64,000 bases of DNA from a candidate division WWE3 bacterium UBA1401. Lineage in GTDB: Bacteria > Patescibacteriota > WWE3 > UBA101185 > UBA10185. Numbering within the stretch: position 1 is the stretch's first letter; each line of letters begins with the position of its first letter. The notes beneath the pieces were generated by a model. The model was given only the letters and a program-made list of their open reading frames with translations, ran no database searches and had not been told where the DNA came from. Shown in pieces: positions 1 to 64,000 of the stretch. A program made the position numbers and the translations under genes. The DNA lies in assembly GCA_002305115.1 (NCBI GenBank), contig DBQF01000003.1, positions 129,338 through 193,337 of the forward strand. Direction: 5' to 3'.

Positions 1-1509
1 ACTCAGCTGAAAGATGCCGAAGAACTAGGTGAATATTTACCAAAGAAATTAGTAAAAGATAAGAATTTTCCGGAATATAAATACGCAATAAAAGCAATAC
101 ATTTTCCGTCAAGCAATTCGGAAATGGAATCAGCAAAAGCGCGATTGGCTTTTGAAGAATTATTTTTGGAACTACTCAAAGTGGAATACAGGAAAAATCA
201 ATGGTCAAAAAAAACTCAGGCCCCGGCTATGCAGGAAAAACCAGAGGTTGAAAAATTCATAGAGACCTTGCCATTCACACTTACAAAGTCACAACAGGCG
301 GCATTACAAGAGATTCTGGCAGATTTACAAACAACTCAACCTATGAACAGGCTGCTGGAAGGGGACGTAGGTACCGGAAAAACTATTGTAGCTATTATTG
401 CTGCTTACTTGGCATATCTAAACGGTTATAAAACAATCTATATGGCGCCAACAGAAATTCTGGCCAACCAGCATTACAAAACGTTCAAAACATTTCTAGC
501 GAATACTTATACGGATATTAAACTAGTAACAGGTACTAAAAAAGCAGAAAACCTTGAAGAGACAGACATTATTGTTGGAACGCACGCACTGCTCTTCCAA
601 AAAGAACTAGCTGATGTTGGGCTCATTATCATTGATGAACAGCACAGGTTTGGAGTGGAACAAAGAACCCAGGTTTTACGAATGCATAAGTCACCACATT
701 TGTTGACAATGACGGCTACCCCAATTCCTAGAACTCTGGCTCTTACTCTATACGGAGATCTGGATATTTCGGTTTTAAAAGAAACACCAAACAAAACTAA
801 AAAAATTACTACTAAAGTTATCCCGGAAAAATTAAGACAACAAGCTTATTCCTGGATTAAAGCAAAAGGTGAACCCACTTTTATTGTATGCCCGTTAATT
901 GAGGAAAGCGAAAACGAAGGGTTCGAAAATATTAAAGCCGCTACTGCAGAATTCGAAACGTTAAGAAATGGGACGTTTAAAGACGTGCAAATAGGGTTGT
1001 TGCACGGCAAAATGAAGGCTAAAGAAAAGCAAGAAGTTATTGAACGGTTTAAAAATGGGAAACTTCAGATATTAGTGTCGACCCCGGTAATAGAAGTGGG
1101 TATTGATGTACCAGAAGCAAGTGTAATGGTTATTGAAAGCGCGGAAAGATATGGGTTGGCGTCTTTGCATCAGCTTAGGGGTAGAGTGGGTAGGGGAGAT
1201 AAAGAAGGCTTTTGTTTTGTGTTCATGTCTAGTAATTCAAGAGCAGGCTATGCAAGGCTTAAGCATTTGGAAACAATATCAGAAGGCCTGAAGCTGGCAG
1301 AAATTGATATGGCAACCAGAGGCCAAGGAGATATTTATGGAGTAATGCAACATGGCTTTAAGGAATTTAAATTGGCAGATATACAGAACCTGGAATTGTT
1401 GGAAGAGGTAAAACTATGGGCACATAAGATATTTCCAGATCTGGATAAGTATCCAAGGTTAAAAAGGCGAGTGGAAGAAGTTGGGGGCAATTACGCGAGT
1501 AACAATTAA
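1..1509 (+). CDS. recG: ATP-dependent DNA helicase RecG, C-terminal ~500 aa (5' end outside window)
   Basis: Frame of ORF 124..1509 is open from base 1. Walker A GDVGTGKT, DEQH box IIIDEQHRFG, TATPIPRTL, helicase-C QLRGRVGRG. Confidence 0.9.
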   Translation, partial: TQLKDAEELGEYLPKKLVKDKNFPEYKYAIKAIHFPSSNSEMESAKARLAFEELFLELLKVEYRKNQWSKKTQAPAMQEKPEVEKFIETLPFTLTKSQQAALQEILADLQTTQPMNRLLEGDVGTGKTIVAIIAAYLAYLNGYKTIYMAPTEILANQHYKTFKTFLANTYTDIKLVTGTKKAENLEETDIIVGTHALLFQKELADVGLIIIDEQHRFGVEQRTQVLRMHKSPHLLTMTATPIPRTLALTLYGDLDISVLKETPNKTKKITTKVIPEKLRQQAYSWIKAKGEPTFIVCPLIEESENEGFENIKAATAEFETLRNGTFKDVQIGLLHGKMKAKEKQEVIERFKNGKLQILVSTPVIEVGIDVPEASVMVIESAERYGLASLHQLRGRVGRGDKEGFCFVFMSSNSRAGYARLKHLETISEGLKLAEIDMATRGQGDIYGVMQHGFKEFKLADIQNLELLEEVKLWAHKIFPDLDKYPRLKRRVEEVGGNYASNN

Positions 1510-1621
1510 CCGTCAGACAGGGCCTCCGGGGCATTCCAACGGCGATACGTTACTCGAGGCTAAAGCCACGGACTAGAGCAAGGTAGCACCTTTGTGGCTG
1601 AGAATATCACCATGCACAGTT

Positions 1622-2176
1622 TCACAGCAGTTTTAAAAAACTCACCACCGAACTACCAAACCTCCGCTCATCTAGCACCTTAAGTTCCGTGTTCTTAACA
1701 ATACCCTGTACATCCACACCCTCTGCGTGCAAATACACAATAACACCACCTTCCGCTAACGCGTCTTCCAAATTCTCAAATAAAAAACTCTGTGCCGTGT
1801 CTTCATAAAATGGGTCTAAAAACACTATGTTGTACTTCGTGGGAGTCTCTGCAGCGAATTTCACAGCGTTTTGTTTGTGTACCACAGCTTTGTCGGCCAG
1901 GCCGGTATTGCGCAAGTTCTCAATAATAGTTTTTTCAGACTCATAGCTTTGGTCTACAAAATCACAATAAATAGCACCACGGCTTAAAGCTTCAATGCCA
2001 AGGTTACCACTACCGGAAAACAGGTCTAGGCAGGTGGCACCTTGCACTCTTTCATGGCCTAGAATGGAAAATATGGCAAGTTTGGCTTTCTCCTGCACGG
2101 CTCTGAAGCCGCTGACTTTAGGGACTTTGAGTTTTTTGTTTTTGGCTGTGCCACTGGTGACCCTAAGTTGTGTCAT
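1622..2176 (-). CDS. rsmD: RsmD-family 16S rRNA m2G methyltransferase
   Basis: 184 aa. SAM-binding LDLFSGSGNLGIEALSRGA and DPFY (DPPY-type) motif. Stop codon is TGA. Confidence 0.85.
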   Translation of the reverse strand: MTQLRVTSGTAKNKKLKVPKVSGFRAVQEKAKLAIFSILGHERVQGATCLDLFSGSGNLGIEALSRGAIYCDFVDQSYESEKTIIENLRNTGLADKAVVHKQNAVKFAAETPTKYNIVFLDPFYEDTAQSFLFENLEDALAEGGVIVYLHAEGVDVQGIVKNTELKVLDERRFGSSVVSFLKLL

Positions 2177-2202
2177 GGGGATATTGTACTATAAAGGAAT
2201 GG

Positions 2203-2219
2203 GAAAGGTCGGACCTTTC
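2203..2219. repeat. REP-like palindrome GAAAGGTC-G-GACCTTTC (GGTC-N-GACC family)
   Basis: Perfect 8-1-8 inverted repeat in the rsmD/rpmF divergent intergenic region. Confidence 0.8.
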
Positions 2220-2294
2220 TTGACATACACCTTCTGATCTCCTATAGTACCCAGGTTATTGATTGCTATACCAAATTAAGGATAAAATAAACAC

Positions 2295-2447
2295 ATGCCA
2301 GTACCAAAAAGAAAACTCTCTAAGAGTAGAACAAGACAAAAAAGAAACAAAAAAGTGGAAATGCGCACAACTATAGTTAAGGTAGTTAAAAAAGACGGTA
2401 GCAAGGCCTATAAAAGGCCACATATTGAAGAACATATTGAATTATAG
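2295..2447 (+). CDS. rpmF: 50S ribosomal protein L32
   Basis: 50-aa ORF below the ORF-track size cutoff: MPVPKRKLSKSRTRQKRNKKVEMRTTIVKVVKKDGSKAYKRPHIEEHIEL. The MxVPKRKxSKSR N-terminus is typical of L32. Stop TAG at 2445-2447. Confidence 0.85.
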   Translation: MPVPKRKLSKSRTRQKRNKKVEMRTTIVKVVKKDGSKAYKRPHIEEHIEL

Positions 2448-2448
2448 T

Positions 2449-2868
2449 ATGCCTACAACTGATTCTAGACATGAAGCAAGAAAACTAGCCTTAGGTACAT
2501 TGTATTGTTGGCTCTTTGCAGAAATCGATGAGGAGCAGTGCAAACTACTAACAAAGGAACTGATAACAGGAGAAGGGGTAGACCAAGTATTAGCAGAAGA
2601 CATCATAAGAGGAGTAAAAGAAAATATAGACTACATTGACAGTCTGGTAGAAAAGCACGCACCCGAGTGGCCTATTGACAAAATATCAAAAATTGATTTA
2701 GTAATACTGCGGATTGCAATATTTGAACTCTTGTTCAAAGAAAACATTCCGGAAAAGGTTGCCATTGACGAAGCAGTGGAACTTGCTAAAGAATTTGGCA
2801 ATGAAACATCTAGCAAATTTGTAAATGGGGTTTTAGGCACTATTGCCGAGGAGAAAAAAGATGAATGA
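2449..2868 (+). CDS. nusB: Transcription antitermination factor NusB
   Basis: ORF 2425..2868. The ATG at 2449 directly follows the rpmF stop. SRHEARKLALGTLY N-terminus and a C-terminal FVNGVLG-type motif. Confidence 0.85.
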   Translation: MPTTDSRHEARKLALGTLYCWLFAEIDEEQCKLLTKELITGEGVDQVLAEDIIRGVKENIDYIDSLVEKHAPEWPIDKISKIDLVILRIAIFELLFKENIPEKVAIDEAVELAKEFGNETSSKFVNGVLGTIAEEKKDE

Positions 2869-3094
2869 TTATTTGACAGAAGTAAAAGAAGTGATTGCAG
2901 AAAAGACCGGTGTAGAAATAGAGGAGATCAGTAATGATGCGTATTTCGAGGAAGATCTTAATATTTCTGAATTAGAGCTAATTGATATCGTTACCGAACT
3001 GGAAGAAAAATACCAAGTAGAACTTATTGACGATATGGAAGAAGTCACGTCGGTGCAAGAGTTAGCAGATTTACTAGTGGAAAAAATAGAGTAG
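2861..3094 (+). CDS. Acyl-carrier-protein-like small acidic protein
   Basis: ORF 2843..3094. GAGGAG RBS precedes the ATG at 2861. 77 aa, acidic, with DLNISELELIDIVTELEEKY resembling the ACP DLGxDSLDxVELVxxLEEEF helix II region. Sits upstream of rnc, as acpP does in many bacteria. Confidence 0.6.
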   Translation: MNDYLTEVKEVIAEKTGVEIEEISNDAYFEEDLNISELELIDIVTELEEKYQVELIDDMEEVTSVQELADLLVEKIE

Positions 3095-3096
3095 GC

Positions 3097-3792
3097 ATGA
3101 GTATAGATATTAACAAACTTGAACAAATCTTAGGTATTGACATAAAAGATATTACGCTCTTCACAACCGCATTTACACATAGATCTTTCTTGAACGAGCA
3201 TCCCGACTATGAAAACCCTTCAAATGAAAGGTTGGAATTTTTAGGGGACGCGGTATTGCAACTAATATCTTCCGAATATTTATATGAAAAGTACCCCAGT
3301 TCACCTGAAGGAGATCTAACAAACTATAGAGCCGCAATTGTGTGCACAACTTCTCTGGCAGAAGAAGCGCGAAGGCTTGGCTACGGAGAGCTTTTGCTGT
3401 TATCCAAAGGCGAAGAAGCAACCGGTGGCAGAGACAGAGAATATATTTTAGCCAATACCTTCGAAGCAGTATTAGGGGCAATGTATTTGGCAAAAGGGTT
3501 GACAGCGTGCAAGGAGTTCGTGGCGAGAGAGCTTTTGCATAAAGTGAACAGAATTGTGGCAGAACAAAGCTATAAAGATGCCAAATCACTTTTCCAGGAG
3601 CTAGCACAGGAAAAACTAGCGGTTACACCGGTTTATAAAGTTATTGATTCGTGGGGGCTTGACCATGAAAAAACCTTCAGGGTAGCTGTATATGTAGGGG
3701 AGAAGGAATACGGCACCGGCGAGGGCGGCAGTAAGCAAAAAGCAGAGCAAGATGCCGCAGAAAAAGCATTGGACAAGCTTAAATCTCTTTGA
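3097..3792 (+). CDS. rnc: Ribonuclease III
   Basis: ERLEFLGDAVL signature and a C-terminal dsRBD (GSKQKAEQDAAEKAL). Confidence 0.93.
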   Translation: MSIDINKLEQILGIDIKDITLFTTAFTHRSFLNEHPDYENPSNERLEFLGDAVLQLISSEYLYEKYPSSPEGDLTNYRAAIVCTTSLAEEARRLGYGELLLLSKGEEATGGRDREYILANTFEAVLGAMYLAKGLTACKEFVARELLHKVNRIVAEQSYKDAKSLFQELAQEKLAVTPVYKVIDSWGLDHEKTFRVAVYVGEKEYGTGEGGSKQKAEQDAAEKALDKLKSL

Positions 3793-3805
3793 TAGAATCC
3801 AGTCT

Positions 3806-4132
3806 ATGTCGATTACAATTAGATTAGCAAGATTTGGAAAGAAAAACGCCCCGGCCTACAAGGTTGTTGTGGCACAAACCCGTAGTAAGAGAAACGGTAA
3901 GTTTATTGATGTATTAGGTTACTACAATCCATCGGAAGATCCAAACAATTTTGAACTGGATAAAGAAAAATTTGAAGACTGGAAAGCTAAAGGCGCACTT
4001 ACTACTGACGCGGTAGAACAATTAGTTAATGGTACTTATACTTACACAAAGTATAAACCTAAGAAAAAAGGAGAGGCTGCCCCCGCTGCAGTAGAAACTG
4101 CTGCTGCTCCGGAGACACCTGCTGAAGCATAA
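3806..4132 (+). CDS. rpsP: 30S ribosomal protein S16
   Basis: ORF 3752..4132. Conserved start MSITIRLARFGKKNAPAYKVVV at 3806. Ala/Pro/Glu-rich C-terminal tail. Confidence 0.9.
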   Translation: MSITIRLARFGKKNAPAYKVVVAQTRSKRNGKFIDVLGYYNPSEDPNNFELDKEKFEDWKAKGALTTDAVEQLVNGTYTYTKYKPKKKGEAAPAAVETAAAPETPAEA

Positions 4133-4383
4133 TGCGTGACTTCGTAGAATACCTTTTAACCCAAATTGTAACTAAACCTGAAGAGGTTGAAGTAACAGAA
4201 GACTCTCAAGATGGAAATGTGGACATTAAAATTAAAGTAGCTCCGGAAGATATGGGGCTTGTCATCGGTAAAGAGGGTAAGAATATAAGAAGCCTCAGGG
4301 CTCTGGCAAAAGCAAAGGCTATTAGAGAAAATGTTAGAGTAAATATTCAGCTTCTTGAATCAAAAGAAGAACAAACTGAGTAA
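4132..4383 (+). CDS. KH-domain RNA-binding protein (YlqC/UPF0109 family)
   Basis: 83 aa with VIGKEGKNIRSLRALAKA (GxxG KH motif). Lies in the conserved rpsP-KH-trmD context. Its ATG overlaps the rpsP stop. Confidence 0.85.
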   Translation: MRDFVEYLLTQIVTKPEEVEVTEDSQDGNVDIKIKVAPEDMGLVIGKEGKNIRSLRALAKAKAIRENVRVNIQLLESKEEQTE

Positions 4384-5057
4384 TGCTGAAATTTGATGTA
4401 ATAACGCTTTTTCCACAGCTTTTTGAACCTTTTATGGCAACCTTGCCATTAAAAAGAGCCCTGGAAAAAGAATTGATTGCAGTTAACCTGCACAATTTAA
4501 GAGATTTTTCCAAAGATAGCTATAAAACTGTAGATGATAAGCCCTACGGGGGAGGAGTGGGCATGGTGCTAATGATTGAACCAATTTTTGATGCGCTTGA
4601 GAACATTAAGGCTAAGCAGGAAATTGTGCTACTGTCACCATCCGGCAGAAAGTTTACCCAAAGTATTGCCAGAGACTATGCTAACAAGGAACAAATCACA
4701 TTGATTTGCGGGAGGTATGAAGGTGTAGATGCCAGAGTACAAGAGCACCTGGTTACGGATGTACTTTCATTAGGAGATTTTGTGCTTTCGGGGGGTGAAA
4801 TACCGGCACTTGCCGTTATTGAAAGTGTAACCCGGCTGCTTCCGGGAGTTTTGGAAAAAGAAGAGGCTGCAGTTTTGGAGTCGTTCTCGGAAGGGCAGGA
4901 AACAACTATTGAGTATCCGCAGTATACTAGGCCAGAAGAGTTTAAGGGCATGAAAGTGCCCGAAGTGCTTCTTTCAGGGAATCATAAAGAAATTGAGAAG
5001 TGGCGCAAGGATAACAGTAGGTTAACGACTGACCTGCCTGCGCAGGCAGGCTGCTAA
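4383..5057 (+). CDS. trmD: tRNA (guanine37-N1)-methyltransferase TrmD
   Basis: FDVITLFPQLFEPF, GRYEGVDARV, and LSLGDFVLSGGEIPALAVIESVTRLLPGVL (SPOUT knot). The last ~12 codons run into a repeat element. Confidence 0.93.
   Translation: MLKFDVITLFPQLFEPFMATLPLKRALEKELIAVNLHNLRDFSKDSYKTVDDKPYGGGVGMVLMIEPIFDALENIKAKQEIVLLSPSGRKFTQSIARDYANKEQITLICGRYEGVDARVQEHLVTDVLSLGDFVLSGGEIPALAVIESVTRLLPGVLEKEEAAVLESFSEGQETTIEYPQYTRPEEFKGMKVPEVLLSGNHKEIEKWRKDNSRLTTDLPAQAGC
5033..5050. terminator. Perfect 18-nt GC-rich palindrome CCTGCCTGCGCAGGCAGG at the trmD 3' end
   Basis: Self-complementary. Lies between the convergent trmD (+) and a pilin gene (-). No clear T-run follows. Confidence 0.4.
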
Positions 5058-5072
5058 CTACTAACGACTAAC
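5051..5072. repeat. TRAC/GTYAG heptad repeat arm (CTGCTAACTACTAACGACTAAC)
   Basis: Inverted relative to 5085..5117. Related copies at 18788..18800, 34005..34028 and 46684..46712. Confidence 0.6.
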
Positions 5073-5084
5073 AAAAACATTCTT

Positions 5085-5117
5085 GTCAGCAGTTAGAAGT
5101 CAGTCGTTAGTTGTCAG
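5085..5117. repeat. Tandem heptads GTCAGCA-GTTAGAA-GTCAGTC-GTTAGTT-GTCAG
   Basis: Five consecutive GTYAGNN units read directly from the sequence. Overlaps the stop of pilin ORF 5107..5583. Confidence 0.6.
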
Positions 5118-5583
5118 AGAACGCTCCCGGGCTTTCGACACCATAACACAAAGCTAGATTCGGGTTTCCTGTGTGCAAACCCCAGTAATTCAAATTACTG
5201 CACTCATGCCCAACATTACTACTTTCAACCTGCATCTGCGTGTACAAAATATAAACATCCCGTTCTGCAGTTGTAGCATAAGTAAAATCGCTAGGATTAA
5301 TCTTTCCTGAATACAAAGAATTGTCTGAAACATCAAACACATTAATAAAACCACCATTTGTTAGATCAGCAACCCAAGTACTTGAGCTAGGATAAATGCG
5401 ATTAACACTAAAGTATTTTTCCAGCGCAGTCTGAATAGTGCGCAATTCCGAAACTCTTGCGGAATCTCGCATCTTCGCTCTTATATTAGGGTAATTTATT
5501 AAAGAAACAGCAACCGCTGCCAAAACACCAATGAGTGCTACTACAACTAAAATCTCAACTAGTGTAAACCCTCGAGTTTTCAT
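5107..5583 (-). CDS. Type IV pilin-like protein (prepilin-type N-terminus)
   Basis: MKTRG/FTLVEILVVVALIGVLAA class III signal with Glu at +5. Confidence 0.85.
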   Translation of the reverse strand: MKTRGFTLVEILVVVALIGVLAAVAVSLINYPNIRAKMRDSARVSELRTIQTALEKYFSVNRIYPSSSTWVADLTNGGFINVFDVSDNSLYSGKINPSDFTYATTAERDVYILYTQMQVESSNVGHECSNLNYWGLHTGNPNLALCYGVESPGAFSDN

Positions 5584-6371
5584 TCACTGCTTTCTTCACC
5601 TTCAACCACTTCGATTTCTTCTGATGGCTCAGACTCTTCCTTAGCAATTTCAGGCATGTCATCTGCCGTTACTTCGTAAAACCTCAAATCTTTCAACACA
5701 TTAATAAGATTAGTAAAGGATTTGTCTGTGATGTCTAAAGTGACTGCCTCATCAGTTACCGCGCTTGACTCTACAAATAAATAAGGAGAGGAGAGTAAGA
5801 AGTTTATGTTTAGTGCTGCAGAATCCTCATCAGCTGTGTATCTTACATCTTCAACCGTAATAAGCCTGGCGGCATTTTCTAAGCTTTCCAAGAAAGCTTT
5901 CAACTGGCTGTAAGTACCTGTACTACCCAAGGAGACCTCTACTGTTTCATACAAATTAGCACTTGGGGTTTCTGTAGAAGCTTTGGCCACCTTGGAACTG
6001 AAAGAATAGTTTAGCTTTGTAACAGATAAGCCATTTTCTACGGCAATTAAATTAATTTGGGCAAGCAGTTCGGGTACTTTTGCCTCGGAAGAAAGTACTT
6101 TATCAAATAAATCCGAATCCTCCGCAACAACATTCCTAAAATCCAACAGCTTTTCCAAATGAGCTTTTTTAGTAGTAAGCTGATTGTCCAATTTCTGTGC
6201 TTCGGCCAATTCCTGCTGTTTAGCCGGTAAATTTCGAAGAGCAGGCATTATCCAAAGAAGACCCACTAATGTCGTAATTACAAGGCAAATAAGCGGAACT
6301 AAAAAATTAATTAGTGTCTCTTTAAATGCTGTGGTACTTATGTTTACCTGGGCAGTGTCTTTTAGATTCAT
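5580..6371 (-). CDS. PilO-like type IV pilus assembly protein
   Basis: Single N-terminal TM segment followed by a coiled coil (QQELAEAQKLDNQL). Sits directly after pilM-pilN. Acidic C-terminal tail. Confidence 0.55.
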   Translation of the reverse strand: MNLKDTAQVNISTTAFKETLINFLVPLICLVITTLVGLLWIMPALRNLPAKQQELAEAQKLDNQLTTKKAHLEKLLDFRNVVAEDSDLFDKVLSSEAKVPELLAQINLIAVENGLSVTKLNYSFSSKVAKASTETPSANLYETVEVSLGSTGTYSQLKAFLESLENAARLITVEDVRYTADEDSAALNINFLLSSPYLFVESSAVTDEAVTLDITDKSFTNLINVLKDLRFYEVTADDMPEIAKEESEPSEEIEVVEGEESSE

Positions 6372-6949
6372 TTGCGTAGGTCTCCTTGTGTGTATTTAGA
6401 AGTTATGAAATATTTCACATTGTTATTTCTATTTTCCAACTGCACGCTATTTAAAGTCACATCTGTAAATAACCCTTCCATGCCTTCGGTTGCAACTTCC
6501 TTGGATGGTCTACCCAGATTCGCTAGGAAACTGGATATAGCAATATAGTTATCGCCAGAACCAGAGATGCTCACTTCACTGGTTTTTGACATAGAGAAAT
6601 CAAGAATCTGAACATATGGGGGAACACGTTTCTCAAGTTCGGCAAAGAGCTTAGAATAATAAGAACGAGAAGTCAGGATACTAGATACTGCTTTATATTT
6701 TTTATCTAGATTGCGCGCCACAATTTCAATATCTGCAAGCTCGTTAATATCAGCACGCAGACCTGCAATATTTGATTTGTGTTCAGTAAGTTGGGTTTCA
6801 AGCTGTACCTGTTGATAATATAAATACCCACCAGCACCTAACACACACAGTAACAAGAAAATTGTAAACACAGTACTTGCTCTAATAACACGTTTCTTTG
6901 CTTGTTCGCGTTTTTCTGATTGGGGTACAAGGTTAATACTTTGCGCCAT
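6368..6949 (-). CDS. pilN: PilN-like type IV pilus assembly protein
   Basis: N-terminal INLVP motif, one TM segment, and a 4-nt overlap with the flanking genes. Confidence 0.7.
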   Translation of the reverse strand: MAQSINLVPQSEKREQAKKRVIRASTVFTIFLLLCVLGAGGYLYYQQVQLETQLTEHKSNIAGLRADINELADIEIVARNLDKKYKAVSSILTSRSYYSKLFAELEKRVPPYVQILDFSMSKTSEVSISGSGDNYIAISSFLANLGRPSKEVATEGMEGLFTDVTLNSVQLENRNNNVKYFITSKYTQGDLRK

Positions 6950-6950
6950 G

Positions 6951-7982
6951 TTAAAGTTCCTTTAGGGCTAAACCAACCGGAATGGAAAATAGAGGCCCGA
7001 GGTGCAGAAATTTATCTTTTTGGGACTCAAGTCTAGAAGCGATATTCAGCTGCTTCCATGGATCAGCAAGTTCAACCTCGGCATCAAGGTGGTTGACCAT
7101 GTAAATAAATAATCCTGGCATTAGGGCAGTTCCTCCAGAAACAATTACCTTATCTATCTTAACATTAGGGTTTCTGGTTGTGAAGAATATCTTGGAACGC
7201 TTAATTTCTTCAATGATATTATCAAAAACAGGTGTAAGAGCCTGGGAAACCTTACCATCAGCTTGAGTTTCATCAAGGCCATAAGTTTTCTTGTACTCTT
7301 CGGCCTGATCATAATCTAAAGACAGGCTTTGGGAAACTGCGCGAGTTAAAACGTCACCGCCAACAGATAAACTACGCGTAAGCCGGACAAACCCGTGATA
7401 AGCCACAACTAATAGAGTGTTAGCGGTATTAATGTTCACAATAATAGTAGCATTTGGGCTTTGTGGATTATCTCCAAGACTACGGCTAATAGACAGTGTC
7501 TCCGGTTCAAGAGCTCTAGGCGTTAAATGCGCCTTTTTGAGTATTTCAATATAGCGGGAAATTATGCTTTTCTTGGCAGCCACTAAAAGTACATTCATCT
7601 TTTCTTTCTCGGTAATATCAATATCCATTTTCTGAAAGGATAGGGTTACATCATCTATGGGTAGGGGAATGTACTGTTCAGCCTCAAATCTAACTGAACT
7701 CTCCAGTTCCTTGTCACTCATAACGGGAACCTTAATAGTTCTAATGAAAACCTGGTCTTCGGGTAAACTTGCTACAACATTTCTGCGATCAAACTCTTTT
7801 TCCGTAAAGAAAGTGTCTAGCGCCGAAGCATAGTCCCCAATTTCATTAGGAGCCGCAGTCTCTAAATTTATGCGGGGAATGCTATAACTGCCAACTTTGG
7901 TGAGGGTCTTATCATCTTTACCTACATCAACCTCAACTGCCCTAAAATTTGTGCTCCCTAAACTTAGTCCCACTACATTCAT
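6951..7982 (-). CDS. pilM: Type IV pilus assembly ATPase-fold protein PilM
   Basis: Actin/FtsA-like features: VGLSLGSTNFRAVEV and VIVSGGTALMPGL. Sits upstream of pilN. Confidence 0.8.
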   Translation of the reverse strand: MNVVGLSLGSTNFRAVEVDVGKDDKTLTKVGSYSIPRINLETAAPNEIGDYASALDTFFTEKEFDRRNVVASLPEDQVFIRTIKVPVMSDKELESSVRFEAEQYIPLPIDDVTLSFQKMDIDITEKEKMNVLLVAAKKSIISRYIEILKKAHLTPRALEPETLSISRSLGDNPQSPNATIIVNINTANTLLVVAYHGFVRLTRSLSVGGDVLTRAVSQSLSLDYDQAEEYKKTYGLDETQADGKVSQALTPVFDNIIEEIKRSKIFFTTRNPNVKIDKVIVSGGTALMPGLFIYMVNHLDAEVELADPWKQLNIASRLESQKDKFLHLGPLFSIPVGLALKEL

Positions 7983-8005
7983 ACTAAAATTCTACAGTTT
8001 GCCCC

Positions 8006-8821
8006 CTAATTTGCCAAGTAATTTGTTAAAGGTTCAGTTTCGGATGTTTGATAGATTAAGTAATCGAACATAGCCGGAACCGCAGACTTAGTGCGCAAGA
8101 CCTTCACTAACTTTTGTACAGTGCCCGCTTTACCATAAGATTCAAGCAATATTCCCTGAGAAGGGATAGACTGGCCGGAGGCGGGCACAACATAAGCAGT
8201 TACATCGCCATATACAGATTTAAGCCTAAGCACCCCAGGATTGCTGCGGGCAGAGATAGTAAAACAGTTGTCAAAGCCGTGGGCCGCAACTGCTTCGTCA
8301 AACCCGTTAGTAGAATACATAGACCCGGCAGAATTGTAAGCATAAGCATCAGTAGCGTAACTACCAGGCTGACCATAAATAAACAGTGCAACTATAGATG
8401 GAATATTCACAGTGTTATCCCAACAAATATATACAGGAGCACTGCCAGAATACCCAGCTAAAGAGACCTCAGACGTGGTTGCTGTAGTAAGGTCAATCGG
8501 AAAGGGCTCCGCAGAAGATCCTAAAAAAGACAACACAATATCTGTGCGAGCAGTAATACCATCATCTCCGGTAATCTCCAGTATACAAGCACTGGCACAG
8601 TTATTGTTATTGATATAACCTTCCAGAACAGAAAAATCTTCAGCCAACAACCTCTCAATACCTGCTTCAGCTATGGCAATAGCCCTACTGGCAAAATCTA
8701 CTTCTTTGGAAGTACGTAGACTTTTTATAAGGTTGGTGGAAAGACCAATACCAAGTATTAAGGAAATAGTTAATAGCACCAAAACAGCCACAGCTGCCTG
8801 GCCAAAGCTTTTTTTTGGCAT
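8006..8821 (-). CDS. PilX-N-like pilus-associated protein (paralog of 12795..13622)
   Basis: N-terminal GQAAVAVLVLL TM segment plus an AIAEAGIERLL helix, as in PilX_N domains. The C-terminus (RLKSVYGD..PSQG..SYGKAG..PAMFDYLIY) is shared with 12795..13622. Confidence 0.6.
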   Translation of the reverse strand: MPKKSFGQAAVAVLVLLTISLILGIGLSTNLIKSLRTSKEVDFASRAIAIAEAGIERLLAEDFSVLEGYINNNNCASACILEITGDDGITARTDIVLSFLGSSAEPFPIDLTTATTSEVSLAGYSGSAPVYICWDNTVNIPSIVALFIYGQPGSYATDAYAYNSAGSMYSTNGFDEAVAAHGFDNCFTISARSNPGVLRLKSVYGDVTAYVVPASGQSIPSQGILLESYGKAGTVQKLVKVLRTKSAVPAMFDYLIYQTSETEPLTNYLAN

Positions 8822-9340
8822 CTAGTAGCTACTCCTTACAACTACAGCAGAATCAATTTTCACGCTTCCAGTATAAGCCTTTCTATTAGAAGAACTTGCC
8901 TGCTCAAAAACAAGCTGGATTTTGATAACATCCACACTCCCGGTACCAATATTACTAAAGCAAGCGCCACCACCACCAAGGCACGAAATAGTAATACCAC
9001 CGACACCAGTAGTAGAGCCAGTGCTACTTAGTGGTACGGTATTGCGCCTCAAAATACCATCAGTGCCTAAGGCATAAGTAATAACATTGTTGTTAGTATC
9101 TCTAAACACAAGAGTTTTACTGCCAGCTGGCGGAAGAGGATCCACAGAAGCGGCGTTGCGGAGTTCTTTCTCCATCTTCATAAACACAAAATTTGCGGTC
9201 TGCTCAATTTGGTTAGTGATTTGGGATTTATTATAGCTACTCACCAAACTAATAATAATATCTGTAGAAATCCCTACAGTAATAATGATGAGTGCTATTA
9301 CCAGTACAAGCTCAATAAGCGTAAAACCTTTTTGGTTCAC
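8822..9340 (-). CDS. Minor pilin / pseudopilin
   Basis: MNQKG/FTLIELVLVIALII. Confidence 0.8.
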   Translation of the reverse strand: MNQKGFTLIELVLVIALIIITVGISTDIIISLVSSYNKSQITNQIEQTANFVFMKMEKELRNAASVDPLPPAGSKTLVFRDTNNNVITYALGTDGILRRNTVPLSSTGSTTGVGGITISCLGGGGACFSNIGTGSVDVIKIQLVFEQASSSNRKAYTGSVKIDSAVVVRSSY

Positions 9341-9795
9341 TGCGCCCTCCAGCTAGATAAATCTGTATAATTTCTAACTGCCAAACCATCTCCCCAGGTA
9401 GCTACTACCGAAATACGCATCACATCGCTATCTATAGGGGTAGCCTGAAAATAGTATGCCACAGCTTCAGGCCCGGTACCGTCTGTAGCGGGTGAGGCTG
9501 AACCTAATACCGCAAGACTACCACCGGTAGTGATAGTACAATACGTAGAACCAGTACAATCATCTACAGAATCTACAAAACCCGCCCAATTCTCACCCAT
9601 GGAGTCCCTATATGCCCTAACAAGTTCTAGCTGGCCAGTGGCCAAATTATTTGCTCTTAACATCAATTTGCTATTTAGAGAAGACCTAAGAGTATAAAGC
9701 GTAAGTGAAACCAGGGAAGTCACAATTATGACAGAAATTCCCAAGGTAAAAATAACTTCAATTAAGCCAATACCTTTTTGATACTTCATATGCAT
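9337..9795 (-). CDS. Minor pilin / pseudopilin (PilV-like)
   Basis: YQKG/IGLIEVIFTLGISVIIV, with Glu at +5. Confidence 0.7.
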   Translation of the reverse strand: MHMKYQKGIGLIEVIFTLGISVIIVTSLVSLTLYTLRSSLNSKLMLRANNLATGQLELVRAYRDSMGENWAGFVDSVDDCTGSTYCTITTGGSLAVLGSASPATDGTGPEAVAYYFQATPIDSDVMRISVVATWGDGLAVRNYTDLSSWRAQ

Positions 9796-10316
9796 GATGA
9801 AGCAGTACCTTTCGAAATAAACCCAGCACCGTTAACAATTATTTCCATGCATCCAGAATCACCTGTAGATGGGCCTACCCGAACACTACAATTGCTGGGA
9901 CTGCAAGTAACGGCATTGCCGTTTTGTAGACTGAATAAAATGTCTACAGAAGTTCTTACAACAATGTTGTTAGGTAACTGTTCACTAGTCTGGGAATTAA
10001 TATATGAAGAACAATCAGGGTCACCTAAGGCATCTTCACCACAAGAAATAAATGTGTAGGTGGGGCTATTTGCCGTGAAACTGATTCCCCAGAACTTCAA
10101 ATTCTGATTTGTAGCACCTACACCAGACAAAGCTCTGTTTAAGGCTGTATACAAATCACTTACTACCGTTTCCTGTGCCAATTTTACATTTTGATTGGAA
10201 ATGTACTGGCTAAAGCTTGGCACTAACACACCAGATAAAATTGTAATAAGAGCAATAACAATTAAGAGTTCTACCAATGTAAAACCGGTATTACGGGCAG
10301 AAATATGCATACTCAA
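9786..10316 (-). CDS. Minor pilin / pseudopilin
   Basis: ARNTG/FTLVELLIVIALITIL. Confidence 0.8.
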   Translation of the reverse strand: MSMHISARNTGFTLVELLIVIALITILSGVLVPSFSQYISNQNVKLAQETVVSDLYTALNRALSGVGATNQNLKFWGISFTANSPTYTFISCGEDALGDPDCSSYINSQTSEQLPNNIVVRTSVDILFSLQNGNAVTCSPSNCSVRVGPSTGDSGCMEIIVNGAGFISKGTASSCI

Positions 10317-10322
10317 ATGATA

Positions 10323-10829
10323 TCATAATATAGTTAGGTCAGTGCCAATTTCATACCAGGAAGCGCTGTTCCCGCCGTCTTCTTCCATATAGCCGGTATA
10401 GTATTCCAGCCGGGCATTAAGTTCGTAGTTTGTGGTGGTGTGCTGATAAGCGTAATAGTAAGTACCATTATTTACAGGATCAATAGGCAATTTGGAAGTG
10501 TAGTAAGAAAGATCTGCGTCTAACCAACCATCTGTAATAAGTTCGTATGGCCCGGTATTACCCACGGGTAGGGAAGTACTGGTGCGCAGTGTATTAACAA
10601 GATCTGGGTATACATCGTTATCTATGCGATATTCCAGAATAGCTCTATCTAGAGTTGTTATATCTGCCAATCTTCTGTTGTCTCTAGCTTTGGCTTTTTG
10701 TTCTTCCGGCCGGGTAATTAGAAGTATTGTAGTGAAAATCAGCATTGTCACGGCTATGACAATAAGAAGCTCTATTAGAGTAAATCCAAAAGCCTTACGG
10801 GTTTGTGACAACATAACAAGGATCCCCAC
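10323..10829 (-). CDS. Pilin-like protein (C-terminus related to 18860..19366)
   Basis: KAFG/FTLIELLIVIAV. The C-terminus YELNARLE..DGGNSASWYEIGTDLTIL parallels YELNAVLE..DGGDSDTAYEVGTSLTII. Confidence 0.8.
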   Translation of the reverse strand: MGILVMLSQTRKAFGFTLIELLIVIAVTMLIFTTILLITRPEEQKAKARDNRRLADITTLDRAILEYRIDNDVYPDLVNTLRTSTSLPVGNTGPYELITDGWLDADLSYYTSKLPIDPVNNGTYYYAYQHTTTNYELNARLEYYTGYMEEDGGNSASWYEIGTDLTIL

Positions 10830-11208
10830 CGCACGTATTATTAGAAAACTGATCAGTTTCCATACCAGCAGTTAAATTGTATGTATGAAAAGGAGATGCA
10901 GACAAATAGGTATAATTCGTGCCAGAAGAAGGATCTGTGGGAAGCTGGTTGATGTATTGAGGCTGTAAATCACTAATCGTAGCGGGATAAGTTCCGTTAT
11001 CACTGTAGTAAAGTTCAAGTGCAACCTGGATTTCCTTAAGATCAGAAACTCTACTTGCATCTCTAGCTTCAGCTTGAGTGCCGGGAATATCCAGTAAATT
11101 TAAGAGCACACCCGCTAGTGTGCCAATAACAGCAACTACCACTAAAATTTCTACTAATGTTAAGCCTCTTTGGTTTTTATAAGGGCGTACACCCTGTTTT
11201 ATCGGCAT
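10795..11208 (-). CDS. Pilin-like protein
   Basis: KNQRG/LTLVEILVVVAVIGTLAG. Confidence 0.8.
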   Translation of the reverse strand: MPIKQGVRPYKNQRGLTLVEILVVVAVIGTLAGVLLNLLDIPGTQAEARDASRVSDLKEIQVALELYYSDNGTYPATISDLQPQYINQLPTDPSSGTNYTYLSASPFHTYNLTAGMETDQFSNNTCGGDPCYVVTNP

Positions 11209-11581
11209 TGTTTGCGCAACTTAGTGTACAACTATGTATATAACCCCAGCTGGAATGATATTTATAACACTGTCCAGCATATTCGGATTTTTCGACCCAA
11301 AGTACAAAAGTTCCGTCTACTAGTCTAGCATAATTATAATCACTAGTGGGCCAGTTCTTAACGTAATTAGAAGTAGTGGGATCTTCAGGATAACTCCCTT
11401 CCATAGCAGCATGAGTTTCTAGTGCAGTAACTAGAGAAGACATGGTGTTTTGTTTCACGCCGTCTTGGGCGCGAGCTCTTTGAACCGGAGCATTAATAAC
11501 GCTCACAAGAATTCCAGCCAACACACCAATCAAAGTGATGACAACAAGTAATTCAATTAATGTAAAACCTTTTTGTTTCAT
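11177..11581 (-). CDS. Pilin-like protein
   Basis: MKQKG/FTLIELLVVITLIGVLAG. Confidence 0.8.
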   Translation of the reverse strand: MKQKGFTLIELLVVITLIGVLAGILVSVINAPVQRARAQDGVKQNTMSSLVTALETHAAMEGSYPEDPTTSNYVKNWPTSDYNYARLVDGTFVLWVEKSEYAGQCYKYHSSWGYIHSCTLSCANNADKTGCTPL

Positions 11582-12129
11582 GGTGCTACACAGTTAGTAG
11601 GAGGCAATGTTGCGTCACAGGTTTCTATTACACCCGCAGAACCATTATATCTAAATACTGTATTTGGTTTACCAGTTGATTTTGCGTAAATATAGTAATT
11701 TGCAGTGCCCGACGTACCCTCATAACGTATATTACAAGAAACATTTCCCGTACCAGTATAACGATTATAGACACCACCAGTTGAATGGCAATTGGAGGGG
11801 AGTCTATAATTATTCACCGAAAAAATACATATATAAGGATAAGTAGGGTGACCACCATCACAACCGGCACCGGACGAATGCCTAGCCACATTTACCATCC
11901 CATCAAAAAACTCAGTGGCATTGGGGACTACACCATTTAAAGCAATGTATTTATCTACAGTTAAAGCTGATTTTATTAAAAATGCTTGAATATTCGCGTC
12001 ATTAACTCGGTTGCGTTGAGCTTGGGGGTTGATAACCGCAACCGTCACACCTGCCAAAACACCAATTACGGCTACCACCACCAAAAGCTCTATTAACGTA
12101 AACCCACTTGGATAAATCTTCTTCTTCAT
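11578..12129 (-). CDS. Pilin-like protein (paralog of 12182..12715)
   Basis: YPSG/FTLIELLVVVAVIGVLAG. Shares a Cys pattern and an NTVF.Y motif with the neighbouring pilin. Confidence 0.8.
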   Translation of the reverse strand: MKKKIYPSGFTLIELLVVVAVIGVLAGVTVAVINPQAQRNRVNDANIQAFLIKSALTVDKYIALNGVVPNATEFFDGMVNVARHSSGAGCDGGHPTYPYICIFSVNNYRLPSNCHSTGGVYNRYTGTGNVSCNIRYEGTSGTANYYIYAKSTGKPNTVFRYNGSAGVIETCDATLPPTNCVAP

Positions 12130-12142
12130 AAAGTAAAGACCA

Positions 12143-12170
12143 TACTCCCCCCTGAAAGGAGGGGGGAGTA
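12143..12170 (-). terminator. Strong intercistronic hairpin TACTCCCCCC-loop-GGGGGGAGTA after the pilin gene
   Basis: 10-bp GC-rich stem 12 nt past the stop of 12182..12715, with a partly T-rich trailer on the minus strand. Candidate attenuator. Confidence 0.55.
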
Positions 12171-12181
12171 ACCATCAAGCA

Positions 12182-12715
12182 TTAAGGACAAACCGGAGTA
12201 GCAGCATCAGAACAGTTAACGATCTCGCCAGCCATATTGTCATACATAAACACGGTGTTCGCCATACCAAAGGACTTACCGTAGAGTCTAAAGTCTGCAG
12301 TAGTAGCATCTCCATCGGGGTTAGTGCCGTCATAGCGATAAGCACACTGCCCAGTACCATCACCGGTATAACCATTAGCAGCAGAACAAGTCGCCGGTAA
12401 AGCATTTCCTGTTACAGTGAAATGGCAGACGTAATCGCCAGCTGCAGCGGCATCTACACAGTCTGCACTTGCGTTATCCAAAGACCCGATAAACTGGGCA
12501 TCAGTTGGGACAACACCATAAGCAGAAATGTAACCTTGTGTAGCAAGTGCCACCTTGTTCATAGTAGCCTTAACATTTGCGTCTTTAGCTCTATTCTGCT
12601 GAGCAGCAGGATCGATAACCGAAATCAACACACCGGCTAAAATACCAATAATAACGATAACAATCAAAAGCTCAATTAACGTAAAACCTCTTTCAAACCT
12701 TCTCATTCTTCTCAT
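12182..12715 (-). CDS. Type IV pilin, candidate major pilin
   Basis: ORF 12182..12748. AAGGAGGTG RBS lies 8 nt upstream of the ATG at 12715. Leader MRRMRRFERG/FTLIELLIVIVIIGILAG. Followed by a strong hairpin. Confidence 0.8.
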   Translation of the reverse strand: MRRMRRFERGFTLIELLIVIVIIGILAGVLISVIDPAAQQNRAKDANVKATMNKVALATQGYISAYGVVPTDAQFIGSLDNASADCVDAAAAGDYVCHFTVTGNALPATCSAANGYTGDGTGQCAYRYDGTNPDGDATTADFRLYGKSFGMANTVFMYDNMAGEIVNCSDAATPVCP

Positions 12716-12794
12716 ACTATCTACACCTCCTTTCCAAACACATACCAAAACTTAATATCTTCCTAGAACAAAAAAATAGGCAGAGCATAAAAAC

Positions 12795-13622
12795 TTATAA
12801 AACTCCCTGCGCTCCATAAACTCCAAAGTCAAAAAATGCTGGCAAATAGGGAAGCGACCTTATAACAGACTTCTTTTCAGTAGCCTGAACTCTTCCGGCA
12901 TTTCTAATTTCCCCATACGAAGTTATCTTATAGCCCTGCACAGGAAAAGTGCTGGAACCAACTGCATGCAAATTCGTATCACCTTTTAAGGCAATAAGTC
13001 TAAGCCCTAAGGGGTCTGCAACACCTGAAAAGTTTATGGAGTATCCGTGATCATAATCTGTACAATCTGCAAGCGTGGAAGTACTATCTGCGCCTTCAAT
13101 ATCGTCACAGGCAGAACCATCGCAAACAATGCCTTTTTCCAAATTACCATCACCGTACACATTGTAGTAAATAGCTACATCACCATTCCAACAAATGGTA
13201 ACCCGGGAAGAGCCGTAGCCGTCTAGATTTATCTCTTTAAGGGCAGATTCTTCTAATTTTAAGTCAAGAGTAGAGTCATTACCGTGCTCTTCAACTGTCA
13301 TATAGGCGACTGCCTCAATTGGGTCTCCCGCAGCGGCATCAGTAAAACTGACCTGACAAGCAGGTGTGGAACGTGCAACATCAAGACCGGCACACTGAGA
13401 GACATAATCATCCAGATCATCAACAGATTTTGCTAAAAACCTTTCTAAACCCCCTTCAGCTGCAGCAGCAACTCTGGAATAAGTGTCTGAGGTAGACACA
13501 CGAGTAACAGAAGAAATATTGCGAAGAGCCAAATTAGCTACTACTGCCAATACAACCGTGCCGGCAACAATGAAAAAGGCCAACACCTGTCCGGATTCAT
13601 ACTTTGATACGTGATACTTCAT
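12795..13622 (-). CDS. PilX-N-like pilus-associated protein (paralog of 8006..8821)
   Basis: N-terminal GQVLAFFIVAGTVVLAV TM segment plus AAAEGGLERFL. C-terminus LRLIALKGD..PVQG..SYGE..PAFFDFGVY. Confidence 0.6.
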   Translation of the reverse strand: MKYHVSKYESGQVLAFFIVAGTVVLAVVANLALRNISSVTRVSTSDTYSRVAAAAEGGLERFLAKSVDDLDDYVSQCAGLDVARSTPACQVSFTDAAAGDPIEAVAYMTVEEHGNDSTLDLKLEESALKEINLDGYGSSRVTICWNGDVAIYYNVYGDGNLEKGIVCDGSACDDIEGADSTSTLADCTDYDHGYSINFSGVADPLGLRLIALKGDTNLHAVGSSTFPVQGYKITSYGEIRNAGRVQATEKKSVIRSLPYLPAFFDFGVYGAQGVL

Positions 13623-13624
13623 AG

Positions 13625-15346
13625 TTATTTATCCTCCCAGGCAATATCTACCAGGTAAAGCCCCGGTAAGGTGCCTTCATTAACTCTACCTTGTTTAGTT
13701 AGCTCATACAAGTACATAGGATCATATACAACTACTTCGCCGGGATAATTGGCGTTAGCAGCTTCTAGATTACGCGCCAGAACTATAGTTGCATCTGTAG
13801 ACACTAATAAACCTTGAACTACTAACGTAGTATCAGTAGTAGTGTCTGAGGGAGCAATAATATCTTCAGGCACAACAACTCCCGCCATGACCTGAGGACT
13901 TAGTGTAGGAGTAGTGGTTCCTAATTTGGTACCAAACCCGGCAGACACATCAGCCAGGCCCATAATGAGTAAACCGCCTTCCACACCACCGGACCTGACA
14001 AACTCTTTAGAAAAATCAATCTCAGTTTGATTGCCCGGTCCTCTTTCTACATAAATAACTGCCACACCGGGAGAAGCCAGGCTGTAACCAGTATGCGCGT
14101 TTATAAGGGAATTTAGTTTGCCAACTGTAGTTACGTAAGGAGTGGTTGGATCCAGGTTGGTTAATGAGTTAAGCTGCTGATAACTATCGGGCTTACGTAC
14201 CTCGTAATTGGGAACGCGTAGTTCTTCCGTAAAGTTACGTACGTAACCACCATCATTCGTGGCAAAAACTCGCTGTGTACCACTTGTAGACTCCACTTCA
14301 AAGCTTTTACCAAAGCCGTAGCCATTATAATTTTCTTTTTGTAACAAATATCCGGTAAACACACCTAAGGGCGAGTTGGGTGTAGTAAAAGATACTGGCT
14401 GTGAACTATAAAAGTCACCATCAACTACCGTATACCAGCCATTAGTCATGCTGTCGGTAAGGGTATAACCAAAATTGACAGCTAGATTGGAGTTAAGCAC
14501 ATATGCACTGGCAGGCACATACAAACCGGAACCTCCGGTTGTAAAATCTACCCACACATTATCAGTAGAACAAACCGAAGTTAATGTTTTGCCATCAGGC
14601 ACATCTACACCGGAAACACTAAAATAGTGAAGGGTACCCTCGGGAACATCTCTAAATTCAAAGTAGCCACTACTGGATACACCCGCATAACGAGTGCCAG
14701 CATCTGTTTCCAACAGTATAGTAGCGGCATCGGCGCCAGCTAGTGGATTGGTGGAAGGGTTTTCGGAACAGCTACCTCCAGTTTCAAACACATACCCGCT
14801 TATAGTATAGGTAGGTGTAGTGGCGGCTACGCTTACTGTATACACAGCATTGGGGTTGCAATGCAGAGAAGTTTTGCCATCGGGGGACCAGGGATAATCG
14901 GGGGCACAATAAGTAGCATCATAAATATTGGCCATTCCTGAACTGTCATAAGCAGACACAAATACATGCCACAAGCCTTGGTAAGAACTATCTATTGTAT
15001 AGTTTACATTGGCAACTCTACTGCTAGTGGGGGAGAAGCTTACATCTTGAACTAAGATGCTAGTACCATAGTGTTGACCTTTCCAGCATGCCGTAGAGTC
15101 TGATACATTACAGCGCTTCATTTCAACCTTTACTCTAGAAAGGTTACTGTTGTCATCTGTTACGTTATACCCAATACGAATAGTTTCAGTGGCACCGGTC
15201 CCCGATAAACTTACGGAAGAAGGACTCACTGTAACAGCATTTATCGAAGGCCAGACAGGGACAGTGGAAGGGCTGCTTGCAGCCCGTGCATTACGTAAAC
15301 TTATTCCTAAAAACACAATACTCATAACAACAAATAGCTTTTTCAT
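13625..15346 (-). CDS. Secreted adhesin-like protein with SdrD-B/Cna-B-like module (paralog of 15833..17881)
   Basis: Signal peptide MKKLFVVMSIVFLGISLRNARA. Module TISGYVFETGGSC...FGYT. The C-terminal ~260 aa are colinear with the 682-aa neighbour (..YPGEVVVYDPMYLYELTKQGRVNEGTLPGLYLVDIAWEDK). Confidence 0.6.
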   Translation of the reverse strand: MKKLFVVMSIVFLGISLRNARAASSPSTVPVWPSINAVTVSPSSVSLSGTGATETIRIGYNVTDDNSNLSRVKVEMKRCNVSDSTACWKGQHYGTSILVQDVSFSPTSSRVANVNYTIDSSYQGLWHVFVSAYDSSGMANIYDATYCAPDYPWSPDGKTSLHCNPNAVYTVSVAATTPTYTISGYVFETGGSCSENPSTNPLAGADAATILLETDAGTRYAGVSSSGYFEFRDVPEGTLHYFSVSGVDVPDGKTLTSVCSTDNVWVDFTTGGSGLYVPASAYVLNSNLAVNFGYTLTDSMTNGWYTVVDGDFYSSQPVSFTTPNSPLGVFTGYLLQKENYNGYGFGKSFEVESTSGTQRVFATNDGGYVRNFTEELRVPNYEVRKPDSYQQLNSLTNLDPTTPYVTTVGKLNSLINAHTGYSLASPGVAVIYVERGPGNQTEIDFSKEFVRSGGVEGGLLIMGLADVSAGFGTKLGTTTPTLSPQVMAGVVVPEDIIAPSDTTTDTTLVVQGLLVSTDATIVLARNLEAANANYPGEVVVYDPMYLYELTKQGRVNEGTLPGLYLVDIAWEDK

Positions 15347-15789
15347 TTAACAACTCCTCCTACCACAATAATTGAAAAGGGGTTTTGCTCATCGACGGTA
15401 AAAATAGCCTGGCGAGATACATCTGAAGCAATAAGTGTAGAGGCAATCCAGTTATTACCCGGTAAAGCGCGCAAGACGGTTACATCTGCTAAATCGTAAA
15501 CAATCTCTTCACCTGTTTTTAGAAATCTAACGCGTACTTCCGTATCAGTCACAGCTACAATATCAACAGGTAAATAAATAGGGGAAGCTTGCATAGCATT
15601 GGCAATTCTAGGCAGTTTATTTTTAATAACCGGAACCGCAGAATAGTTTTCCGGAATTTGCTTCGATGGAGAAAAGAAACCAGTTTCATGACCAATAACA
15701 AAAATAAGGGTGCTTATGATAGTCATGAAAACAAGGATTAGCTTAACTGATAAAGGTTCGAGGTTACTTTTAGGCAGGTTACCACGCAT
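15343..15789 (-). CDS. Small membrane-anchored hypothetical protein in the pilus operon
   Basis: 148 aa with one N-terminal TM segment. 4-nt overlap with the downstream gene. No recognisable motif. Confidence 0.5.
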   Translation of the reverse strand: MRGNLPKSNLEPLSVKLILVFMTIISTLIFVIGHETGFFSPSKQIPENYSAVPVIKNKLPRIANAMQASPIYLPVDIVAVTDTEVRVRFLKTGEEIVYDLADVTVLRALPGNNWIASTLIASDVSRQAIFTVDEQNPFSIIVVGGVVK

Positions 15790-15832
15790 ATATAGTTATA
15801 TTCTTGCATAGTTTGGCAACCTAATGCAAGAC

Positions 15833-17881
15833 TTAATCTTCCCAATACACGTTCACCAATAACAAACCAGGCAAAGCTTCTTCGTTAGCTCGGCCAAATT
15901 TGGTTAGTTTGTATAGAACTTGCGGGTCATACTTTACTACTTCGCTGGGGTAATTATTAGAACCCCCCCTGTTACGGTTAAATCTTATTTCACCGTCTGT
16001 AGAAATGAGCTGGCCTTTTACTACCAGAGTACGTTCGTTGGTTGCCCGCGACGCAACATCTATGTGATGGGGTGTTATAACTACAGCATCTATCTGCGAG
16101 GTAAGTGGCGTAGGGTTATCAGTGCCCACATCAGCATCTATAGTAACAGTATCATCTGTTAAATCTATTAACACAAGATAACCTTGGCCAGAATTATTAG
16201 TGAACGCCTTCTTAAACTGGATAGAGCTGTTTGCTTCACCTTTAACAAAAACTACGGCTATGCCGTCACTGGACATAGAGTAGAATTGACGACTGTTTAT
16301 TCTGGTGTTTAAGTCACTAACATCTGCCCAATAAACACCGGGAACAATGTTTTCAAAATCTGTAAGTTGAGTTGCGGGGGAACCAGAGAGTTCAAAATTG
16401 GTAGGCAATAAACTATCGGTAAAATTGCTTACATAGCCGCCGGCACCCGAAGCAACCACCCTGTCTGCACCGGAAACATTCTCAACATCATCAAAACTAC
16501 TTCCAAAAGCAAAAGCACTAAAATTGTCTGTTTGCAGCAAAAAACCGGTAAAGCCACCTAAAGGGGCATCGGGAGTGATTTGGAAAGTAGCAAGCGGATT
16601 GTAAAAATCGCCATCAATAACTGTGTACCAACCGTCTGCCAACACATCCTCCTGGGTATATCCAAAATTAATTGCCAAGTCAGAATTTAATGTGTAGGTG
16701 CTAGTCGGCACAAATAATCCCTGATTACCTCCAGGTTCAAACGCTGTGGAACTAGTACAAACTGAGTTAGTTTCTTTTCCAGAAGCAGAAATATTTGAAA
16801 TTTGGAACCGGTCTATAGAACCTTCTGCAACAGATAACGAAAAAGTACCAGCATCACTTATGGCACCAGAGTCGGTATGAGTAACACCGCAAGCATCGGT
16901 TGAAGTTACTGCTACGGTTTCACTACTTACCCCATCTAAAGATCCAACATCATCACATACAGAACCGCTGGTTCTAAACAGCTTTCCTGAAATGGTGTGT
17001 GTTGCCGGAGAACAGGTGGAAGTATAGCCAAAGTCTACATCCCAATCAGCATTCAAATAATAACCGGAAGAGACATTAAATCTGCCGCCTCCACTATAAC
17101 TAACATTAGGATTGAAGCTGCAAGCAGGTGTCAACGTGTAACCATCTAGTGCTACACCTGAAATAGTGAAATATTGCATTTCCTCATTATCAGGAACATC
17201 GGGAATAGAGTAGTAACCATTAGTGTCAGCATACGCGCTGTAAGTGTTCGAATCGGTTGTAAGAGTGACCAAAGCATTAGCGCTACCATTAAGCGCCACG
17301 GGACTACCTTCTGTGCAAGTGCCACCAGTCTCAAAGATATTCCCTGAAGCTGTGTAATATTGGACTACCGGTGTAAATCTTATAGTGGCAGAGTCATTAC
17401 CATTAAACGGGGCATTGCCATCACAAAAGTAACCAGAAGTGGCAAAGGGATCTCCGTGACACATAGTATAAGCAGGGCTTGTCCAATCTATAATGTCAAT
17501 ATAAACCTGAGCATAATTAGGCGCATAGCCTAACCCAAACCAGTGTCTGTATTCATAATCAAAATGTGAAACACCTCCCGGTACGCTAATACGGGTTAGA
17601 CGAGTAGGCCCACTTAAGATTGTATTACAAGATTGATCTGCACAGACACGTTCGTATACATAAACATAGGTTCCTACTGAAGGGTTAACATCTGCAATAA
17701 TACGAAATTTGATCTCAATATCTTCCGGTACAGTTGTATAAGCATGTAAAGCACCATCCAAGGGATTAACAATCCAGATTTCACCTGTAGGGGGAGCTTG
17801 TGCGTGTGTTTTTGGAGAAAGAAAAATACTACCAGTAAAACACAAAGTCAGTATAAATAAATATCGTAGTCTTCTGGTCAT
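15833..17881 (-). CDS. Secreted adhesin-like protein with two SdrD-B/Cna-B-like modules
   Basis: Signal peptide ..FLSPKTHAQA. Internal duplication: YTASGNIFETGGTC..VDFGYT and HTISGKLFRTSGSVC..INFGYT. C-terminus ..YPSEVVKYDPQVLYKLTKFGRANEEALPGLLLVNVYWED. Confidence 0.6.
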   Translation of the reverse strand: MTRRLRYLFILTLCFTGSIFLSPKTHAQAPPTGEIWIVNPLDGALHAYTTVPEDIEIKFRIIADVNPSVGTYVYVYERVCADQSCNTILSGPTRLTRISVPGGVSHFDYEYRHWFGLGYAPNYAQVYIDIIDWTSPAYTMCHGDPFATSGYFCDGNAPFNGNDSATIRFTPVVQYYTASGNIFETGGTCTEGSPVALNGSANALVTLTTDSNTYSAYADTNGYYSIPDVPDNEEMQYFTISGVALDGYTLTPACSFNPNVSYSGGGRFNVSSGYYLNADWDVDFGYTSTCSPATHTISGKLFRTSGSVCDDVGSLDGVSSETVAVTSTDACGVTHTDSGAISDAGTFSLSVAEGSIDRFQISNISASGKETNSVCTSSTAFEPGGNQGLFVPTSTYTLNSDLAINFGYTQEDVLADGWYTVIDGDFYNPLATFQITPDAPLGGFTGFLLQTDNFSAFAFGSSFDDVENVSGADRVVASGAGGYVSNFTDSLLPTNFELSGSPATQLTDFENIVPGVYWADVSDLNTRINSRQFYSMSSDGIAVVFVKGEANSSIQFKKAFTNNSGQGYLVLIDLTDDTVTIDADVGTDNPTPLTSQIDAVVITPHHIDVASRATNERTLVVKGQLISTDGEIRFNRNRGGSNNYPSEVVKYDPQVLYKLTKFGRANEEALPGLLLVNVYWED

Positions 17882-17887
17882 ATAACG

Positions 17888-18763
17888 TTAAAATATATTC
17901 AAATACCAGTTTAGAATAAATTCACCCGCAAAGAAAGTAATAAAGCTGCCGGTAATCAAAAACGGGCCAAATGGAATAGTATCTTTCATGGACTTCTTTC
18001 CCATAGCTATAAGAAATAAACTATAGACACTTCCCACTAAAAAGCCCAAGAAAATTGCCAGCAAATTATGAGGAAAGCCATTAAACAGCCCGATTAAAAA
18101 ACCCAATTTCACATCGCCATAACCCATGCCTCTACCTTTTGTAATAAAAATAAGAAACAGGAAAAATAAAGAAATAGCTAGAGAAGAAAGTAATAAAGTA
18201 CCGATATTTTTCAAAACAGTTACCAGTTGATCTGTAAAATATCCAACCTGTAACATAAAAACGCCAAACTTGTCATTAGCTAAAAATGAGCGCAAATTTG
18301 TTAGATAATAAGCGTTTACAAATACCAGGTAACCCAAGGTTAACACTACCGCGGGTATGAGCACTTTGTCGGGGATGATTCTATATTTTGCATCTGTAAG
18401 CAAAATAATAATAAACATGCTTGTTATTACCAACAAATATATAAATCGCAGCCACATGGGTAATTGCCAGGTCGGAAAAGTTTCAAACTTTAGATAGTAG
18501 GCAATACCAAAAAAGGCCATGCCTGTGAGAAACTCAGATAGGGGATAGTAGATAGAAAGTTTTTCATTGCAGTATCTGCATCTGCCTTTTAGCAGCCCAA
18601 AAGAAATAATAGGTAATAAATCTTTTATAGAAAGTTTGTGTTTGCAAAAATCACAGTGCGACCTGCCAAATAGAAATGATTCTGAAGAAACAAGCCTATC
18701 GGCAATAAGGTTTATAAATGACCCCGTAAATAAGCCAAAGATGAAAAGGGTTACGTATAGCAT
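17888..18763 (-). CDS. pilD: Prepilin peptidase (A24 family) PilD
   Basis: N-terminal CDFC..CRYC zinc motif, GMGYGDVKL catalytic Asp region, polytopic membrane protein. Confidence 0.9.
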   Translation of the reverse strand: MLYVTLFIFGLFTGSFINLIADRLVSSESFLFGRSHCDFCKHKLSIKDLLPIISFGLLKGRCRYCNEKLSIYYPLSEFLTGMAFFGIAYYLKFETFPTWQLPMWLRFIYLLVITSMFIIILLTDAKYRIIPDKVLIPAVVLTLGYLVFVNAYYLTNLRSFLANDKFGVFMLQVGYFTDQLVTVLKNIGTLLLSSLAISLFFLFLIFITKGRGMGYGDVKLGFLIGLFNGFPHNLLAIFLGFLVGSVYSLFLIAMGKKSMKDTIPFGPFLITGSFITFFAGEFILNWYLNIF

Positions 18764-18799
18764 AGTTAAATGATAGCAGATAGGGAAGGTAACTTCTAA

Positions 18800-18825
18800 C
18801 CCGCCTTCGTCAAGACTTCGGCGGG
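18800..18825 (-). terminator. Hairpin CCCGCC-loop-GGCGGG downstream of pilin 18860..19366
   Basis: 6-bp GC stem flanked by inverted GTTAG-type heptads (18788..18800 and 18845..18857). An A-run at 18838-18843 gives a T-run on the minus strand, upstream of the stem. Confidence 0.4.
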
Positions 18826-18859
18826 CAGGCTTCTAGCAAAAAATGTCAGTGGTTAACAA

Positions 18860-19366
18860 TCACGGGCTAATAATAGTCAACGAGGTACCAACCTCATAAG
18901 CAGTATCTGAATCACCACCATCTGTGGTCATCTTCGTAGCATTATCAGGAGACTCTAAAACAGCATTCAACTCATAATTTGTGCCATTAGACGCATACGA
19001 ATAAACATTAGATCCAGTATTGAGCGGATCATACGGCAACGCTGCAAGATACTTCGTTAAACCGGTCTTGCCAACTATAGTAGTATAAGAAATCCAACCG
19101 TTACCGCTGGCAGATTGGGAATTAGCCTCACCGCTATTTCCTATAGTAGGAGCATCTACAGTTCCGGATAGTGCAATTTCACCATCGGCCAGCGCTAATG
19201 CGATAGCCTTATTCAATGTATCAATGTCTTCCATACGCTTAGCATCCCTACCTTTGGCAAGCAAAGCCGCGGGATTTATTGCTACAATCAAAACTCCTGC
19301 CAGAATAGAAATAATGGCGATTACTACTACAAGTTCTATAAGTGTAAAGCCTCTTTGTTTAGACAT
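18860..19366 (-). CDS. Type IV pilin (second major-pilin candidate)
   Basis: MSKQRG/FTLIELVVVIAIISILAG. Sits directly after pilC and is followed by a hairpin element. Confidence 0.85.
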   Translation of the reverse strand: MSKQRGFTLIELVVVIAIISILAGVLIVAINPAALLAKGRDAKRMEDIDTLNKAIALALADGEIALSGTVDAPTIGNSGEANSQSASGNGWISYTTIVGKTGLTKYLAALPYDPLNTGSNVYSYASNGTNYELNAVLESPDNATKMTTDGGDSDTAYEVGTSLTIISP

Positions 19367-19394
19367 AAGTATAGTTACCTCACTAATACCTGCT

Positions 19395-20597
19395 TTAAAT
19401 TGCAGAAGTAATTTTATAAATAGGTGTGATTATGGAAACTATTAAGACACCAACCATACCACCAAGCATAACTAAAATAACAGGCTCAAGAGCGGAAGAC
19501 AACCCTTTGATAGAGTTACTGGTCTCGCCATCAAAAAAGTCTGCCACTCTATCTAGTACTTCATCCATCTGTCCAGTTTCTTCACCCACACTTGCCATTT
19601 GGCCAAACAGCGGGGGAAAATTTTTATCATTCCTGAAATATTCTGCCAGTGAATTACCTTTCTCTACTGAACGTGCGGCAGCTAGCGCGGCGTTTTTATA
19701 CTCCATATTTTGCATAATTTGCGAAATGATATTAAGAGCTTCCACAATAGGAATAGCAGCTGAAATAAGCAGGCTTAAGGTACGCGCAAACGTGGTTATT
19801 TCTTTCTCACGGTTAATCTTCCCAAAAATAGGTACACCAAATAACAAAGAATTAGTCAGTGTCTTACCTTCAGTAGTAGACATAAACCATTTCATAAATA
19901 CAAACAAACCTGCTACAACAAGTACCACAATTAGTGTGTGTTTGGTAAATAACTCTGAGATGCTAATCATAGCCTGAGTAGCGGCCGGAAGTTCTACATC
20001 CAAGCTTTCATACATAGAAGCAAGTTTGGGAATAACAAAAACCATAAGGAGCACAAATACACCAACCATAGCCAGTAAAACAATTGCTGGGTAAATCATA
20101 GCACTTTTAAGGCGAGATTTGAGCTCTCTATCAGCTTCCATCGTTGCCGCAAGCCGTTGTAAAATCTCATCAAGCCGTCCGCTGGCCTCACCCGCCCTAA
20201 CTAAAGCTCTATAAGTAGGGGAAAACACACTGTCGTGCCTACCCATCGCCTGTGAAAGCGATGAACCCCCTTCCACATCCCGCAATACATCCATAATCAC
20301 TTTGCGGAACTTCGCATTAGTGGTCTGATCTGCCAACACTTCTAACGCGCGGGAAATAGGCAACCCCGCGGAAATCATAGTGGAGAACTGCCGGGTAAAT
20401 GTTACAATTTCCGTACCCGAAATACCTCTTATTTCCAACAGAGAATCTAGAAAAGAAGTCCGCTTCTGCTCCAGACTTACTACAAATAAGCCCTGGTTTT
20501 TCAGCAGTTCAACTGCCAGACCCTCACTTTTAGCATCAACCGTGCCTACGCGCCGTCCACCCGATTTATCTTTTGCAGTATACGAATATAAAGCCAT
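19395..20597 (-). CDS. pilC: Type IV pilus platform protein PilC (GspF family)
   Basis: 400 aa with a duplicated T2SSF architecture and three TM segments. Lies in pilB-pilT-pilC order. Confidence 0.9.
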   Translation of the reverse strand: MALYSYTAKDKSGGRRVGTVDAKSEGLAVELLKNQGLFVVSLEQKRTSFLDSLLEIRGISGTEIVTFTRQFSTMISAGLPISRALEVLADQTTNAKFRKVIMDVLRDVEGGSSLSQAMGRHDSVFSPTYRALVRAGEASGRLDEILQRLAATMEADRELKSRLKSAMIYPAIVLLAMVGVFVLLMVFVIPKLASMYESLDVELPAATQAMISISELFTKHTLIVVLVVAGLFVFMKWFMSTTEGKTLTNSLLFGVPIFGKINREKEITTFARTLSLLISAAIPIVEALNIISQIMQNMEYKNAALAAARSVEKGNSLAEYFRNDKNFPPLFGQMASVGEETGQMDEVLDRVADFFDGETSNSIKGLSSALEPVILVMLGGMVGVLIVSIITPIYKITSAI

Positions 20598-20598
20598 A

Positions 20599-21666
20599 TT
20601 ACTTTAACAACCTTCTAAACTCATCCGGCTTAAGGGCAAACTTGATAGCTTCTGCTTCATCTACTTTATTATCTACTACAAGTTGCGCCAAGCTACGTTC
20701 AAGGGAAACCATACCCAAATTGGAGCTTGTGTTAATTATATTGTCCAAATGCTGGGTTTTACCTTCTCTAATTAGATTTTTCACAGCTTCGCTGGCCAAC
20801 ATAATTTCCACTGCGGGTAATACACTCCCGTCTTTGGCGGGTACTAACCTTAATGACAAAACAACTTCCAAAATTTGGGCTAACTGCAACTGAATTTCCG
20901 CACGCCTGCCTTCCGGGAAAGTGCCAATAATTCTTTCCATGGTTTGCGAGGCTGAATTAGTGTGCAGCGTAGCCAAAACTAAATGTCCGGTTTCAGCAAC
21001 ATTCAACGCGGCGGCCATTGTCTCATAGTCGCGCATTTCTCCAAGCATCACCACGTTCGGATCTTGCCTGAGTACAGCCCGTAGGGCCAGATCCCATGAA
21101 GAGGTATCCGTGTGCATTTCCCTTTGCTCAATAAGAGACTTTTTGTTCGTAAAAATAAATTCAATAGGATCTTCTATTGTAATAATGTGTTCAGCTCTCA
21201 ATTCATTTATACGATCTAAAATTGATGCCACAGTTGTAGTTTTACCATGGCCGGTGGGTCCCACTACCAATACCAAGCCTTGCCTCAATTCGCATAAAGA
21301 AGAAATTATGGGTGGCATATTAAGCTGATCAAGTGTGGGGATAACCATAGGAACATGTCTTAACGATACGGACGGATAGCCTTTTTGATAAAAAGCGTTT
21401 ACCCTAAAGCGTGCCTTAGTGCCAAGTGCAACAGAAAAATCAAGCTCTCTATTCACATCAAAGATGTCTTTCTGCTCTGGTTCCAATACTTGAGATAAAA
21501 AGGCTTCAATGTCTTCTACAGTTAGAGAACTGTAATCTGACAATGTACTAAGCTGTCTGTTAATGCGCACAACAGGAGGAACTCCTACAGTTAAGTGTAA
21601 ATCCGAGGCGTCAAGTGAAACTACTCGTTCTAAAATACCTGTTACATTAAAATTTGCATTACTCAT
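20599..21666 (-). CDS. pilT: Twitching-motility retraction ATPase PilT
   Basis: 355 aa. Walker A GPTGHGKTTT, Asp box, Walker B VVMLGEMRD, His box ATLHTNSA. Has no N-terminal T2SSE_N domain and no zinc motif. Confidence 0.9.
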   Translation of the reverse strand: MSNANFNVTGILERVVSLDASDLHLTVGVPPVVRINRQLSTLSDYSSLTVEDIEAFLSQVLEPEQKDIFDVNRELDFSVALGTKARFRVNAFYQKGYPSVSLRHVPMVIPTLDQLNMPPIISSLCELRQGLVLVVGPTGHGKTTTVASILDRINELRAEHIITIEDPIEFIFTNKKSLIEQREMHTDTSSWDLALRAVLRQDPNVVMLGEMRDYETMAAALNVAETGHLVLATLHTNSASQTMERIIGTFPEGRRAEIQLQLAQILEVVLSLRLVPAKDGSVLPAVEIMLASEAVKNLIREGKTQHLDNIINTSSNLGMVSLERSLAQLVVDNKVDEAEAIKFALKPDEFRRLLK

Positions 21667-23420
21667 TTTGCTACCCTCAAAACTTCTTCCAAAGTTGTGG
21701 CACCCTCAAGCACACGTAAGGCACCATCTTGTAATAAGGTTAACATACCTTCTTGCACTGCGACAGACTGAATTTGGTCGGCAGTGCCCCTTTCAATAAC
21801 TAAGTGCGACACGTCATTGCTCATTTCTAATACTTCAAAAATGCCAACTCTGCCCTTATAACCGGTGCCACCACAGTGGTCACATCCTTTGCCCTTATAT
21901 AGCTTTGTAATGCCTTCTTTCATTTTCTTAATAGACTCAGCTATAGTGGGATCTTTTTCGATAATAATTTTCGAACCGGCCACTGGCTCAAGAATCTTTC
22001 TAATATCTTCCTTAACTTCTTCCGGAGGAGCATATTCTTCCTTACACTCGTTACAAACTCTTCTGACAAGTCTTTGGGCCACTATGGCGTTAACTGTAGA
22101 AGCAAGCAAGAAACTTTCAACTCCCATGTCCAAGAGCCTGGGTAAAGCACCCGACGCAGAGTTTGTATGAAGCGTGGACAGTACCAAGTGGCCAGTTAGG
22201 GCGGCATGAATAGCGAGCTCCGCGGTTTCATTATCACGAATTTCGCCGACCATGATGATGTTGGGATCTTGCCTTAGGAAAGAGCGTAAGCCTGTGGCAA
22301 ATGTAAGACCGGCTTGGGGATTTACCTGCACTTGGTTTATTCCTGGAATTCTAATTTCAACCGGATCTTCGAGTGTAGAAATGTTTACTCTAATAGTATT
22401 AAGCTTACTTAAGGCCGAGGCCAAAGTAACAGTTTTGCCTGAACCTGTAGGCCCTGTAACTAAGATCATACCTGTAGGCTTTAAGATAGATTCTTCTAAC
22501 CGGCGTAACGATAATCCGCGCAGCCCCAAATCTTTAAACGAAAATACTGCACCTTCCTCTTTCAAAAGCCTGATCACTACTTTTTCTCCATTTACTGTTG
22601 GAAGTGTAGACACACGTAAATCTGTAGTAGTTTTGCCCACCAATACTTTGAACCGACCATCTAATGGTAACCTTTTCTCGTCAATCTTCATTTTCGCTAG
22701 AATTTTGATTCTTGCAACAATGGAATCATGCATCTCTTTTGGAAGAGTGCGCTTTTCTTCTAACACACCATCTATACGATATCTAAGCCTGGTCTTATCT
22801 TCGAAGGGTTCTATATGAATATCGGATGCGCCTACTTTTACAGCAGTCTCCAAAATCATACCCACAATACGGGCGATAGGCGCGTCGCGCAAAGTAGCGT
22901 CAGAGATTTCCTCAGCGTTTTCTTCTATTTTTAAGGTAGTTTGGTTAATCTCTTCCAAGGCTGCTGTAATTTCCTCACCAATAGCTTTACCTTGCATATC
23001 TTCAATAACATGCTGAATACTACTTGGCGTGCTAACAAAAGGAATAACTCTATAGCCAGACTTTTTTTCTACAAACTCAATGGTAGGAAGATCAAGCGGG
23101 TCAATCATAGCCAGGGAAAGTTTGCTATCTTCCAGGGAAAAGGGGACTATGTTTAGCTTCTTCGCGATATTAATAGGAACAATATCCAACAGGGAAGGGT
23201 CTACTTTAACAGTTGCCAGATCTATAAAATCAATGCCATAGGATTCACCATAGGCTTTAACAAGTTCTTCTTCGCTCACGTAACCGCGTTCCTGGATTAT
23301 TTCACGTTCGGGTTTACCTGTATTGACGTGCTCAAATTTGATAGCAGAAAGTTGATCCGCAGTAATGAGGTTTTTTTCGTATAGAACTTCTTCAATTGAT
23401 TTTTTGCCAAGGGCTGTCAT
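21663..23420 (-). CDS. pilB: Type IV pilus extension ATPase PilB (GspE family)
   Basis: 585 aa. N-terminal T2SSE_N-like repeats, Walker A GPTGSGKT, STLHTNSA, and a tetracysteine motif CNEC...CDHC. Confidence 0.92.
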   Translation of the reverse strand: MTALGKKSIEEVLYEKNLITADQLSAIKFEHVNTGKPEREIIQERGYVSEEELVKAYGESYGIDFIDLATVKVDPSLLDIVPINIAKKLNIVPFSLEDSKLSLAMIDPLDLPTIEFVEKKSGYRVIPFVSTPSSIQHVIEDMQGKAIGEEITAALEEINQTTLKIEENAEEISDATLRDAPIARIVGMILETAVKVGASDIHIEPFEDKTRLRYRIDGVLEEKRTLPKEMHDSIVARIKILAKMKIDEKRLPLDGRFKVLVGKTTTDLRVSTLPTVNGEKVVIRLLKEEGAVFSFKDLGLRGLSLRRLEESILKPTGMILVTGPTGSGKTVTLASALSKLNTIRVNISTLEDPVEIRIPGINQVQVNPQAGLTFATGLRSFLRQDPNIIMVGEIRDNETAELAIHAALTGHLVLSTLHTNSASGALPRLLDMGVESFLLASTVNAIVAQRLVRRVCNECKEEYAPPEEVKEDIRKILEPVAGSKIIIEKDPTIAESIKKMKEGITKLYKGKGCDHCGGTGYKGRVGIFEVLEMSNDVSHLVIERGTADQIQSVAVQEGMLTLLQDGALRVLEGATTLEEVLRVAK

Positions 23421-23481
23421 AGGGCAGGATTAATTTACTAGGGAAATGATAGCAGTATGGGGGGAAGTTGGCAATGTAAGG

Positions 23482-23494
23482 AGGGTCGGACCTT
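23482..23494. repeat. REP-like palindrome AGGGTC-G-GACCTT
   Basis: GGTC-N-GACC core in the pilB/holB divergent intergenic region. Confidence 0.7.
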
Positions 23495-23634
23495 TCCGGC
23501 AAGAGCGCATAATGTGTACTCCTCATTGCTCTCTATGTCTCTAGCAGACAAACATTAGTTACTTTAGCTATGAGATACGATTGGAAAAGGTAGCATCTTA
23601 AAACTAATAGTCTGTGATTGTGAGTAATTCTCCG

Positions 23635-23647
23635 AGGGTCCGACCTT
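23635..23647. repeat. REP-like palindrome AGGGTC-C-GACCTT
   Basis: Same flanks (GAGGGTC.GACCTTTCCGG) as the 23482 copy, with the central base flipped. Confidence 0.7.
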
Positions 23648-23690
23648 TCCGGATAATATTCTATGACAGTTGTGTAGATTTTTGGTTTGG

Positions 23691-23703
23691 AAGGTCTGAC
23701 CCT
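23691..23703. repeat. REP-like palindrome AAGGTC-T-GACCCT
   Basis: Followed by GATTAA, as is the copy at 32164. Confidence 0.7.
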
Positions 23704-23726
23704 GATTAAGGGATTAGAATCACGTA

Positions 23727-23753
23727 GATAGTTCCGAGTGGAAAGGAACTATC
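23727..23753 (+). promoter_or_regulatory. 9-bp perfect hairpin GATAGTTCC-loop-GGAACTATC in the holB leader
   Basis: Read directly from the sequence, ~75 nt upstream of the holB ATG. Function unknown. Confidence 0.3.
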
Positions 23754-23828
23754 TGAATGCCAGATCAGACTTTACGCTAGCTTTAGTAACTTGTGTTTTA
23801 AACACCTTCCAACTATCATAACCTCACC

Positions 23829-24467
23829 ATGCATGGAGCAATACTAATATATGGGGCAAACCAACAAACAAGACTGGAAAAACTAGATGAACTTACCCCA
23901 AGAGTCAAACCAGTAGACTTCCTAGAAATAAAGCCCTCGGAAGACAAGCCAAGCATTGGCATCGAACAAGTTCGAGAAATGATAGCTTTTGTTCACGAAA
24001 AACCACTGGAGTCAAAAAACAAACTAGTAACCATATTGAAAGCGCACACTTTGACCATTCCAGCCCAAAATGCACTGCTAAAAACACTCGAAGAACCACC
24101 AACCTACGCAATAATTATACTAGAAGCCAAAAATGAACAGACCCTTCTGCCAACAGTAGTTTCTCGCTGCCAAAGAATACAGCTGCATATGAATATATCT
24201 ACAGAGAAAACAACCGAAGAGTTGGCAATCATACTTAAAATGACTCACGGCGAAAGGCTGGACTGGGTAACAGACAAAGAAAATCAGAGTAGGGAAGGAA
24301 TAGTCGCAATTTTTGATAGCTGGATTAATGAGGAAAGAAGTAGACTCCCGGATAGAGACGCAGTAGCAAATATTGAGTTAATTAGTAGAGTGAAAGAGGA
24401 TGTTGAAAGCACTAATGTGAATTTGAAGCTGGCGCTGGAGTTTTTGGTACTGGGACTAGGGGAATAG
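23829..24467 (+). CDS. holB: DNA polymerase III delta-prime-like clamp-loader subunit
   Basis: 212 aa. NALLKTLEEPP and VVSRCQRIQL (SRC) motifs. No intact Walker A. Confidence 0.7.
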   Translation: MHGAILIYGANQQTRLEKLDELTPRVKPVDFLEIKPSEDKPSIGIEQVREMIAFVHEKPLESKNKLVTILKAHTLTIPAQNALLKTLEEPPTYAIIILEAKNEQTLLPTVVSRCQRIQLHMNISTEKTTEELAIILKMTHGERLDWVTDKENQSREGIVAIFDSWINEERSRLPDRDAVANIELISRVKEDVESTNVNLKLALEFLVLGLGE

Positions 24468-24470
24468 GCA

Positions 24471-24491
24471 AAGAAAGGTCCGACCTTTCTT
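24471..24491. repeat. REP-like palindrome, perfect 10-1-10 AAGAAAGGTC-C-GACCTTTCTT
   Basis: Lies 4 nt after the holB stop and 80 nt upstream of the RAYT-like gene. Confidence 0.85.
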
Positions 24492-24506
24492 AGCTGTTAT
24501 CTCATC

Positions 24507-24529
24507 ATATTCTAGTTAAACTAGAATAT
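24507..24529. repeat. Perfect 23-bp palindrome ATATTCTAGTT-A-AACTAGAATAT
   Basis: 11-1-11 inverted repeat. 21 of its 23 nt recur (reverse-complemented) at 55087..55105. Confidence 0.8.
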
Positions 24530-24570
24530 ACCTCCTTGAAAAATACAATTTACGTTGTAATTTTATACCC

Positions 24571-25155
24571 ATGCCAAGAAAGCATGTTGTTAAAGAATAC
24601 GAAGCAGGTGGGATTTACCACATTCACAATCTATGCATTTGCGGAGCACAAATTCTGTATGTAGAAGAGGATTACGAGTACTTGATGTATCTACTAGAGG
24701 AAGCCCTAACGGAAAACCCAAGCACTAAAGCTAAAGCGCCCAAAAACTTCCACAGCAGAATTGACATTTTTTGCTTTATTTTGCAGAACAACCATTGGCA
24801 TTTTGAAATAAAGCAAAACGATAAAACAGCCATGGCAGAGTTCATGCAAAGTTTAACTATCAGGTTCACTATGAAGATGAACAAAAAATATAAAAGATCT
24901 GGGCCTCTTTTCCATTCCAGGTATCAGGCACGTAAAATCGAGTCAGTAGAAGACGCCATTAATGTTTCAAAGTACATACATTTAAATCCAACTCATGGGG
25001 AAGACCTACGAAAGGACCTTACTTATCCATATTCTAGCGTAACCAGTTATCTTTCAGAGAAACAGAAAGGTCCAACCTTCCTGGACACAAATCACATACT
25101 AGAGCTGTTTGATTTTGATAGGCATAGATACCTGAAATTCCTTATGGAAAGATAA
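24571..25155 (+). CDS. REP-associated tyrosine transposase-like protein (IS200/Y1 HUH transposase superfamily, COG1943-type)
   Basis: GGIYHIHN, EEDYEYLMYLLEE, HUH motif NNHWHFEI, SGPLFHSRYQARKI, and the catalytic-Tyr helix KYIHLNP..YPYSS. Flanked by REP-like palindromes on both sides. Confidence 0.8.
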   Translation: MPRKHVVKEYEAGGIYHIHNLCICGAQILYVEEDYEYLMYLLEEALTENPSTKAKAPKNFHSRIDIFCFILQNNHWHFEIKQNDKTAMAEFMQSLTIRFTMKMNKKYKRSGPLFHSRYQARKIESVEDAINVSKYIHLNPTHGEDLRKDLTYPYSSVTSYLSEKQKGPTFLDTNHILELFDFDRHRYLKFLMER

Positions 25156-25166
25156 GGTCCGACCCT
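25154..25166. repeat. REP-like palindrome AAGGTC-C-GACCCT
   Basis: Overlaps the TAA stop of the RAYT-like gene. Confidence 0.7.
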
Positions 25167-25249
25167 CCCACGCGCCCCGAATCAAGCCCGAAACTCCATG
25201 ACATTCGTTGCTTGAAAATAACAAGGCAATCCATTACAATGTTTCAGTT

Positions 25250-27235
25250 ATGGCAAATCCCGCACAAAACAAGCGATATTCTGACTACACAGCTGAGGAT
25301 ATTCAAGTACTCGAAGGCTTAGAACCGGTAAGAAAACGTCCCGGCATGTATATAGGCTCCACTGGGGTAGAAGGGTTACAACACCTGGTTACTGAAATTG
25401 TAAACAACTCCATGGATGAAGCTATTGCCGGCTATGCTGATCATATCAGAGTGGAGTTTTTTGAAGACGGCTCCGTAGCTATTTATGACAACGGCCGTGG
25501 ATGTCCCTATGAAATGAAAGAGGGTTACGGCGTAAGCGCGCTAGAACTTGCGTATGCCAGACTCCACGCAGGTGGAAAGTTTGGTGGCAAGGGATATAAA
25601 GTATCCAGTGGTTTGCACGGTGTGGGTGCCAGCGTTGTTAACGCCCTTTCTGAGTGGTGCCGAGTTGTAGTCAGAAGAGGGGATGATTTAGTAATTCAGG
25701 AATACCAGAATGGCGGAAACGTGGTCAGACCGGTTGAATCGCTAGATGTTAAAAATCCCACAAAACTAAAGGATGCCAAATGGGGTATTGATTTAGACAA
25801 CTGGAAATATGAATCCGGAACAATTGCACACTTTAAACCAGATGGCACTATTTTTGAAACTACAGATTTTCCTCTGAAATTTTTCATCAGCCAACTCAGG
25901 GAATATGCGTACCTAACTGCAGGCATAAAGTTCGAACTTATAGATCACAGATCAAATGATCACTTCAATTTTTACTTTGAGGGAGGCGTTAAGACGTTTC
26001 TTAAGGATCTAAACAGAAACAAGGCTCCGGTCAACGAAAATGTGTTTCACGTAAGAAAAACTGAAGACGAAGTGGAAGTAGAAGTAGCCATGCAGTATAA
26101 CGATTCCTATTCAGAAAACATTCTCTGTTTTGCTAACCACATCAAAAACAGTGAGGGCGGTACACATTCCACAGGCTTTAGATCTGCCTTAACTAGAACT
26201 GTAAACGATTACGCGAGGAACAATAATTTGCTCAAAGACAAAGACCCTAACCTTACAAGCGACGACTTGAGAGAAGGCTTAACAGCAATAATTTCCGTTA
26301 AACTAGATTCTGCCGCTTTACAATTTGAAGGCCAGACAAAGGCTAAACTTGGCAACTCCAATGTTAGAACCGTAGTAGAAAGCGTAGTAAAAGATGCCCT
26401 AACAACCTTTTTTGAAGAACACCCTAAAGACGCACAAGCAATAATTGAGAAAAACATTTTGTCATTTAAGGCCAGAATGGCTGCTAAAGCCGCTAGAGAC
26501 ACCGTTATAAGAAAAAGCGCCTTAGAAGGTGGGGGCGTATTGCCAGGTAAATTAGCAGATTGTTCGGAAAAAGATAATACTAAAACGGAACTTTTTATAG
26601 TTGAGGGAGATTCTGCAGGCGGTACTGCAAAACAGGCTAGAGATAGTAAAATTCAAGCTATTCTTCCGCTGTTTGGAAAGGTTTTGAACACAGAACGCGC
26701 GAGGCTGGACAAAATAGTAGATTCCGATAAGTTCAAACCACTAATTATTGCTATAGGAGCAGGCATTGGTGAGCAATACACCCCAAAAAGGCTAAGGTAC
26801 AGTAAACTGATTATCATGGCAGATGCGGATTCGGATGGTATGCATATTATGACCCTATACTTAACCTTCTTTTATAGACACATGACAGAACTTGTTAATA
26901 ACGGCCATATTTATGTGGCTGTGCCGCCACTATTCAAGGCAACCTGGGGCAAGAATAAGAAATACCTGTTTGACGAAAAAGAGCGAAATGATTTCCTAAA
27001 AACTGCAGATGGCAAAAAAGCAATAATTCAGAGATTTAAAGGATTAGGCGAAATGAATGCCGAAGAACTCTGGGAAACAACTATGAACCCCCAGACCAGG
27101 CGCTTAAAGCTAATTAGCGTGGAAGACGCTGCACAAGCCGATGAGGTGTTTTCCAAACTAATGGGAAGCGAAGTGGCGCCGAGGAAAAGATTTATTCAGA
27201 CTAACGCCAAACAGGCAGTCTTAGACGTAACATGA
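25250..27235 (+). CDS. gyrB: DNA gyrase subunit B
   Basis: ORF 25208..27235 begins at a TTG. The conserved N-terminus starts at the ATG at 25250 (MANPAQNKRYSDYTAEDIQVLEGLEPVRKRPGMYIGS). GHKL ATPase, Toprim EGDSAGG, PLFGKVLN. Confidence 0.97.
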   Translation: MANPAQNKRYSDYTAEDIQVLEGLEPVRKRPGMYIGSTGVEGLQHLVTEIVNNSMDEAIAGYADHIRVEFFEDGSVAIYDNGRGCPYEMKEGYGVSALELAYARLHAGGKFGGKGYKVSSGLHGVGASVVNALSEWCRVVVRRGDDLVIQEYQNGGNVVRPVESLDVKNPTKLKDAKWGIDLDNWKYESGTIAHFKPDGTIFETTDFPLKFFISQLREYAYLTAGIKFELIDHRSNDHFNFYFEGGVKTFLKDLNRNKAPVNENVFHVRKTEDEVEVEVAMQYNDSYSENILCFANHIKNSEGGTHSTGFRSALTRTVNDYARNNNLLKDKDPNLTSDDLREGLTAIISVKLDSAALQFEGQTKAKLGNSNVRTVVESVVKDALTTFFEEHPKDAQAIIEKNILSFKARMAAKAARDTVIRKSALEGGGVLPGKLADCSEKDNTKTELFIVEGDSAGGTAKQARDSKIQAILPLFGKVLNTERARLDKIVDSDKFKPLIIAIGAGIGEQYTPKRLRYSKLIIMADADSDGMHIMTLYLTFFYRHMTELVNNGHIYVAVPPLFKATWGKNKKYLFDEKERNDFLKTADGKKAIIQRFKGLGEMNAEELWETTMNPQTRRLKLISVEDAAQADEVFSKLMGSEVAPRKRFIQTNAKQAVLDVT

Positions 27236-28176
27236 ACATATATGTAATCGGGCATATCAACCCGGATCTAGATAGTATAGTTGCTGCTCACACATATGCA
27301 GAATTTTTAAAACATACCGACAGATATAAAGGTATGGAAGTTATACCCCTGCGCACAGACGGGTGTAACCGGGAAACTACTACAGTTTTTGAAAAATTTA
27401 ATACCCCGTTACCTCAACATATTGATGAAGTAAAGATCGGAGAAACCGACGCTTTTGTTCTAGTAGATCACAATGAAGAAGCGCAAAGACACGAAAAAAT
27501 TCCTGCAGAGCAAGTAGTGGAAATCCTGGACCACCACAAAAGCAACTTAAACTTTAATACACCTTTACGTATAGACTTTAAGCCATTGGGTGCTACAAGT
27601 TCTTTAGTATATGAACATTTTAAAATGTATGGCTACGACATGACTAAAGAGAATAAAGCACTTATTTTGGCAGCCATACTTTCAGACACACAGGGGCTAA
27701 AATCGAGTACAACTACTGGTATGGATTCGCAGTTTGCCCATGAAATAGGGGAAGAACTGGGGTTAGATCTTAATGCCCTTACCTTCGAAATTTTTAGAGC
27801 AAAATCTGATATCGAAGGATTGTCTGTGGAAGAGCTCGTTACTAAGGATTACAAAATATTTAAATACGGCGAAATTGAAGTGTTTATCGACCAGATAGAA
27901 ACAGTCGAACCGGATAAATTGCTGAATCAAAAAGACGCATTGCTTGATACACTAAAAGAAACCAAGGCTAAACTGGGAGTAGGGCAAGCATATGTTGTGA
28001 TAACAGATATTCTGGAAGTTAATTCGTTTGCACTATACACTACTGAAGAAGAAAAAAGAGTACTGGAAAAAGCCTTTTTGGCCGAAGGCGAAGATGGAAT
28101 TATGGATATTGGCCCAAGGCTCAGCAGGAAAAAAGACATTGCGCCTAAAATAGAAGAAATAATATTATCGGAATAA
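27232..28176 (+). CDS. ppaC: DHH/DHHA2 phosphoesterase, family II inorganic pyrophosphatase-like
   Basis: HINPDLDS, LVDHNE, ILDHHK, LSDTQGLKSSTTT, LSRKKD (DHHA2). Its ATGA overlaps the gyrB stop, and it ends 3 nt before gyrA. Confidence 0.75.
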   Translation: MNIYVIGHINPDLDSIVAAHTYAEFLKHTDRYKGMEVIPLRTDGCNRETTTVFEKFNTPLPQHIDEVKIGETDAFVLVDHNEEAQRHEKIPAEQVVEILDHHKSNLNFNTPLRIDFKPLGATSSLVYEHFKMYGYDMTKENKALILAAILSDTQGLKSSTTTGMDSQFAHEIGEELGLDLNALTFEIFRAKSDIEGLSVEELVTKDYKIFKYGEIEVFIDQIETVEPDKLLNQKDALLDTLKETKAKLGVGQAYVVITDILEVNSFALYTTEEEKRVLEKAFLAEGEDGIMDIGPRLSRKKDIAPKIEEIILSE

Positions 28177-28179
28177 TTT

Positions 28180-30750
28180 ATGGCTGAAGAAATAACTGCA
28201 CTAACAACTGAAGATAACGAAAACTTACCAGAGGGCATTATAAAAGCCAATATCACTGATGAAATGGAAAAAGCGTACTTGGATTACGCCATGAGTGTTA
28301 TTGTTTCCCGAGCACTTCCGGACGTTAAGGATGGCTTAAAACCTGTTCAAAGAAGAATAATCTATGCTATGCAAGACCAGGGTATGACTGCTTCCGGAAA
28401 GTTTAACAAGTGTGCTGCGGTTATTGGCGAAGTACTCAAGAAATACCACCCGCATGGTGATACATCGGTTTATGATGCACTGGTGAGAATGGCGCAAGAC
28501 TTTTCCATGCGATATCCAGTCATTACGCCTCAAGGTAACTTTGGAAACATCGATGGCGATGCTCCGGCAGCCATGAGATACACCGAATGTAAATTGGCAC
28601 CTATTGCTGAAGAACTCTATAGAGATATAGACAAAGAGACAGTAGATTTTGAAATAAATGACTTGCAGAACGAAGAACCCGTATACTTGCCTTCATTATT
28701 ACCCAATCTACTGCTAAATGGCGGTGTTGGTATTGCAGTGGGGATGGCAACAAACATTCCGCCACATAATTTAGTGGAAGTAATAGACGGCATCAACGTA
28801 CTAATAGAAAAAGCAGACAACATTGGTAAAGCTCCGGCTAAAGATAGTGAAAACCAAGTGACACAAGTAGATTTTTCTTCGGAAGCTACTGTGGAAGACC
28901 TCGTGGAACACATTAAAGGACCGGACTTTCCAACCGGAGGCATTATTTACGACAGAAAAGAAATTTTACAGATGTACGCTACCGGCAAAGGCAGGGTTGT
29001 GACCAGAGCAAAAGTAGATATTGAAGAAACTAAGGGCAAGACCAGAATCGTAGTCACAGAAATTCCGTATCAGGTAAATAAATCTACACTGGTAGCAAAA
29101 ATCGCAGATGCCATAAGGTCAAAAAGAATAGAAGGTGTATCCGATCTTAGAGATGAATCAAGCCGCGGTGGTATTCGGATAGTTATTGAACTTAAAAAAG
29201 AAGCTATTCCCAAAAAAGTAGAGAATGCACTATATAAATATACTCAATTGCAAGACACATTTAATGGCAATATGGTGGCTTTAGTAAACGGCGAGCCTAA
29301 GCTACTAACACTAAAAACAATATTGGAAGAGTTTGTAAAGCACAGACAAAATGTAGTAGTCAAAAGAACCATTTATTTACTCAGAAAAGCCAAAGAACGC
29401 GAACATATCTTGCAAGGACTAAAAATAGCTTTGGACAACCTGGACGCGGTAATAAAACTTATTAGGAACAGTCCGGATGCCGATAAAGCTAAAGAAGGGC
29501 TGGTGAAACAGTTTGGCCTTTCCGAAATACAAGCACAAGCCATTTTAGATATGCAGCTTAGAAGATTGGCAGCATTGGAGAGGCAAAAGATAGAAGATGA
29601 GCTAAAAGAGATTATTGCCACTATTAAAGATTTCGAAGGCATACTAGCTTCGCCTGTGCACATTATAGAAATAGTCCAAAAAGAGCTCTCGGAGCTTAAA
29701 ACAAAGTTTGGGGACGAAAGAAAAACTAAAGTAGTAAAAGGCAAGGTAGGGGAAATATCGGAAGAAGATTTAGTTGTTAATGAGCCATGCATTGTTACTA
29801 TTTCGCACAGTGGCTATATAAAGAGGCTAAAAGACGATACCTACAAAACGCAAGCCCGCGGAGGAAAGGGCGTTAAGGGACAAGAACTCAAGGATGAGGA
29901 CACTATTGCCTCTATCAGGACCTGTAATACACATGACTATGCATTTTTCTTTACTAATACAGGAAAGGTGTATAAACTGCGTATCTGGGAAATTCCAGAG
30001 TCTTCACGAACTGCCAAAGGTACAGCTCTGGTTAATTTCCTAAACATCAGTCAAGATGAAGCAGTACAGGCTTTTTTGACCATGCCCGCCGAAGCACTGG
30101 TAAATGCAGATGGCTACATTATGCTGGGCACTAACCAGGGCTTTGTTAAAAAAACACCATTGGCAGATTTTGAGAATATCAGGTCTTCGGGCATTATGGC
30201 TATTTACCTTTCCGACGGTGACAATCTGGCCTGGGCCAGAGAAACTACAGGCAATAGTGAGGTACTCATAACAACTTCTTTGGGCCAGTCAATCAGATTC
30301 AAAGAAACCGAAGTCAGACCAATGGGCAGAAATGCCAGGGGTGTCAGGGGGATTAAGCTGCAAAGCGATGACTATGTTGTTGGAATGGTCATTATTCCCA
30401 AAGATGAAAAAGAGTACGACTTGGTAGTAGTTTCGAAAAATGGTTATGGCAAGAAAACAGGTTTGGATGAGTACAAAACGCAGGGTAGAGGAGGCAGCGG
30501 TATTAGAACATATAGTAAGAGGTCTATTGGCAAAACAGGGAAGTTGATCAGCGCGCAGATTCAAAAAAAGTCGGAAGACAATGATATGCTGATTGCCACT
30601 TCAAGCGGCCAGATAATTAGAATTTGCACCGATGAAATTCCAAGGCAAGGCAGAGATACGCTTGGGGTAAGGTTGATTAGATTGAATAAGGGTGATGAAG
30701 CAACGTCTGTGGCGCTGTTGGAAGAAAATCCAGAGGTTGTGGAAAAGTAG
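28180..30750 (+). CDS. gyrA: DNA gyrase subunit A
   Basis: LPDVKDGLKPVQRRIIYAM, catalytic AAMRYTE, GyrA-box-type beta-pinwheel repeats at the C-terminus. Confidence 0.97.
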   Translation: MAEEITALTTEDNENLPEGIIKANITDEMEKAYLDYAMSVIVSRALPDVKDGLKPVQRRIIYAMQDQGMTASGKFNKCAAVIGEVLKKYHPHGDTSVYDALVRMAQDFSMRYPVITPQGNFGNIDGDAPAAMRYTECKLAPIAEELYRDIDKETVDFEINDLQNEEPVYLPSLLPNLLLNGGVGIAVGMATNIPPHNLVEVIDGINVLIEKADNIGKAPAKDSENQVTQVDFSSEATVEDLVEHIKGPDFPTGGIIYDRKEILQMYATGKGRVVTRAKVDIEETKGKTRIVVTEIPYQVNKSTLVAKIADAIRSKRIEGVSDLRDESSRGGIRIVIELKKEAIPKKVENALYKYTQLQDTFNGNMVALVNGEPKLLTLKTILEEFVKHRQNVVVKRTIYLLRKAKEREHILQGLKIALDNLDAVIKLIRNSPDADKAKEGLVKQFGLSEIQAQAILDMQLRRLAALERQKIEDELKEIIATIKDFEGILASPVHIIEIVQKELSELKTKFGDERKTKVVKGKVGEISEEDLVVNEPCIVTISHSGYIKRLKDDTYKTQARGGKGVKGQELKDEDTIASIRTCNTHDYAFFFTNTGKVYKLRIWEIPESSRTAKGTALVNFLNISQDEAVQAFLTMPAEALVNADGYIMLGTNQGFVKKTPLADFENIRSSGIMAIYLSDGDNLAWARETTGNSEVLITTSLGQSIRFKETEVRPMGRNARGVRGIKLQSDDYVVGMVIIPKDEKEYDLVVVSKNGYGKKTGLDEYKTQGRGGSGIRTYSKRSIGKTGKLISAQIQKKSEDNDMLIATSSGQIIRICTDEIPRQGRDTLGVRLIRLNKGDEATSVALLEENPEVVEK

Positions 30751-30755
30751 AAGGG

Positions 30756-30770
30756 AAGGGTCCGACCCTT
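30756..30770. repeat. REP-like palindrome AAGGGTC-C-GACCCTT followed by ATTTTAT
   Basis: Perfect 7-1-7, 6 nt after the gyrA stop. A T-rich trailer makes it terminator-like. Confidence 0.8.
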
Positions 30771-30881
30771 ATTTTATACCGTTACAAGGGAATTCCTGAC
30801 AGAAATCCAAGCGTATTTTCTCCAACGCGAGAACAATTACTATGAAATTTGTACCTCAAATTGCGTAAAAACAACCCAGGA

Positions 30882-30898
30882 GAAAGGTCCGACCTTTC
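30882..30898. repeat. REP-like palindrome GAAAGGTC-C-GACCTTTC
   Basis: Perfect 8-1-8. Confidence 0.8.
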
Positions 30899-31133
30899 CT
30901 TCTAACGGCCGAAACGAATCTGGTGTCACCTGGAACAATCAAAATCAAACAAGCAACAATCGCTGCTATGGCTATAGCAGTCCAGGCAATACCAATGTTG
31001 CCAAACCAACGGTTGTATCTGCAGGTAGAACGAACAAGAGCAAGTATGCTTGACCTAAACCTCCTTTCTTGTACCTGTAGAAGGCGGAATATTCGGCTTA
31101 GCGTAATCACTTTCTAGAGCACCTATACACAAG

Positions 31134-31166
31134 AAAAAGAGAGGTTGCTTCGGCACTTCTCTTTTT
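31134..31166. terminator. Long A/T-framed hairpin AAAAAGAGAGGTTGC-TTCG-GCACTTCTCTTTTT
   Basis: Stem of ~14 bp with one bulge and a TTCG tetraloop. T-runs on both strands make it look bidirectional. Confidence 0.45.
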
Positions 31167-31187
31167 CCCTCCATTTCCAACATAAGC

Positions 31188-31193
31188 TATAAT
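31188..31193 (+). promoter_or_regulatory. Candidate -10 box within the duplicated 12-mer ATAAGCTATAAT
   Basis: Consensus TATAAT ~50 nt upstream of ORF 31244. The same 12-mer recurs at 31704..31715. Confidence 0.4.
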
Positions 31194-31243
31194 ATCCCCA
31201 TAGCCCACACACTGGGTGTGGAGAATGAATGGAGGGATCATCA

Positions 31244-31618
31244 ATGCAGGTAATAAAAATCCTTGAACAGACGGGGAAGGGACATCTAGTCATATGCGTT
31301 TTTGCTGTTTCTAAGCAGAGTGACATTGCCGCCACAAAAGTAGCTATTGACGTCGCTTTGGATAGTTGGGAACGTCCACAACAATACCAAGAGGTGTCTA
31401 TTATCATAGAAGCATCTGACCTTGCTGCGGAAGCACTTAGACACTCAATCAACAGCTCCCTACACCTTAGGAAAAAACTCCGCAGTATATTACTTGTAGG
31501 GAGTCCAACACAAATCACGGCTACAGTCGAGAAGCTACAGGGATATGCAGACGAGCGTACAGGGAGATACATACCAGTAGTCTCAGCCATCGAGAGACTC
31601 CCAATAATCGCTGAGTAA
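31244..31618 (+). CDS. Hypothetical protein (124 aa)
   Basis: ORF 31229..31618. GGAGGG RBS precedes the ATG at 31244. The + strand translation looks balanced and protein-like (MQVIKILEQTGKGHLVICVFAV...), whereas the antisense ORF 31123..31623 is Cys/Ser-rich. No motif recognised. Confidence 0.4.
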   Translation: MQVIKILEQTGKGHLVICVFAVSKQSDIAATKVAIDVALDSWERPQQYQEVSIIIEASDLAAEALRHSINSSLHLRKKLRSILLVGSPTQITATVEKLQGYADERTGRYIPVVSAIERLPIIAE

Positions 31619-31649
31619 CCCATCGTAATACTAGGACAGGGGTGATGTC

Positions 31650-31662
31650 AAGGTCTGACCTT
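31650..31662. repeat. REP-like palindrome AAGGTC-T-GACCTT
   Basis: Perfect 6-1-6 between the two hypothetical ORFs. Confidence 0.75.
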
Positions 31663-31709
31663 ACACCACCTCTGTCACCCCAAACAATCCCTAGAATCCC
31701 CATATAAGC

Positions 31710-31715
31710 TATAAT
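31710..31715 (+). promoter_or_regulatory. Candidate -10 box within the second copy of ATAAGCTATAAT
   Basis: TATAAT ~50 nt upstream of ORF 31768. The adjacent ATCCCCATA 9-mer is also shared with the first copy. Confidence 0.4.
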
Positions 31716-31767
31716 CAATAACAGAGTACCCGCCGCCAAATACGCGGCTAGAAAGGCGTGAGAAAGA

Positions 31768-32112
31768 ATGAGGAGCAAAAGGGGTGAAAGGCCACAGATC
31801 GTGGTCTTAAACACCTCTCCGATGGCAAAAGAGATTTTCCATCTGCTCCAATACACTTCACTGAATGCAGTCTTAGCACATCCAGAGGAACCACAAGATG
31901 GCTGTCAAAATGCAATAGCCATCTTGCATCTGCATGGCAGCACACAGGTACAGCAAGAACTGGTTGGAAACTTCGAAAAAATTATAGTTCTTGTTACAGG
32001 AGTGCCCGATATAGAGCAAGAAAGCACAGAAACAATCAATTTTCTAGCTTTAGACATAAGTGCTGAAGGCTTCCTCGGACTACGTAACTACATTGCAAAT
32101 CTACCAAACTAG
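31768..32112 (+). CDS. Hypothetical protein (114 aa), alternating beta/alpha pattern reminiscent of a receiver-like fold without the acceptor Asp
   Basis: QIVVLNT / AIAILHLH / KIIVLVTG / INFLALD hydrophobic strands alternate with helices. No conserved DD..D..K residues are identifiable. Confidence 0.35.
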   Translation: MRSKRGERPQIVVLNTSPMAKEIFHLLQYTSLNAVLAHPEEPQDGCQNAIAILHLHGSTQVQQELVGNFEKIIVLVTGVPDIEQESTETINFLALDISAEGFLGLRNYIANLPN

Positions 32113-32163
32113 CATCTCACCAGGCTTGGTTCCAAAACACTGGGATCAGGCCTTTTCTTGTGG

Positions 32164-32176
32164 AGGGTCGGACCCT
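32164..32176. repeat. REP-like palindrome AGGGTC-G-GACCCT
   Basis: Perfect 6-1-6. Forms a tandem pair with 32183..32197. Confidence 0.8.
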
Positions 32177-32182
32177 GATTTA

Positions 32183-32197
32183 AAAGGTCAGACCTTT
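32183..32197. repeat. REP-like palindrome AAAGGTC-A-GACCTTT
   Basis: Perfect 7-1-7, ~48 nt upstream of rnhB. Confidence 0.8.
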
Positions 32198-32244
32198 CTG
32201 ACAACCGGCAAGCAACCTTTTCTTACGAATGCTAAAATCAACCC

Positions 32245-32910
32245 ATGCCAAAACTTCCACTGACTCAATTCGAAATAGCCCTCTGGCAAACCGGTATAGA
32301 CTACATAGCTGGGGTAGATGAAGTGGGTAGGGGATCACTTGCAGGTCCCTTGGTCGTAGGAGCAGTAATATTAAACAAACAACACCTACTTACAAATAGC
32401 GACGTCGCGCCAGAAATTTTTGAACTTTATGCGGCAGTTGACGATTCCAAGAAATTATCTCCTAGAAAAAGGGAGCAGTTGGCCAAATTTATAAAAAACC
32501 AAGCAATGGCCCATGCAATTTTTGAAATACCCCCGCATGAAATAGACAAATTTGGCATAGCACAAGCTACACAAAACGCGTTTTTTGGAAGCATTCGGCA
32601 ACTGGCTATAAAACCCCAGCACATCTTAACAGACACCTTCGCAATAAAAGAATATCCAGAACAAATTCAGACCAATATAATAAAAGGCGATCAAAAGAGC
32701 ATAACTATCGCAGCAGCTTCAATTGTGGCCAAAGTATACAGAGATAACTTGATGGTGGAATATCACAAGATCTACAAAAACTACTGTTTCGACGCGCACA
32801 AAGGTTATGGCACTAAGAGACATAAAGAAGCAATTGAAAAATATGGGCCTTGTGACTTGCACAGGAAAAGTTTTGAACCTATCCGATCGTATCTACAAGA
32901 TCATCACTAA
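32245..32910 (+). CDS. rnhB: Ribonuclease HII
   Basis: GVDEVGRGSLAGPLVVGAVIL plus DSKKLS and SIVAKV motifs. Confidence 0.9.
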   Translation: MPKLPLTQFEIALWQTGIDYIAGVDEVGRGSLAGPLVVGAVILNKQHLLTNSDVAPEIFELYAAVDDSKKLSPRKREQLAKFIKNQAMAHAIFEIPPHEIDKFGIAQATQNAFFGSIRQLAIKPQHILTDTFAIKEYPEQIQTNIIKGDQKSITIAAASIVAKVYRDNLMVEYHKIYKNYCFDAHKGYGTKRHKEAIEKYGPCDLHRKSFEPIRSYLQDHH

Positions 32911-33889
32911 CATCCTCATCATCTAGTTCTACATCTTTGTGAAATTTTTTGTGCACATCCTTAAGTTGCTTATTTGTAACATGTGTATAAATTTGCGTAG
33001 TTGCTACATTAGAGTGACCCAAAAGCTCCTGAACAGAGCGCAGATCAGCCCCCTCCCGCAGTAACCCGGTTGCAAAGGTATGCCTTAAAGTATGGGGGGT
33101 AGCATCAACACTTAACCCGGCTCGTAAAACATATTTTTTTACAAGCCGTTGCACACTGCGGGCAGTTAACCGTAAGGATTCGCCATCAACGTCATCAGAT
33201 TCCATTCTTTTCCCGGAATAACGCAAGAATAGGGGAATGAAGTTATCGCTTCTCGTAGATAAATAACGACGTATCCACTCGCGCGCTGAAGCGCTTAGAT
33301 AGACTGTTCTAACTTTCCTGCCTTTGCCTAGCACACTAAACTCTCCGGAATCCAGATTAATATCATCTATATTTAGGGCTACTAATTCACTAACACGCAA
33401 GCCTGTACTGAACAAGGTTTCCAGAATAGCTCTATCTCTAATACCAGAGCGTTTGCTAAGGTCTTGGGTTTCAAATAGCCTGCGCAGCTGGTCTTCGTTT
33501 AAGACTTTGGGGTTACGGTCATCAGATCGCCCAAGAATGATTTGTTCTGGCGCAACTACTTCTAAGCCTTCTTCCACAATTAAGTATTTTAGAAAAGCTC
33601 TGATAGCCACCAAAAATGTTTTCTGTGTGGACTTCTTGAATTCTTCATTAGATTTGGAACTTATGCGTCGATTTAAATTAATTCTGTACTTTCTAATTAG
33701 TTCTGGTTCTAAATCATCTGGATGTAGCTCATCTTTATCTAAAGTTTCACAAGACCATTGAATAAAGTCTGTTAAATAGAAATGGTACATACGAATGGTA
33801 CTTTGAGAAAGGTTCTTTTCGATCTCGCAGTGCTCCAAATATCGCGTCACTAGACCTCTTATGGTGTTATTGGATGATGTTGTAGTCAT
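32879..33889 (-). CDS. xerC: Tyrosine site-specific recombinase XerC/XerD family
   Basis: R..HxxR..Y catalytic set: GLRVSEL, TPHTLRHTFATGLL, LLGHSNVATTQIYTHV. Acidic C-terminal tail. Its 3' end overlaps rnhB by 32 nt (convergent). Confidence 0.9.
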   Translation of the reverse strand: MTTTSSNNTIRGLVTRYLEHCEIEKNLSQSTIRMYHFYLTDFIQWSCETLDKDELHPDDLEPELIRKYRINLNRRISSKSNEEFKKSTQKTFLVAIRAFLKYLIVEEGLEVVAPEQIILGRSDDRNPKVLNEDQLRRLFETQDLSKRSGIRDRAILETLFSTGLRVSELVALNIDDINLDSGEFSVLGKGRKVRTVYLSASAREWIRRYLSTRSDNFIPLFLRYSGKRMESDDVDGESLRLTARSVQRLVKKYVLRAGLSVDATPHTLRHTFATGLLREGADLRSVQELLGHSNVATTQIYTHVTNKQLKDVHKKFHKDVELDDEDVSDDLVDTIG

Positions 33890-34004
33890 GTGTGTATTAA
33901 AGATCGATCCTAGGGCCTTCCAGGGGCTCTAATTGTAGCTGAAGGAAATTAACCAGCTACATTATAAATTTTATCACATATGAGACATTCAAGATGCGGG
34001 ATTT

Positions 34005-34028
34005 GTTAGCAGTCAGTTGTCAGAAGTC
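34005..34028. repeat. GTYAGNN heptads GTTAGCA-GTCAGTT-GTCAGAA-GTC
   Basis: Same heptad family as 5085..5117 and 46684..46712. Lies upstream of xerC. Confidence 0.55.
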
Positions 34029-34406
34029 ATTCACCGGAGTAGGCAAGCAAGGAAAACCCGCAACAGAACATATCCACAAATAAATTAATAAATAGTTTCG
34101 GAAGTAACTTGTGTATAAAAGAAAACAGAAAATAGAAGCAGGGGAGAAAAAGTCGAGAGAAACGATACGTCGTATAATGTATGTTTAACGACATACCAGG
34201 TTGATTTTCCGCACACCCACAGTAAAGGGAGACATATACAAACAAATAGGGTGCGGCATGTTTAAATTCCAAAAAATAATGCAAATTAAATAAATAATTA
34301 TTGTTTAATTACAGTCCATTTCCCTAAATTAAGCAGTATTTTAAGCCAGGGCATGCTGCGCCGTAGCAAAGCGAAGGCGAGATATCCACAATGCAGGAAT
34401 AAAAAC

Positions 34407-34469
34407 TATGACAAACCTACAAACAGAGAATATGACAACCCTACCCTATAGGAAATATGACAAACTTAC
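34407..34469 (+). repeat. Three direct repeats TATGACAAMCYTAC spaced 24-25 nt apart
   Basis: Copies at 34407-34420, 34431-34444 and 34456-34469, read directly in the 675-nt AT-rich intergenic region. Confidence 0.6.
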
Positions 34470-34564
34470 AAAAAACTTATTATCACTTAATGCTATAGGG
34501 TGATATACTAGAAAGGGCGACTCCCCTCTCCTCTACTTCATGGGGTATGGGTTATCACAAAAAC

Positions 34565-35365
34565 TTAAGGTTTAAAAATGAGTACTAAAGCTAGGAAGAA
34601 CAAAAAAATAAATCCATACTCTAACAACGTGCTTTTAACTAAAGTATTTTTTAAATGCGAATTTAAGTAGTTCAAACCAAACATCAGTACCGATGAACAC
34701 AGCAATGATCTTAAGAAGGATTCGGAAGGAATAAAAGAAACGCTAAACCCTATAGCAAGAACAAGAAGAGACACAAAAAGCCCGAGCATAATCGCCTCCC
34801 CTACCCCAACTGTCCTAATTTCGTTATCAAAACTAAACGTCCAAAGAATGTACTGCACAAAAAGAAAAGCAGAAAAACCAATAATCAGGTTCTGAAGCAA
34901 GGGAGCGCTGTTTATTTTAAAAACACCTGCAAAGTATGGAATAGAGATTATGACAATTAAGATCTGGCTCCAAGTTGTAGCCACACGGTACAGTGGTATT
35001 TTCTCACTTTTGTCTTCAACAACAACAAAAATGTTGTTCACCAAGCTAATAATGTATAAAAGCGCCCCCACTGCCCCTAAAGATATAAATTTGAATACTA
35101 TACTCAAATTTGGAAAAAACATTAGCGCAAAAACTGCTCCTAAAACCAAATGCAGCGGAAGTAAAATAAGTGAGAAACTATTGCGAAAACTTATGCCGGG
35201 ATACTGAGTAATAACAACGCCGGTTAAGGTGGCCAGGAAAAGCCAGAAGAACGTACTAAATGAGTCAACACCTTCTATAAGAGCTGCAGAAGACTTTAAA
35301 AGCAAAAAGAACACCACCAGAGAGTAAATTACATATTTATATCGTTTTGCCATAGCGAATTTCAT
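34565..35365 (-). CDS. Polytopic membrane protein, unknown function
   Basis: 266 aa with ~8 hydrophobic segments. Its start abuts the stop of the YebC-like gene. Confidence 0.6.
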   Translation of the reverse strand: MKFAMAKRYKYVIYSLVVFFLLLKSSAALIEGVDSFSTFFWLFLATLTGVVITQYPGISFRNSFSLILLPLHLVLGAVFALMFFPNLSIVFKFISLGAVGALLYIISLVNNIFVVVEDKSEKIPLYRVATTWSQILIVIISIPYFAGVFKINSAPLLQNLIIGFSAFLFVQYILWTFSFDNEIRTVGVGEAIMLGLFVSLLVLAIGFSVSFIPSESFLRSLLCSSVLMFGLNYLNSHLKNTLVKSTLLEYGFIFLFFLALVLIFKP

Positions 35366-35902
35366 TTAGGCAGTGCTGTAATTGGAGTATACAGCGGTAA
35401 CATCATCGTGCTCATCCAGTTCATCGTACAACGCCACAACCTTGTCTTTTTGGTCACTGTCAAGCGAAATGGAAAAATTAGGATTCTCGGGATCAGGTGA
35501 AAAAATGTAAGCAGTACTCCCCGACTCTCCTAAAGAACCGTTGTGCCGGCTAAAAATGTTTCTTAGTTCAGAAACCGTGCGATTTTTATTATCCGTTAAA
35601 GTAGATACTAAAAAAGCCACGCCGTACGGACCATAACCTTCATATACAACATCTTCAAGTTTGCCCTCCATGCCAATTCCGAGACCTTTATTAACAGCTC
35701 TTTGAATATTATCCTTAGGCATACTGGCAGCCTTGGCTTTATCAATAGCAAGCCTAAGCGCAGGATTAGCATCGGGGTCACCACCACCCTCACGGGCAGC
35801 CACCATAATGACTCTGCTGAGTTTAGAAAATGCCTGGCTCTTTTTCGAATCAGCCACAGCTTTATCTCTTTTAATTTTTGACCATTTATTGTGTCCACTC
35901 AT
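35366..35902 (-). CDS. YebC/PmpR-family protein (short form)
   Basis: [62 protein letters not shown]. 178 aa, shorter than the typical ~240 aa. Confidence 0.85.
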
Positions 35903-35972
35903 GGAGTGTATGATACCACACCCAGGCTATAGGAGTATTGACAAATCCGGGGAATCTGATATTTTCTACCTC

Positions 35973-36638
35973 ATGCAGAAGAATCAAGCTCTGCTGAGTA
36001 AAAAAGCCATAGAGGCTGCTTTACGAGGCAACTGGAAAGAGGCTATAGAGCTAAACAAACAAATACTCGAATTAAACCCCAGTGACATCGATACCAAAGC
36101 AAGATTGGGTAAGGCTTATCTCCAAACCAAAGATTTCACAAAAGCTAAAAAGTGTTTTAAAGAAGTTCTAGATGTAGATCCAATTAATTCAATTGCTAAA
36201 AAAAATTATGAACTGGCAAAAGACAAGGTAGCTATTAAAGCAAAAACTGCGCTTGACGCCAAAGCATTAGTAAAAGAACCGGGTATAAGTACAATAATAG
36301 ACGTTATCTTACTAAAAGGTACGGCGGAAGATTACGTATACGGCCAAGAACTAAAGTTTCGAGTAAATAAGTCATCTGTTAAGTTCGTGGACGGGTCAAA
36401 AGAAGTAGCTGAATACACTGGTACCGAGTTGGTGAAAAGTTTGCACGCAGCGAAGAATGAAAGGATAAAAGTTGAAACATTCTTTGCCGGAGGGAACGGT
36501 AAGAGCGCTAAATTAATCTTAAAGGCTGCGTCCCCTGTATTTAAGGCAGAACGTCAGGTAGTGAAACCTTATATTAAAAAAGGTACACTAAAAGAACCTG
36601 AAATAGAGCTTACTGAAATAGAAGAAGAACAAGAATAA
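35973..36638 (+). CDS. TPR-repeat protein
   Basis: ORF 35733..36638 overlaps yebC in antisense. The plausible start is the ATG at 35973 (MQKNQALLSKKAIEAALRGNWKEAIELNKQILELNPSDIDTKARLGKAYL). Confidence 0.7.
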   Translation: MQKNQALLSKKAIEAALRGNWKEAIELNKQILELNPSDIDTKARLGKAYLQTKDFTKAKKCFKEVLDVDPINSIAKKNYELAKDKVAIKAKTALDAKALVKEPGISTIIDVILLKGTAEDYVYGQELKFRVNKSSVKFVDGSKEVAEYTGTELVKSLHAAKNERIKVETFFAGGNGKSAKLILKAASPVFKAERQVVKPYIKKGTLKEPEIELTEIEEEQE

Positions 36639-37325
36639 TTAACGTAAATCGTCGGTTCCCAATGAGATGCTGTTCACTTCTTCTGTCTCTGTGGAAGGTT
36701 GCGCATCAGACATAGGCTCTTTTGCAGGTTTTGGCTGTGGCCTTTTACTCTTTTCCCTCTTCTTAGGCTTATCAGAAGTATTACTCTTTTGCTGTGGTTT
36801 TTCTTGTTTGGGATCAGGTGTATTGGCGGGTTTCTCGGAAACAGGCTTAATTACCTTTTTAAGCGCAGCAAAAGGGGCATGTAAATTATCTTCAGGAATA
36901 AGCGCTGTAGCTTCTGCATTTTGGAAAGCTCCTTGGAAAGCAGCAGCAGCCTCCGAGATCTTATAAGATCCTGAATCAGCTAAGATATACCATTTGCCTT
37001 CTTTTTTGGACAAAATGCCTTCTACTTCTTTCCCTTTAACTTTACTAATATTCTTGAAGTAACTACGTCCATCCAGATCTATCATCTTCAAGCGCGTACC
37101 ATAAAGCAAAAGAGATTTTGCCGCATAATTTTCCGGTACCTTATACTTCTCCCCATTCTCGGTCACCATATCTGACCCATCAAAAGTACCTTCAACGCCG
37201 GGCATGTTTTCATAGTCTAGTTGATCATCGCTACCCATTTCTTCCAAAATCTTTTTGATAAACTTTAGGTGTCTTTCTATTTCCCCTATTTGGTTCTTTA
37301 ACTTTTTAGTGTTTGTTTTTTTCAT
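36639..37325 (-). CDS. Hypothetical protein with a basic/Pro-rich disordered C-terminus
   Basis: 228 aa, lying 6 nt downstream of the VirD4-like ATPase gene. Tail KPKKREKSKRPQPKPAKEP. Confidence 0.6.
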   Translation of the reverse strand: MKKTNTKKLKNQIGEIERHLKFIKKILEEMGSDDQLDYENMPGVEGTFDGSDMVTENGEKYKVPENYAAKSLLLYGTRLKMIDLDGRSYFKNISKVKGKEVEGILSKKEGKWYILADSGSYKISEAAAAFQGAFQNAEATALIPEDNLHAPFAALKKVIKPVSEKPANTPDPKQEKPQQKSNTSDKPKKREKSKRPQPKPAKEPMSDAQPSTETEEVNSISLGTDDLR

Positions 37326-37331
37326 AAAAAC

Positions 37332-39839
37332 TCAAACCTCCTTATCTTTTAATTTTCTTTGCTCCTCTGCTATTGCCATACCTTTATCAAATCTTGTGTC
37401 TAACCATCTGTGAACCTTATCTTCAACATAAGTATTATCTACACCGTACTTCTGTCTACTCAACTCCAGCACCTTTTGTTTATTGGGTGTTTTGGGTACA
37501 ACACATGTTCGAGGATCCCATGGTAATAATATTCTAGCAGAAAATGGCAATGAGGTCATACCATCAATCATGAGCTTTAAGTAGATATGAAACCTCTCTA
37601 GCGAAATTATGTCTGTGTCGTCAAAAAACGGAGCAAATTCATTAGCCAAGGCCTTAGCATCCGGGGCGCCTAAGGAAAATGTGGCAATAGTGCCCACGTT
37701 ACCAAACACAGCCTTAAGGAGCTCTTCAGGAAGCTGTGCAGTGTACTGATGAGTAAGATAAAGCCCCAATTTGTATTTTCTAGACTCAGACAGAATAGTT
37801 TCAAAGCTTCCGGTGGCAAAATTCTGGAACTCATCTACATATAAATAGAAAGGGCGTCTATCTTCATATGGTATTCTTGCTCGTTGCAGTGCCATGAATT
37901 GAATTCTGGATACAAGTAGGGCGCCTAATAGATTGGCATTATCCTCCCCTACCTTACCTTTGGACAAGTTCATAAGTAGGATCTTGCCGTCATTCATAAT
38001 ATTCCATATATCAATAGTAGAATTGCGCTGGCCTAGAATATTCCTAATGGTGGTGGAAGCCAAAAATCTATTTACCTTGTTCTGAATTGGCGCGATAGCC
38101 TCGGTGACAAGCTTTTGGTTTCCTTTCATAGCCTTGTACTCAGAATCCCAAAACTTTTGTACCATAGGATCTTTTACAAAATGTAGTATATACTTTAGGT
38201 AGTTGTCATCTTCCAACAACCTTGTAATACCAAGCATAGTAGTACCTGGAACTTCAAGTAGAGTCAATAAACAGTAGTTGAGTAAATATTCTAAGCGAGG
38301 TCCCCATGAATAGTCGAAATGCTGCTTAATGGCAGAAACAAGTGCCGAAGCCATAAGGTTCTTCTGAGATAAATCTTCCATCTCCAATAAATTTAGGCCA
38401 ACAGGACGCTCTGAATCTGAAGGATCCACGATAACTACATCATCAAGACGCTCATCAGGGATATGATCAAGTACTTTATCTATGGTTTCGCCGTGCGGAT
38501 CTAATACACCTACTCCAAACCCATTTTTTATATCCTGAGTAATCATTGTTTCCAAAAGTGTTGATTTACCTGTACCAGACTTTCCTATAAGATACATGTG
38601 GCGCAGCCTGTCGTCACCGTTTTTGAGTCCAAAACGTACCTGCTTACTTCTAAAGATGGTTTCCCCCATATAAGTACAATCAGAAGTTGGAAGTGTTGGA
38701 GGTGGTTCAGACTTTTTGGAATAAAGCCAGGAAATATTAGGAGTACCCAGCTCAGACGAAGGTAAGTGGAAAACAGTAGCAAGTTCTTCTACAGTAAGAA
38801 TATGAGTACATGCCGAATCTATAAAGCGTGCCCGAAATTCTTCAAGCGCGCCTGAAGTGGCGTCAACCTCAGTAGGCCTAAAACTATTGGTATAAGAGGA
38901 ATAAAACTGATTAAATGAGGCAGTTAGGGCCCTGAAGTTACTCTGAATTCGCTCAGGGGTTTGCGCAGTAGAAAGCACACGCATCTGAACACAAAAACCC
39001 ATCTTAGATAGTTTATTTTCTATAGCAGTCACCTCAAGTTCTTGTGAGGAACTAAGTTCAACCGGCTTGGGTTTATCAACATAACCCCCTGCCGTGGCAG
39101 GTTGAGGCGGAGCAAACACAGAAGTAAGTACCTCCACAACAATTTCTTTTACTTCATTTAATATTGCCTTAATAATTTCGGAAAACTCCTGGCCGAGTTT
39201 AAAAGACTTATCATAAGAACTGCCCGTTTTAATGCTTTCTATATACGCATAACCATCAGCTTGCCAACCATCGGGCACAGGCATAGCTAAAAGTTGGAGC
39301 CATACCTGCTCACCATCAGCTAGTTCGGAAAGTGAAGATGTAATACCAGACAAGGGATCTACCTCAAAGTCCCTAAAGGATTTTATGGGGAAAAAAACTT
39401 CTTTAATGGGCACAAAAGAAACCACTTCAAATTGATTGCCCTCAGGAATGCTTTGAGTATAGTCTTCAACCAACTTCATTATTGCCCGGGGATACTGAGC
39501 ATAAATTTGGCTTTCAACAAATTTTAAGATGGCCAGAGGGGCTGCCACATAAAAACGGATACCACCATTGCCGGAAAAAGCAATTTCAAAGGAAAAGTGT
39601 TCCTGGTCATCAGAATTTTCAGTAAGCAATCCATGTAACGCAGCGAACATGCCTTCTGCAGCCAAGGCAGACTCATTGCCACTACTCTGATCTTCATTAT
39701 TACGGGGAACCTGTATTTCTAATATCTGAAAATCTTTTTCTAGACTTTCTGTGGTCTTACTCTTAGCAAGCCTGGAAATAAGTTTTACTACTGCTAGAAG
39801 TAGTAGTGCAATAATTAGAACGTAGAAAAATATAGTCAT
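37332..39839 (-). CDS. Membrane-anchored P-loop ATPase, VirD4/TraG/TraD (type IV coupling protein)-like
   Basis: N-terminal TM segment. Walker A LIGKSGTGKST, VLDPHGE, and Walker B FYLYVDEFQNF. 835 aa. Confidence 0.65.
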   Translation of the reverse strand: MTIFFYVLIIALLLLAVVKLISRLAKSKTTESLEKDFQILEIQVPRNNEDQSSGNESALAAEGMFAALHGLLTENSDDQEHFSFEIAFSGNGGIRFYVAAPLAILKFVESQIYAQYPRAIMKLVEDYTQSIPEGNQFEVVSFVPIKEVFFPIKSFRDFEVDPLSGITSSLSELADGEQVWLQLLAMPVPDGWQADGYAYIESIKTGSSYDKSFKLGQEFSEIIKAILNEVKEIVVEVLTSVFAPPQPATAGGYVDKPKPVELSSSQELEVTAIENKLSKMGFCVQMRVLSTAQTPERIQSNFRALTASFNQFYSSYTNSFRPTEVDATSGALEEFRARFIDSACTHILTVEELATVFHLPSSELGTPNISWLYSKKSEPPPTLPTSDCTYMGETIFRSKQVRFGLKNGDDRLRHMYLIGKSGTGKSTLLETMITQDIKNGFGVGVLDPHGETIDKVLDHIPDERLDDVVIVDPSDSERPVGLNLLEMEDLSQKNLMASALVSAIKQHFDYSWGPRLEYLLNYCLLTLLEVPGTTMLGITRLLEDDNYLKYILHFVKDPMVQKFWDSEYKAMKGNQKLVTEAIAPIQNKVNRFLASTTIRNILGQRNSTIDIWNIMNDGKILLMNLSKGKVGEDNANLLGALLVSRIQFMALQRARIPYEDRRPFYLYVDEFQNFATGSFETILSESRKYKLGLYLTHQYTAQLPEELLKAVFGNVGTIATFSLGAPDAKALANEFAPFFDDTDIISLERFHIYLKLMIDGMTSLPFSARILLPWDPRTCVVPKTPNKQKVLELSRQKYGVDNTYVEDKVHRWLDTRFDKGMAIAEEQRKLKDKEV

Positions 39840-39853
39840 TAAAAACCACTAAA

Positions 39854-39880
39854 ACCCCCGCCCTGATTTGGGGCGGGGGT
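39854..39880 (-). terminator. Rho-independent terminator
   Basis: ACCCCCGCCC-loop-GGGCGGGGGT stem, followed on the minus strand by TTTTAGTGGTTTTT. Lies 33 nt past the stop of 39913..40938. Confidence 0.8.
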
Positions 39881-39912
39881 TAAGAAAGGAGAGAGACAAT
39901 GTGATTATATTC

Positions 39913-40938
39913 TCACAGTTTGCCCGAAATGTCAAATCCTAAGATTAAAGTTATGTCTGCCCTATCAACCACACTCTCAAGTAGATTTAGCGCATCCTTC
40001 TTGTGAATAATATTTGTAATTCCAAAGAATCTTGCTAAATATGCAACCGTCTCGGAAGACGGGTCATCAACAACTAGCGTACTTTCATCATAAATCTCGA
40101 CAGTGTTACCTAACGCAATAGACCTGCCACCAATGTTTTCAACAACCCTGCCACCAAAAGCCGCCATTCCAGCAATATCAGTGCCGTTTAGAATAGCTAC
40201 ACTCTTTTTCTCGGCAGCAATGGCCGAATTAAAAGTCTGCTCACGCAGGAACTCATCAAAATCGCTGGCGTCATAGAATGTATACTGCTTTTTTTCTAGT
40301 TCTCTGGCCAAAGAAATAATTGTAGATAGTTCGGCAAGTGTTGTATTAGTCTTGAAAGATCCCGGCAAATTTTGTAACAAATCCAGCTGCAGAAACAGAC
40401 TGGAACTGCCATTAGCCAGCCAAGCCTCAAGCTTTTCGGCAGCAGTACCTGAAATAAGAATATATCTATCAACAGTAACACCCAGCAATTTTTGAATACT
40501 CATCTGAGCAAGCTCTGCAGAACCCTCCTCCCCCATTAAACTGCCCAATGCCCATATTTTACTGACGGATTCAACACCAAATTTACCTGGAATATCAAGC
40601 TCTAAAGTTACGGGAATTTCATGGAAAGTTATAATTTGATCCCTGATATCGATTGTCACCAGACTTACTCTATCTAGCAATACGGGATCCGCATTAATAT
40701 CAGGCAAAGACATGTATAAAAGCGTATATATCTCCCTGTCGGCAAGGTCACACGTGGCAGGAGAAAAAGCAGAAGTGTATCTTTTGGTTAAAGTACGATA
40801 ACCCAATAAGCCTATGAGAAATATAATACAAAATATAAGCGCAACAACTAAATGTAAACTTCTGGATACAGTTTTTGCACGTCTGGTGGTAACTTTAGTG
40901 CGTCTTTTTGTTGATCTGGTTCGTTTTTTGGTAGGCAT
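39913..40938 (-). CDS. LytR/CpsA/Psr (LCP)-like envelope protein with LytR_C-like C-terminus
   Basis: Basic N-terminus plus one TM segment. Central region loosely LCP-like. C-terminal VAILNGTDIAGMAAFGGRVVENIGG matches the LytR_C pattern. Confidence 0.55.
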   Translation of the reverse strand: MPTKKRTRSTKRRTKVTTRRAKTVSRSLHLVVALIFCIIFLIGLLGYRTLTKRYTSAFSPATCDLADREIYTLLYMSLPDINADPVLLDRVSLVTIDIRDQIITFHEIPVTLELDIPGKFGVESVSKIWALGSLMGEEGSAELAQMSIQKLLGVTVDRYILISGTAAEKLEAWLANGSSSLFLQLDLLQNLPGSFKTNTTLAELSTIISLARELEKKQYTFYDASDFDEFLREQTFNSAIAAEKKSVAILNGTDIAGMAAFGGRVVENIGGRSIALGNTVEIYDESTLVVDDPSSETVAYLARFFGITNIIHKKDALNLLESVVDRADITLILGFDISGKL

Positions 40939-41001
40939 AAGGCAGCTGGTATGATTGTATCAAAGTAGATGGCTACTTGGCTAGCAACTAGAGGCCAGAA
41001 G

Positions 41002-41676
41002 CTACAAGCTAAACTCTTCTGGTGCAGGAACAGATAAAGTCATCTGCTTTTTAGTTTCAGGATGCGTAAACTTAATCTCTAAAGCATGCAACATCAGCCG
41101 GAAAAATCTGCCTTGCCACTTCTCCTGCAAAGTCCTAGAACCATAAACACAGTCGCCCACTACCGGAAAATTCAAGGCTGCCAAATGAACACGGATCTGA
41201 TGCGTTCTACCAGTTTTAGGGTAAGCATAAACCAAAGTAAAACTATCCTCTACAACCTTGATACGCTCCACGCGGGTTAGCGCCTCTCTGCCATTTTCTA
41301 CCACTGCAAACTTAAGCCTATTCTGAGGATTTCTGGCAATCGGAGCATTGATTTCCAGAAGTTCATCTTCCAAAACCCCATCTACCAGAGCAATATATGT
41401 TTTAGTAATCTTCCTGTTTTTAAATTGCTCCTTTAAGTACTCAAAACAGCCAAATGTCTTGGCCACAAGTAAAATTCCTGAAGTAGACTTATCTAGCCTG
41501 TGTACAATACCAGCCCTCTGATAGAATTCTGTTTCGGAGGGTTTAAGTTTAAGATAACCGTATAAAAAATCTTGCAGTGTTCCGGAAACAGCCGTTTGAG
41601 ACAAGTTTACAACAAGCCCTACCGGCTTATTTACAGCCAAAAGGCAGTCGTCTTCATAGATAATATCAGGCATCAT
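41002..41676 (-). CDS. RluA-family pseudouridine synthase
   Basis: HRLDKSTSGILLVAKT catalytic Asp motif and GRTHQIRVHL. No S4 domain. Confidence 0.88.
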   Translation of the reverse strand: MMPDIIYEDDCLLAVNKPVGLVVNLSQTAVSGTLQDFLYGYLKLKPSETEFYQRAGIVHRLDKSTSGILLVAKTFGCFEYLKEQFKNRKITKTYIALVDGVLEDELLEINAPIARNPQNRLKFAVVENGREALTRVERIKVVEDSFTLVYAYPKTGRTHQIRVHLAALNFPVVGDCVYGSRTLQEKWQGRFFRLMLHALEIKFTHPETKKQMTLSVPAPEEFSL

Positions 41677-42046
41677 TCGGAGTAAAGTACTTGGCTACAA
41701 CTGTAAGTAAGTCACCAGGTACAATATTGGATTTAAGCAGGAACTCTTTTGCACCTGCTCCAAGACATGCGTCTATAACTTTTTGATCCTCTAAGTTACT
41801 TATTATAATAATTGGCTTAGCAGCCAAACTTGGGTTTTCTTTAATTCCTGTAAGAACTTTTAGCCCGTCTAGCCGCGGAAGCATGATATCAAGCAGTAAC
41901 AAGTCCCATACGCCCTCATTAATTTTGGCAAGAGCTGTTTCACCGTCTGCTGCTTGATCAACCTGATAACCTGCGCTAGCTAGAAATTCCGCATACAAAT
42001 CCCTAATACTGGTTTCATCTTCAACCAGAAGTATGTTTTTCGACAT
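41666..42046 (-). CDS. Single-domain response regulator (CheY-like receiver)
   Basis: ORF 41666..42082; likely start MSKNILLVEDE at 42046. Contains DLLLLDIMLPRLDG and a conserved Lys region. Confidence 0.8.
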   Translation of the reverse strand: MSKNILLVEDETSIRDLYAEFLASAGYQVDQAADGETALAKINEGVWDLLLLDIMLPRLDGLKVLTGIKENPSLAAKPIIIISNLEDQKVIDACLGAGAKEFLLKSNIVPGDLLTVVAKYFTPNDA

Positions 42047-42047
42047 A

Positions 42048-42449
42048 TTATTCCTCCAAAAAAGCTTGTACTTCCGACACAATTTTATCGGATGTGATTT
42101 CAGATTTTATCAAATAACCATCAGCACCATATGAGAAGCACGTATTTATAATGTTTTCGCTACCTAAGTTAGTAAGCAAGATCACCGGTTTGCCTTCGCC
42201 AACCTTTTCTTCCTGCATCTTCTTAAGAATTTGCACACCATCTCTTCCAGGAAGCATTATGTCTAGCAATAATAAATCCCAGCTATCTTCCAAAATCAAA
42301 TCTAGTCCAGTATCACCATCCAACGCAGTCACAACTGTATAGCCGGCATCTTCCAAAACTTCTTTATATAACATTGAGATATCCGGTTCGTCCTCTACTA
42401 ACAATACTCGCTTAGTTTCGTCTTGCAATTCCACCACCTCCTTTAACAA
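42048..42449 (-). CDS. Single-domain response regulator (CheY-like receiver)
   Basis: RVLLVEDEPD, DLLLLDIMLPGRDG, GADGYLIKS. Confidence 0.8.
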   Translation of the reverse strand: MLKEVVELQDETKRVLLVEDEPDISMLYKEVLEDAGYTVVTALDGDTGLDLILEDSWDLLLLDIMLPGRDGVQILKKMQEEKVGEGKPVILLTNLGSENIINTCFSYGADGYLIKSEITSDKIVSEVQAFLEE

Positions 42450-42750
42450 TTATACGGCTTATAAGCATAAGCAACAAGCCCATAAAAATTGCAATATCCG
42501 CAACATTTATGTAGGAAACACCTGTGAAGATTGGATCAGCAACACAACTCTGCTGCAGTCGATATAGCAAGTTGTAAACTCCTCCGCCAGTAAAAACCCC
42601 TAAACCTACAATAGATAACCAACTGGAATATAAAGATCGAAAAAATACCAACAAAAAAAGTAAATAGAGTACAAAACAGAGTAAACCAAACTGCTTTACA
42701 GTTAATAGTGAATCAAGAAAGTAGGAACAATTAAGAATTGGGCCCGTCAC
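42412..42750 (-). CDS. lspA: Lipoprotein signal peptidase (SPase II)-like, short
   Basis: GGGVYNLLYRL..VADPI..INVADIAIFMG matches the LspA C-terminal GGAxGNxxDR..VVDF..FNxAD motifs. Only 112 aa. Confidence 0.6.
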   Translation of the reverse strand: MTGPILNCSYFLDSLLTVKQFGLLCFVLYLLFLLVFFRSLYSSWLSIVGLGVFTGGGVYNLLYRLQQSCVADPIFTGVSYINVADIAIFMGLLLMLISRIIVKGGGGIARRN

Positions 42751-43744
42751 TTTTACTATTACAAGAAGTACAGGTTGTGGCCTCCGGATAAATCTCTAGC
42801 CTGGCTTGTTCAATCGGCTGGCCACAAACTTCGCAGATACCGTACTTCCCAATCTTAAACCTGGCTAAGGCTTTTCTAACCTGAGTCATCGCCTTTGCCA
42901 GCGAAGATCTTTGGACAGCTTTAATCTCATGGCCGGTGTCTTCTAGCACCACTTCATCCATATCTTCAGCGTTGCCAATATCTCTACCTAGCTGCATATA
43001 TGGATCTTCCCGAATAAGCCGCTGTTGCTGTTTTCTTAATAACAAATCTTTCTGGATTAATCTCTTTCTGAATTTTTCTAGAATTTGTGCTGGTAATGTT
43101 TGTATCTTTTTCATAGAACCTCGCAGTCTAAACCCTAAATTAAGTATGCTAATTGTAAACAACGCAAGTGCAAATGGCAAATTTTTTAGGAATAGCAGGG
43201 CTAAAACGCCACCTAACAGCAGGAATGCTGAAAATGTAAGCCCCGAAAGATACTGTTTTTTTCGCAAAAAGTATAGAAAAGCGTGTACTAATAGAAAGAA
43301 CGAAAAGAGAAAGAGCAACTTGAAGTCTTTCTGCAGAGCTAATATTCCTAAACAAACAATAGAAAAACCAAAAGATAGGGCCAGTGCTGTAATATCCAAA
43401 ATGCGAAAAACAGACCAATTATGCCTTTTAGCAAAGAAAATTGTACCTGCAATAAATGGGAAAAGTAAAACCCACAGATTGAAGCCAGGAGTCCAAAAAC
43501 GAGTGACATGAAAAAAACTCCCATACCAACCATAGTGGCCACTAACAGCAAAAATAACTCTGGATAGAAGCAATGAAAAAATAGCGGAAATGAAAAACAG
43601 ATCAAACAAGTGCTCAACATCAAACCCATCTTTTCTCCCCTCTTGCCAAAATACAAATAGAGAGAAAAAAGAAGCCACCACTAAGAAGATGCCGAAAGTA
43701 TTTATCTGTAAGTTAAATAGGTGTATTACTTCAGGCAATTCCAT
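42731..43744 (-). CDS. Fusion: Lgt-like polytopic membrane domain + C-terminal DksA/TraR C4 zinc finger
   Basis: The N-terminal ~210 aa resemble prolipoprotein diacylglyceryl transferase (FFHVTRFWTPGFN.., AKRHNWSVFRILDITALALSFGF) but lack GRLGNF. The C-terminus CEVCGQPIEQARLEIYPEATTCTSC fits C-[E]-x-C-x3-I-x3-R-x4-P-x4-C-x2-C exactly. Confidence 0.65.
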   Translation of the reverse strand: MELPEVIHLFNLQINTFGIFLVVASFFSLFVFWQEGRKDGFDVEHLFDLFFISAIFSLLLSRVIFAVSGHYGWYGSFFHVTRFWTPGFNLWVLLFPFIAGTIFFAKRHNWSVFRILDITALALSFGFSIVCLGILALQKDFKLLFLFSFFLLVHAFLYFLRKKQYLSGLTFSAFLLLGGVLALLFLKNLPFALALFTISILNLGFRLRGSMKKIQTLPAQILEKFRKRLIQKDLLLRKQQQRLIREDPYMQLGRDIGNAEDMDEVVLEDTGHEIKAVQRSSLAKAMTQVRKALARFKIGKYGICEVCGQPIEQARLEIYPEATTCTSCNSKSDGPNS

Positions 43745-43746
43745 AA

Positions 43747-44301
43747 TTAGGCTTTGGAAACATACTCCCCCGTTCGGGTATCTACTCTAATTGTATCTCC
43801 AATTTTAATAAATGGCGGAACTTTTACAACCAGGCCAGTGGTCATAGTAGCATCTTTTAAAACATTAGTTACAGTATTGCCTCTAAACCCAGGCTCAGTG
43901 TACTCGACTTCAAACACCATGTTATTGGGAAGATCTACAGATACCGGGTTGCCTTCAAAATATAAAACCGACACTTCTTCTCCTTCCAATAAATACGATT
44001 GTTGTTCTTCCAGAAGATCCTCCGGTATTTGAAACTGGACATACGTCTCAGGGTCCATAAATACATAACCGGAAGCATCGTGATAGAGGTACTGGGCATT
44101 TTTTCTGTAGACATCCGCAGCCTCCACCTTGTCACCTGAAATGTAGCTCTTTTCCAAAACATGACCATCAATAAGATCCCGCACTCTAACTCGTACGTTG
44201 GCACTACCCCGTGAAGTTTTTATGTGTGAATACTTCAGAACCAGTAGCGGGCGGGCGTTTTCTTTATAGACGGCTCCTGTTTTTAAGTCTGTTGCAATCA
44301 T
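43747..44301 (-). CDS. efp: Elongation factor P
   Basis: 184 aa with three OB/KOW-like domains and C-terminal VDTRTGEYVSKA. Tip loop is IKTSRGSA (Arg at the position equivalent to E. coli Lys34). Confidence 0.93.
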   Translation of the reverse strand: MIATDLKTGAVYKENARPLLVLKYSHIKTSRGSANVRVRVRDLIDGHVLEKSYISGDKVEAADVYRKNAQYLYHDASGYVFMDPETYVQFQIPEDLLEEQQSYLLEGEEVSVLYFEGNPVSVDLPNNMVFEVEYTEPGFRGNTVTNVLKDATMTTGLVVKVPPFIKIGDTIRVDTRTGEYVSKA

Positions 44302-44342
44302 AAGTGCTATTGTAGCATATGGGACGAGTAGGGAGGAACAAC

Positions 44343-44352
44343 GGGACCGTCC
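44343..44352. repeat. GGGAC-C-GTCC variant palindrome, copy 1
   Basis: ACGGGACCGTCCTCGA. Confidence 0.55.
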
Positions 44353-44403
44353 TCGAGGAAATTTCCAGAATTGCTGTCTTTAGAACAAAACCGGAGAAAA
44401 CAT

Positions 44404-44418
44404 TGGGGACCGTCCCCA
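44404..44418. repeat. GGGAC-C-GTCC variant palindrome, copy 2 (perfect 7-1-7 TGGGGAC-C-GTCCCCA)
   Basis: Read directly from the sequence. Confidence 0.7.
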
Positions 44419-44470
44419 GGTGCACTGCCAAAACAGATTGTTGTATCAATCAAAGGCACGTTTGACATAA

Positions 44471-44480
44471 GGGACCATCC
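44471..44480. repeat. GGGAC-C-ATCC variant palindrome, copy 3 (degenerate)
   Basis: AAGGGACCATCCTCAA shares GGGACC.TCCTC.A with copy 1. Confidence 0.5.
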
Positions 44481-44514
44481 TCAATTTTATGGGATAGTCT
44501 AGACATTGCATAGG

Positions 44515-44527
44515 AAGGTCGGACCTT
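44515..44527. repeat. REP-like palindrome AAGGTC-G-GACCTT
   Basis: Perfect 6-1-6, 46 nt upstream of tRNA-Leu. Its ~45-nt right flank resembles that of the copy at 23635. Confidence 0.8.
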
Positions 44528-44572
44528 GAATGGTAATATCTGACAACTGTGTGATAGAATCTGATGGTATTT

Positions 44573-44661
44573 GCCACGGTGGCGGAACTGGTATACGCGT
44601 TGGTCTCAAAAACCAATGGAAGGCGACTTTCGTGTGGGTTCGATTCCCACCCGTGGCACCA
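44573..44661 (+). tRNA. tRNA-Leu (anticodon CAA), class II, with encoded CCA
   Basis: Manually folded. Acceptor GCCACGG/CCGTGGC, 3-bp D stem with GG in the loop, anticodon stem TTGGT/ACCAA with loop CTCAAAA, 17-nt variable arm, T arm GTGGG-TTCGATT-CCCAC, discriminator A plus CCA. Confidence 0.92.
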
Positions 44662-44667
44662 ATCTAA

Positions 44668-45999
44668 TCAACCTTGGCCTTGAGCTACTTCGTAAAACTG
44701 CGTTCTATTAAGCTTGAAGAACAATGGGATTTCCCCTGTCGGACCGTTTCTATGCTTAGCAACTATCAGAAAATAATTTTCTCTATCTTCTTCATCCGGC
44801 CGATATAAAAACATGACCACATCCGCATCCTGCTCAATAGAACCCGAATCACGTAGGTCTGACAACTGAGGTCTCTTATCTCCACCACGCTGCTCAACTG
44901 CACGCGACAGCTGAGATAACGCCAACACCGGCACTTTTAATTCCCTGGCCAAATTCTTTAACGCCTGCGAAATCTCCGAAACTTCCTGCACCCTGCTATC
45001 CAGATTCCTTCCTCTAACAAGCTGTAAATAATCAACTACAATAAGGTCAATATCATGCTCAAGCTGAAGCCTGCGAGCCTTAGTTCGCATTTCCATAACA
45101 CTTATTCCTGGAGTGTCATCAATATAAATGGGTGCTTCGGCCAACTCCCCTGCGGCCACACCGTACTTCTCAAAATCCTCAGCTTCTAGATTCCCTGTAG
45201 TTATCCTCCAGTTATCAATATCCCCTTGAGAAGCTATCATTCTATCTACAATAGACTCTCTGCCCATTTCCAGCGAGAAAAACCCCACACCCTTGCCATG
45301 TACGACAGCGGCGTGCTGCGCGATATTGATAGCCAAGGAAGATTTACCCACGGAGGGACGGGCCGCAAGTATAATAAGGTTCTCACGTTGCAAACCAGAA
45401 AGCATAGAATCAAGTGTTTTTAGCCCCGAGGGTACCCCCCGCAGAGCGCCTCTGGTTTTACTTAACTCATCAAGCCTTTCGAAAGTAATTTCCAAAGTTT
45501 CTCTCACAGGAACAAAGTCCTGGTGTGTCCTATCTTTTGCTACTGAGTACAGCATTTGCTCAGATCTATCCAGTAGCATATCCAGGTCATTTTCTTCATA
45601 GACCAGTTCACTCATTCGGGAAGCGCTTTGCAGTAGATTTCTTTTTACAGCTGCGTCTCTAATAATACGCGCATAATACTCAACATTAGAAGCAGTAGGT
45701 ACAGAAGAAACAAGCTCCGACAGGTATGCGGCACCTTCTGTAGCGTTGTCTTTTCCTAACGCGCGCAGCTCACCTGAAACGGTAATAAGGTCTGCAGGTT
45801 CTCTTTTCTCATACAGATTCATAATAGCCAAGTAAATATCTGCATGGGAAGAACGATAAAAGTGTTCGGGTCGCAAGAATTCAACCACTTTCACAATGGC
45901 ATCAGAATCAATAAGAAGTGCCCCCAAAACAGATTTTTCGGCATCCAAATCGTGGGGTGGTACCCTAGATTTATCAACTGCTTTCCTTTGATCTAACAT
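44668..45999 (-). CDS. dnaB: Replicative DNA helicase DnaB
   Basis: PPHDLDAEKSVLGALL N-terminus, Walker A ARPSVGKSS, Walker B LIVVDYLQL, and ALSQLSR. Confidence 0.95.
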   Translation of the reverse strand: MLDQRKAVDKSRVPPHDLDAEKSVLGALLIDSDAIVKVVEFLRPEHFYRSSHADIYLAIMNLYEKREPADLITVSGELRALGKDNATEGAAYLSELVSSVPTASNVEYYARIIRDAAVKRNLLQSASRMSELVYEENDLDMLLDRSEQMLYSVAKDRTHQDFVPVRETLEITFERLDELSKTRGALRGVPSGLKTLDSMLSGLQRENLIILAARPSVGKSSLAINIAQHAAVVHGKGVGFFSLEMGRESIVDRMIASQGDIDNWRITTGNLEAEDFEKYGVAAGELAEAPIYIDDTPGISVMEMRTKARRLQLEHDIDLIVVDYLQLVRGRNLDSRVQEVSEISQALKNLARELKVPVLALSQLSRAVEQRGGDKRPQLSDLRDSGSIEQDADVVMFLYRPDEEDRENYFLIVAKHRNGPTGEIPLFFKLNRTQFYEVAQGQG

Positions 46000-46005
46000 A
46001 TTCCT

Positions 46006-46656
46006 TTAATGATGGGGCTTCAGAAGTACTACTTCAGTTTCTTCGGAAATGTCACTAGCGCTTGTCAACTTCAAATTTTCCTGTTCCTTAACATCCGAAA
46101 CACCCATCTCATCCAAGAACTCATTTACCGGTTTAATATCGTCTTTAAATGCTAAATCTTCTGTGGCATAGTGCATGGGAATAACAAGCCCCGGTTCAAT
46201 GGCCGAAATAACCTTAGAAGCTTTCTCCTCGTCAATAGTATATTTGCCGCCAACAGGCACCATAAGAACATCTACTTTGTCTATATTCTCCAAAGTGCTT
46301 TCAGATAGCTCGTGACCCAAATCTCCAAGGTGTAATACAGTAAAGCCGTCGATATCAACCAAATAGATGGTATTAATCCCGCGTTCTTCTCCTTCATCAG
46401 TGTCGTGGAAAGCTGAATAACCGAAAATGAATACATCGTTTGTTTCATATTCACCCGGAGCATTGATTAGTAGTCTGTAGTCGGCAACACCTTCGGCGTA
46501 GTTATGATCGGCATGATCATGCGTAACAAGTACTACATCCGCCTTAAGTTTTGGCAATTTATAACCGGTCTTTTTTGGGTCATAGGGATCAATGATTATA
46601 TTTATGGTACTACCCTTTAGTTGAAAGCAGGAGTGACCAATATATGTAATTTCCAT
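46006..46656 (-). CDS. MBL-fold metal-dependent hydrolase (UPF0173-like)
   Basis: VLVTHDHADH motif. 216 aa. Confidence 0.8.
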   Translation of the reverse strand: MEITYIGHSCFQLKGSTINIIIDPYDPKKTGYKLPKLKADVVLVTHDHADHNYAEGVADYRLLINAPGEYETNDVFIFGYSAFHDTDEGEERGINTIYLVDIDGFTVLHLGDLGHELSESTLENIDKVDVLMVPVGGKYTIDEEKASKVISAIEPGLVIPMHYATEDLAFKDDIKPVNEFLDEMGVSDVKEQENLKLTSASDISEETEVVLLKPHH

Positions 46657-46683
46657 GGCAGTATGATAACACAGATGGGAATT

Positions 46684-46712
46684 ACTAACTACTAACGACT
46701 GACAACTAACAG
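46684..46712. repeat. TRAC/GTYAG heptad array ACTAAC-TAC-TAAC-GAC-TGAC-AAC-TAAC
   Basis: Four heptads ~30 nt upstream of the MBL hydrolase start. Confidence 0.6.
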
Positions 46713-46813
46713 TATAATGACAACAATGCTTTGTAGATCATATTTAGCGTAGTTAAAACAATTTGAGGAGTTAACCAACCTTCCTGAAACTCTCAAGTAT
46801 ATTATGTATAAAC

Positions 46814-46830
46814 GGAAGGTCAGACCTTCC
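46814..46830. repeat. REP-like palindrome GGAAGGTC-A-GACCTTCC
   Basis: Perfect 8-1-8. Confidence 0.85.
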
Positions 46831-47143
46831 AATACAATTAGTAACAAGTCAATACCCACATCTTTAGCTTATTGAAAGGTATATAATGCAAACTAGAACT
46901 TGCCCCATAGCTTGGAAAGGAGACAACTGTATACATGCTCTGAATGTGGTGCAGTATTGGTAAAGAGGTCAACACCTGCACAAGAAGAACGCCTTGGCTA
47001 CAGTATCTGGGTTCATCGCCAGCCACACCTGAAACGTACCTGGAACGCCTTGCACGGGAGCATACTGGGGGCTCCATTTGTTCTCAGATAAATGACGACT
47101 TTCCAAAACCTCTGGAAAAAAGCGAAGAGTAAATTATCACTTA

Positions 47144-48196
47144 GTGCACCAGACAACAGGAAGGGGCGGACCCTTCCCTAACCCACCCTCTTTCCTGTAT
47201 CATTACCCTGTGTTCCTAAAAAAACGCAATATAAAACACCTGGCCTATATTGCCCTGCTCTTAACCACCATCATTTGGGCAGCTGCCGGCCCTGTCATAA
47301 AACTCACACTTGAGTACATTCCACCCATCTCCTTCCTGTTTTATCGATTCTTAATAGTGTGCGTAATCGTTCTTCCCTTTTTCATCTGGGAACTCAAAAA
47401 AGAACCTATCGCTAAACAAGATCTACCTAACCTCATTGTACTAGGCTTACTAAGCCAAACGGTCCTTATTATTTGTTTTTTGGGCTACAATTTCACTAAC
47501 ACTATTGAAGCTTCCCTCATCTCTGTTATGTACCCAATCATTGCCATTGCAGCTGCCAGTTATTTTTATAAAGAAACTGTAGGCAAGATGGAAAAGGTGG
47601 GGGTGATAATAGCCACATTCGGAGCTATTGTGGTTATCTTCGAGCCATTGTTGTCTGGAAATCACATCACCGAAGCTTCAAATTACAGACTGCTGGGCAA
47701 CCTTCTAATCCTTTTGTACCAATTCGCCTGGCTGGTATATATCATCTGGTCTAAAAGAATCATGGGCAAAAAATCTTCCAAACTAACCAAGACCTCCAAG
47801 ATCTTGCACATCAAACCCATGAGCAAAGATTATTCCCCCACCGTCATAACCCTATTCACATTTTACGTAGGCCTAGCCTCCTTTATTCCGCTAGTACTAA
47901 TGGAAGCAGCGGGGCTATTTGGCGCAACCTATTTTTCTATTACTAGAATAGGCATTACCGGGCTGCTGGGACTTTTGTATATGGCGATTTTGTCTTCCAT
48001 TGTGGCTTGCATATTATTTCAGTGGGGTCTTGACAAGGCCGAAGTAACAGATACAGCTTTATTTACTTATCTTGGCCCAGTATTCACCTTTCCAGTGGCG
48101 TTTATGCTCTTAAGCGAAATCCCTACGCTAACTGTTGTCTTGGGGGCAGCAATTATTGCCAGCGGAGTGTTAATTGCCGAAAGATATAAATCTTGA
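47144..48196 (+). CDS. EamA/DMT-family transporter
   Basis: Ten hydrophobic segments with a duplicated EamA architecture. The GTG at 47144 would translate a REP-like copy (47159..47177), so the GTG at 47210 (MFLKKRNIKHLAYIALLL) is the more likely start. Confidence 0.8.
   Translation: MHQTTGRGGPFPNPPSFLYHYPVFLKKRNIKHLAYIALLLTTIIWAAAGPVIKLTLEYIPPISFLFYRFLIVCVIVLPFFIWELKKEPIAKQDLPNLIVLGLLSQTVLIICFLGYNFTNTIEASLISVMYPIIAIAAASYFYKETVGKMEKVGVIIATFGAIVVIFEPLLSGNHITEASNYRLLGNLLILLYQFAWLVYIIWSKRIMGKKSSKLTKTSKILHIKPMSKDYSPTVITLFTFYVGLASFIPLVLMEAAGLFGATYFSITRIGITGLLGLLYMAILSSIVACILFQWGLDKAEVTDTALFTYLGPVFTFPVAFMLLSEIPTLTVVLGAAIIASGVLIAERYKS
47159..47177. repeat. REP-like palindrome, one mismatch: GGAAGGGGC-G-GACCCTTCC
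   Basis: Lies in the doubtful 5' extension of the EamA ORF. Confidence 0.6.
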
Positions 48197-48211
48197 TATA
48201 CTCCTTGCGTT

Positions 48212-48550
48212 ATGAAAAAGAATGTACACCCACAAGTTCATAAAAATGCGGTTGTTAAGTGCGCCTGCGGTAATACTTTTACGACTATTTCAACCCAACA
48301 GAGCATAACTGTTGATATTTGTAGTGCTTGTCACCCTTACTTTACCGGTCAGCAGAAGTTTGTTGATACAGAGGGAAGAATTGAGAAATTCCAGAAGAAA
48401 TTCGAGCTTTCCAAACAAAAAAAGGCTGAACTTGAAGCAAAGAAACAGGCAAAAAAAGCCAAAGTTCAGCCAAAAGCTGAATCTGTTAAGGCCCCTACTC
48501 TCAAAGAGCTATTAGAAGAAACCCAGAACCAAGAACAAACTAATCAATAG
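48212..48550 (+). CDS. rpmE: 50S ribosomal protein L31 (Zn-ribbon type) with Lys-rich C-terminal extension
   Basis: MKKNVHPQ.., CxC...[20 protein letters not shown], followed by ~45 extra residues ([23 protein letters not shown]..). Confidence 0.9.
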
Positions 48551-48556
48551 CTCTCC

Positions 48557-49522
48557 ATGAACCAAGTAATTACTAACTTACAGATTCAAATAGCAGAATT
48601 GGAGTCTCAGGTAGCTGAGAGCAACAATTTATTGGCTCAAAACCCCACTCCCGAGATGAAAACACTAGTAGAAGAAGAGCTTATTTCCCTTCAAACCCAA
48701 ATAGCAAACCTGAAACAAACTATTTCGGCACTGCAAAACCCACAAGAAGACCTTACTAATGAATCAACCACCGCAGAAGACATAGACCCAAACAAAGCTA
48801 TTCTGGAAATTAGGGCGGGCACAGGCGGAGACGAAGCGGGGCTTTTTGCTTATGACTTATACAAAATGTACTCAAGATATGCAGAAATGCAAAATTGGAA
48901 AGTGCAGGAAGATTTTATTTCTAAGAACACCTCTGGGGGCATCAAAACTGTGCAAGCCACTATTGAGGGTAAAGATGTGTATAAGAAGTTGCAGTTTGAG
49001 TCTGGTGTACATAGAGTACAAAGAGTACCTGTAACCGAGGCCAGCGGCAGGATTCACACATCTACCGCCACAGTGGCAGTACTGCCAAAGTTAGGCAAGA
49101 TTGAGATAGAGATACGGCCAGAAGATATACAAGAAGACTTTTTCCGCGCAGGCGGCCATGGCGGCCAGAATGTAAACAAAGTGTCTACTGCCGTAAGAGT
49201 GACACATATTCCAACCGGCATAGTTGTAGAATGCCAGGAAGAAAGGTCTCAGCTGAAAAACCGGCTTAAGGCTATGGATGTGCTAAAGTCTAAGTTATAT
49301 ACACTGATGCAGGAACAGAAAGTACAGAATATTTCAGAGCTTAGGGCTAATCAAGTTGGCTCCGCCGAGAGAAGTGAAAAAATCAGAACGTATAACTTTC
49401 CTCAGGATAGGATTACAGATCATAGAATTAATAGATCCTGGCATAATATGGAGAGTATTTTGGTGGGAAATATTGATAAGATGTTGGAAGATGTATCGGC
49501 CGAATTAATAGCTAAAGACTAA
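48557..49522 (+). CDS. prfA: Peptide chain release factor 1
   Basis: PVT tripeptide (RVPVTE), GGQ motif ([16 protein letters not shown]). 321 aa. Confidence 0.9.
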
Positions 49523-49534
49523 CTTTAGTTGTCC

Positions 49535-49554
49535 CCGCAGGCTAAAGCCTGCGG
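49535..49554 (+). terminator. Hairpin CCGCAGGC-TAAA-GCCTGCGG after prfA
   Basis: 8-bp stem, no T-run. The sequence-related inverted copy lies at 49583..49602. Confidence 0.4.
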
Positions 49555-49582
49555 TTAAGGTGCAAAAGAATGTTCCTCCTAA

Positions 49583-49602
49583 CCCGAGGCTTTAGCCTCG
49601 GG
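49583..49602 (-). terminator. Hairpin CCCGAGGC-TTTA-GCCTCGGG after htrA
   Basis: 8-bp stem. On the minus strand it reads CCCGAGGCTAAAGCCTCGGG, the same GGCTAAAGCC core as the 49535 hairpin and as 1553-1567. Confidence 0.4.
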
Positions 49603-49614
49603 GGCACATAGCGG

Positions 49615-50736
49615 CTAAAAACTATCCGGAGTTTCGGCCAACACTACAGACGTATCAAACCTATTTCCATTCCGATCAATCACCAAATCTACTCTATCCC
49701 CTACCTTAAAACTCGCTATAGCGCGCGATAATGGATAATCTTCCGACAGATCTTTATCTTCAAACCTAACAATAATATCTCCTCTGGTGAGCCCTGCTTC
49801 TGCTGCAGGTGAGTCTGGAAGAACTCTTTGTACAAATGCGCCTTCAGGCAAATCTCTTAACGTAGATACTTCTTGCGAAATCATGGAATAAACTACACCC
49901 ATATATGGCCGTACAATCCTGCCTTCCTTAAGATAGCTCTGCAAAATAGGCTTTAAAACATTAACAGGAATAGCAAAACCAATATTATCGGCGCCACGGG
50001 TAGTAGCAACATTAATACCAATCACCTGCCCGGAAAGGTTAAGCAGTGGCCCACCGCTATTACCGGGGTTAATGGCAGCATCGGTCTGAATAGCTGATTC
50101 ATAGGTTTTCACTTCGCCACCAAGGCCGGATGATGCAGTTAACTCTCTGGAAACACCGGAAATTATTCCTAAAGTAACTGTGTTTTGGAATCTACCTAAT
50201 GCATTGCCAATAGCAATAGCCTTTTGACCTACTTTAATACTCTCGGAGTCACCCAATTTGACGGTTGGCAGGTTGCGGGCAGTAATTTCTAAAATAGCAA
50301 GATCTGAAACTTCATCTAGATCTATTTTTGTAACGTCATACGTATCACCATTTTTTAATACAACAGAATATTCGCCATTCGGGTTTTCTACCACATGGCT
50401 GTTAGTTATAATAATGCCGCTCTCGTCTACAATAAACCCTGTACCAACCCCAGATTCAGACATAATTGGGCCACTGTAAAAATCAAATTCCAGACTCTTC
50501 ACTAAAATAGACACAACTGCAGGAGAAACCTCCTCTACAGCATTTATTACAGCAGATTCTTCTTCAATAAGTTCGTGGGTTTTAATAGTAGTACTGGTAC
50601 CTCCCCTACCCAAAGCTCTCTCCACATAATTTTCCACTTTTTCAAAAGCGGAATTAAACTGGGAAAATCCTCCTGTGAAGGTAATGAGGACTACAATAAA
50701 TAAGCCAAAGGCAACTGCACCAAGTACTTTTTTCAT
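49615..50736 (-). CDS. htrA: HtrA/DegP-family serine protease with one PDZ domain
   Basis: N-terminal TM segment, TNSHV, DLAIL, and GNSGGPLLN catalytic triad contexts. C-terminal PDZ domain. Confidence 0.88.
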   Translation of the reverse strand: MKKVLGAVAFGLFIVVLITFTGGFSQFNSAFEKVENYVERALGRGGTSTTIKTHELIEEESAVINAVEEVSPAVVSILVKSLEFDFYSGPIMSESGVGTGFIVDESGIIITNSHVVENPNGEYSVVLKNGDTYDVTKIDLDEVSDLAILEITARNLPTVKLGDSESIKVGQKAIAIGNALGRFQNTVTLGIISGVSRELTASSGLGGEVKTYESAIQTDAAINPGNSGGPLLNLSGQVIGINVATTRGADNIGFAIPVNVLKPILQSYLKEGRIVRPYMGVVYSMISQEVSTLRDLPEGAFVQRVLPDSPAAEAGLTRGDIIVRFEDKDLSEDYPLSRAIASFKVGDRVDLVIDRNGNRFDTSVVLAETPDSF

Positions 50737-50737
50737 A

Positions 50738-51958
50738 TTAAATCTCCTTTGCTAATTTTAATGCTTCTTCTAGTTGAGCGTCAAAACCATCTGCAATAGC
50801 ATCTTCCGTAATTTCCACCGGTATATCAGGCTCTAAACCCTTGTCATGTATCCACACTTTTTCAGGGGTCAACCACTTGGCAATTGTAATATGTAAACCT
50901 GAGCCATCGCTGAAGTTTTGGGCATCTTGGATAGTTCCCTTACCAAAGGATTTTGCACCAACTAACGTAGCATTTATATGGTGCTTCAAAGCAGCTGCCA
51001 AGATTTCGGAAGCCGATGCGCTACCTTCATCGATTAGAATAAAAACAGCCGGAATCCGTTCAAAAGCCCCCAGCCTATTAGTATAATGTGGTACAGAATT
51101 GCCTAAGGCATCTTCCTGAAATAATACAACTTCCCTACCCTTTACAAATTCCCCGGCAATAAAGACCGCGGAATCCATATAGCCTCCGGGATTTCCTCGC
51201 AAATCTAGAACTATAGCATCTAATTCATTCATATCCACATTTACTTCAGAAGCTACTTTACTCCAATCTTCATTTGTTTCGCCACCAAACCGGGAAATTC
51301 TTATATAGGCAGTTCCATCGCCCTTGTCTTCCCAAGTAACACTTTCTACTGTAATAACACCTCTTCTGATTTGCACAATAAAGGGGTCACCACCATCGCG
51401 GCGTAAAGTTAAAGAAATAAGAGTGCCGGCATCACCTCTTATTTTGGAAACAGCCTCTGTCACTGAAATTCCCGCAGTGCTCGTGCCTTCTATTTCCAGA
51501 ATTTCATCTCCAGCCTTAACTCCGGAAGCTTTAGCCGGCGATCCATCTAACGGCGCGACTACAATCAACTGATTTTCTTTTAAACCCAACTCCGCACCAA
51601 TACCCTGATATTCTCCATTAATAGCACTTTTAACCGCCTCATTTACTTCTGGTGGCAAAAAGGAAGTATAAGGGTCACCAACTGCCTTCACCATACCCTC
51701 TATGGCACCCCAAACCATCTCTTGAGCATTTACCGGGCGCAGCAGATACTTTGTTTCAAGCGTGGTCCATACATCCCAAAATAAACCAAAATCTACCTCG
51801 GAAGGAACTGTATTCTTGTTGATAATCTCAACCTCTAAAGGGGTTTTCTTGATATCAATTTCATAACCTCTTTTACCAAAGTAATAGCCACCATAAAAAA
51901 AGGAAACGCTTAACAAAAAGATTATTAAAATGGTCTGAAATTTTTTAAACGTTGTCAC
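50738..51958 (-). CDS. ctpA: C-terminal processing peptidase (S41 family)
   Basis: PDZ domain (GDEILEIEG), catalytic GSASASEI, and KSFGKGTIQ. Confidence 0.88.
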   Translation of the reverse strand: MTTFKKFQTILIIFLLSVSFFYGGYYFGKRGYEIDIKKTPLEVEIINKNTVPSEVDFGLFWDVWTTLETKYLLRPVNAQEMVWGAIEGMVKAVGDPYTSFLPPEVNEAVKSAINGEYQGIGAELGLKENQLIVVAPLDGSPAKASGVKAGDEILEIEGTSTAGISVTEAVSKIRGDAGTLISLTLRRDGGDPFIVQIRRGVITVESVTWEDKGDGTAYIRISRFGGETNEDWSKVASEVNVDMNELDAIVLDLRGNPGGYMDSAVFIAGEFVKGREVVLFQEDALGNSVPHYTNRLGAFERIPAVFILIDEGSASASEILAAALKHHINATLVGAKSFGKGTIQDAQNFSDGSGLHITIAKWLTPEKVWIHDKGLEPDIPVEITEDAIADGFDAQLEEALKLAKEI

Positions 51959-51966
51959 ACTAATAA

Positions 51967-52947
51967 CTAAGCTAGAGCAACCAAAGCTCGCTCGGATACT
52001 TCTATACTCCTGTCATTTTTCTCGAGCTTAACCACTATACTAGTTTTTCCCAACTTTTCAACTACACCTACACTACCAAAATCAGGCTCGGTAAACACTA
52101 AAACTCTTAAACCCTTAACTACTTTCTTGATATAGTGTCTATAAGGTTTTTTTATTAAGAATGGCTCAGGCATAGGTACTCTGATCATGTTTTTATCCCC
52201 TTGAACAAACACAAACCGGTTGGAAACATTAGATAAAATGCTAAATACGTCTGTAGGAGTGGGTATATTGCCAAACCCTGAGAATACTCCCAAGAACACA
52301 CCATGCTGCTTAGCTAACAAAAACGTTTCCCTTGGGGCGCTACCCGCTAAAACCGCGCCCACACCATATTCAATAGCACTTTGCATAAATTCGCTGTCCA
52401 CATAATCTCCCACATATATAACTTTGCGATAAACATTTTTGAAATATTGGCGTAAATACTGAAGCCTTAAAATATCTGTAGGATTTGGAAAGACTATAAG
52501 CTCCCCCTCGATAAATCCAGGAGTACAGGCCATTAGATGTATATCGGTTGTTTGGGTTCTAATAAGAACGGCATTACGCTCAATACAATCTACCACTTCG
52601 CCCCAAACACCGGAAAGTAACGTAAAGTCTTCTTTTTCAGACAGCAAAAACCTATTACTATCTTTCATTTCAATGAAACCGCTAAACGGAGCCCTAAAGG
52701 CTCTAAGTCCAGACCTGCCTAATAAGGTGCCTTCTGATACTCTAGAGCCCTGCTTTAGTTTTTTGTGAAGCTTTACACTTGCATCTATTTTCACAATTTT
52801 GGAGGCATATTTGCAAAAACCTACCTCACTAAATGCTTCAACTTTATCCCCTACCGATACTCGTAAGCCCCCTTCACTGGGTAGTGCTCTTTCTAACAAA
52901 ACGCCATTGGTATGCTTTACTTTTTCCATTACAGGTATGTAATTCAT
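51967..52947 (-). CDS. Hypothetical protein (326 aa)
   Basis: ORF 51967..52983. The ATG at 52947 forms an ATGA overlap with the upstream ORF's stop. No motif recognised. Confidence 0.6.
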   Translation of the reverse strand: MNYIPVMEKVKHTNGVLLERALPSEGGLRVSVGDKVEAFSEVGFCKYASKIVKIDASVKLHKKLKQGSRVSEGTLLGRSGLRAFRAPFSGFIEMKDSNRFLLSEKEDFTLLSGVWGEVVDCIERNAVLIRTQTTDIHLMACTPGFIEGELIVFPNPTDILRLQYLRQYFKNVYRKVIYVGDYVDSEFMQSAIEYGVGAVLAGSAPRETFLLAKQHGVFLGVFSGFGNIPTPTDVFSILSNVSNRFVFVQGDKNMIRVPMPEPFLIKKPYRHYIKKVVKGLRVLVFTEPDFGSVGVVEKLGKTSIVVKLEKNDRSIEVSERALVALA

Positions 52948-53945
52948 AGTCTTGCTAGCGCCTCCTCGATCGGAGCTGCCCAATTGTGGTGTTTATGGGA
53001 AATATCATCAAGTAACCCGGAAACAGCGGCATGTCTTTTCTCAAACCGTGTGTCTACGATAAAACCCAGAGAACCACCCGTAACTGTACCTTCCACTTGT
53101 TTAAATAATGTGTTTTTTAACATTACTTTGGCCGTATCAGCCTCTTTTAACGGAACAATTACCAAAGAGTCGTCGGCAATATCAAAAAACTGGGAAGTCC
53201 CCACTTCTGTTTCAAACAGACATTCTACATTGTTGCGGGTTTTGAAAATGGTACCAACTGTTGTAAGAGGCGCTTCACTAAGTGCCTTACGATAAAGCCT
53301 CTTACTATGGAGACTTAATAGCGTAAGAGGCATTAATACGCCTTTATTATCTATTTGTAGCACAAAAATGCCGGAGGATTCCAATAAATTTAGCGCAAGT
53401 AAATACATTTCCGAAGTCAGATCACCCATAAAGATATCCCCTGTTACTATTATTGGTGCTTCTGTTGCTTCCGGAACATTATTAATTTCGTTATTTTGCT
53501 CTATGGTAGTATAAACAAAGTTCCTGTGCGAACTCTCAAAACCTTCTGTACTGGGAACTAGCGCTTTATTAGACAGAAAATTACTTAGTGCATCGTCTTC
53601 TAAAGCCTTAAGTGAACACGAGTGCATACCATTAATATATAAAATCCTGCTTTCTACCGCTTCCTGTAAGAGAAAAAAAACACTAGTATTGATCTTTGTC
53701 TTTAGTTTTAGTGGCACCGGCCCCTGCGAACCGCAAACCAGAATGGTACAGGCATTAGGATCTAATTTATATTTTTTAAGAACCAACTGGAAAATATCCG
53801 TATAAAAGTCTTCTGCAGTAACAAAATGTCCAAAAAGCTGAGAATTGTATGCAAAAGGAAAATGTACTAGTGAAAAACCTTTGTCATCAAGACCCACTAA
53901 AAAAGTTAAGTTAGTATCACTTACATGGGCAGCTATAACTGACAT
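52944..53945 (-). CDS. Hypothetical protein (333 aa)
   Basis: Long ORF with balanced composition, lying directly after rpsR in the same orientation. No motif recognised. Confidence 0.6.
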   Translation of the reverse strand: MSVIAAHVSDTNLTFLVGLDDKGFSLVHFPFAYNSQLFGHFVTAEDFYTDIFQLVLKKYKLDPNACTILVCGSQGPVPLKLKTKINTSVFFLLQEAVESRILYINGMHSCSLKALEDDALSNFLSNKALVPSTEGFESSHRNFVYTTIEQNNEINNVPEATEAPIIVTGDIFMGDLTSEMYLLALNLLESSGIFVLQIDNKGVLMPLTLLSLHSKRLYRKALSEAPLTTVGTIFKTRNNVECLFETEVGTSQFFDIADDSLVIVPLKEADTAKVMLKNTLFKQVEGTVTGGSLGFIVDTRFEKRHAAVSGLLDDISHKHHNWAAPIEEALARL

Positions 53946-53968
53946 GAGATTATGATATCACACACTGT

Positions 53969-54223
53969 TTACAATGCGTGCCGGTCTGTGTAAGGAAGAA
54001 GTGCCATATAGCGAGCTTTTTTGATGGCACTAGAAAGCTTACGTTGATTCTTAGCCGTTAGGCCGGTAATGCTGTTGTGCAGAATCTTGCCTCTATCGGA
54101 AATAAATCTGCGCAGAATTAGCACATCTTTGTAATCGGGGGTAGTACCACTTCGACTGAAGTAGCATTTGGTTGAGACTTTTCTACTATCTTTCTTGTTT
54201 TTCTTCCTTACAAATTTTGCCAT
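53969..54223 (-). CDS. rpsR: 30S ribosomal protein S18
   Basis: [49 protein letters not shown]. Confidence 0.93.
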
Positions 54224-54241
54224 ATGTATTTAAACTAAAGC

Positions 54242-54706
54242 TTACTCTTCAGTACCTTCTTCATCTAAAGAAGTACTGGAAAGCAATTCATCTAAATCAA
54301 TTTCTTCTTCCGAAGAACTCATGTCACTCACGTCTTGATCTTCTGACTGAGAATCGCCGTCTGCACCGGATCTACCTGAGGACAACAGGATCATCTGATC
54401 TATTACTACCTCAGTTTTGTATCTTTTTTCACCATTGTTATTCTGCCAATCTCTGGTTTGTAATCTACCTTCTACATAAACTTTACTACCTTTGGCTAGT
54501 AACTGGGAGCAAAGTTCGGCTAGTTTATTCCAAGCTACTACATTATGAAAATCAGCAGCCTCTTTCTTCTGGCCTTCTGAAACCCATTCTCTATTGGTTG
54601 CTAAACCGAAGCTTGCTACAGCAGTACCTTGAGGAGTGTACCTAAGTTCCGGATCTCTGGTAAGATTCCCAATTAATATAACTTTGTTAACGCTTCGTGC
54701 AGACAT
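54242..54706 (-). CDS. ssb: Single-stranded DNA-binding protein
   Basis: VNKVILIGNLTRDPELRYTPQGTAVASFGLATNR OB fold, with an acidic tail. Confidence 0.93.
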   Translation of the reverse strand: MSARSVNKVILIGNLTRDPELRYTPQGTAVASFGLATNREWVSEGQKKEAADFHNVVAWNKLAELCSQLLAKGSKVYVEGRLQTRDWQNNNGEKRYKTEVVIDQMILLSSGRSGADGDSQSEDQDVSDMSSSEEEIDLDELLSSTSLDEEGTEE

Positions 54707-54711
54707 TACGT

Positions 54712-55017
54712 TTACTCCTTCTCTTCAGCCTGATTGCTGAGTGTAATTAAATACCTTACTAAACCATCTGTCATGTTCAAACGGGACTTTAATTGTTCCA
54801 CGTTTGCACTATCTAGCTCAAATGTTAGTACATCGTAATAACCCTCGGTATCCGAACCGATAGGATAGGCAAGACCCCTTTTACCCCAATATTTAGTTTC
54901 CATAATAGAACCACCTAGGGAGGTTACTATTTCCTGGATTTCTGCCGAAAGCTTTTTTGCGCCTTCCTCACCCAGGTTTTGTTCTGCTATTGTCATTAAT
55001 TCGTATGACTGTTTCAT
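54712..55017 (-). CDS. rpsF: 30S ribosomal protein S6
   Basis: YELMTI.., KYWGKRGLAYPI. Lies in the rpsF-ssb-rpsR order. Confidence 0.9.
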   Translation of the reverse strand: MKQSYELMTIAEQNLGEEGAKKLSAEIQEIVTSLGGSIMETKYWGKRGLAYPIGSDTEGYYDVLTFELDSANVEQLKSRLNMTDGLVRYLITLSNQAEEKE

Positions 55018-55086
55018 ATAAGTTTTGTATAACCTTTTATAACGCGGGCATTATACTAACATGTAAATATCTTGTCTACAACCAAA

Positions 55087-55105
55087 ATTCTAGTTTAACT
55101 AGAAT
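55087..55105. repeat. Palindrome ATTCTAGTT-T-AACTAGAAT (second copy of the 24507 element)
   Basis: Perfect 9-1-9, ~70 nt upstream of rpsF. Confidence 0.8.
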
Positions 55106-55150
55106 ATGCTCGGTTAGACAGATGGCTACCGGATTATTAGGAGGATTAGG

Positions 55151-55163
55151 AGGGTCCGACCTG
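55151..55163. repeat. REP-like copy AGGGTC-C-GACCTG
   Basis: Intact GGTCCGACC core with degenerate arms. Confidence 0.6.
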
Positions 55164-55481
55164 CACTCATCTCAATCCTTCACCTACAATAAAGAGTATG
55201 GGAAATGTTATTCCAATCTATTCCAGCTAGCCCAATCAATTTCCCTACGTAGAGGGGAAAATATACACACAACCTAAACACTGGGATTCATCTGGCTTGA
55301 CTACAGTATAAGTAAAAGACGAGCGTGTCTGAAATTCTTTACGGCATCGTAGTCCATAACCACATCACGTACGCTAAGCATTCTTAGCCGAAACTGAACT
55401 GAGGTGTTTCTAGGCTTTCCGGAACAGTAAAATCATCTGGTACTAGCTTCTGCATACTAGTATTTTACAATAAAAAAGGTG

Positions 55482-55500
55482 GGAAGGGTCCAACCTTTCC
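55482..55500. repeat. REP-like degenerate copy GGAAGGGTC-C-AACCTTTCC
   Basis: Two mismatches to a perfect palindrome. Confidence 0.5.
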
Positions 55501-55617
55501 TGGTAGCAGACGGGATTTTATTATCATAGCAACAAATAATGCACAGGGAGCCTTTGATTTTAATAACAGTATTTTGTCTAGTTAACGTAGAAGATTGCTT
55601 TAGCAAAGGACTCCAGC

Positions 55618-55630
55618 AGGGTCGAACCCT
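55618..55630. repeat. REP-like degenerate copy AGGGTCGAACCCT
   Basis: One substitution relative to AGGGTC-N-GACCCT. Lies 25 nt past the ychF stop. Confidence 0.5.
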
Positions 55631-55654
55631 TCCCCTCTACTTCTCTTTTCCCAC

Positions 55655-56740
55655 CTAAACACTAAACCTAAACTCCACCACGTCCCCATCCCTCATCACA
55701 TACTCCTTACCCTCTATTCTAATAAGGCCTAATTCTTTGGCTTTCTTCCAACCGCCGGCAGACACCAGCTCATTTACACCAATAACTTCAGCGCTAATAA
55801 AACCCCGTTCAAAATCCGTGTGAATCTTCCCGGCTGCTTGCGGTGCTTTTGTACCTTTTGTAATAGTCCAGGCGTGCACTTCTTTAGGCCCGGCAGTAAA
55901 GAAAGTTTGTAAATTGAGTAACTCATAGCCCCTTTTAATAACTTTATCAAGCCCTGAAGCATGAATTCCTAACTCCTGCATATACTCAGCACGTTCCTCA
56001 TCACTTAGGTTAACCAGTTCTTCCTCCAACCTAGCTGATAAGTAAATAGATTCTTTACCCGATTCTCTATCTTTGGGCTTCATTAGGCTAGCTTCGGACA
56101 CATTATATACAAACATTGCAGGCTTTAAGGTAAGCAGATTAAGGTCTTTAATAAGTAAGAGTTCTTCCTCAGAAAGCTCAACACTAGAGGCAAGATTACC
56201 ACTATTAAGAACTACGGAAAGCTTCTCATACACTCTTAAGCGTTCGAAACTTTCTTTGTTGCCTCCCCTAGCCAACTTTTGTTCATTTTCTATTTTTTTC
56301 TCAAGAAGCTGAAGATCTGCAAGTATAAGTTCGGTGTTTATTACTGCTATATCACTCTCAGGGTCAGTGGAACCTGCCCTAACTACGTTGTCATCTTCAA
56401 AGGCTCTAACAACGTGTACAATTGCGTCAACTTCCCTGATGTGGCTTAAAAACTTATTACCTAAACCCTCACCTTGGGAAGCACCTTTAACAAGCCCTGC
56501 TATATCAATAAATTTTATAACAGCTGGCACCATTTTGGCCGGGTCTTTTTTGTACTCTGTTCTGACAACATCCGCTAACTTGTCCATTCTGTCGTCGGGA
56601 ACATCCACTACGCCGATATTTGGTTCGATAGTAGCAAACGGATAGTTGGCCGCTAAGGCAGCCTGTCTTTTTAGTAATGCGTTAAAGAGTGTGGACTTGC
56701 CTACGTTAGGCAACCCTACAATTCCAATAGATATGCTCAT
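55655..56740 (-). CDS. ychF: Ribosome-binding ATPase YchF
   Basis: GIVGLPNVGKSTLFNALL, DIAGLVKGAS, and a C-terminal TGS domain (VMRDGDVVEFRF). Confidence 0.95.
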   Translation of the reverse strand: MSISIGIVGLPNVGKSTLFNALLKRQAALAANYPFATIEPNIGVVDVPDDRMDKLADVVRTEYKKDPAKMVPAVIKFIDIAGLVKGASQGEGLGNKFLSHIREVDAIVHVVRAFEDDNVVRAGSTDPESDIAVINTELILADLQLLEKKIENEQKLARGGNKESFERLRVYEKLSVVLNSGNLASSVELSEEELLLIKDLNLLTLKPAMFVYNVSEASLMKPKDRESGKESIYLSARLEEELVNLSDEERAEYMQELGIHASGLDKVIKRGYELLNLQTFFTAGPKEVHAWTITKGTKAPQAAGKIHTDFERGFISAEVIGVNELVSAGGWKKAKELGLIRIEGKEYVMRDGDVVEFRFSV

Positions 56741-56796
56741 AGGAGTGATTGTAGCAGTAATTGTGAAAATGTGGAATCAGCTCGGCAAAGCAAAAC

Positions 56797-57174
56797 TTAA
56801 TAAACCATATCAGAACACTGGGCGATACGAACCTTCCCGAAATAGCCTAACTTCAATAAACCATTGTCTTTTGTTATAAACACGTCGCAGCTAGCATCTG
56901 ATGCTGAATGTAGTTGGATGTTATCTTCATAATCATCAGTTGGTCCAAGAAAGCTTTTCTGAGCTATGGCCGCAGTAGTATCAATAAAGTTGAATGTATT
57001 AAACAAAGTTTCGAATTTACTATCAGGAACAGTATGCTTATACACATAAACCCATGTACCTAAAGAAGCAACCGACACGTATAAAACGTGCCCAGCAACA
57101 GCTTCCACTATTGAAGCATCCCTGTCCTCACTCAAATCGATAAAAGCGTTTGTATCAAGAAACACTCTTGCCAT
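56797..57174 (-). CDS. vapC: PIN-domain toxin (VapC-like)
   Basis: MARVFLDTNAFIDL N-terminal acidic motif. 125 aa. Overlaps the upstream small ORF by 20 nt. Confidence 0.75.
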   Translation of the reverse strand: MARVFLDTNAFIDLSEDRDASIVEAVAGHVLYVSVASLGTWVYVYKHTVPDSKFETLFNTFNFIDTTAAIAQKSFLGPTDDYEDNIQLHSASDASCDVFITKDNGLLKLGYFGKVRIAQCSDMVY

Positions 57175-57421
57175 ACTTATCCTCTAAATGTGCTTGATAG
57201 AGTTCTCTTCTTTGGCTGTCAGGAATATGATCTTTTGACGAAAAAGCTGAGATGAATTTGCGTAATTGCTTGAGTGTAGCTGGTTTATCCTCTTGAATGT
57301 ATGGCTCGACCACACCAATTACTTTTGAGCGGTGCAATAGGTAAACACTCTCGCCACGCCTTAGTGAATCCTTAAGCACTGAAGCTTTTTTTCGTAGTTC
57401 TGTAGTAGAGATGTAATTCAT
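57155..57421 (-). CDS. Antitoxin (Phd/YefM-like)
   Basis: 88 aa. ISTTELRKKASVLKDSLRRGESVYLLHRSKVIGVV resembles the Phd/YefM N-terminal fold. Paired with the PIN gene. Confidence 0.65.
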   Translation of the reverse strand: MNYISTTELRKKASVLKDSLRRGESVYLLHRSKVIGVVEPYIQEDKPATLKQLRKFISAFSSKDHIPDSQRRELYQAHLEDKYGKSVS

Positions 57422-57481
57422 ATTTGTAATTATATGTATATTTAAGTGTATTGTAAAGTGTACATATAATCACCAGTAACC

Positions 57482-58300
57482 TTAATAGTACACAACACAA
57501 AAGTAACTCGTCGTTTCAACAGTATCATCCCCTAGCAACTCCCCTGAGTTCGTGTGATGTAAAACCTCCATAGAGGTAGCATCTACATTTTGCATGATCA
57601 TCAGTAAAGCCACAATGGCAGGTGGACTATCTGTATACTCACTATTTAGCGAGAGTATTTGAGCATAATCAAAATTGTTCATAAACTGAAGTGTTTTAGC
57701 ATCACGTTCTTTAGCTTCAGCACTAGTTAGATAATGAGAAAAATCTACAGACGCGACTACCACAGTGTCTGAAGTTACATAAGTACTGAGCTGATTAGCC
57801 AACTTTTGAATTGCCTCCCGGTGCATGTAACCACTAAGTAACACCGGAACTACCTGCACGTCTGGTAGGTAGTACCTAATAAAGGGCATCAATTCAGCCA
57901 TAGCTGGGTCTTGCACTACCACTTCTTGCGTATCTTCGGTTATGCCACCGTCTGTCAGCGACCTAACAAGTGCATAATCCGCTGCCACTGTGCCATAGGG
58001 TGTTTGCCAAGTGAGGTTACCGGTTAACATTAAGCTACCTCCTTGTTCTAAATGGTTTGGTCCAAGAATAATAAGGGTTTTCGGGCTCTGTTTAGCCAAG
58101 GTGGTAAAAAAATCCGCCAAAATAAACCGTGGTAAGGTATGATGTGGCACTATACCCCCTGCGATATGCCGAGTTTGCACTACATAACTAGAAGGTTTAG
58201 TACGACATAGAAACAATAGGCCAACAAATACACCAGCAAGTACTACTAAAGTCTTAGTGATCTTCATTACGCTTAAAGGGTAACCGTCGGTTTTTGACAT
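57482..58300 (-). CDS. MEMO1/AmmeMemoRadiSam-B-like (class III extradiol dioxygenase superfamily) protein, membrane-anchored
   Basis: GGIVPHH, IILGPNH and ASVDFSHY metal-site-like motifs, with an N-terminal TM segment. An alternative start at 58267 would reduce the overlap with the upstream gene. Confidence 0.5.
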   Translation of the reverse strand: MSKTDGYPLSVMKITKTLVVLAGVFVGLLFLCRTKPSSYVVQTRHIAGGIVPHHTLPRFILADFFTTLAKQSPKTLIILGPNHLEQGGSLMLTGNLTWQTPYGTVAADYALVRSLTDGGITEDTQEVVVQDPAMAELMPFIRYYLPDVQVVPVLLSGYMHREAIQKLANQLSTYVTSDTVVVASVDFSHYLTSAEAKERDAKTLQFMNNFDYAQILSLNSEYTDSPPAIVALLMIMQNVDATSMEVLHHTNSGELLGDDTVETTSYFCVVYY

Positions 58301-61300
58301 AGAAAATAGCCAACCATACCAAAATTCCGACTAGCACACTCGAGCCAAGTTGAGCAATACCTAGTCTGCCAGTTTGATGATACCGAGCAAACCCGGTAGG
58401 TAATTTTCCAGGAACAACAGCGGACACTTTATCGGTCTGAACGGTCTGTACAGCACTTCTACCATTTATTTCAGGCGAGTACATTAAAGAAACTGCCGCA
58501 GGGGGCACAGTGAAAGTACCTTCAGACACAACTCTAGCTTTGTAAACATAGGTTTGTTCACCCGGATCTATACGATACAGGGTAAGAATGGCGCCATTTT
58601 GAGTATACTCACGGTCATATCGGCCATAATAGGAATAGCTGGGACTAGAACGGTTGTCTACTTCGTTCAAAAAAGTTTCATTTACAGGAACTAATCCTGC
58701 GGGTAATTCATCTTCTATAACGCCATAAACTTCTGTATTAGCTAGCCCTCCAACTTTAAGCGTTACCAACACAGTATCTCCAACCCCTAGTGTATAGTGG
58801 TTTCCTTTTTCGTTAATGTACTCTCTGGTAATATACAAACCATTGGTAACCGGTTGAGCACCTCTGTCAGTACGAAAATCGGTTTGCATATAAGTTGAGT
58901 ACAATTGACCATCACCTTCTTTGGTTATAGTTAAGGAAGATCCTTCTGCCAGAATATCTGCAACAGGAACATCAACTGTAATAGGATCAGGAGAACTTGA
59001 GGTTACATTTCCTTGGGCAATATTCTTTCCATCTAGAGCCACTGAGTAAGCGTAATCAGGGGTTAGTTCATTGCCAGTCTTTGCAAATTCCACAATAGCT
59101 CGAACTACCTGAGCTGTAGCATAGCTGTTAGACCAATATCTGGCAACACGATTGCGCATTAGGTACCTTACTGCTTTTGCTGCTACTTCCCTATCCCCTT
59201 CTGCCATCAAAATAGCACGGACAGCTAAGGCAGTTGAGGCATCTTTTGACCCAAAGTTAGTTTTTGGCCCATTTTCCCAATATACTGAATCCCCCTGATC
59301 CTTGGCCATACCAATGAGCAAAGATAAACCGTTAGTAACAGAGTTATGATCACCATTCATGTAATTAGTCATTACCGCAAGTGAGAGAATATCGGGGGTT
59401 AGGCCAGCTAAATCTGGTACCGCAACAACTTTGTCCCTAGCGCCAAGTAACATTAACGCGTAGTTTTTGACAATGAGCTCTTCACGAGGAAACTCTTTAG
59501 GCTCACCTGTTGTAGCTAGATGATTTTCCAAATAGTTGCCAGCTTTCCATAGTAACTCGTCATCAACTTCAATACCTGCCTGGCGCGCCTGTAGTACATA
59601 CTCAAGTACATATGCTGTAATAAATGCATTGGAATTACCGGAGTATCCCCAGTTCCAACTACCGTTTCCACTTTGCAACGCAGTAAGCCGGGCTATACCT
59701 TTCTCGATCATGGCGTCAACATCTTTTTCGGCTAAAACTTTACTAAACAATGCGGGGTTTTGCTTTGCGATTACTGCGGGTACAAACCGGCTGGTTGTCT
59801 GTTCAATACAACCATAAGGATAGTCAATTAAGTACTCCATTGCTGAAGGAAGTGTGCCCACTAGAGTAGAAGCTAAAGACAAAGTTACGGAAGATCTAGC
59901 CTGATCACTATCTGGATGCAATTTTACTCTGTACGTCGTTGTGCCTTCGGTAAACTGGGAACTTTGCTCCTCAAAACCAAAAGGAATTACCGGCAGCGTA
60001 TGAGTTACTATATCCGCCAGGTCCTCATCTTTGCTGGAAGTAGCATCAAACGTAACTTGCGCTGCTTCATTGGCTTGCGTAGGAGTTACCTGCCACTCAA
60101 GTTGGTGAGTTTGATTAGTGCTAAGCACTAAATCCGAAATTACTTCTTGAGCAACTTCCCCGGCATCAAAAGTCAGCTTTACATCTAAAGGCTGCTCTTT
60201 AGGCGTGAAATTCTGTACTAGTGCTGTTAGTAATAAATTATCACCAACACGTAAAATGTTTGGAAGTATCGGCCTAATAATTAAGTCTTTCGTAACTACA
60301 ATAGTTTCTGTAGTTTGGCCAACTTGAGTAGAAGGCGTAACAGCTACTGCAGCTACTACCCAGGTAGTTAAATTATCGGGAAATTTAAAGCTTACCTTAG
60401 CCTTGCCGTTTTTATCCGTTTTGACCAAAGGATTCCAATAAGCTGTATCTTTAAACACAGATCTACTGCCACCTTTTTGGTTGTGTACCCACGCTCCCCC
60501 AGCAAAATAGGCATGATAATCCTCTACTGTTAAGTTGTAAACAGTAAACTTACCGCGCTGCCATTCTAGGGAAGTAATAGGAACTTGGTTGTTAGCACTA
60601 TCAACTAGTACATCACCAAGCTGGCTGGAACCGGCCGTCTGCCATTGTCCGTTAAGCCAAATAATATGGTCTGCCGTAACTTTTAAGTTGCCGTTGATAA
60701 TCAAGTATCCGGTTTCTTCTGCAGAGTGCGTAGCCGTTACTCTGGCCTTCTTTAAAGTACTGTCATGCTCGGAACGGGTTAGGACATAGTCTCCAACTTT
60801 AACTGTGTCTATAGCTCTTAATGAGCCATTTGCCATTAATACTTGAGTACCCTTAGCAAAACAACCTCCACCCCCTTCAGCAGCAGAACCAATAGATATG
60901 CCGGAGAGTGAATGGCTGCTTGTGGTGGTGTTATACCTAGATTTCCAAAATGCTTCAAAAATATCACCTAGTTTAGAATCTGAAAGTTCAAAAATAGCCT
61001 GATCTACCGCCCAAAGGGTAACGTCAGCCGCGACAGGATTACCAGCTAAATCAGTAGTTGCAATATTTATCTGCGTAGTTTCTCCGGGGCCGTAACTGGC
61101 GCTATCGGGTGTAATAGCCACCTTGATTTTCTTAGTGTCAGCACCTACGGACAAATTTAACTGCTCTGTGTCTAGAGCATAATCAGAGAAACTTGAAGCC
61201 CTTATATAAACGTTTGGTATATCTGTCGAGGTCAAAGGAAGCGAAACCGTATCACTTGCTCCAGATAGTTTAACCACCTGAAATCTTTGAACTCTGCCAC

Positions 61301-63380
61301 GCTCGAAAGTTAACAAAATGTCTCTATCAGGAATAGTAGAAAAGATATCAAGTTTGATCGTATCTGTGGGCTCATAGGTTTGCTTATCCGGAGCAAGAGT
61401 TATGTCTACAGCGGTAGTGTCAGCCGAATAGAACGGCTGATCTTTTGAGGAAACATAAGTATAAAAGGTTTTTACAATTTTATTACCCTGCTTGTCTTGT
61501 GCCTCTACAGTAATATCGTAAGAACCGGGCTGCGTAGGTGTAAAGGCTAGTGTAGTATTTCCCTGGGCATCGGTAGTTGCGGTTAACTGACTTAGTGATT
61601 CCTCTTCTCTTTTATAGGAAGAGTATTTGGCACCTTCCTTCCAATAGCTAGACCAGTAATAGCGCTTTACGCTTGCAGTAAGTGGTACATTCGCAATATT
61701 TGTATTGGCTCTATAAGGAAGTAACGTAATGGGCAGTTCAAATTTAGAGTCTACTGTACCCCTGTAATTTCCTTCTCTACGATAAATGCCAAATTCGCCC
61801 GGAAATACTAGTATGTTCTTTGAATCATATGAGCTACCGGACGAGTTAGCCGAAATGGTATAAATTTGGGGCTTACCTGGGGTTGCGCTAACCGTAGTAG
61901 GCATAGATATGGTTGCTTTTCCATACTGGTCAAGAGTGGCGGAACCCTCTGTAACACTAGTGTTGCCATACCAAAACCAGAACCTATAACTATAAGGGTT
62001 ACCAAAGCTATGCCTTTGAGCATCAGACAAGTAGGTGTAATCGTGAAAGTTAACTGCTCTAACCCTATATTCTACTAATTGATTAGCAAGAGGCTGGCCG
62101 GAAAAGTAATTGCCTGTGATAGTAAACGAACTATGATCACCGGATACCAGGTCTGTGGAAGGAACAGAAACATCTATAGTGAATTCAGGTTTACGGAAGT
62201 ATTCAACATCAAAGCTAGTGGTGTCCTCGCGCGCCCAAGGGTCATCTGAATCAGCATTAGGCATAGATACAACTAAAGTGTAATAACCAATCTTTGCTTT
62301 GTCGGAAAGCTGATAGTAGCCATCTATGGTGCCTGCAGAAGAAATAGAGTAATTTTTCTCAAAAACAGGCTTGGCATCACCATAGCGATAGCCATCGTAA
62401 ATGCTTACCGTTACTTCCCCACTGGGAATTGTGTAACGAGCATCATCATCATCTCGTAAAATGGTTTTGAAATAAACGGTATCTCCAGGCTTATACAAGG
62501 GTCTATCGGTAAAAACAAAATACTTAGTAGCAACACTCTTGCGGTTAAAGCTGGTGTAGAATCTATAAGAGCTTAAGTGTGTGAGATTTATTGGAAGTAG
62601 TGCCACGTCATCGTCACGGTATACAAGTGCAACATCGGCCTGAGCGGAAAGCCGCGCTTTAGCAATACCCTCCGAATTAAACTCAAGGGTTTCCAGAATC
62701 TTTTTGCCGTTTTCCAGGTTATATATGTGAATAGTCCCATCTGAGACACTCCTTTTAGTAGTAAAATCCTGACCCCAGAAGATAAATTTATTATCCCCTT
62801 CTTTTACAATTACCCCCGTACCCGATCTAACAATAAAAGCATGGGCAGTAGTTTCACCAACAGAAAGTTTTAAATACCAAATACCGGTGCCTTCCAAAGG
62901 AAGTGGAACGCGGTCTTCGTAAGAAGATGCTAAATTGAGGGTATGCGTAACAGTAGTAACGTGGTGCAAAGTAGTAGTATCTATAGATTTGTTTAATTGA
63001 TTCCCTGCTTCCCCATACACTAGATAATCTAGTAAAACCGTAGCTGAAGCCTCGTATATGTCAATGGTAAGCTCCCCCAATATCTTATAACCACCTATAT
63101 CTATGGCAGACTCGTCGGTAGAAGCCAGCCCTATTATGGCACCGTTACTGATTTTTGCATCTCCATAAAAATAAATCTGCGGATTTACACGTGCCCCCAT
63201 CACGTCTTGGGAAACTTCTTGAGGAGTAACAGTCTGAGGGGATGTAACTGGTGAAGGATTACGTAACTTGCCTAAATGGATACCATAACTGCCAGACAAA
63301 CCGAAAATTAAGAAAATTAGAGTCAGTTTTAATAACAAATCGGAGGTTGGCTTCTGGTTTTGAGGGATTAGAGTGTCCAT
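58254..63380 (-). CDS. Alpha-2-macroglobulin-like thioester protein (1708 aa) with an inserted Hint domain
   Basis: N-terminal TM/signal-anchor. MG-type repeats (FVFTDRPLYKPGDTVYFKTILR). Post-bait segment RSVFKDTAYWNP..FPDNLTTW. Thioester YPYGCIEQTTS (CIEQ at 59799..59810). C-terminal hydrophobic segment plus basic tail (sorting-signal-like). Confidence 0.88.
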   Translation of the reverse strand: MDTLIPQNQKPTSDLLLKLTLIFLIFGLSGSYGIHLGKLRNPSPVTSPQTVTPQEVSQDVMGARVNPQIYFYGDAKISNGAIIGLASTDESAIDIGGYKILGELTIDIYEASATVLLDYLVYGEAGNQLNKSIDTTTLHHVTTVTHTLNLASSYEDRVPLPLEGTGIWYLKLSVGETTAHAFIVRSGTGVIVKEGDNKFIFWGQDFTTKRSVSDGTIHIYNLENGKKILETLEFNSEGIAKARLSAQADVALVYRDDDVALLPINLTHLSSYRFYTSFNRKSVATKYFVFTDRPLYKPGDTVYFKTILRDDDDARYTIPSGEVTVSIYDGYRYGDAKPVFEKNYSISSAGTIDGYYQLSDKAKIGYYTLVVSMPNADSDDPWAREDTTSFDVEYFRKPEFTIDVSVPSTDLVSGDHSSFTITGNYFSGQPLANQLVEYRVRAVNFHDYTYLSDAQRHSFGNPYSYRFWFWYGNTSVTEGSATLDQYGKATISMPTTVSATPGKPQIYTISANSSGSSYDSKNILVFPGEFGIYRREGNYRGTVDSKFELPITLLPYRANTNIANVPLTASVKRYYWSSYWKEGAKYSSYKREEESLSQLTATTDAQGNTTLAFTPTQPGSYDITVEAQDKQGNKIVKTFYTYVSSKDQPFYSADTTAVDITLAPDKQTYEPTDTIKLDIFSTIPDRDILLTFERGRVQRFQVVKLSGASDTVSLPLTSTDIPNVYIRASSFSDYALDTEQLNLSVGADTKKIKVAITPDSASYGPGETTQINIATTDLAGNPVAADVTLWAVDQAIFELSDSKLGDIFEAFWKSRYNTTTSSHSLSGISIGSAAEGGGGCFAKGTQVLMANGSLRAIDTVKVGDYVLTRSEHDSTLKKARVTATHSAEETGYLIINGNLKVTADHIIWLNGQWQTAGSSQLGDVLVDSANNQVPITSLEWQRGKFTVYNLTVEDYHAYFAGGAWVHNQKGGSRSVFKDTAYWNPLVKTDKNGKAKVSFKFPDNLTTWVVAAVAVTPSTQVGQTTETIVVTKDLIIRPILPNILRVGDNLLLTALVQNFTPKEQPLDVKLTFDAGEVAQEVISDLVLSTNQTHQLEWQVTPTQANEAAQVTFDATSSKDEDLADIVTHTLPVIPFGFEEQSSQFTEGTTTYRVKLHPDSDQARSSVTLSLASTLVGTLPSAMEYLIDYPYGCIEQTTSRFVPAVIAKQNPALFSKVLAEKDVDAMIEKGIARLTALQSGNGSWNWGYSGNSNAFITAYVLEYVLQARQAGIEVDDELLWKAGNYLENHLATTGEPKEFPREELIVKNYALMLLGARDKVVAVPDLAGLTPDILSLAVMTNYMNGDHNSVTNGLSLLIGMAKDQGDSVYWENGPKTNFGSKDASTALAVRAILMAEGDREVAAKAVRYLMRNRVARYWSNSYATAQVVRAIVEFAKTGNELTPDYAYSVALDGKNIAQGNVTSSSPDPITVDVPVADILAEGSSLTITKEGDGQLYSTYMQTDFRTDRGAQPVTNGLYITREYINEKGNHYTLGVGDTVLVTLKVGGLANTEVYGVIEDELPAGLVPVNETFLNEVDNRSSPSYSYYGRYDREYTQNGAILTLYRIDPGEQTYVYKARVVSEGTFTVPPAAVSLMYSPEINGRSAVQTVQTDKVSAVVPGKLPTGFARYHQTGRLGIAQLGSSVLVGILVWLAIFYVKNRRLPFKRNEDH
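60480..60863 (-). other. Hint / bacterial intein-like (BIL) domain, 128 aa, embedded in the A2M-like ORF
   Basis: Block A CFAKGTQVLMANGSLRAIDTVKVGDYVL, block B KVTADH, blocks F/G VYNLTVEDYHAYFAGGAWVHN. The +1 residue is Gln. Gly-rich linkers on both sides. Confidence 0.85.
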
Positions 63381-63455
63381 CAGCTTTTACAAACTTTGTG
63401 AGTTTAGTATATATCTTTTAGAAGGGGGTAACAATGGATAGACTAATTATAAGAA

Positions 63456-63866
63456 CTAAGGCACCAACCTCTTTATACCGTCAAACCCATCTAGGTGTGA
63501 ATCGTAAGAATAGATGGTCTCTATACCATACTTGCGGGCATAAGCAACAGTCAGACAGTCTTCAAAGTCGATATTCATTTCTGAATAGGTATTAAGTGCA
63601 GCTACAAAAGTGGCCTTACTGTCACATTTTACGTTCGCCAAGCTCACAATTGGTAACAAGATATTCTTAACTTCAGAGGGGGTCTTATTATAAAGCTTAT
63701 TGGAGGAAAGCACATACACTAACTCACAAAGCACGTGTTCGGCAACCCTGAGTACTATTTCCTCTTGTTCAACTTTTTTCAGAAGTTTTCTCACTTGCCT
63801 AGACTTCTGGGCATCATCATTGACCAGATACCTTATGAAAATATTTGTATCTGCAAAATACTCCAT
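63456..63866 (-). CDS. vapC: PIN-domain toxin (VapC-like)
   Basis: ORF 63456..63923. Likely start MEYFADTNIFIRYL at 63866, 1 nt after the stop of the upstream small ORF. Confidence 0.75.
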   Translation of the reverse strand: MEYFADTNIFIRYLVNDDAQKSRQVRKLLKKVEQEEIVLRVAEHVLCELVYVLSSNKLYNKTPSEVKNILLPIVSLANVKCDSKATFVAALNTYSEMNIDFEDCLTVAYARKYGIETIYSYDSHLDGFDGIKRLVP

Positions 63867-63867
63867 A

Positions 63868-64000
63868 TTAATCCAGGTGCTTTTGCATCCTTTCTTCCCG
63901 GGCAATTCTGCGCATCTCATCATCTGATATACCTAACGGCTCAAGAATTCCGTACACATCATCTAGAGTGTATTCTGGGGCTCTTAGGATTACTTTGTCA
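63868..64000 (-). CDS. Putative antitoxin, C-terminal 44 aa (5' end outside window)
   Basis: Open frame ..DKVILRAPEYTLDDVYGILEPLGISDDEMRRIAREERMQKHLD ending at TAA 63868-63870. Its position immediately upstream of the PIN gene supports the call. Confidence 0.5.
   Translation of the reverse strand, partial: DKVILRAPEYTLDDVYGILEPLGISDDEMRRIAREERMQKHLD

What the first reader, a model, noticed from the sequence alone, without database searches (positions are those of the whole stretch)
2203..55630. Dispersed intergenic palindrome family RRARGGTC-N-GACCYTYY (at least 17 copies in 64 kb)
Copies read directly from the sequence: 2203-2219, 23482-23494, 23635-23647, 23691-23703, 24471-24491, 25154-25166, 30756-30770, 30882-30898, 31650-31662, 32164-32176, 32183-32197, 44515-44527, 46814-46830, 47159-47177, 55151-55163, 55482-55500 and 55618-55630. 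There is also a possible degenerate copy, AAGGT-AGC-ACCTT, at 1580-1592. All lie outside confident CDSs; the only exception sits in a doubtful 5' extension of the EamA ORF. All four bases occur at the centre. Arms vary from 4 to 10 bp. Copies occur after stops (holB, gyrA, ychF), in divergent promoter regions (rsmD/rpmF, pilB/holB, efp/tRNA-Leu) and as tandem pairs (32164/32183). Some copies share longer flanks: GACCCTGATT(T)AA at 23698 and 32171, and a ~45-nt GACCTT..AATAT..TGACA..TGTGT.GAT tail at about 23637-23680 and 44517-44560. This suggests a larger mobile or structured unit. Competing explanations are REP elements, a hairpin terminator/stabiliser, or an operator for a dimeric regulator.
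Basis: seen in the sequence. Interest (0 to 1): 0.65.

Follow-up and report, generated by a model that had tools for sequence, protein, structure and literature searches.

The report
REP-like hairpins with their transposase
The scattered GGTC-N-GACC palindromes are real and are most likely miniature REP-type elements belonging to a single REP-associated tyrosine transposase (RAYT-like) gene in the same window, a known kind of system apparently not yet described in ultra-small CPR/Patescibacteria genomes.

Summary
GGTCNGACC occurs 15 times in 64 kb against 0.37 expected. Fourteen copies have the R…Y flanks and four more differ by one base. All but one of these 18 lie outside confident coding sequence.

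ORF 24571-25155 encodes a Y1 HUH transposase with an HUH motif and a YIHLNP tyrosine motif. Its best HMM match is NCBIfam REP-associated tyrosine transposase, and its best structural match is E. coli TnpA_REP bound to a REP hairpin (4er8). The strongest palindrome of the family sits just upstream of it. Another overlaps its stop codon.

The window comes from a WWE3/Katanobacteria-like CPR bacterium. Homologues of the protein (30-39% identical) occur across Patescibacteria. In 9 of 10 contexts examined they are flanked by hairpins with the same or a closely related core (GGTCNGACC, GGTTNAACC, GGTGNCACC, GGTCYGTCC). Forty-five WWE3 relatives with the same gene order total 718 kb. They contain one core copy and one RAYT homologue, and their orthologous spacers are 3- to 30-fold shorter.

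Best reading: a REP/RAYT-type system whose minimal hairpin has proliferated in this lineage. It departs from classical REPs. It is shorter and fully symmetric. Its conserved part is at the hairpin apex, with no GTAG/CGTC tag at the foot. Mobilisation by the transposase is inferred, not shown.

The parts
24571..25155 (+). RAYT-like Y1 (HUH) tyrosine transposase gene, 194 aa. It is the only copy in the window.
   Evidence: Pfam PF01797 Y1_Tnp 31.5 bits (cut-off 23). NCBIfam NF047646 REP-associated tyrosine transposase 35.6 bits, below its cut-off of 80. Invariant H75/H77 and Y135-IHLNP. AF2 pLDDT 89.8. Top Foldseek PDB hit is 4er8_A, TnpA_REP with a REP hairpin. Profile search of the six-frame translation finds no other copy or remnant.
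24468..24494 (.). Longest and most stable copy, GCAAAGAAAGGTCCGACCTTTCTTAGC. It lies 4 nt after the holB stop and its centre is 90 nt upstream of the RAYT start.
   Evidence: ssDNA fold -8.7 kcal/mol, z = -5.2.
25154..25166 (.). Copy AAGGTCCGACCCT overlapping the RAYT stop codon. Its centre base is C, as in the upstream copy.
   Evidence: Homologues in L083 and L091 have the same arrangement, with a hairpin overlapping the 3' end of the gene.
25063..25083 (.). Degenerate copy CAGAAAGGTCCAACCTTCCTG inside the 3' coding part of the RAYT gene.
2203..2219 (.). Copy GAAAGGTCGGACCTTTC in the divergent spacer between rsmD and rpmF.
   Evidence: Fold -5.3 kcal/mol.
23482..23494 (.). Copy AGGGTCGGACCTT in the pilB/holB divergent spacer (first of 3).
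23635..23647 (.). Copy AGGGTCCGACCTT in the pilB/holB spacer (second of 3). Its right flank, CCGGATAA..TGACAGTTG, is shared with an out-of-window copy.
23691..23703 (.). Copy AAGGTCTGACCCT in the pilB/holB spacer (third of 3), 56 nt from the previous copy.
30756..30770 (.). Copy AAGGGTCCGACCCTT, 6 nt after the gyrA stop. It is one of the few copies with a T-rich tail.
30882..30898 (.). Copy GAAAGGTCCGACCTTTC in the expanded gyrA-rnhB spacer.
31650..31662 (.). Copy AAGGTCTGACCTT between two weakly coding lineage-specific ORFs.
32164..32176 (.). Copy AGGGTCGGACCCT, first of a pair whose centres are 20 nt apart. It lies downstream of a separate terminator-like hairpin at 32122-32153.
32183..32197 (.). 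Copy AAAGGTCAGACCTTT, second of the pair, upstream of rnhB.
44515..44527 (.). Copy AAGGTCGGACCTT in the efp/tRNA-Leu spacer. In relative L082 the RAYT gene occupies this spacer.
46814..46830 (.). Copy GGAAGGTCAGACCTTCC in the divergent spacer between the MBL-fold gene and EamA.
   Evidence: Fold -6.0 kcal/mol, z = -5.8.
47159..47177 (.). Variant copy GGAAGGGGCGGACCCTTCC with one core mismatch, in the doubtful 5' extension of the EamA ORF.
   Evidence: Fold -7.3 kcal/mol. The Pfam EamA match starts at residue 33.
55151..55163 (.). Short copy AGGGTCCGACCTG in the 637-nt spacer between ychF and rpsF.
55482..55500 (.). Variant copy GGAAGGGTCCAACCTTTCC in the same spacer.
55618..55630 (.). Variant copy AGGGTCGAACCCT, 25 nt downstream of the ychF stop. 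It shares a 17-nt flank with the gyrA copy.

Best explanation
The palindromes are a family of miniature REP-type elements, and their cognate enzyme is the single RAYT-like Y1/HUH tyrosine transposase encoded at 24571-25155.

**Proposed mechanism**
When DNA is single-stranded, the RRAGG-TCNGA-CCTYY sequence folds into a short hairpin. The stem ends in GG/CC (or GGT/ACC) and the apex is a 3-5 nt TCNGA loop. The transposase recognises this conserved apex and upper stem, as IS200/IS605 TnpA and E. coli TnpA_REP recognise their hairpins. It cleaves and rejoins single-stranded DNA nearby. In this lineage that activity has spread copies into most larger intergenic spacers, while the transposase gene itself stays single-copy between two copies.

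**Shown**
- Strong over-representation of the motif and its extragenic location.
- The identity and fold of the protein.
- The flanking arrangement around the gene, here and in 9 of 10 homologous contexts across Patescibacteria.
- Absence of both motif and gene from nearly all syntenic relatives.
- Expansion of the spacers that carry copies.

**Inferred**
- That the hairpin forms in vivo.
- That the protein binds and cleaves it.
- That it is what moved the copies.
- Any secondary host effect, such as mRNA 3'-end stabilisation or protein binding.
For: **The motif**
- 15 exact cores against 0.37 expected; 18 against 3.08 with flanks and up to 1 mismatch.
- All but one of the 18 lie outside confident CDS, although only about 7-10% of the window is non-coding.
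- Two more copies lie in 8.4 kb outside the window.

**The protein**
- The ORF is a Y1_Tnp above Pfam's cut-off.
- All 25 aligned homologues hit NCBIfam REP_Tyr_transpos; only 1 of 25 hits IS200.
- HUH and YIHLNP are invariant.
- In the high-confidence AF2 model, the best and longest PDB match is 4er8, TnpA_REP bound to a REP hairpin. ISDra2 and IS608 TnpA come next.

**The flanking arrangement**
- The gene is flanked by the family's most stable hairpin (-8.7 kcal/mol) and by a copy on its stop codon.
- Homologues (30-39% identity) carry their own flanking hairpins with the same or a related core:
  - L088: GCTCAGGGTC[G/C]GACCCTGAGC, two copies.
  - L091: TGGCAAGGTCCGACCT[T/C]GCCA, 7 upstream and 1 on the gene's 3' end.
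  - L089: TTGCAGGGTG[A/T]CACCCTGCAA, both sides.
  - L085 and L086: GGGAGGTC[T/C]GTCCTCCC, both sides.
  - L083: GATCCGACC/GGTCGGATC, both sides.
  - L082: CAAGGTTTAACCCTG.
  - L112: AGGTCCATCCT, two copies upstream and one inverted downstream.

**Comparison with relatives**
- 45 WWE3-like loci with conserved pilB<->holB-gyrB-gyrA-rnhB synteny (718 kb) hold 1 core copy and 1 RAYT homologue.
- Their spacers have medians of 122, 67 and 50 nt, against 408, 782 and 1494 nt here.
- Only one transposase copy, and no remnant, is present in the window, against at least 18 hairpins.
Against: - No closely related genome was found: best gyrA identity is 74% and best RAYT identity 39%. Strain-level insertion polymorphism, the direct sign of mobility, is therefore untested.
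- The classical REP hallmark, a conserved GTAG/CGTC tetranucleotide at the hairpin foot, is absent.
- About half of the copies are too short to fold better than shuffled sequence as free ssDNA.
- Position +/-5 varies as independent R and Y without covariation. What is conserved is therefore sequence rather than pairing, which would also fit a duplex-binding dimeric protein.
- The protein scores below NCBIfam's curated cut-off (35.6 against 80).
- In most homologous loci the hairpins are confined to the gene's flanks, which taken alone looks like an IS200-type element.
- The RAYT position differs among three WWE3-like genomes (window, L082, L112). The gene is therefore not strictly vertically fixed.
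- Copy density is known for only about 72 kb of the genome.
Confidence: 0.78

Rival explanations
1. The palindromes are operators or binding sites on duplex DNA for a symmetric dimeric protein, such as a global regulator or a nucleoid or insulator protein. Their association with the transposase gene would be incidental or autoregulatory.
For: - The core is a perfect dyad with a free central base.
- The two half-sites vary independently at +/-5 (R on the left, Y on the right, no covariation).
- Many copies are too short to be stable hairpins.
- Several lie in divergent promoter spacers.
Against: - Distance to start codons ranges from about 35 to about 500 nt. There are up to 3 copies per spacer, and several lie directly after stop codons.
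- The same housekeeping spacers in 45 syntenic relatives lack the motif.
- The same core flanks a Y1 transposase gene in distant CPR classes. A lineage-specific regulator does not explain this.
- The extrapolated density, about one per 4 kb, is far above that of known regulons. This comparison is inference.
Confidence: 0.07
2. The palindromes act mainly at the RNA level, as 3'-end hairpins (terminators or mRNA stabilisers) selected at operon boundaries.
For: - Copies sit 4-60 nt after the stops of holB, the RAYT gene, gyrA, two small ORFs and ychF.
- The whole block 23829-32910 is transcribed on the + strand.
- The copy at 30756-30770 has a T-rich tail.
- E. coli REPs are known to stabilise upstream mRNA (own knowledge).
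Against: - Most copies lack a U-tract.
- A separate canonical terminator at 32122-32153 precedes the 32164/32183 pair.
- Six or seven copies lie in divergent spacers, where no transcript ends.
- Stem mismatches on the transcribed strand are A.C at least as often as G.U.
- Relatives with the same operons do without the motif.
- A secondary role of this kind remains possible for some copies.
Confidence: 0.07
3. The palindromes are solo ends or remnants of an ordinary autonomous IS200/IS605-type insertion sequence, or a chance or compositional k-mer effect, rather than a REP-type population.
For: - In most homologous loci only the two flanking hairpins are seen.
- The gene sits at three different positions in three WWE3-like genomes.
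- The profile search against PDB sequences scores ISDra2 TnpA slightly above TnpA_REP.
Against: - There is one transposase gene and no remnants, against at least 18 hairpins in 64 kb.
- No sequence resembling the transposase gene accompanies the dispersed copies.
- Chance is excluded by the shuffles.
- HMM and fold comparisons favour RAYT over IS200.
- Homologue P0037 is seen at the same pilB/recA locus in many samples.
Confidence: 0.05

Closest known systems
E. coli REP/BIME elements and TnpA_REP (RAYT; PDB 4er8)
   Same: - Short extragenic palindromes in many copies.
- A single Y1/HUH transposase gene flanked by copies.
- The protein model's best PDB match is 4er8, and NCBIfam's RAYT model is the best HMM.
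- Many copies lie just after stop codons.
   Different: - The elements here are 13-27 nt, against the usual 20-40.
- They are perfectly symmetric, so both strands give the same hairpin.
- The conserved part is the apex (GGTCNGACC), not a GTAG tag at the foot.
- The protein is only about 15% identical to 4er8 and falls below the NCBIfam cut-off.
- The host is a roughly 1-Mb CPR genome. That size is inferred from the complete WWE3 genome of 878 kb listed.
REPIN-RAYT systems of Pseudomonas (Bertels & Rainey; PMC3116915, PMC5581495)
   Same: - A single-copy transposase with over-represented flanking palindromes.
- A lineage-specific burst of copies.
- Some homologous loci carry true inverted doublets that form a longer hairpin: L089 (39-nt TTGCAAGGTGACACCCTGTTGCAGGGTGTCACCTTGCAA) and L083.
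   Different: - In the window most copies are singletons. Only a few pairs occur, with centres 20 or 56 nt apart.
- The flanking-16-mer diagnostic does not suit an 11-13 nt core.
- The core is conserved across CPR classes at 33-39% protein identity, whereas REP sequences are usually species-specific (PMC6006769).
IS200/IS605 family (IS608, ISDra2) subterminal hairpins
   Same: - The same protein fold and catalytic motifs.
- Hairpins on both sides of the gene with the same centre base, meaning the same strand (window C/C; L091 all C; L085 T/T; L086 C/C).
   Different: - The transposase is not multi-copy.
- Hairpins greatly outnumber genes.
- The tyrosine motif is the family-invariant Y-IHLNP. 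That this is the RAYT type rather than the IS200 type rests on own knowledge.
- Only 1 of 25 homologues touches the IS200 HMM.
HIP1 (GCGATCGC) of cyanobacteria and other highly iterated short palindromes (own knowledge)
   Same: A very short, perfectly symmetric, lineage-specific palindrome at high density.
   Different: - HIP1 is abundant inside genes as well and has no flanked cognate transposase.
- The copies here are almost exclusively extragenic and tied to a RAYT-like gene.

Membership tests
REP / REPIN elements | Short palindromic repeat strongly over-represented and confined to extragenic space | tested here: met
   15 against 0.37 expected and 18 against 3.08. Only 1 of 18 copies lies in confident CDS, with about 7-10% of the window non-coding. 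Two more copies lie outside the window.
REP / REPIN elements | Copies flank a cognate RAYT gene | tested here: met
   24468-24494 lies upstream and 25154-25166 lies on the stop codon. The same arrangement holds in 9 of 10 homologous contexts.
REP / REPIN elements | Conserved tetranucleotide (GTAG or CGTC) 5' to the foot of the hairpin (PMC3733652; PMC6006769) | tested here: not met
   Flanks anchored at the stem foot show only purine enrichment and no conserved tetranucleotide. The conserved bases are at the apex.
REP / REPIN elements | Length about 20-40 bp (PMC3733652 abstract) | tested here: not met
   Palindromes are 9-27 nt. Two of 18 reach 20 nt or more, and most are 13-19 nt.
REP / REPIN elements | Organisation as inverted doublets (REPINs) | tested here: inconclusive
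   The window has mostly singletons, with pairs whose centres are 20 nt (32170/32190) or 56 nt (23641/23697) apart. A 56-nt pair also occurs in L092 and a 57-nt pair in L088. Orientation cannot be read from a symmetric core.
REP / REPIN elements | Mobility: presence/absence polymorphism between close relatives | not testable with these tools
   No relative closer than 74% gyrA identity was found in genome or metagenome collections. The only available evidence is at family level: orthologous spacers are 3- to 30-fold longer here.
RAYT (TnpA_REP) proteins | Y1 HUH nuclease fold with HUH motif and catalytic tyrosine | tested here: met
   PF01797 above cut-off. H75/H77 and Y135 invariant in 25 homologues. 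AF2 pLDDT 89.8, with top hits all Y1 transposases.
RAYT (TnpA_REP) proteins | Sequence membership in the curated RAYT family rather than IS200 TnpA | tested here: inconclusive
   NF047646 is the best and almost the only NCBIfam hit for 25 of 25 homologues (best E-value 1.6e-16), against IS200 for 1 of 25. The window protein scores 35.6 bits, below the cut-off of 80. The PDB profile search scores ISDra2 slightly above 4er8, while Foldseek ranks 4er8 first.
RAYT (TnpA_REP) proteins | Single copy per genome (PMC5581495) | tested here: inconclusive
   One copy and no remnant in the 64-kb window. The protein was seen on one contig per assembly. The rest of the genome was not available.
RAYT (TnpA_REP) proteins | Binds and cleaves its REP as single-stranded DNA | not testable with these tools
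   This is a biochemical property. The only data are predicted ssDNA hairpin energies, from -8.7 to about 0 kcal/mol.
Autonomous IS200/IS605 insertion sequence | Multiple near-identical transposase copies, each bounded by one left and one right hairpin | tested here: not met
   One gene against at least 18 hairpins. No transposase-derived sequence accompanies the other copies.
Intrinsic terminators | GC-rich hairpin followed directly by a T/U tract, at the 3' ends of transcription units | tested here: not met
   In 22-33 kb only 30756-30770 (+ strand) qualifies, plus minus-strand readings of 32187-32202 and of the copy inside the RAYT ORF (25063-25086). A separate terminator lies at 32122-32153. 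Six or seven copies lie in divergent spacers.
Operator of a dimeric regulator | Fixed position relative to promoter or start codon, with sites conserved in orthologous promoters | tested here: not met
   Distances to starts range from about 35 to about 500 nt. The motif is absent from the same spacers in 45 relatives.

The most novel reading that the evidence does not exclude
Patescibacteria carry an old, largely single-copy RAYT family whose cognate hairpin apex (GGT-C/T/G-N-G/A/C-A/T-CC) has been kept across classes (WWE3, Saccharimonadia, Spechtbacterales).

The gene lies directly beside replication or recombination genes in 6 of 10 contexts: holB/gyrB, dnaB, recA, ruvA/ruvC and gyrB/gyrA. 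Five contexts also have type IV pilus genes close by.

On this reading the enzyme-hairpin pair is a domesticated single-strand-DNA processing module with a host role. That role could be at replication forks, in recombination, or on DNA taken up through the pilus. The burst of minimal hairpins in this lineage would then be a side effect or an extension of that role, rather than purely selfish spread.
Probability: 0.12. Interest if true: 0.7.

Novelty: new variant of a known kind. Interest (0 to 1): 0.45.

Why it matters
REP/RAYT systems have been studied almost entirely in Proteobacteria with large genomes. Three full-text searches found no paper linking REPs, REPINs or RAYTs with Patescibacteria/CPR. 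The one paper holding both 'REP-associated tyrosine transposase' and CPR terms reports the gene in an archaeon.

- **Streamlined genomes.** A proliferating repeat family in a streamlined genome of about 1 Mb shows that such genomes still tolerate, or use, intragenomic replicators. Here it has enlarged conserved housekeeping spacers 3- to 30-fold.
- **A simple recognition model.** The element is close to the minimum conceivable: an 11-13 nt symmetric hairpin whose conserved part is the apex. The same apex accompanies the transposase across distant CPR classes. This gives a tractable model for how Y1 transposases recognise DNA.
- **A practical marker.** The motif and its RAYT gene are a ready marker for annotating CPR intergenic regions, where these copies could otherwise be mistaken for terminators or operators.

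Tried and rejected
- **Rfam scan.** At gathering thresholds the window gave only tRNA-Leu, so no known RNA family covers the copies.
- **Single-sequence PDB search.** It found nothing relevant. A profile and a fold search were needed.
- **Extending the contig.** The look-up with ORF 124-1509 failed because there was no exact product on record. rsmD worked.
- **Search for close relatives.** The genome and metagenome scans with gyrA found none, with maxima of 74% and 73% identity. Strain-level polymorphism could not be tested.
- **Conserved tetranucleotide at the hairpin foot.** None found.
- **Covariation within the stem.** Position +/-5 fits independent R/Y variation.
- **G.U versus A.C bias on the transcribed strand.** None found.
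- **Fixed spacing to TAGAAT-type -10 boxes.** Rejected by inspection: spacings are 13, 32 and 37 nt.
- **Common extended unit of about 45 nt.** Only subsets share flanks.
- **Decayed second RAYT genes in the large REP-bearing spacers.** None detectable.
- **Second dispersed family, GGACNGTCC.** It is not enriched window-wide (9 against 10.6 expected). The only exact copies are two of a local triplet.
- **Enriched palindromes in 21 WWE3 gyrA loci.** None found.

Full report
**1. The observation**

- The nine-base core GGTCNGACC occurs 15 times in the 64-kb window. The expectation is 0.37, with a maximum of 3 in 100 dinucleotide-preserving shuffles.
- With the flanking purine and pyrimidine (RGGTCNGACCY) and up to one mismatch there are 18 sites against 3.08 expected.
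- Fourteen are exact. Four (25068, 47163, 55486, 55619) carry one core change but have long arms.
The core at 25723 inside gyrB lacks the flanks and is at chance level.
- The arms are purine-rich on the left and pyrimidine-rich on the right, and extend from 4 to 13 bp.
- Non-coding DNA is only about 7-10% of the window. Only one of the 18 sites lies inside confident coding sequence.
- As an out-of-sample check I fetched 8.4 kb upstream of the window from the same Logan contig. It holds two more copies, both in a divergent spacer.

**2. The organism and its relatives**

GyrA places the window in the candidate division WWE3 (Katanobacteria) part of the Patescibacteria/CPR. The best identity is 74% in 185,579 species genomes and 73% in JGI metagenomes.

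Forty-five WWE3-like loci share the gene order pilC-pilT-pilB <-> holB-gyrB-(DHH)-gyrA-rnhB -> <- xerC with the window. In their 718 kb there is one copy of the core, against 15 in the window's 64 kb. An unbiased count found no other enriched palindrome in the 21 of these loci that were scanned. The family is therefore specific to this lineage.

**3.

ORF 24571-25155 (194 aa) matches Pfam Y1_Tnp above its gathering score. Its only NCBIfam match is NF047646, REP-associated tyrosine transposase, at 35.6 bits, below the curated 80.

A search of 5.8 billion proteins found 94 homologues. Most are about 205 aa and 30-39% identical. The sources that give a taxon name them Saccharibacteria, Saccharimonadia, Spechtbacterales or Patescibacteria group.

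- In an alignment of 25 homologues the HUH histidines (H75, H77) and the Y135-I-H-L-N-P motif are invariant.
- All 25 hit the RAYT model and only one hits the IS200 model.
- An AlphaFold model built on that alignment has mean pLDDT 89.8.
- Its best and longest match among solved structures is 4er8, the E. coli REP-associated tyrosine transposase bound to a REP hairpin. ISDra2, IS608 and IS200 transposases follow.
- A profile search of the PDB sequences finds the same two groups.
- A profile search of the window's six-frame translation finds this one gene and no remnant of another.

**4. The link between gene and palindromes**

The longest and most stable member of the family is GCAAAGAAAGGTCCGACCTTTCTTAGC (-8.7 kcal/mol as ssDNA, z = -5.2). 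It lies between the holB stop and the transposase start. A second copy overlaps the transposase stop codon, and a degenerate one lies in its 3' coding part.

Flanking could be chance in a region where every spacer has a copy, so I examined ten genomic contexts of homologues. In nine, the gene is flanked by hairpins of the same or a closely related core:

| Locus | Flanking hairpin | Arrangement |
|---|---|---|
| L088 | GCTCAGGGTC[G/C]GACCCTGAGC | two copies upstream |
| L091 (Spechtbacterales) | TGGCAAGGTCCGACCT[T/C]GCCA | seven upstream, one on the 3' end of the gene |
| L089 | TTGCAGGGTG[A/T]CACCCTGCAA | both sides, including a 39-nt inverted doublet |
| L085, L086/L087 (Saccharimonadia) | GGGAGGTC[T/C]GTCCTCCC | both sides |
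| L083 | GATCCGACC / GGTCGGATC | doublets on both sides |
| L082 | TTTGCAAGGTTTAACCCTGCAAA | upstream |
| L112 | AGGTCCATCCT | twice upstream, once inverted downstream |

Only L090 shows nothing comparable. In most of these loci the hairpins occur only next to the gene. The pairing of this protein family with a GGT-N-N-N-N-CC apex hairpin is therefore specific, and it is conserved across CPR classes. What is special about the window's lineage is that the hairpin has multiplied.

**5. Effect on the genome**

In the relatives, the pilB-holB, holB-gyrB and gyrA-rnhB spacers have medians of 122, 67 and 50 nt. In the window they measure:

- 408 nt, with three copies;
- 782 nt, with the transposase and its copies;
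- 1494 nt, with five copies and two weakly coding ORFs that have no counterpart in any relative.

The transposase gene sits in three different places in three WWE3-like genomes: holB/gyrB here, gyrB/gyrA in L112, and efp/tRNA-Leu in L082. The window keeps a palindrome copy in that last spacer.

**6. Rival readings**

*Operator.* This reading does not fit.
- Distances to start codons range from about 35 to about 500 nt.
- Spacers carry up to three copies.
- The same promoters in relatives lack the motif.

*Terminator or RNA hairpin.* This does not fit as the main explanation.
- Few copies have a T tract.
- A separate canonical terminator precedes the 32164/32183 pair.
- Six or seven copies lie between divergent genes.
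- Mismatches in the stems show no preference for G.U on the transcribed strand.
- A secondary effect on mRNA 3' ends for the copies that follow stop codons is not excluded.

*Plain IS200-type element.* This does not fit one gene against at least 18 hairpins.

**7. Differences from classical REPs**

Reviews describe REPs as 20-40 bp hairpins with a conserved GTAG or CGTC at the foot (PMC3733652 abstract; PMC6006769). Here:

- Most copies are 13-19 nt.
- The core is perfectly symmetric, so both strands offer the same hairpin.
- No base outside the palindrome is conserved.
- The conserved part is the apex.
- Position +/-5 varies as R and Y independently rather than by compensating changes.
- About half of the copies are no more stable than shuffled sequence.

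Either many copies are decayed, or recognition rests on sequence more than on a long stem. For these reasons I file the family as a variant of the REP/RAYT kind rather than as a plain member.

**8. What is shown and what is inferred**

Shown:
- enrichment and extragenic location;
- the protein's family and fold;
- the conserved gene-hairpin association across Patescibacteria;
- absence from syntenic relatives;
- spacer expansion.

Inferred:
- hairpin formation on single-stranded DNA;
- binding and cleavage by the transposase;
- that the transposase spread the copies.

Strain-level insertion polymorphism could not be tested because no close relative exists in the searchable collections.

Three full-text searches found no paper linking REP, REPIN or RAYT with Patescibacteria. 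The one paper that mentions both reports the gene in an archaeon.

**9. Verdict**

It is a new variant of a known kind of system in a lineage where it has apparently not been described. It is of moderate interest.

Noticed in passing
window 24509-24527 and 55087-55105; L082 895-917: A second palindrome, ATTCTAGTTAAACTAGAAT, lies between the upstream hairpin and the RAYT start. It recurs about 70 nt upstream of rpsF (4 strand-matches against 0.07 expected). L082 has an analogous ATTCTAA-N5-TTAGAAT upstream of its RAYT. It contains TAGAAT on both strands, so it could be face-to-face -10 boxes or an operator.
   Followed up: partly
window 44343-44354, 44406-44417, 44471-44482: Three copies of GGGACCGTCC[T/C]C lie 63-65 nt apart in the efp/tRNA-Leu spacer. 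This related palindrome type (GGACNGTCC) is not enriched elsewhere in the window. In relative L082 the RAYT gene occupies this same spacer, so the triplet may be a relic hairpin cluster.
   Followed up: partly
window 44573-44661 versus L082 1576-1664: The same tRNA-Leu(CAA) lies between efp and dnaB in both genomes but on opposite strands. A hairpin copy is adjacent in each. This may be a local inversion next to the repeat.
   Followed up: no
window 30739-30770 and 55618-55650: The copies after gyrA and after ychF share a 17-nt flank that includes the stop codon: GA[A/G]AAGTAGA[A/G]GGGAAGGGT. The element with a short flank may have supplied or replaced the gene's 3' end.
   Followed up: no
window 25123-25136, 30943-30956 (inverted), about 55554-55566: The 14-mer TGTTTGATTTTGAT from the 3' coding part of the RAYT gene recurs inverted near the 30890 copy. 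TTTGATTTTAATA occurs near the 55491/55624 copies. No protein-level RAYT remnant is detectable there.
   Followed up: partly
window 30751-32244: The gyrA-rnhB spacer is 1494 nt, against a median of 50 nt in relatives. It holds two weakly coding ORFs (31244-31618 and 31768-32112) with no Pfam hit and no homologue in 45 WWE3 loci. Each is bracketed by hairpin copies. The longest ORF there (31123-31623, minus strand) scores as non-coding.
   Followed up: partly
window 23641/23697; L092 14072/14128; L088 9917/9974: Pairs of copies with 56-57 nt between centres recur in three places. The right flank of 23641 resembles the inverted flank of the L092 copy (CCGGATAA..TGA.AGTTG). This may be a doublet subfamily.
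   Followed up: partly
L081, L082, L085-L088, L112 (gene neighbourhoods): The RAYT-like gene lies directly beside replication or recombination genes in 6 of 10 contexts: holB/gyrB, dnaB, recA/recX, ruvA/ruvC and gyrB/gyrA. In five contexts it lies within 10 kb of type IV pilus genes.
   Followed up: no
L015 4275-4298: The only core copy in 718 kb of WWE3-like relatives, AAGAAAGGGTCTGACCCTTACC, sits in an unusually long gyrB-DHH spacer of a single-cell genome. That genome may carry its own RAYT elsewhere.
   Followed up: no
window 32122-32153: A canonical terminator-like hairpin (13 pairs, followed by TTTCTTGTGG) lies directly after the stop of ORF 31768-32112 and upstream of the hairpin pair. 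Intrinsic terminators therefore exist in this genome independently of the palindrome family.
   Followed up: no

Follow-up and report, generated by a model that had tools for sequence, protein, structure and literature searches.

A Y1 tyrosine transposase gene and a short dispersed palindrome in a Patescibacteria chromosome

The transposase gene and its product

The window, i.e., the whole 64-kb stretch of DNA analyzed here, carries between the housekeeping genes holB and gyrB a Y1 (HUH) tyrosine transposase gene (24571..25155, + strand, ATG start), whose 194-aa product contains the motifs H75-W-H77 and Y135-IHL-N139-P140. The Y1/HUH identity had been proposed from the strings GGIYHIHN, EEDYEYL, HWH, GPLFHSRYQARKI, KYIHLNP, and YPYSS in the translation. 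All of these strings are present, and residues 62-137 match Pfam PF01797 (Y1_Tnp) with 31.5 bits against a cut-off of 23; together with the fold match to 4ER8 described below, this confirms the proposal. No second Pfam domain was found in the protein at E <= 1, and its C-terminus lies ~55 aa past the Tyr motif.

In an alignment of 26 family sequences (A1), the HUH and Y-x3-N-P motifs are invariant throughout, and the invariant positions comprise H17, D34, H75, H77, Q82, G111, Y135-P140, S155, and S156. The family motifs are mostly NH[FYIV]H (NHFH being commonest), LFQ, and YIHLNP; those of the window protein are NHWH, LFH, and YIHLNP, the HWH variant being unusual for the family in A1. In the same alignment, the protein differs at near-invariant residues, with L21 for R, Q72 for M, and F99 for Y. 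Its best non-self identity is 44%, making it the most divergent member of its family.

The AF2 model of the protein (pLDDT 90.1) places the HUH motif on strand E75-82 and Tyr135 at the end of helix H126-137. When the model was compared to PDB structures with Foldseek, the first match was 4ER8, the E. coli TnpA-REP bound to a REP hairpin (E = 1e-6, TM 0.55/0.63), followed by the folds of ISDra2/IS608 TnpA; 4ER8, 2XM3, 2A6M, 2VJV, 2F4F, and 2EC2 were all matched with a probability of 1.00. A search of PDB sequences with the single protein sequence returned only noise, and a family profile was required to match 2XM3 and 4ER8.

One copy of the transposase gene is present in the 64-kb window, and a tblastn search of this window with 26 family members revealed no second copy or remnant. 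The exact 194-aa product is recorded on two contigs, and the one returned has identical holB-gene-gyrB neighbors. No tnpB was found among the gene's neighbors. With one copy, no remnants, and housekeeping neighbors, the gene is not, in the 64 kb covered, an IS in many identical copies, in agreement with the initial annotation, which had expected a single copy. The CPR-like host suggested there was likewise borne out: the database homologues of the transposase are Saccharibacteria and Patescibacteria proteins, and the synteny of the window matches Patescibacteria MAGs.

Palindromes at the gene and across the window

Upstream of the gene lies a perfect 10-1-10 copy of a GGTC-N-GACC palindrome (24471..24491, strand not applicable; AAGAAAGGTC C GACCTTTCTT), found exactly as first described. 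It begins 4 nt past the holB stop codon, ends 79 nt ahead of the ATG, folds as single-stranded DNA (ssDNA) at -8.7 kcal/mol (z = -4.0), and contains at 24472 the 18-mer AGAAAGGTCCGACCTTTC, which is identical to 30881-30898. Downstream, a relic copy lies at the stop codon (25154..25166, strand not applicable; TAA-GGTCCGACC-CT). The overlap with the stop codon claimed for this copy holds in that it shares 11 nt (AAGGTCCGACC) with the upstream copy, the AA coming from the TAA stop, but only its 9-nt core GGTCCGACC (25156-25164) is palindromic, and it hardly folds as ssDNA (-0.6 kcal/mol). A degenerate third copy, a member of repeat family D5, is in frame inside the gene (25063..25083, + strand; CAGAAAGGTCCAACCTTCCTG), where it encodes QKGPTFL (residues 165-171) and falls where the block-mean pLDDT of the model dips to 84 (residues 161-170).

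In the 64 kb, the core GGTCNGACC is found 15 times, compared with an expectation of 0.37, and none of 100 shuffles reached 15; this ~40-fold, almost exclusively intergenic enrichment is what the initial annotation had anticipated. At <=1 mismatch, AGGTCNGACCT occurs 13 times against 1.19 expected. The repeat, of consensus RRARGGTC-N-GACCYTYY and 13-21 nt, has 16 family copies in spacers, within ~5.4 kb of intergenic DNA and occupying 10 of 29 spacers. The palindromes account for many "empty" spacers. The only genic copies are the one inside the transposase gene and a core within gyrB (25723), which lacks flanking arms and is probably a chance match. The earlier count of at least 15 further copies was therefore slightly generous: 13 further exact cores were found, including that in gyrB, and three one-mismatch variants, at 25069 (inside the transposase ORF), 55486, and 55620. 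A further 8.4 kb of this genome, adjoining the window at its start, holds two more copies; the genome sampled amounts to 72 kb in total. Most copies differ from each other, and several are perfect 7-10 bp palindromes.

Divergent (promoter) spacers contain the palindrome in 4 of 5 cases and convergent spacers in 0 of 3. Among the former are the spacer between nusB and the gene at 1622-2176 (Pfam Cons_hypoth95), with a copy at 2203..2219 (GAAAGGTC G GACCTTTC); the pilB/holB spacer, with three copies of family D6 (23481..23703; at 23481-23499, 23634-23652, and 23691-23703) in which A/G differences in the arms give G:T pairs on one strand; and the spacer between an MBL-fold gene and an EamA gene, with a copy at 46814..46830 (GGAAGGTC A GACCTTCC). 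Two copies follow gyrA, one of them 5 nt past its stop codon (30756-30770, AAGGGTC C GACCCTT) and the other at 30882-30898 (GAAAGGTC C GACCTTTC), and a further copy lies at 31650..31662 (AAGGTC T GACCTT). Upstream of rnhB is a tight, REPIN-like doublet (32164..32197) made of AGGGTC G GACCCT (32164-32176) and AAAGGTC A GACCTTT (32183-32197). A solo copy (44515..44527, AAGGTC G GACCTT) occupies the efp/tRNA-Leu spacer, the slot held by a homologous transposase gene in the relative L082, and the 637-nt rpsF-ychF spacer has three copies (55153..55630), a core at 55153-55161, GGAAGGGTCCAACCTTTC at 55482-55499, and AGGGTCGAACCCT at 55618-55630.

No larger repeat unit was found around the palindromes, the family unit being only ~18 nt, and no conserved GT[AG]G foot or guide lies beside the stem in 17 oriented copies. 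Rfam searches of the whole window at the gathering threshold, and of the spacers at 30700-32300 and 54900-55700 at E <= 1, returned one tRNA only; the long spacers are therefore not known ncRNA genes. The palindromes were also considered as intrinsic terminators and rejected: terminator-like hits in 23400-25300 include neither the upstream nor the stop-codon copy, those touching a palindrome are two minus-strand hits at the internal copy and one overlapping an arm of the 23637 copy, and a T-tail is absent from most copies. Three GGGACC(G/A)TCC cores at ~64-nt spacing in the efp-tRNA spacer were tested as a tandem array and are not one.

The stretch separating the upstream repeat from the ATG contains a second palindrome (24507..24529, strand not applicable), an 11-1-11 instance (ATATTCTAGTT A AACTAGAATAT) of ATTCTA-N7-TAGAAT that folds as an ssDNA hairpin at -6.3 kcal/mol (z -7). 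This element recurs ahead of the homologous gene in L089 (-64), L082 (-38), L084 (-123 and -62), and L085 (-161 and -83) and, in a weaker form, in L087 (-114), its background frequency being 84 matches per 1.2 Mb. It is probably the promoter or operator of the gene rather than the dispersed repeat.

Homologous genes in other genomes

The arrangement of gene and flanking repeat was compared in homologous genes from other genomes and in controls. At least 11 nt are common to both flanks in 57 of 75 homologous genes (76%) versus 40 of 938 controls (4%), and at least 13 nt in 52 of 75 versus 11 of 938. The sequence of the flank repeat varies from genome to genome, and its types cluster on an NJ protein tree, in which the window protein groups with its two nearest relatives, L083 and L087, both of which carry GGTC-N-GACC repeats. 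Where one genome has paralogues, each has its own, different flanking repeat. Genes of this transposase family are, as a rule, bracketed by a repeat specific to their genome.

Other features of the window locus recur as well. At 11 of 41 related loci, the flank repeat of the respective genome also occurs in frame within the gene, preceding HUH, following Y or the SS motif, or at the C-terminus, and one such copy in L087 coincides with the conserved RVGP motif. In L083, L085, and L087 the ORF likewise extends into the downstream repeat at this position, and in L087 it does so in the same frame. REPIN-like doublets flank the gene in L004 and L083. The flank repeat was found outside the gene, within 20 kb, in only 14 of 57 loci; since the repeat is confined to the gene in most related genomes, the family as a whole is not characterized by dispersal.

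A dimeric protein that binds dsDNA could also recognize a perfect palindrome whose central base is free, and the repeat might be a host signal unrelated to the transposase, such as a global-regulator operator, a terminator, or an uptake-type sequence, with the flanking copies coincidental. The preference for divergent over convergent spacers fits such a signal and contrasts with classical REPs, most of which are found downstream of genes (PMC3733652); a type IV pilus/competence-like apparatus is encoded in the window; and at the observed density, copies would fall in both small flanking spacers with a chance of ~0.04, as estimated from spacer densities in the window only. However, within 20 kb the palindromes of the relatives are restricted to the flanks and interior of the homologous gene, which argues that they are not a general Patescibacteria signal. 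In addition, the repeat type tracks the protein clade, the in-ORF and stop-codon copies match positions in relatives, and most copies are without the T-tail of a terminator. A host signal of this kind is thus very unlikely.

That the locus is an ordinary autonomous IS200-like IS, with the flanking hairpins forming its two ends and the whole unit transposing, is very improbable. The IS200/IS605 TnpA enzymes (subclass 1.1; IS608, ISDra2) do share with the window locus the HUH/Y1 fold, the catalytic residues, and a gene between two hairpins, and the family profile slightly favors ISDra2 TnpA (2XM3, E = 3e-4) over 4ER8. The homologous gene also occupies differing slots, i.e., efp-dnaB in L082, rpsB-topA in L084 and L087, and def-fmt in L083, and four loci hold two paralogues. 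On the other hand, Y-x3-N-P defines class 2 whereas class 1/IS200 enzymes have Y-x3-Q and DH[VI]H (PMC6006769 Table 1), and the window protein carries the class-2 signature, as YIHLNP, together with NHxH. Its gene is a single divergent copy in the window, with zero fragments and without tnpB, and its product has an extra ~60-aa C-terminal tail unlike these TnpA enzymes. Furthermore, the gene is assembled within contigs of 105-194 kb, the paralogues have different flank repeats, and copies of the repeat are dispersed on their own, unaccompanied by the gene. Finally, the homologous gene adjoins holB or fills the holB-gyrB slot in the window, L063, L086, and L089, and the retention of this slot at 33-42% identity is behavior unlike an IS. 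Such genes in Patescibacteria MAGs should accordingly not be counted as ordinary IS transposases in annotation.

Gene and repeat might instead be linked but immobile, the enzyme being co-opted for another ssDNA task or decaying among fossil copies. This would accord with the divergence of the window protein, its substitutions at near-invariant sites and unusual HWH, the degenerate downstream and internal copies, the mutual differences among most copies, and the unsettled function of RAYTs in the literature (PMC5581495). Against it, the catalytic and invariant residues are all intact and the ORF is full length, and the two identical 18-mers (24472 and 30881) and several perfect 7-10 bp palindromes argue for recent copying or selection. 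We consider an immobile pair unlikely.

A REPtron/TIRtron reading and its relation to known systems

We favor, with a probability of about 0.75, the reading that the locus is a REPtron/TIRtron, i.e., a single-copy, vertically kept RAYT/TIRYT-type Y1 HUH gene with its cognate short hairpin repeat in a Patescibacteria chromosome. From its homology to E. coli TnpA-REP and to the TnpA of IS608/ISDra2, the protein would be expected to bind the repeat as an ssDNA hairpin, and the HUH-bound metal and Tyr135 would cut and rejoin DNA beside the hairpin. Cutting and rejoining of this kind may have spread the repeat through the spacers of the genome and, within the transposase gene, into permissive loops; we infer mobilization of the repeat by the transposase protein from this analogy. 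The 194-aa enzyme and 18-nt hairpin offer a compact test case for assaying the binding and cleavage of ssDNA.

Most of what is known about REP/RAYT systems comes from Proteobacteria, and the logic of a gene plus its cognate hairpin is now seen in an ultra-small CPR genome. The initial annotation had likewise taken the arrangement to be characterized mainly in Proteobacteria, a statement that needs qualifying, as REPtron-type arrangements have already been described in Cyanobacteria and Bacteroidetes (PMC6006769). The evidence supports a further REPtron/TIRtron of a kind already known, here in the little-studied phylum Patescibacteria (CPR). A literature search on RAYTs in Patescibacteria found only unrelated papers, and in the single paper naming both CPR and REP-associated tyrosine transposases the term is a KEGG label only.

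Judged by its motifs, the window protein is a class-2 (RAYT/TIRYT-type) enzyme and probably a relative of TnpA-Y1 subclass 2.1 that is short and lacks the HTH. This subclass (Quentin et al. 2018, PMC6006769) corresponds to the group 1 RAYTs of Bertels and to the TIRYTs of "TIRtrons" (Di Nocera et al. 2013, PMC3733652). The window family largely resembles it in the motifs NH[YF]H, (L)FQ, and Y[IV]HLNP, the "SS" tail motif, and a W...ILELF stretch, as well as in an apparently low copy number and a genome-specific inverted or self-complementary flank repeat that sometimes overlaps the 3' end of the gene. Like the TIRs, moreover, the repeat is a dispersed family in some genomes only (PMC3733652). 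Unlike the window protein, described members have a C-terminal HTH (DnaA_C, HTH_23, or HTH_28); the nearest non-CPR relatives in the database are proteins of 320-335 aa, several with Bac_DnaA_C and Y1_Tnp, and the longer relatives P0081, P0085, and P0091 carry PF08299. TIRtrons also differ in having long TIRs with a GGGGWSAS motif, whereas the window family has short perfect hairpins. Quentin et al. found no REP-like sequences for subclass 2.1 and do not mention Patescibacteria in their text (PMC6006769), whereas genes of the window family are bracketed in 76% of cases. With a protein of a subclass 2.1-like branch, to which the main survey assigned no REPs, and a palindrome that is very short and devoid of GTAG, both the host range and the repeat repertoire of such systems would be extended.

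It is possible, though doubtful, that Patescibacteria harbor an old, mostly vertical, HTH-less 2.1-like branch that is REP-associated, repeatedly writes the hairpin into its own ORF, and has a conserved operator, with self-targeting or autoregulation. On this reading, the hairpin is placed in loops, at the C-terminus, and, by codon choice, across the RVGP motif of L087. In-frame hairpins together with the putative ATTCTA-N7-TAGAAT operator would point to cis-acting self-targeting or hairpin-mediated autoregulation. If true, minimal genomes would have co-opted the enzyme as an ssDNA endonuclease, in contrast to simple selfish spread, and a 2.1-like branch would be REP-associated, contrary to the published REP-free statement.

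The description of the locus as a classic REP/RAYT arrangement holds for the bracketing and the dispersal of the repeat but not for the protein. In canonical REP/REPIN-RAYT systems (subclasses 2.2 and 2.5; Bertels groups 2 and 3), a single gene is likewise bracketed by its own dispersed intergenic repeat, and the tight doublet at 32164-32197 recalls REPINs. E. coli TnpA-REP (RayT/YafM, 4ER8) is the best structural match to the window protein and shares Y-x3-NP with it, yet the two have 14% sequence identity, and the HUH motif is NHWH in the window protein versus DHLH. The protein scores 35.6 bits against the cut-off of 80 of NCBIfam NF047646 (REP_Tyr_transpos equivalog) and its repeat lacks a GT[AG]G foot, so that by sequence it is not a canonical GTAG-REP RAYT. 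Unlike canonical REPs, the window repeat is only 13-21 nt, perfect, with a 1-nt center and no bulge or GT[AG]G guide, and many of its copies are found in promoter spacers between divergent genes.

Subclass 2.4 (Bertels group 4; Cyanobacteria/Bacteroidetes) is alike in its median length of 194 aa and in in-frame repeat copies inside the gene, a "unique feature" of subclass 2.4 tnpA-REP genes (PMC6006769) that the window family also has. It differs in its YIxNNP and WQ motifs, in place of YIHLNP and FQ/FH, and in its long GTAG "double-foot" REPs versus the short window palindrome. The insertions in subclass 2.4 lie mostly between HUH and Y, whereas those of the window family lie before HUH, after Y/SS, and at the C-terminus.

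The transposase gene and its product

The transposase ORF (24571..25155, + strand) starts with ATG and encodes 194 aa, in which all protein strings quoted by the initial annotation are present. Its 5' neighbor is holB (23829-24467; Pfam DNA_pol3_delta2) and its 3' neighbor gyrB (about 25250-27235), and beyond gyrB come a DHH phosphoesterase gene and then gyrA. Upstream, on the opposite strand, is a long type IV pilus cluster (5107-23420), whose products include two T2SSE ATPases (one of them PilB-like and containing an MshEN domain), the platform protein T2SSF, PilM/N/O, and seven or more pilin-like proteins; N-terminal coding segments of pilin-like genes make up the largest direct-repeat families of the window.

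The assignment to the Y1/HUH family was borne out by a profile search, with Pfam Y1_Tnp matching at 31.5 bits over a cut-off of 23; the RAYT equivalog NF047646 was the top NCBIfam match, yet scored 35.6 against a cut-off of 80. In an alignment of 26 sequences, H17, D34, H75, H77, Q82, G111, Y135-I-H-L-N-P140, S155, and S156 were invariant. The AlphaFold model was confident (pLDDT 90.1, pTM 0.86), and the solved structure that matched it best was 4ER8, in which E. coli TnpA-REP is complexed with a REP hairpin (E = 1e-6), followed by the ISDra2, IS608, and IS200 transposases; the family profile matched 2XM3 (E = 3e-4) and 4ER8 (E = 0.016). Both the catalytic residues and the fold are thereby demonstrated.

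The family comprises 8448 clusters at 50% identity (E ≤ 1e-3), within which the best non-self identity of the window protein is 44%; the closer homologues that carry names are "transposase" proteins of about 205 aa from Saccharibacteria and Patescibacteria. In its motifs, namely NH[FY]H, LFQ, YIHLNP, an SS tail, and a W...ILELF stretch, the family appears to match TnpA-Y1 subclass 2.1 (Bertels group 1), and Quentin et al. equate this subclass with the TIRYTs of Di Nocera (PMC6006769). The nearest non-CPR relatives are proteins of 320-335 aa, several with Bac_DnaA_C and Y1_Tnp domains, which have the same N-terminal 180 aa; the HTH tail is missing from the window protein. In the survey of Quentin et al., genes of subclass 2.1 had no REP nearby, and the text makes no mention of Patescibacteria (PMC6006769). 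Di Nocera et al. reported TIRs on both sides of such genes, part of them self-complementary and dispersed as families in some genomes only (PMC3733652), and the same pattern was seen here. Our literature search turned up no description of REP-type repeats in CPR.

We also considered that the gene might be an ordinary insertion sequence, for which the initial annotation had named many identical copies with IS ends as the mark. This reading is very unlikely: the window holds one copy, with no second copy or remnant, no tnpB is present, and the family motifs are NHxH and Y-x3-NP versus the DH[VI]H and Y-x3-Q of IS-type enzymes (PMC6006769, Table 1). The exact protein is recorded on two contigs, of which the one retrieved has the same holB-gene-gyrB context. 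Comparison with loci of other genomes encoding relatives (L handles) shows that the gene has in part kept its position even between highly diverged genomes. It lies beside holB in the window, L063, and L086, and other slots are topA/rpsB (L084, L087), def-fmt (L083), and efp-dnaB (L082). The holB-gyrB slot of L089 (1098-4493; window counterpart 23829-27235) also contains the transposase gene, here of a relative with 42% identity and inverted to both neighbors, which fits a flip between flanking self-complementary repeats or an independent insertion. L082, the locus of the second-closest homologue, is syntenic (295-3724) with window 43747-46656 over an efp/tRNA/dnaB/MBL-fold block; it carries the transposase gene between efp and the tRNA, whereas the 271-nt spacer at this slot of the window has no gene, only a solo GGTC palindrome.

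Palindromes at the gene and across the window

The perfect 10-1-10 copy of the GGTC palindrome (core GGTC-N-GACC) described upstream of the gene was found at 24471-24491 (AAGAAAGGTC-C-GACCTTTCTT), with a folding energy as ssDNA of -8.7 kcal/mol (z = -4). The second copy claimed at the stop codon (TAA-GGTCCGACC-CT) is present and has 11 nt identical to the upstream copy, but it is palindromic over a 9-nt core only and its ssDNA folding is almost nil; it is a relic, not a second full copy. A third copy at the gene, absent from the initial annotation, lies inside the ORF at 25063-25083 (GAAAGGTCCAACCTTCC), in frame as KGPTF.

Window counts confirmed both the enrichment of the dispersed palindrome over chance and its location in spacers. 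GGTCNGACC occurred 15 times versus 0.37 expected, a count reached by none of 100 shuffles; the longer AGGTCNGACCT, with at most one mismatch, occurred 13 times (1.19 expected), as did GGT-N3-ACC with at least two more pairs (0.87 expected). On the cleaned gene map, 16 copies of the family fall within roughly 5.4 kb of intergenic DNA, occupying 10 of 29 spacers. Inside genes, cores occur just twice: as the in-frame copy of the transposase gene and, without arms, in gyrB (25723), the latter probably due to chance. The next 8.4 kb of the genome beyond the window start hold two more copies, both in one divergent spacer. Within the window, divergent spacers with copies number 4/5 versus 0/3 for convergent spacers, a preference that may be due to no more than the distribution of free space in a compact genome.

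The repeat unit is about 18 nt long with the consensus RRARGGTC-N-GACCYTYY, in which the central base can be any nucleotide; comparison of the copies revealed no larger conserved flank, and no GT[AG]G foot was found next to the hairpins. Several copies pair an AAGG arm with an AGGG arm, giving G:T on one strand, and a tight doublet lies at 32164-32197. The gyrA-rnhB stretch (30751-32244, 1.5 kb) contains five copies and otherwise small ORFs (31229-31618 and 31768-32112) with no Pfam match; no Rfam family matched this stretch at E ≤ 1 except two implausible weak matches. Since we estimate from the spacer density that the chance of copies in both small spacers (103 and 52 nt) of a given gene is about 0.04, the gene-repeat linkage is only suggestive from the window alone.

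A second palindrome, ATTCTA-N7-TAGAAT, is present as an 11-1-11 instance at 24507-24529. It precedes the transposase gene of the window (-62) and its homologues in L089 (-64; 3175-3193), L082 (-38; 897-915), L084 (9878-9896), and L085 (341-359 and 419-437), with a background of 84 matches per 1.2 Mb. Because this element is conserved between genomes whereas the bracketing repeat is not, its sequence pattern points to what is probably a promoter or operator of the transposase gene. A further, near-identical copy (55087-55105) lies in the rpsF-ychF spacer (55018-55654, 637 nt), which also contains three copies of the GGTC palindrome and has no Rfam match; a possible 54-aa ORF there (55113-55277), with no Pfam match, runs through one palindrome core.

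Co-variation of repeat and transposase among relatives

We compared 80 loci encoding relatives and nine more around the closest proteins. At most loci the same repeat, mostly a hairpin whose sequence varies between genomes, brackets the gene, lying some 20-65 nt ahead of the ATG and, at the other end, overlapping the stop codon or following it by 0-15 nt. Flanks shared at least 11 nt in 57/75 family genes versus 40/938 control genes from the same loci, and at least 13 nt in 52/75 versus 11/938. On a neighbor-joining protein tree, repeat types grouped by protein clade, for example AAGG(T/G)-loop-(A/C)CCTT, CACC(C/T)-loop-(G/A)GGTG, and cyanobacterial GAAACC-N-GGTTTC, demonstrating co-variation with the protein; paralogues inside one genome (L028, L032, L055, L063) each have a different repeat. 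The tree neighbors of the window protein are L083 (44% identity), with GGGTCAGACC doublets upstream of the ORF and within its 3' end, and L087 (39%), with six AGGGTC-N-GACCCT in 6 kb; GGTC-N-GACC is therefore read as the cognate repeat of this clade. The by-product of greatest use is the comparative finding that genes of this enzyme branch generally have co-varying hairpins on both sides.

The repeat is confined to the gene in most related genomes, occurring elsewhere in only 14 of 57 loci (about 20 kb each); dispersed families are present in the window genome, L087, L071, and some cyanobacteria. In L004 (917-950 and 1612-1645) and L083 (9966-9992 and 10628-10656), two hairpins form an inverted doublet as the flanking repeat, such as ACAAGGTTCGACCTTG-TG-CAAGGTCGAACCTTGT, and the gene thus has a REPIN-like unit at both ends.

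Eleven of the 41 loci with a palindromic flank repeat carry the same core of 10 specified bases in frame inside the ORF; we tallied 14 internal copies over some 27 kb of genes versus about 15 in roughly 650 kb outside, the latter count excluding L029 and the window. The internal copies occupy the linker that precedes the HUH strand, the loops that follow YIHLNP and the SS motif (the second of these loops being the window site), and the C-terminus, where the L083, L085, and L087 ORFs run through the downstream repeat. At L087 1950-1962 (gene nt 319-331), the palindrome AGGGTCGGACCCT is embedded in the conserved G-R-V-G-P-L-F codons (GGT AGG GTC GGA CCC TTA TTT); this copy arose from codon choice or conversion and not from insertion. 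As in-frame REP insertions are known for tnpA-REP genes of subclass 2.4 (PMC6006769), these copies extend a known finding and constitute no new phenomenon.

By analogy with E. coli TnpA-REP and IS608/ISDra2, the protein would recognize the repeat hairpin on ssDNA, and HUH/Tyr135 would cut and rejoin DNA; such cleavage and rejoining would spread the repeat, preferably in cis. Altogether, the initial observation holds and its RAYT-type interpretation is supported, as is assignment of the unit to the REPtron/TIRtron type, i.e., a single transposase gene bracketed by its cognate repeat, here, in a genome of the Patescibacteria, an atypically short palindrome without GTAG alongside a subclass-2.1-like enzyme that lacks an HTH.

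Other elements of the window

The efp-tRNA spacer contains three GGGACC(G/A)TCC cores about 64 nt apart (44343-44353, 44406-44416, and about 44471-44481), found nowhere else in the window, one of them a 7-1-7 palindrome (TGGGGAC-C-GTCCCCA). A tandem array was rejected, as no array is present; the cores may be a relic of another repeat family. On the minus strand, 58254-63380 encodes a 1708-aa bacterial alpha-2-macroglobulin, in which a Hint/PT-HINT domain (residues about 840-967) is placed between the bait region and the A2M domain, resembling an insertion of the intein type. Strong hairpins rich in G+C that do not belong to the GGTC family, probably terminators, were observed between convergent genes, as two 9-bp stems (CCGCAGGCT / CCCGAGGCT) at 49535-49554 and 49583-49602, and between pilin genes, as an 11-bp stem (TACTCCCCCCT...AGGGGGGAGTA) at 12143-12170.

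Follow-up and report, generated by a model that had tools for sequence, protein, structure and literature searches.

A gene from a WWE3 bacterium that joins an Lgt-derived membrane domain to a DksA-like module, a candidate membrane-tethered RNA polymerase factor

The gene described here lies in a 64-kb stretch of DNA from a candidate division WWE3 bacterium, which is referred to as the window. It belongs to a row of genes that are all read from the minus strand:

43747..44301, minus strand: elongation factor P (efp), conserved upstream neighbour
42731..43744, minus strand: fusion gene, 337 aa, Lgt-like seven-TM domain, linker and DksA-like domain
42412..42750, minus strand: truncated LspA-like gene, 112 aa, GTG start, 20-nt overlap with the 3' end of the fusion gene
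42048..42428, minus strand: stand-alone receiver 1, Response_reg E ~1e-23
41666..42046, minus strand: stand-alone receiver 2, Response_reg E ~1e-23
41002..41676, minus strand: RluD-type pseudouridine synthase, conserved downstream partner in all lineages examined

The frame of the fusion gene is unbroken over 337 aa and starts with an ATG situated 2 nt past the efp stop codon. The original prediction, made from the letters of the sequence, had placed an Lgt-like membrane domain and a DksA/TraR zinc finger in one ORF, and the profile searches agree, with both Pfam domains above their curated cut-offs. LGT (PF01790) matches aa 4-133, profile positions 1-129 of 240, with E=4e-9 and 36.6 bits (cut-off 24.9), and zf-dskA_traR (PF01258) matches aa 299-331 with E=5e-11 and 42.8 bits (cut-off 24.9). 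The short lspA overlapping the 3' end and the two receivers following it, which had been proposed as well, were recovered as Peptidase_A8 and Response_reg matches. An Rfam search over the whole window gave one tRNA only.

The fusion gene encodes one real polypeptide. There are 65 full-length homologues (309-367 aa, 33-49% identity), all with the same architecture, and the identical protein is on record in both NCBI and Logan. The membrane domain has matches at E<=1e-30 in about 56 representatives (clusters at 50% identity), and the family alignment shows that the linker is kept across the fusion family. Both halves are under purifying selection, the dN/dS being 0.08-0.13 for the membrane domain and 0.035-0.07 for the DksA domain. 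It could be argued that an error of sequencing, assembly or annotation has fused two separate genes, since the WWE3 genome L032 has the halves as overlapping ORFs, so that frame changes do occur at the junction. Against such an artefact speak the homologues, which are independent and come from several sources, the presence of the same fusion in 28 species-representative genomes, the conserved linker, the identical protein from two sources and the selection on both halves; we reject it as virtually impossible.

The AF2 model of the fusion has a mean pLDDT of 86.3. Its sole internal stretch of low confidence is found in the linker, at aa 210-215, where the pLDDT is <50, and the relative orientation of the domains is for this reason uncertain. 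The best match of the model in the PDB, as given by Foldseek, is E. coli Lgt 5AZB (E 1e-4; TM-score normalised to the query 0.45, to the target 0.53). Next come DksA2, 4IJJ, and then DksA in RNA polymerase complexes, 7KHI_M and 5VSW_M, of which 7KHI_M superimposes with an rmsd of 2.7 Å over 119 columns and a target TM-score of 0.69. The parts of the protein are as follows:

43118..43744, minus strand: Lgt-derived membrane domain, aa 1-209, N-terminal β-hairpin and seven TM helices
43091..43117, minus strand: basic linker after TM7, aa 210-218
42851..43090, minus strand: DksA-type antiparallel coiled coil, aa 219-298
42938..42973, minus strand: coiled-coil tip motif N258-AEDMDEVVLE-D269, from the family alignment and the alignment with E. 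coli DksA
42752..42850, minus strand: C4 zinc ribbon, aa 299-331, with C304, C307, C325 and C328

The seven TM helices are modelled at aa 16-38, 43-68, 90-107, 112-138, 142-162, 169-186 and 189-209. With a family HMM, aa 5-120 correspond to residues 14-132 of E. coli Lgt (E=3.7e-9), and 5AZB is matched with E=6.2e-5. The polytopic, Lgt-like N-terminus, at first recognised by eye, is thus borne out by the family HMM, by PF01790 and by the AF2 helices alike. The membrane half aligns with TM1-4 of Lgt only. All NCBIfam Lgt equivalogs score far under their cut-offs on the fusion (33 as compared to 334 bits, for instance), and E. coli Lgt, used as a single-sequence query on the complete set of window ORFs, matched none of them, not even the fusion; the Lgt relationship is visible to profiles and structure only. 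E. coli Lgt (PF01790; PDB 5AZB/5AZC) shares with the fusion the seven TM helices, the N-terminal β-hairpin and the N-out/C-in orientation, but the membrane domain of the fusion is about 80 residues shorter, its conservation sits on the cytoplasmic face, and it bears a C-terminal DksA domain.

The active site of E. coli Lgt is on the periplasmic side, and the enzyme has been reported to be inactive when Y26 is replaced by F, R143 by K or H103 by other residues (H103Y included), and when R239 or E243 is mutated. In its signature motif R143, G145 and E151 are essential. In the window protein the Y26 position is occupied by F, and across the family by F, L or I; the H103 position, in the H103-GGL motif, is W, and across the family L, Y, I, F and others. 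The sole tested residue that is kept is D129 of Lgt, D117 of the fusion. The positions of R143, N146, E151, G154, R239 and E243 are unalignable in the fusion, and Lgt residues 133-207, which hold the signature motif and the periplasmic head domain, have no counterpart. The region of TM6 aligns weakly, and there is no conserved R or E there that would correspond to the R239/E243/R246 network. The signature motif G142-RLGNFINGELW-G154 itself cannot be aligned; an ungapped extension reads SIVCLGILALQKDF at this place, in a column that is variable in the family, and in this sense GRLGNF is replaced by IVCLGIL, as had been noticed. The degeneration of the catalytic domain goes further than originally proposed, as Y26 and H103 are lost in addition to the unalignable signature, head and R239/E243. 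From these alignments we read the membrane domain as an Lgt-derived pseudoenzyme that has lost its catalytic residues.

The invariant residues of the membrane domain, W33, G40, F41, D48, S111, R114, D117, S167, G168 and R206, are all on the predicted cytoplasmic face. The predicted inside loops, with a mean K+R of 13.9 as compared to 4.3 outside, are the most conserved part of the domain. The charge distribution and the homology to Lgt together predict that the N-terminus is outside and that the DksA part is cytoplasmic, which is the side that the original prediction presupposes.

In the C-terminal part the AF2 model has two coiled-coil helices, 219-246 and 262-298, with a conserved EDPYxQxGR loop between them. 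The zinc finger had been located at 42761-42835, which is exactly aa 304-328, CEVCGQPIEQARLEIYPEATTCTSC. Of the ligands in the C-x2-C-x17-C-x2-C ribbon, C304, C307 and C325 are invariant, and the fourth is C, with H or D in about one third of the relatives. The assignment to the DksA/TraR type can be extended beyond the finger: NCBIfam dksA TIGR02420 matches aa 223-330 with profile positions 7-109 of 110, and because of this span the whole of DksA is present and not the zinc finger alone. The fusion is under the NCBIfam equivalog cut-offs, the best being the yteA family with 53 bits (cut-off 134).

At the tip of the coiled coil E260, D263 and V265 align with D71, D74 and A76 of E. coli DksA. 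D263 is invariant in the family and is placed 41 residues before the first zinc cysteine, 40 in E. coli. Compared to DxxDxA, the window protein has E260-x-x-D263-x-V265, where the central Asp is kept and the motif is inexact. The D71 position is E or D in the family and E, not D, in the window protein; the A76 position is V in the window protein, V/I/L/A in one family alignment and A in another consensus, and A in E. coli. The ppGpp site-2 residues of E. coli, R91, K94, K98, R129 and K139, are represented in the family by S/I/N, K/S/G, Q, Y and A, respectively. These residues define the DksA subfamily and not the DksA/TraR family.

The textbook examples of soluble regulators that act on the active site of RNA polymerase by way of the secondary channel are DksA, TraR and the Gre factors. 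DksA, TraR and DksA2 (PF01258; PDB 1TJL, 7KHI, 6N57, 4IJJ) share with the fusion the coiled coil and the C4 zinc ribbon and, in a tip whose acidic motif is inexact in the fusion, the Asp of the D74 position and its spacing to the zinc finger. They are, however, small soluble proteins, whereas the module of the fusion is covalently attached to a polytopic membrane domain and is without the N-terminal globular segment. Compared to DksA the tip loop is extended, and it contains EDPYxQxGR as a family-specific motif, and the ppGpp site-2 residues of E. coli DksA are not conserved.

The fusion is a member of a gene cluster conserved in CPR, dnaB-efp-lgt(-like)-dksA(-like)-lspA-rluD. In about 50 genomes other than the 28 with the fused gene, the DksA-like protein is encoded by a separate gene, with a separate membrane-protein gene before it. 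This split membrane gene matches the fused domain with an hhalign probability of 89% (E 2e-6) and Pfam LGT with E 1e-11 to 6e-15. Unfused operons of LGT, zf-dskA_traR and Peptidase_A8 were found at L087 (P0136) and L090 (P0147), and separate but adjacent lgt-like and dksA-like genes in Woesebacteria/Microgenomates and other CPR lineages. In the unfused operons and the Woesebacteria split pair the order is efp ... lgt-like, dksA-like, [lspA], rluD, LytR-like, TrwB-like ATPase, and the DksA-like proteins match the fused C-domain with E ~1e-30; they differ from the fusion in that the two halves are encoded by separate genes. In the P0136 clade Y26, R239, E243 and R246 are retained, about half of the members have H103 as well, and K is conserved at R143; as judged from these residues, its unfused Lgt-like proteins may be active. 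The Woesebacteria split membrane protein is more degenerate, about 200 aa long. An lspA-like gene follows most fused genes and is absent at most split-pair Woesebacteria/Microgenomates loci; the fused form in L092 is also without lspA. The survey thus showed a CPR-wide pair of genes of which the fusion is one form, with adjacent separate genes elsewhere, and an origin from neighbouring genes of the cluster is the best explanation for it. The pattern of fused and split genes speaks for a joint function of the membrane protein and its DksA-like partner. In an NJ tree of the DksA domains, which has no support values and is not relied on here, the fused P0148, P0150 and P0176 are placed amid stand-alone forms, a hint that fusion or fission may have happened more than once.

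The lineages form a graded series, from lgt, dksA and a full lspA, over a dead Lgt-DksA with a truncated LspA, to a 200-aa remnant with DksA and no LspA. The linkage of dksA to lspA is an old one and also occurs in Chlamydia, where an nrdR-dksA-lspA operon has been described; in B. subtilis, ylyA adjoins ileS. Both Chlamydia dksA and B. subtilis ylyA are, like the fusion, DksA-family genes directly upstream of lspA, but their products are soluble and without an lgt partner. The gene order in B. subtilis is ylyA-lspA-rluD, with rluD after lspA as at the fusion locus.

The LspA-like ORF of the window reaches 29.3 bits with Peptidase_A8 (PF01252, cut-off 25), at profile positions 57-139 of 142 only, and the gene caller predicts only 52 aa here. 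It lacks TM1 (D21, K25) and most of the β-cradle, begins 4 residues before the N52-equivalent NCSY motif, and the D109 position is variable. The catalytic Asp dyad of LspA, D118 and D136 in S. aureus, corresponds to D72 (CVAD) and D85 (INVAD), which do not vary in an alignment of 28 WWE3-type copies with E. coli LspA. A loss of a catalytic Asp was considered and rejected, as the Asp of 'DR', which LspA proteins conserve, is non-catalytic and the dyad, VxD and FNxAD, is intact. The active site of LspA is at the outer face of the membrane. No second lgt was found in the 64-kb window, and a profile of CPR stand-alone Lgt-like proteins gave 108 relatives with none labelled WWE3, which is weak negative evidence; the named ones are from Bacillota, Chloroflexi, Abditibacterium and Clostridia. 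A lipobox of the G+LPP-type pattern was present in 0 of the 97 window ORFs and, in two weak cases, among the 654 ORFs of WWE3 loci, a sample too small and too redundant for a conclusion.

We think it somewhat more probable than its negation, at roughly 55%, that the fusion is a membrane-tethered RNA polymerase secondary-channel factor on a non-catalytic Lgt-derived anchor. The seven-helix domain would be a membrane anchor, and possibly a lipid or envelope sensor too; it is taken to be non-catalytic because the residues and the periplasmic head domain needed by Lgt are lost. With N-out/C-in, a linker of about 10 residues would keep the complete DksA-family module at the inner surface of the membrane. 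Its likeliest action would be that of DksA and TraR, insertion of the coiled coil into the secondary channel, which would bring D263, the invariant Asp of the tip, near the active site of RNA polymerase. The fusion would probably be independent of ppGpp, since the E. coli site-2 residues are absent. It would differ from known DksA proteins by its fixation to the membrane, and with a permanent tether RNA polymerase would need to approach the membrane. Both the binding to RNA polymerase and any link from the envelope or the lipoproteins to transcription, for which the original prediction had suggested signalling or sequestration, are inferences. In regulators of the ToxR/CadC type and in membrane-bound anti-sigma factors a domain that binds the transcription machinery is also located at the cytoplasmic face, and the membrane part may sense the envelope. 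The likeness is by analogy only, with no homology; those systems bind DNA or sigma factors and not the secondary channel, and they have one TM helix where the fusion has a seven-helix scaffold of a dead enzyme.

It is conceivable, though in our judgement rather unlikely, that the DksA-like module does not serve as a transcription factor here and is instead a zinc-binding accessory, on the cytoplasmic side, to a membrane machine that makes lipoproteins or the envelope. The seven-TM domain would then hold substrates or lipids for the truncated LspA, and the DksA-like part would regulate or scaffold. The position of the gene between or beside lgt and lspA in many CPR lineages fits this, as does the dksA-lspA linkage in Chlamydia; the overlap of the fusion stop with the lspA-like start suggests coupled translation, the conserved Asp dyad indicates that the LspA-like protein probably still cleaves something, and the Lgt-like and LspA-like proteins shrink in step across the lineages (full with full, short with truncated, 200-aa remnant with none). 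However, Woesebacteria/Microgenomates keep the pair of membrane protein and DksA-like protein with no lspA in the cluster, and the conserved face is the cytoplasmic one, while Lgt and LspA act on the periplasmic side. Furthermore, the invariant acidic tip with its D74-position Asp has no obvious role outside the RNA polymerase channel, and the DksA-family proteins whose function is established are known to bind RNA polymerase.

That the membrane domain is still an enzyme, either a very divergent Lgt that is the only one of the cell or a transferase with a new lipid or protein substrate, with the DksA-like part as its cytoplasmic regulator, seems improbable. In its favour, the domain is under strong purifying selection, LspA normally needs the product of Lgt, no other lgt was seen in the 64-kb window, none of the 108 relatives is a stand-alone Lgt labelled WWE3, and the related unfused clade keeping Y26, R239, E243 and R246 may be active. 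Yet Y26, H103, G142, R143, G145, E151, R239 and E243 are replaced or unalignable in the fusion, the head domain is missing, and both the periplasmic side and the membrane core are free of conserved polar residues; Pfam LGT is undetected in about half of the fusion family, and the small sample of available sequence had no lipobox proteins. More improbable still is a latent factor sequestered in the membrane, whose DksA domain is freed by proteolysis, for instance by the adjacent LspA-like aspartyl protease, much as tethered transcription factors are set free in regulated intramembrane proteolysis. The gene of an aspartyl intramembrane protease with an altered substrate-binding part is directly downstream in an overlapping frame, it accompanies most fused genes and is missing from most Woesebacteria/Microgenomates split loci, and the linker after TM7 is flexible. 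But the active site of LspA faces outwards and it is on the inner side that the chain passes from TM7 to the DksA domain, the unfused L087 and L090 have lspA too while the fused L092 has none, and no cleavage motif is conserved. The release is speculation.

To return to the tethered secondary-channel factor, searches of the literature for DksA together with Lgt, in Patescibacteria, or as membrane-anchored or membrane-bound gave no description of the fusion architecture and no membrane-built DksA-family precedent. We suggest, tentatively and with more doubt than for the tethered factor as such, that this is the first integral-membrane DksA-family secondary-channel factor, with a dead Lgt as anchor, in which transcription is tuned by the envelope or the polymerase recruited to the membrane, and that it forms a conserved CPR-specific module. 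A membrane-built DksA would be a new wiring of envelope state to transcription and would show regulation of the polymerase at the membrane. If so, the dead-Lgt domain would retain a shape suited to a place among membrane lipids or precursors of lipoproteins, and the pair, fused or split, in WWE3 and Woesebacteria/Microgenomates would mark a conserved regulatory module specific to CPR. The Lgt scaffold, under strong purifying selection after the catalytic loss and always with the same partner, would also be a clear case of a pseudoenzyme. CPR cells are very small and lipid-scavenging, and the graded series of lgt, dksA and lspA bears on whether such bacteria still make classical lipoproteins. 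The fusion family also makes the dksA-lspA linkage of Chlamydia and Bacillus testable.

A crude regular expression for a histidine kinase H-box matched nothing in the window. The likely start of receiver 1 is the TTG at 42428, which follows an AGGAGG Shine-Dalgarno sequence. The receivers are a variable insert in the cluster and are present in 0, 1 or 2 copies.

The ORF at 42731-43744 on the minus strand is one uninterrupted reading frame of 337 aa that starts 2 nt past the efp stop codon, and the coordinates and motifs of the original prediction proved accurate. As it had proposed, a polytopic Lgt-derived domain is followed by a DksA/TraR zinc finger, and the Pfam profiles for both match above their gathering scores:

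Fusion aa 4-133, Pfam LGT, profile positions 1-129 of 240, E 4e-9
Fusion aa 299-331, Pfam zf-dskA_traR, E 5e-11
Fusion aa 223-330, NCBIfam dksA TIGR02420, profile positions 7-109 of 110

Since TIGR02420 is covered over positions 7-109, the C-terminal third is an entire DksA-like module, and more than the zinc finger alone. PDB sequence matches of the fusion are DksA2 (4IJJ), TraR (6N57) and DksA (1TJL).

That an artefact has joined two separate genes is extremely improbable. A search of 5.8 billion proteins gave 65 full-length relatives of 309-367 aa with 33-49% identity and the same layout, and the identical protein is on record in both NCBI and Logan. Among 1.84 billion cluster representatives, a profile of the membrane domain only has 56 matches with E<=1e-30, a number that rises to 201 with <=1e-10 and to 1880 with <=1e-3. 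Neither half is decaying; close pairs give dN/dS values of 0.08-0.13 in the membrane domain and 0.035-0.07 in the DksA domain. Databases label family members "prolipoprotein diacylglyceryl transferase family protein", "TraR/DksA C4-type zinc finger protein" or "DnaK suppressor protein", and our literature search found no paper on this architecture or on a membrane-integrated DksA.

The family HMM aligns fusion aa 5-120 with E. coli Lgt 14-132 (TM1-4) and gives a second, weak stretch against Lgt 208-231. Lgt 133-207, where the signature motif and periplasmic head domain lie, is left without a counterpart. The Lgt residues have the following equivalents in the family:

Y26: F, L or I
H103: L, Y, I, F and others; W in the window protein
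R143, N146, E151, G154, R239, E243: unaligned or variable
D129: the only mapped residue kept, as invariant D117

In E. coli Lgt, whose active site faces the periplasm, the mutants Y26A/F/Q, H103A/N/Q/R/Y and R143A/E/K are inactive, as are mutants of G142, G145, E151, R239, E243 and R246 (PMC4728403). The suspected catalytic degeneracy is borne out by the replaced Y26 and H103 and the absent signature region. To judge from the alignments, the membrane half lacks the catalytic features that define an Lgt, and we conclude that it is a putative pseudoenzyme scaffold.

In the AF2 model (mean pLDDT 86.3) seven TM helices follow an N-terminal hairpin, and the closest PDB structure is 5AZB. The invariant residues W33, G40, F41, D48, S111, R114, D117, S167, G168 and R206 are all found at cytoplasmic helix ends, and conservation is highest in the cytoplasmic loops and lowest in the periplasmic ones. 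The four segments predicted to lie inside have a mean K+R count of 13.9, as compared to 4.3 in the outside segments, a bias consistent with known Lgt, with its periplasmic N-terminus and seven helices. This agreement implies that the DksA part, and with it the zinc finger, is cytoplasmic, which had been left for topology prediction to settle. It is joined after TM7 through a basic linker roughly 10 residues long, the sole internal low-confidence stretch of the model. In the WWE3 genome JACPGI01 (locus L032) the fusion appears as two overlapping ORFs, 7872-8585 and 8500-8892, broken at the linker, either by a frameshift error or by real fission.

The DksA half is modelled as helices 219-246 and 262-298 plus a Zn ribbon, and superposes on RNA-polymerase-bound DksA (7KHI_M) with an rmsd of 2.7 Å over 119 columns and a target TM-score of 0.69. 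At the coiled-coil tip, D71 of E. coli DksA corresponds to E or D, D74 to an invariant D (D263 here) and A76 to V, I, L or A; D263 is 41 residues from the first Cys, as compared to 40 in E. coli. These sequence features are compatible with secondary-channel binding, which would probably be ppGpp-independent. The site 2 ppGpp residues of E. coli DksA are not conserved in the family. The fourth Zn ligand, at the position of C138 in E. coli DksA, is replaced by His or Asp in roughly one in three proteins, fused and stand-alone alike.

The gene lies in a minus-strand cluster with the order dnaB, efp, fusion, LspA-like, receiver, receiver, rluD, LytR-like, TrwB/DUF8128 ATPase, with neighbouring genes mostly overlapping or separated by a few nt:

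44573-44661 (+), tRNA-Leu (anticodon CAA), between dnaB and efp, opposite strand to the operon
42731-43744 (-), fusion
42412-42750 (-), LspA-like, 112 aa
41666-42428 (-), two receivers
37332-40938 (-), LytR-like (341 aa) and DUF8128/TrwB-type ATPase (835 aa)

The same order is found in the near-complete genomes of relatives and in 28 species-representative genomes with the fused gene, among which those that have a curated name belong to candidate division WWE3. In a further set of about 50 genomes, with the names Woesebacteria or Microgenomates, the genes run from dnaB-efp to a dksA-like gene (~130 aa) and rluD, with a separate membrane-protein gene of about 200 aa directly upstream of dksA-like. 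By hhalign this split protein is a homologue of the fused membrane domain (probability 89%, E 2e-6), and Pfam LGT matches it in loci L065 and L076 with E 1e-11 and 6e-15, over the first half of the profile only. Locus L087 has an unfused operon of LGT (287 aa), zf-dskA_traR (110 aa), Peptidase_A8 (142 aa), receiver and rluD, and L090 the same without the receiver; L088 and L092 carry longer fused forms of 355-417 aa. These fused and neighbouring unfused layouts across the candidate phyla radiation (CPR) imply that the fusion arose from adjacent genes. Downstream of rluD, the LytR-like and ATPase genes recur at practically every fused locus and in L087 and L092, so the conserved block extends past the lipoprotein genes. 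Between efp and the Lgt-like gene, on the opposite strand, some Woesebacteria and Microgenomates loci have a gene that is absent from the window (L035 6869-7333, L037 6892-7359, L047 6686-7228 and L084 6750-7256, all (-); L090 3388-3852). Its product, a conserved membrane protein of about 155-169 aa, reads MLETPH...HWNPHLNTE and matches Pfam YdjM weakly (E 0.026). The order in B. subtilis is presumably ylyA-lspA-rluD. There, ylyA adjoins ileS (PMC5282499).

The short lspA noted beside the fusion encodes a member of a WWE3 family whose proteins are mostly 104-139 aa long (loci L002, L007-L009, L011, L012, L014, L016, L019-L024 and others). Missing from the family are TM1, which has D21 and K25 in S. 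aureus, and the greater part of the beta-cradle; S. aureus N106, V116-D118 and F132-N133...D136 are kept. The catalytic dyad of LspA is S. aureus D118 and D136 (PMC6952399), equivalent to D72 and D85 here, and it is invariant in the family. One gene caller gives only 52 aa at this position; conservation supports a GTG start at 42750. The two expected receivers are also present, their phospho-acceptor motifs intact by sequence, and the first probably starts at TTG 42428, after an AGGAGG site, rather than at 42449. Receiver copies between lspA and rluD vary from 0 to 2 by lineage (loci L006-L033, L087). A search of the 64-kb window turned up no histidine-kinase H-box. Elsewhere in the window, at 58257-63386 (-), lies a very large ORF of some 1710 aa.

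An Lgt-type membrane protein stays paired with a DksA-like one even where Lgt catalysis or lspA is lost, and such persistence is a classic signature of two proteins acting together. The best-supported model, to which we give a probability of about 55%, is that the fusion would be a DksA-family factor tethered to the membrane by a non-catalytic Lgt scaffold. The DksA-family factor and the Lgt-family scaffold are known parts; the way in which they are proposed to act would be without precedent if true. It is conceivable, though doubtful, that the protein serves as accessory to an envelope machine of the Lgt/LspA type, a role that the adjacent LspA-like gene would suit and that has to be weighed against pairing in loci without lspA. 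The membrane domain could also be a divergent transferase, still active, which is improbable with the catalytic residues replaced or unaligned. A latent factor set free by proteolysis is very unlikely.

The ORFs of the window include no second lgt, and none of the 108 relatives of the CPR-type Lgt is a stand-alone Lgt labelled WWE3. The unfused CPR Lgt protein P0136 and its clade (P0207-P0216; L087 5001-5864), encoded in the same operon, have Y26, R239, E243 and R246, a conserved Lys in place of R143 and, in about half of the members, H103. Their signature, [GA]K[IV]GAFL[AS]Gx[DA]xG, is distinct and conserved, and by sequence the clade may be an active variant Lgt. Bacillota and Chloroflexi relatives carry a GRIGCFLNGCC variant.
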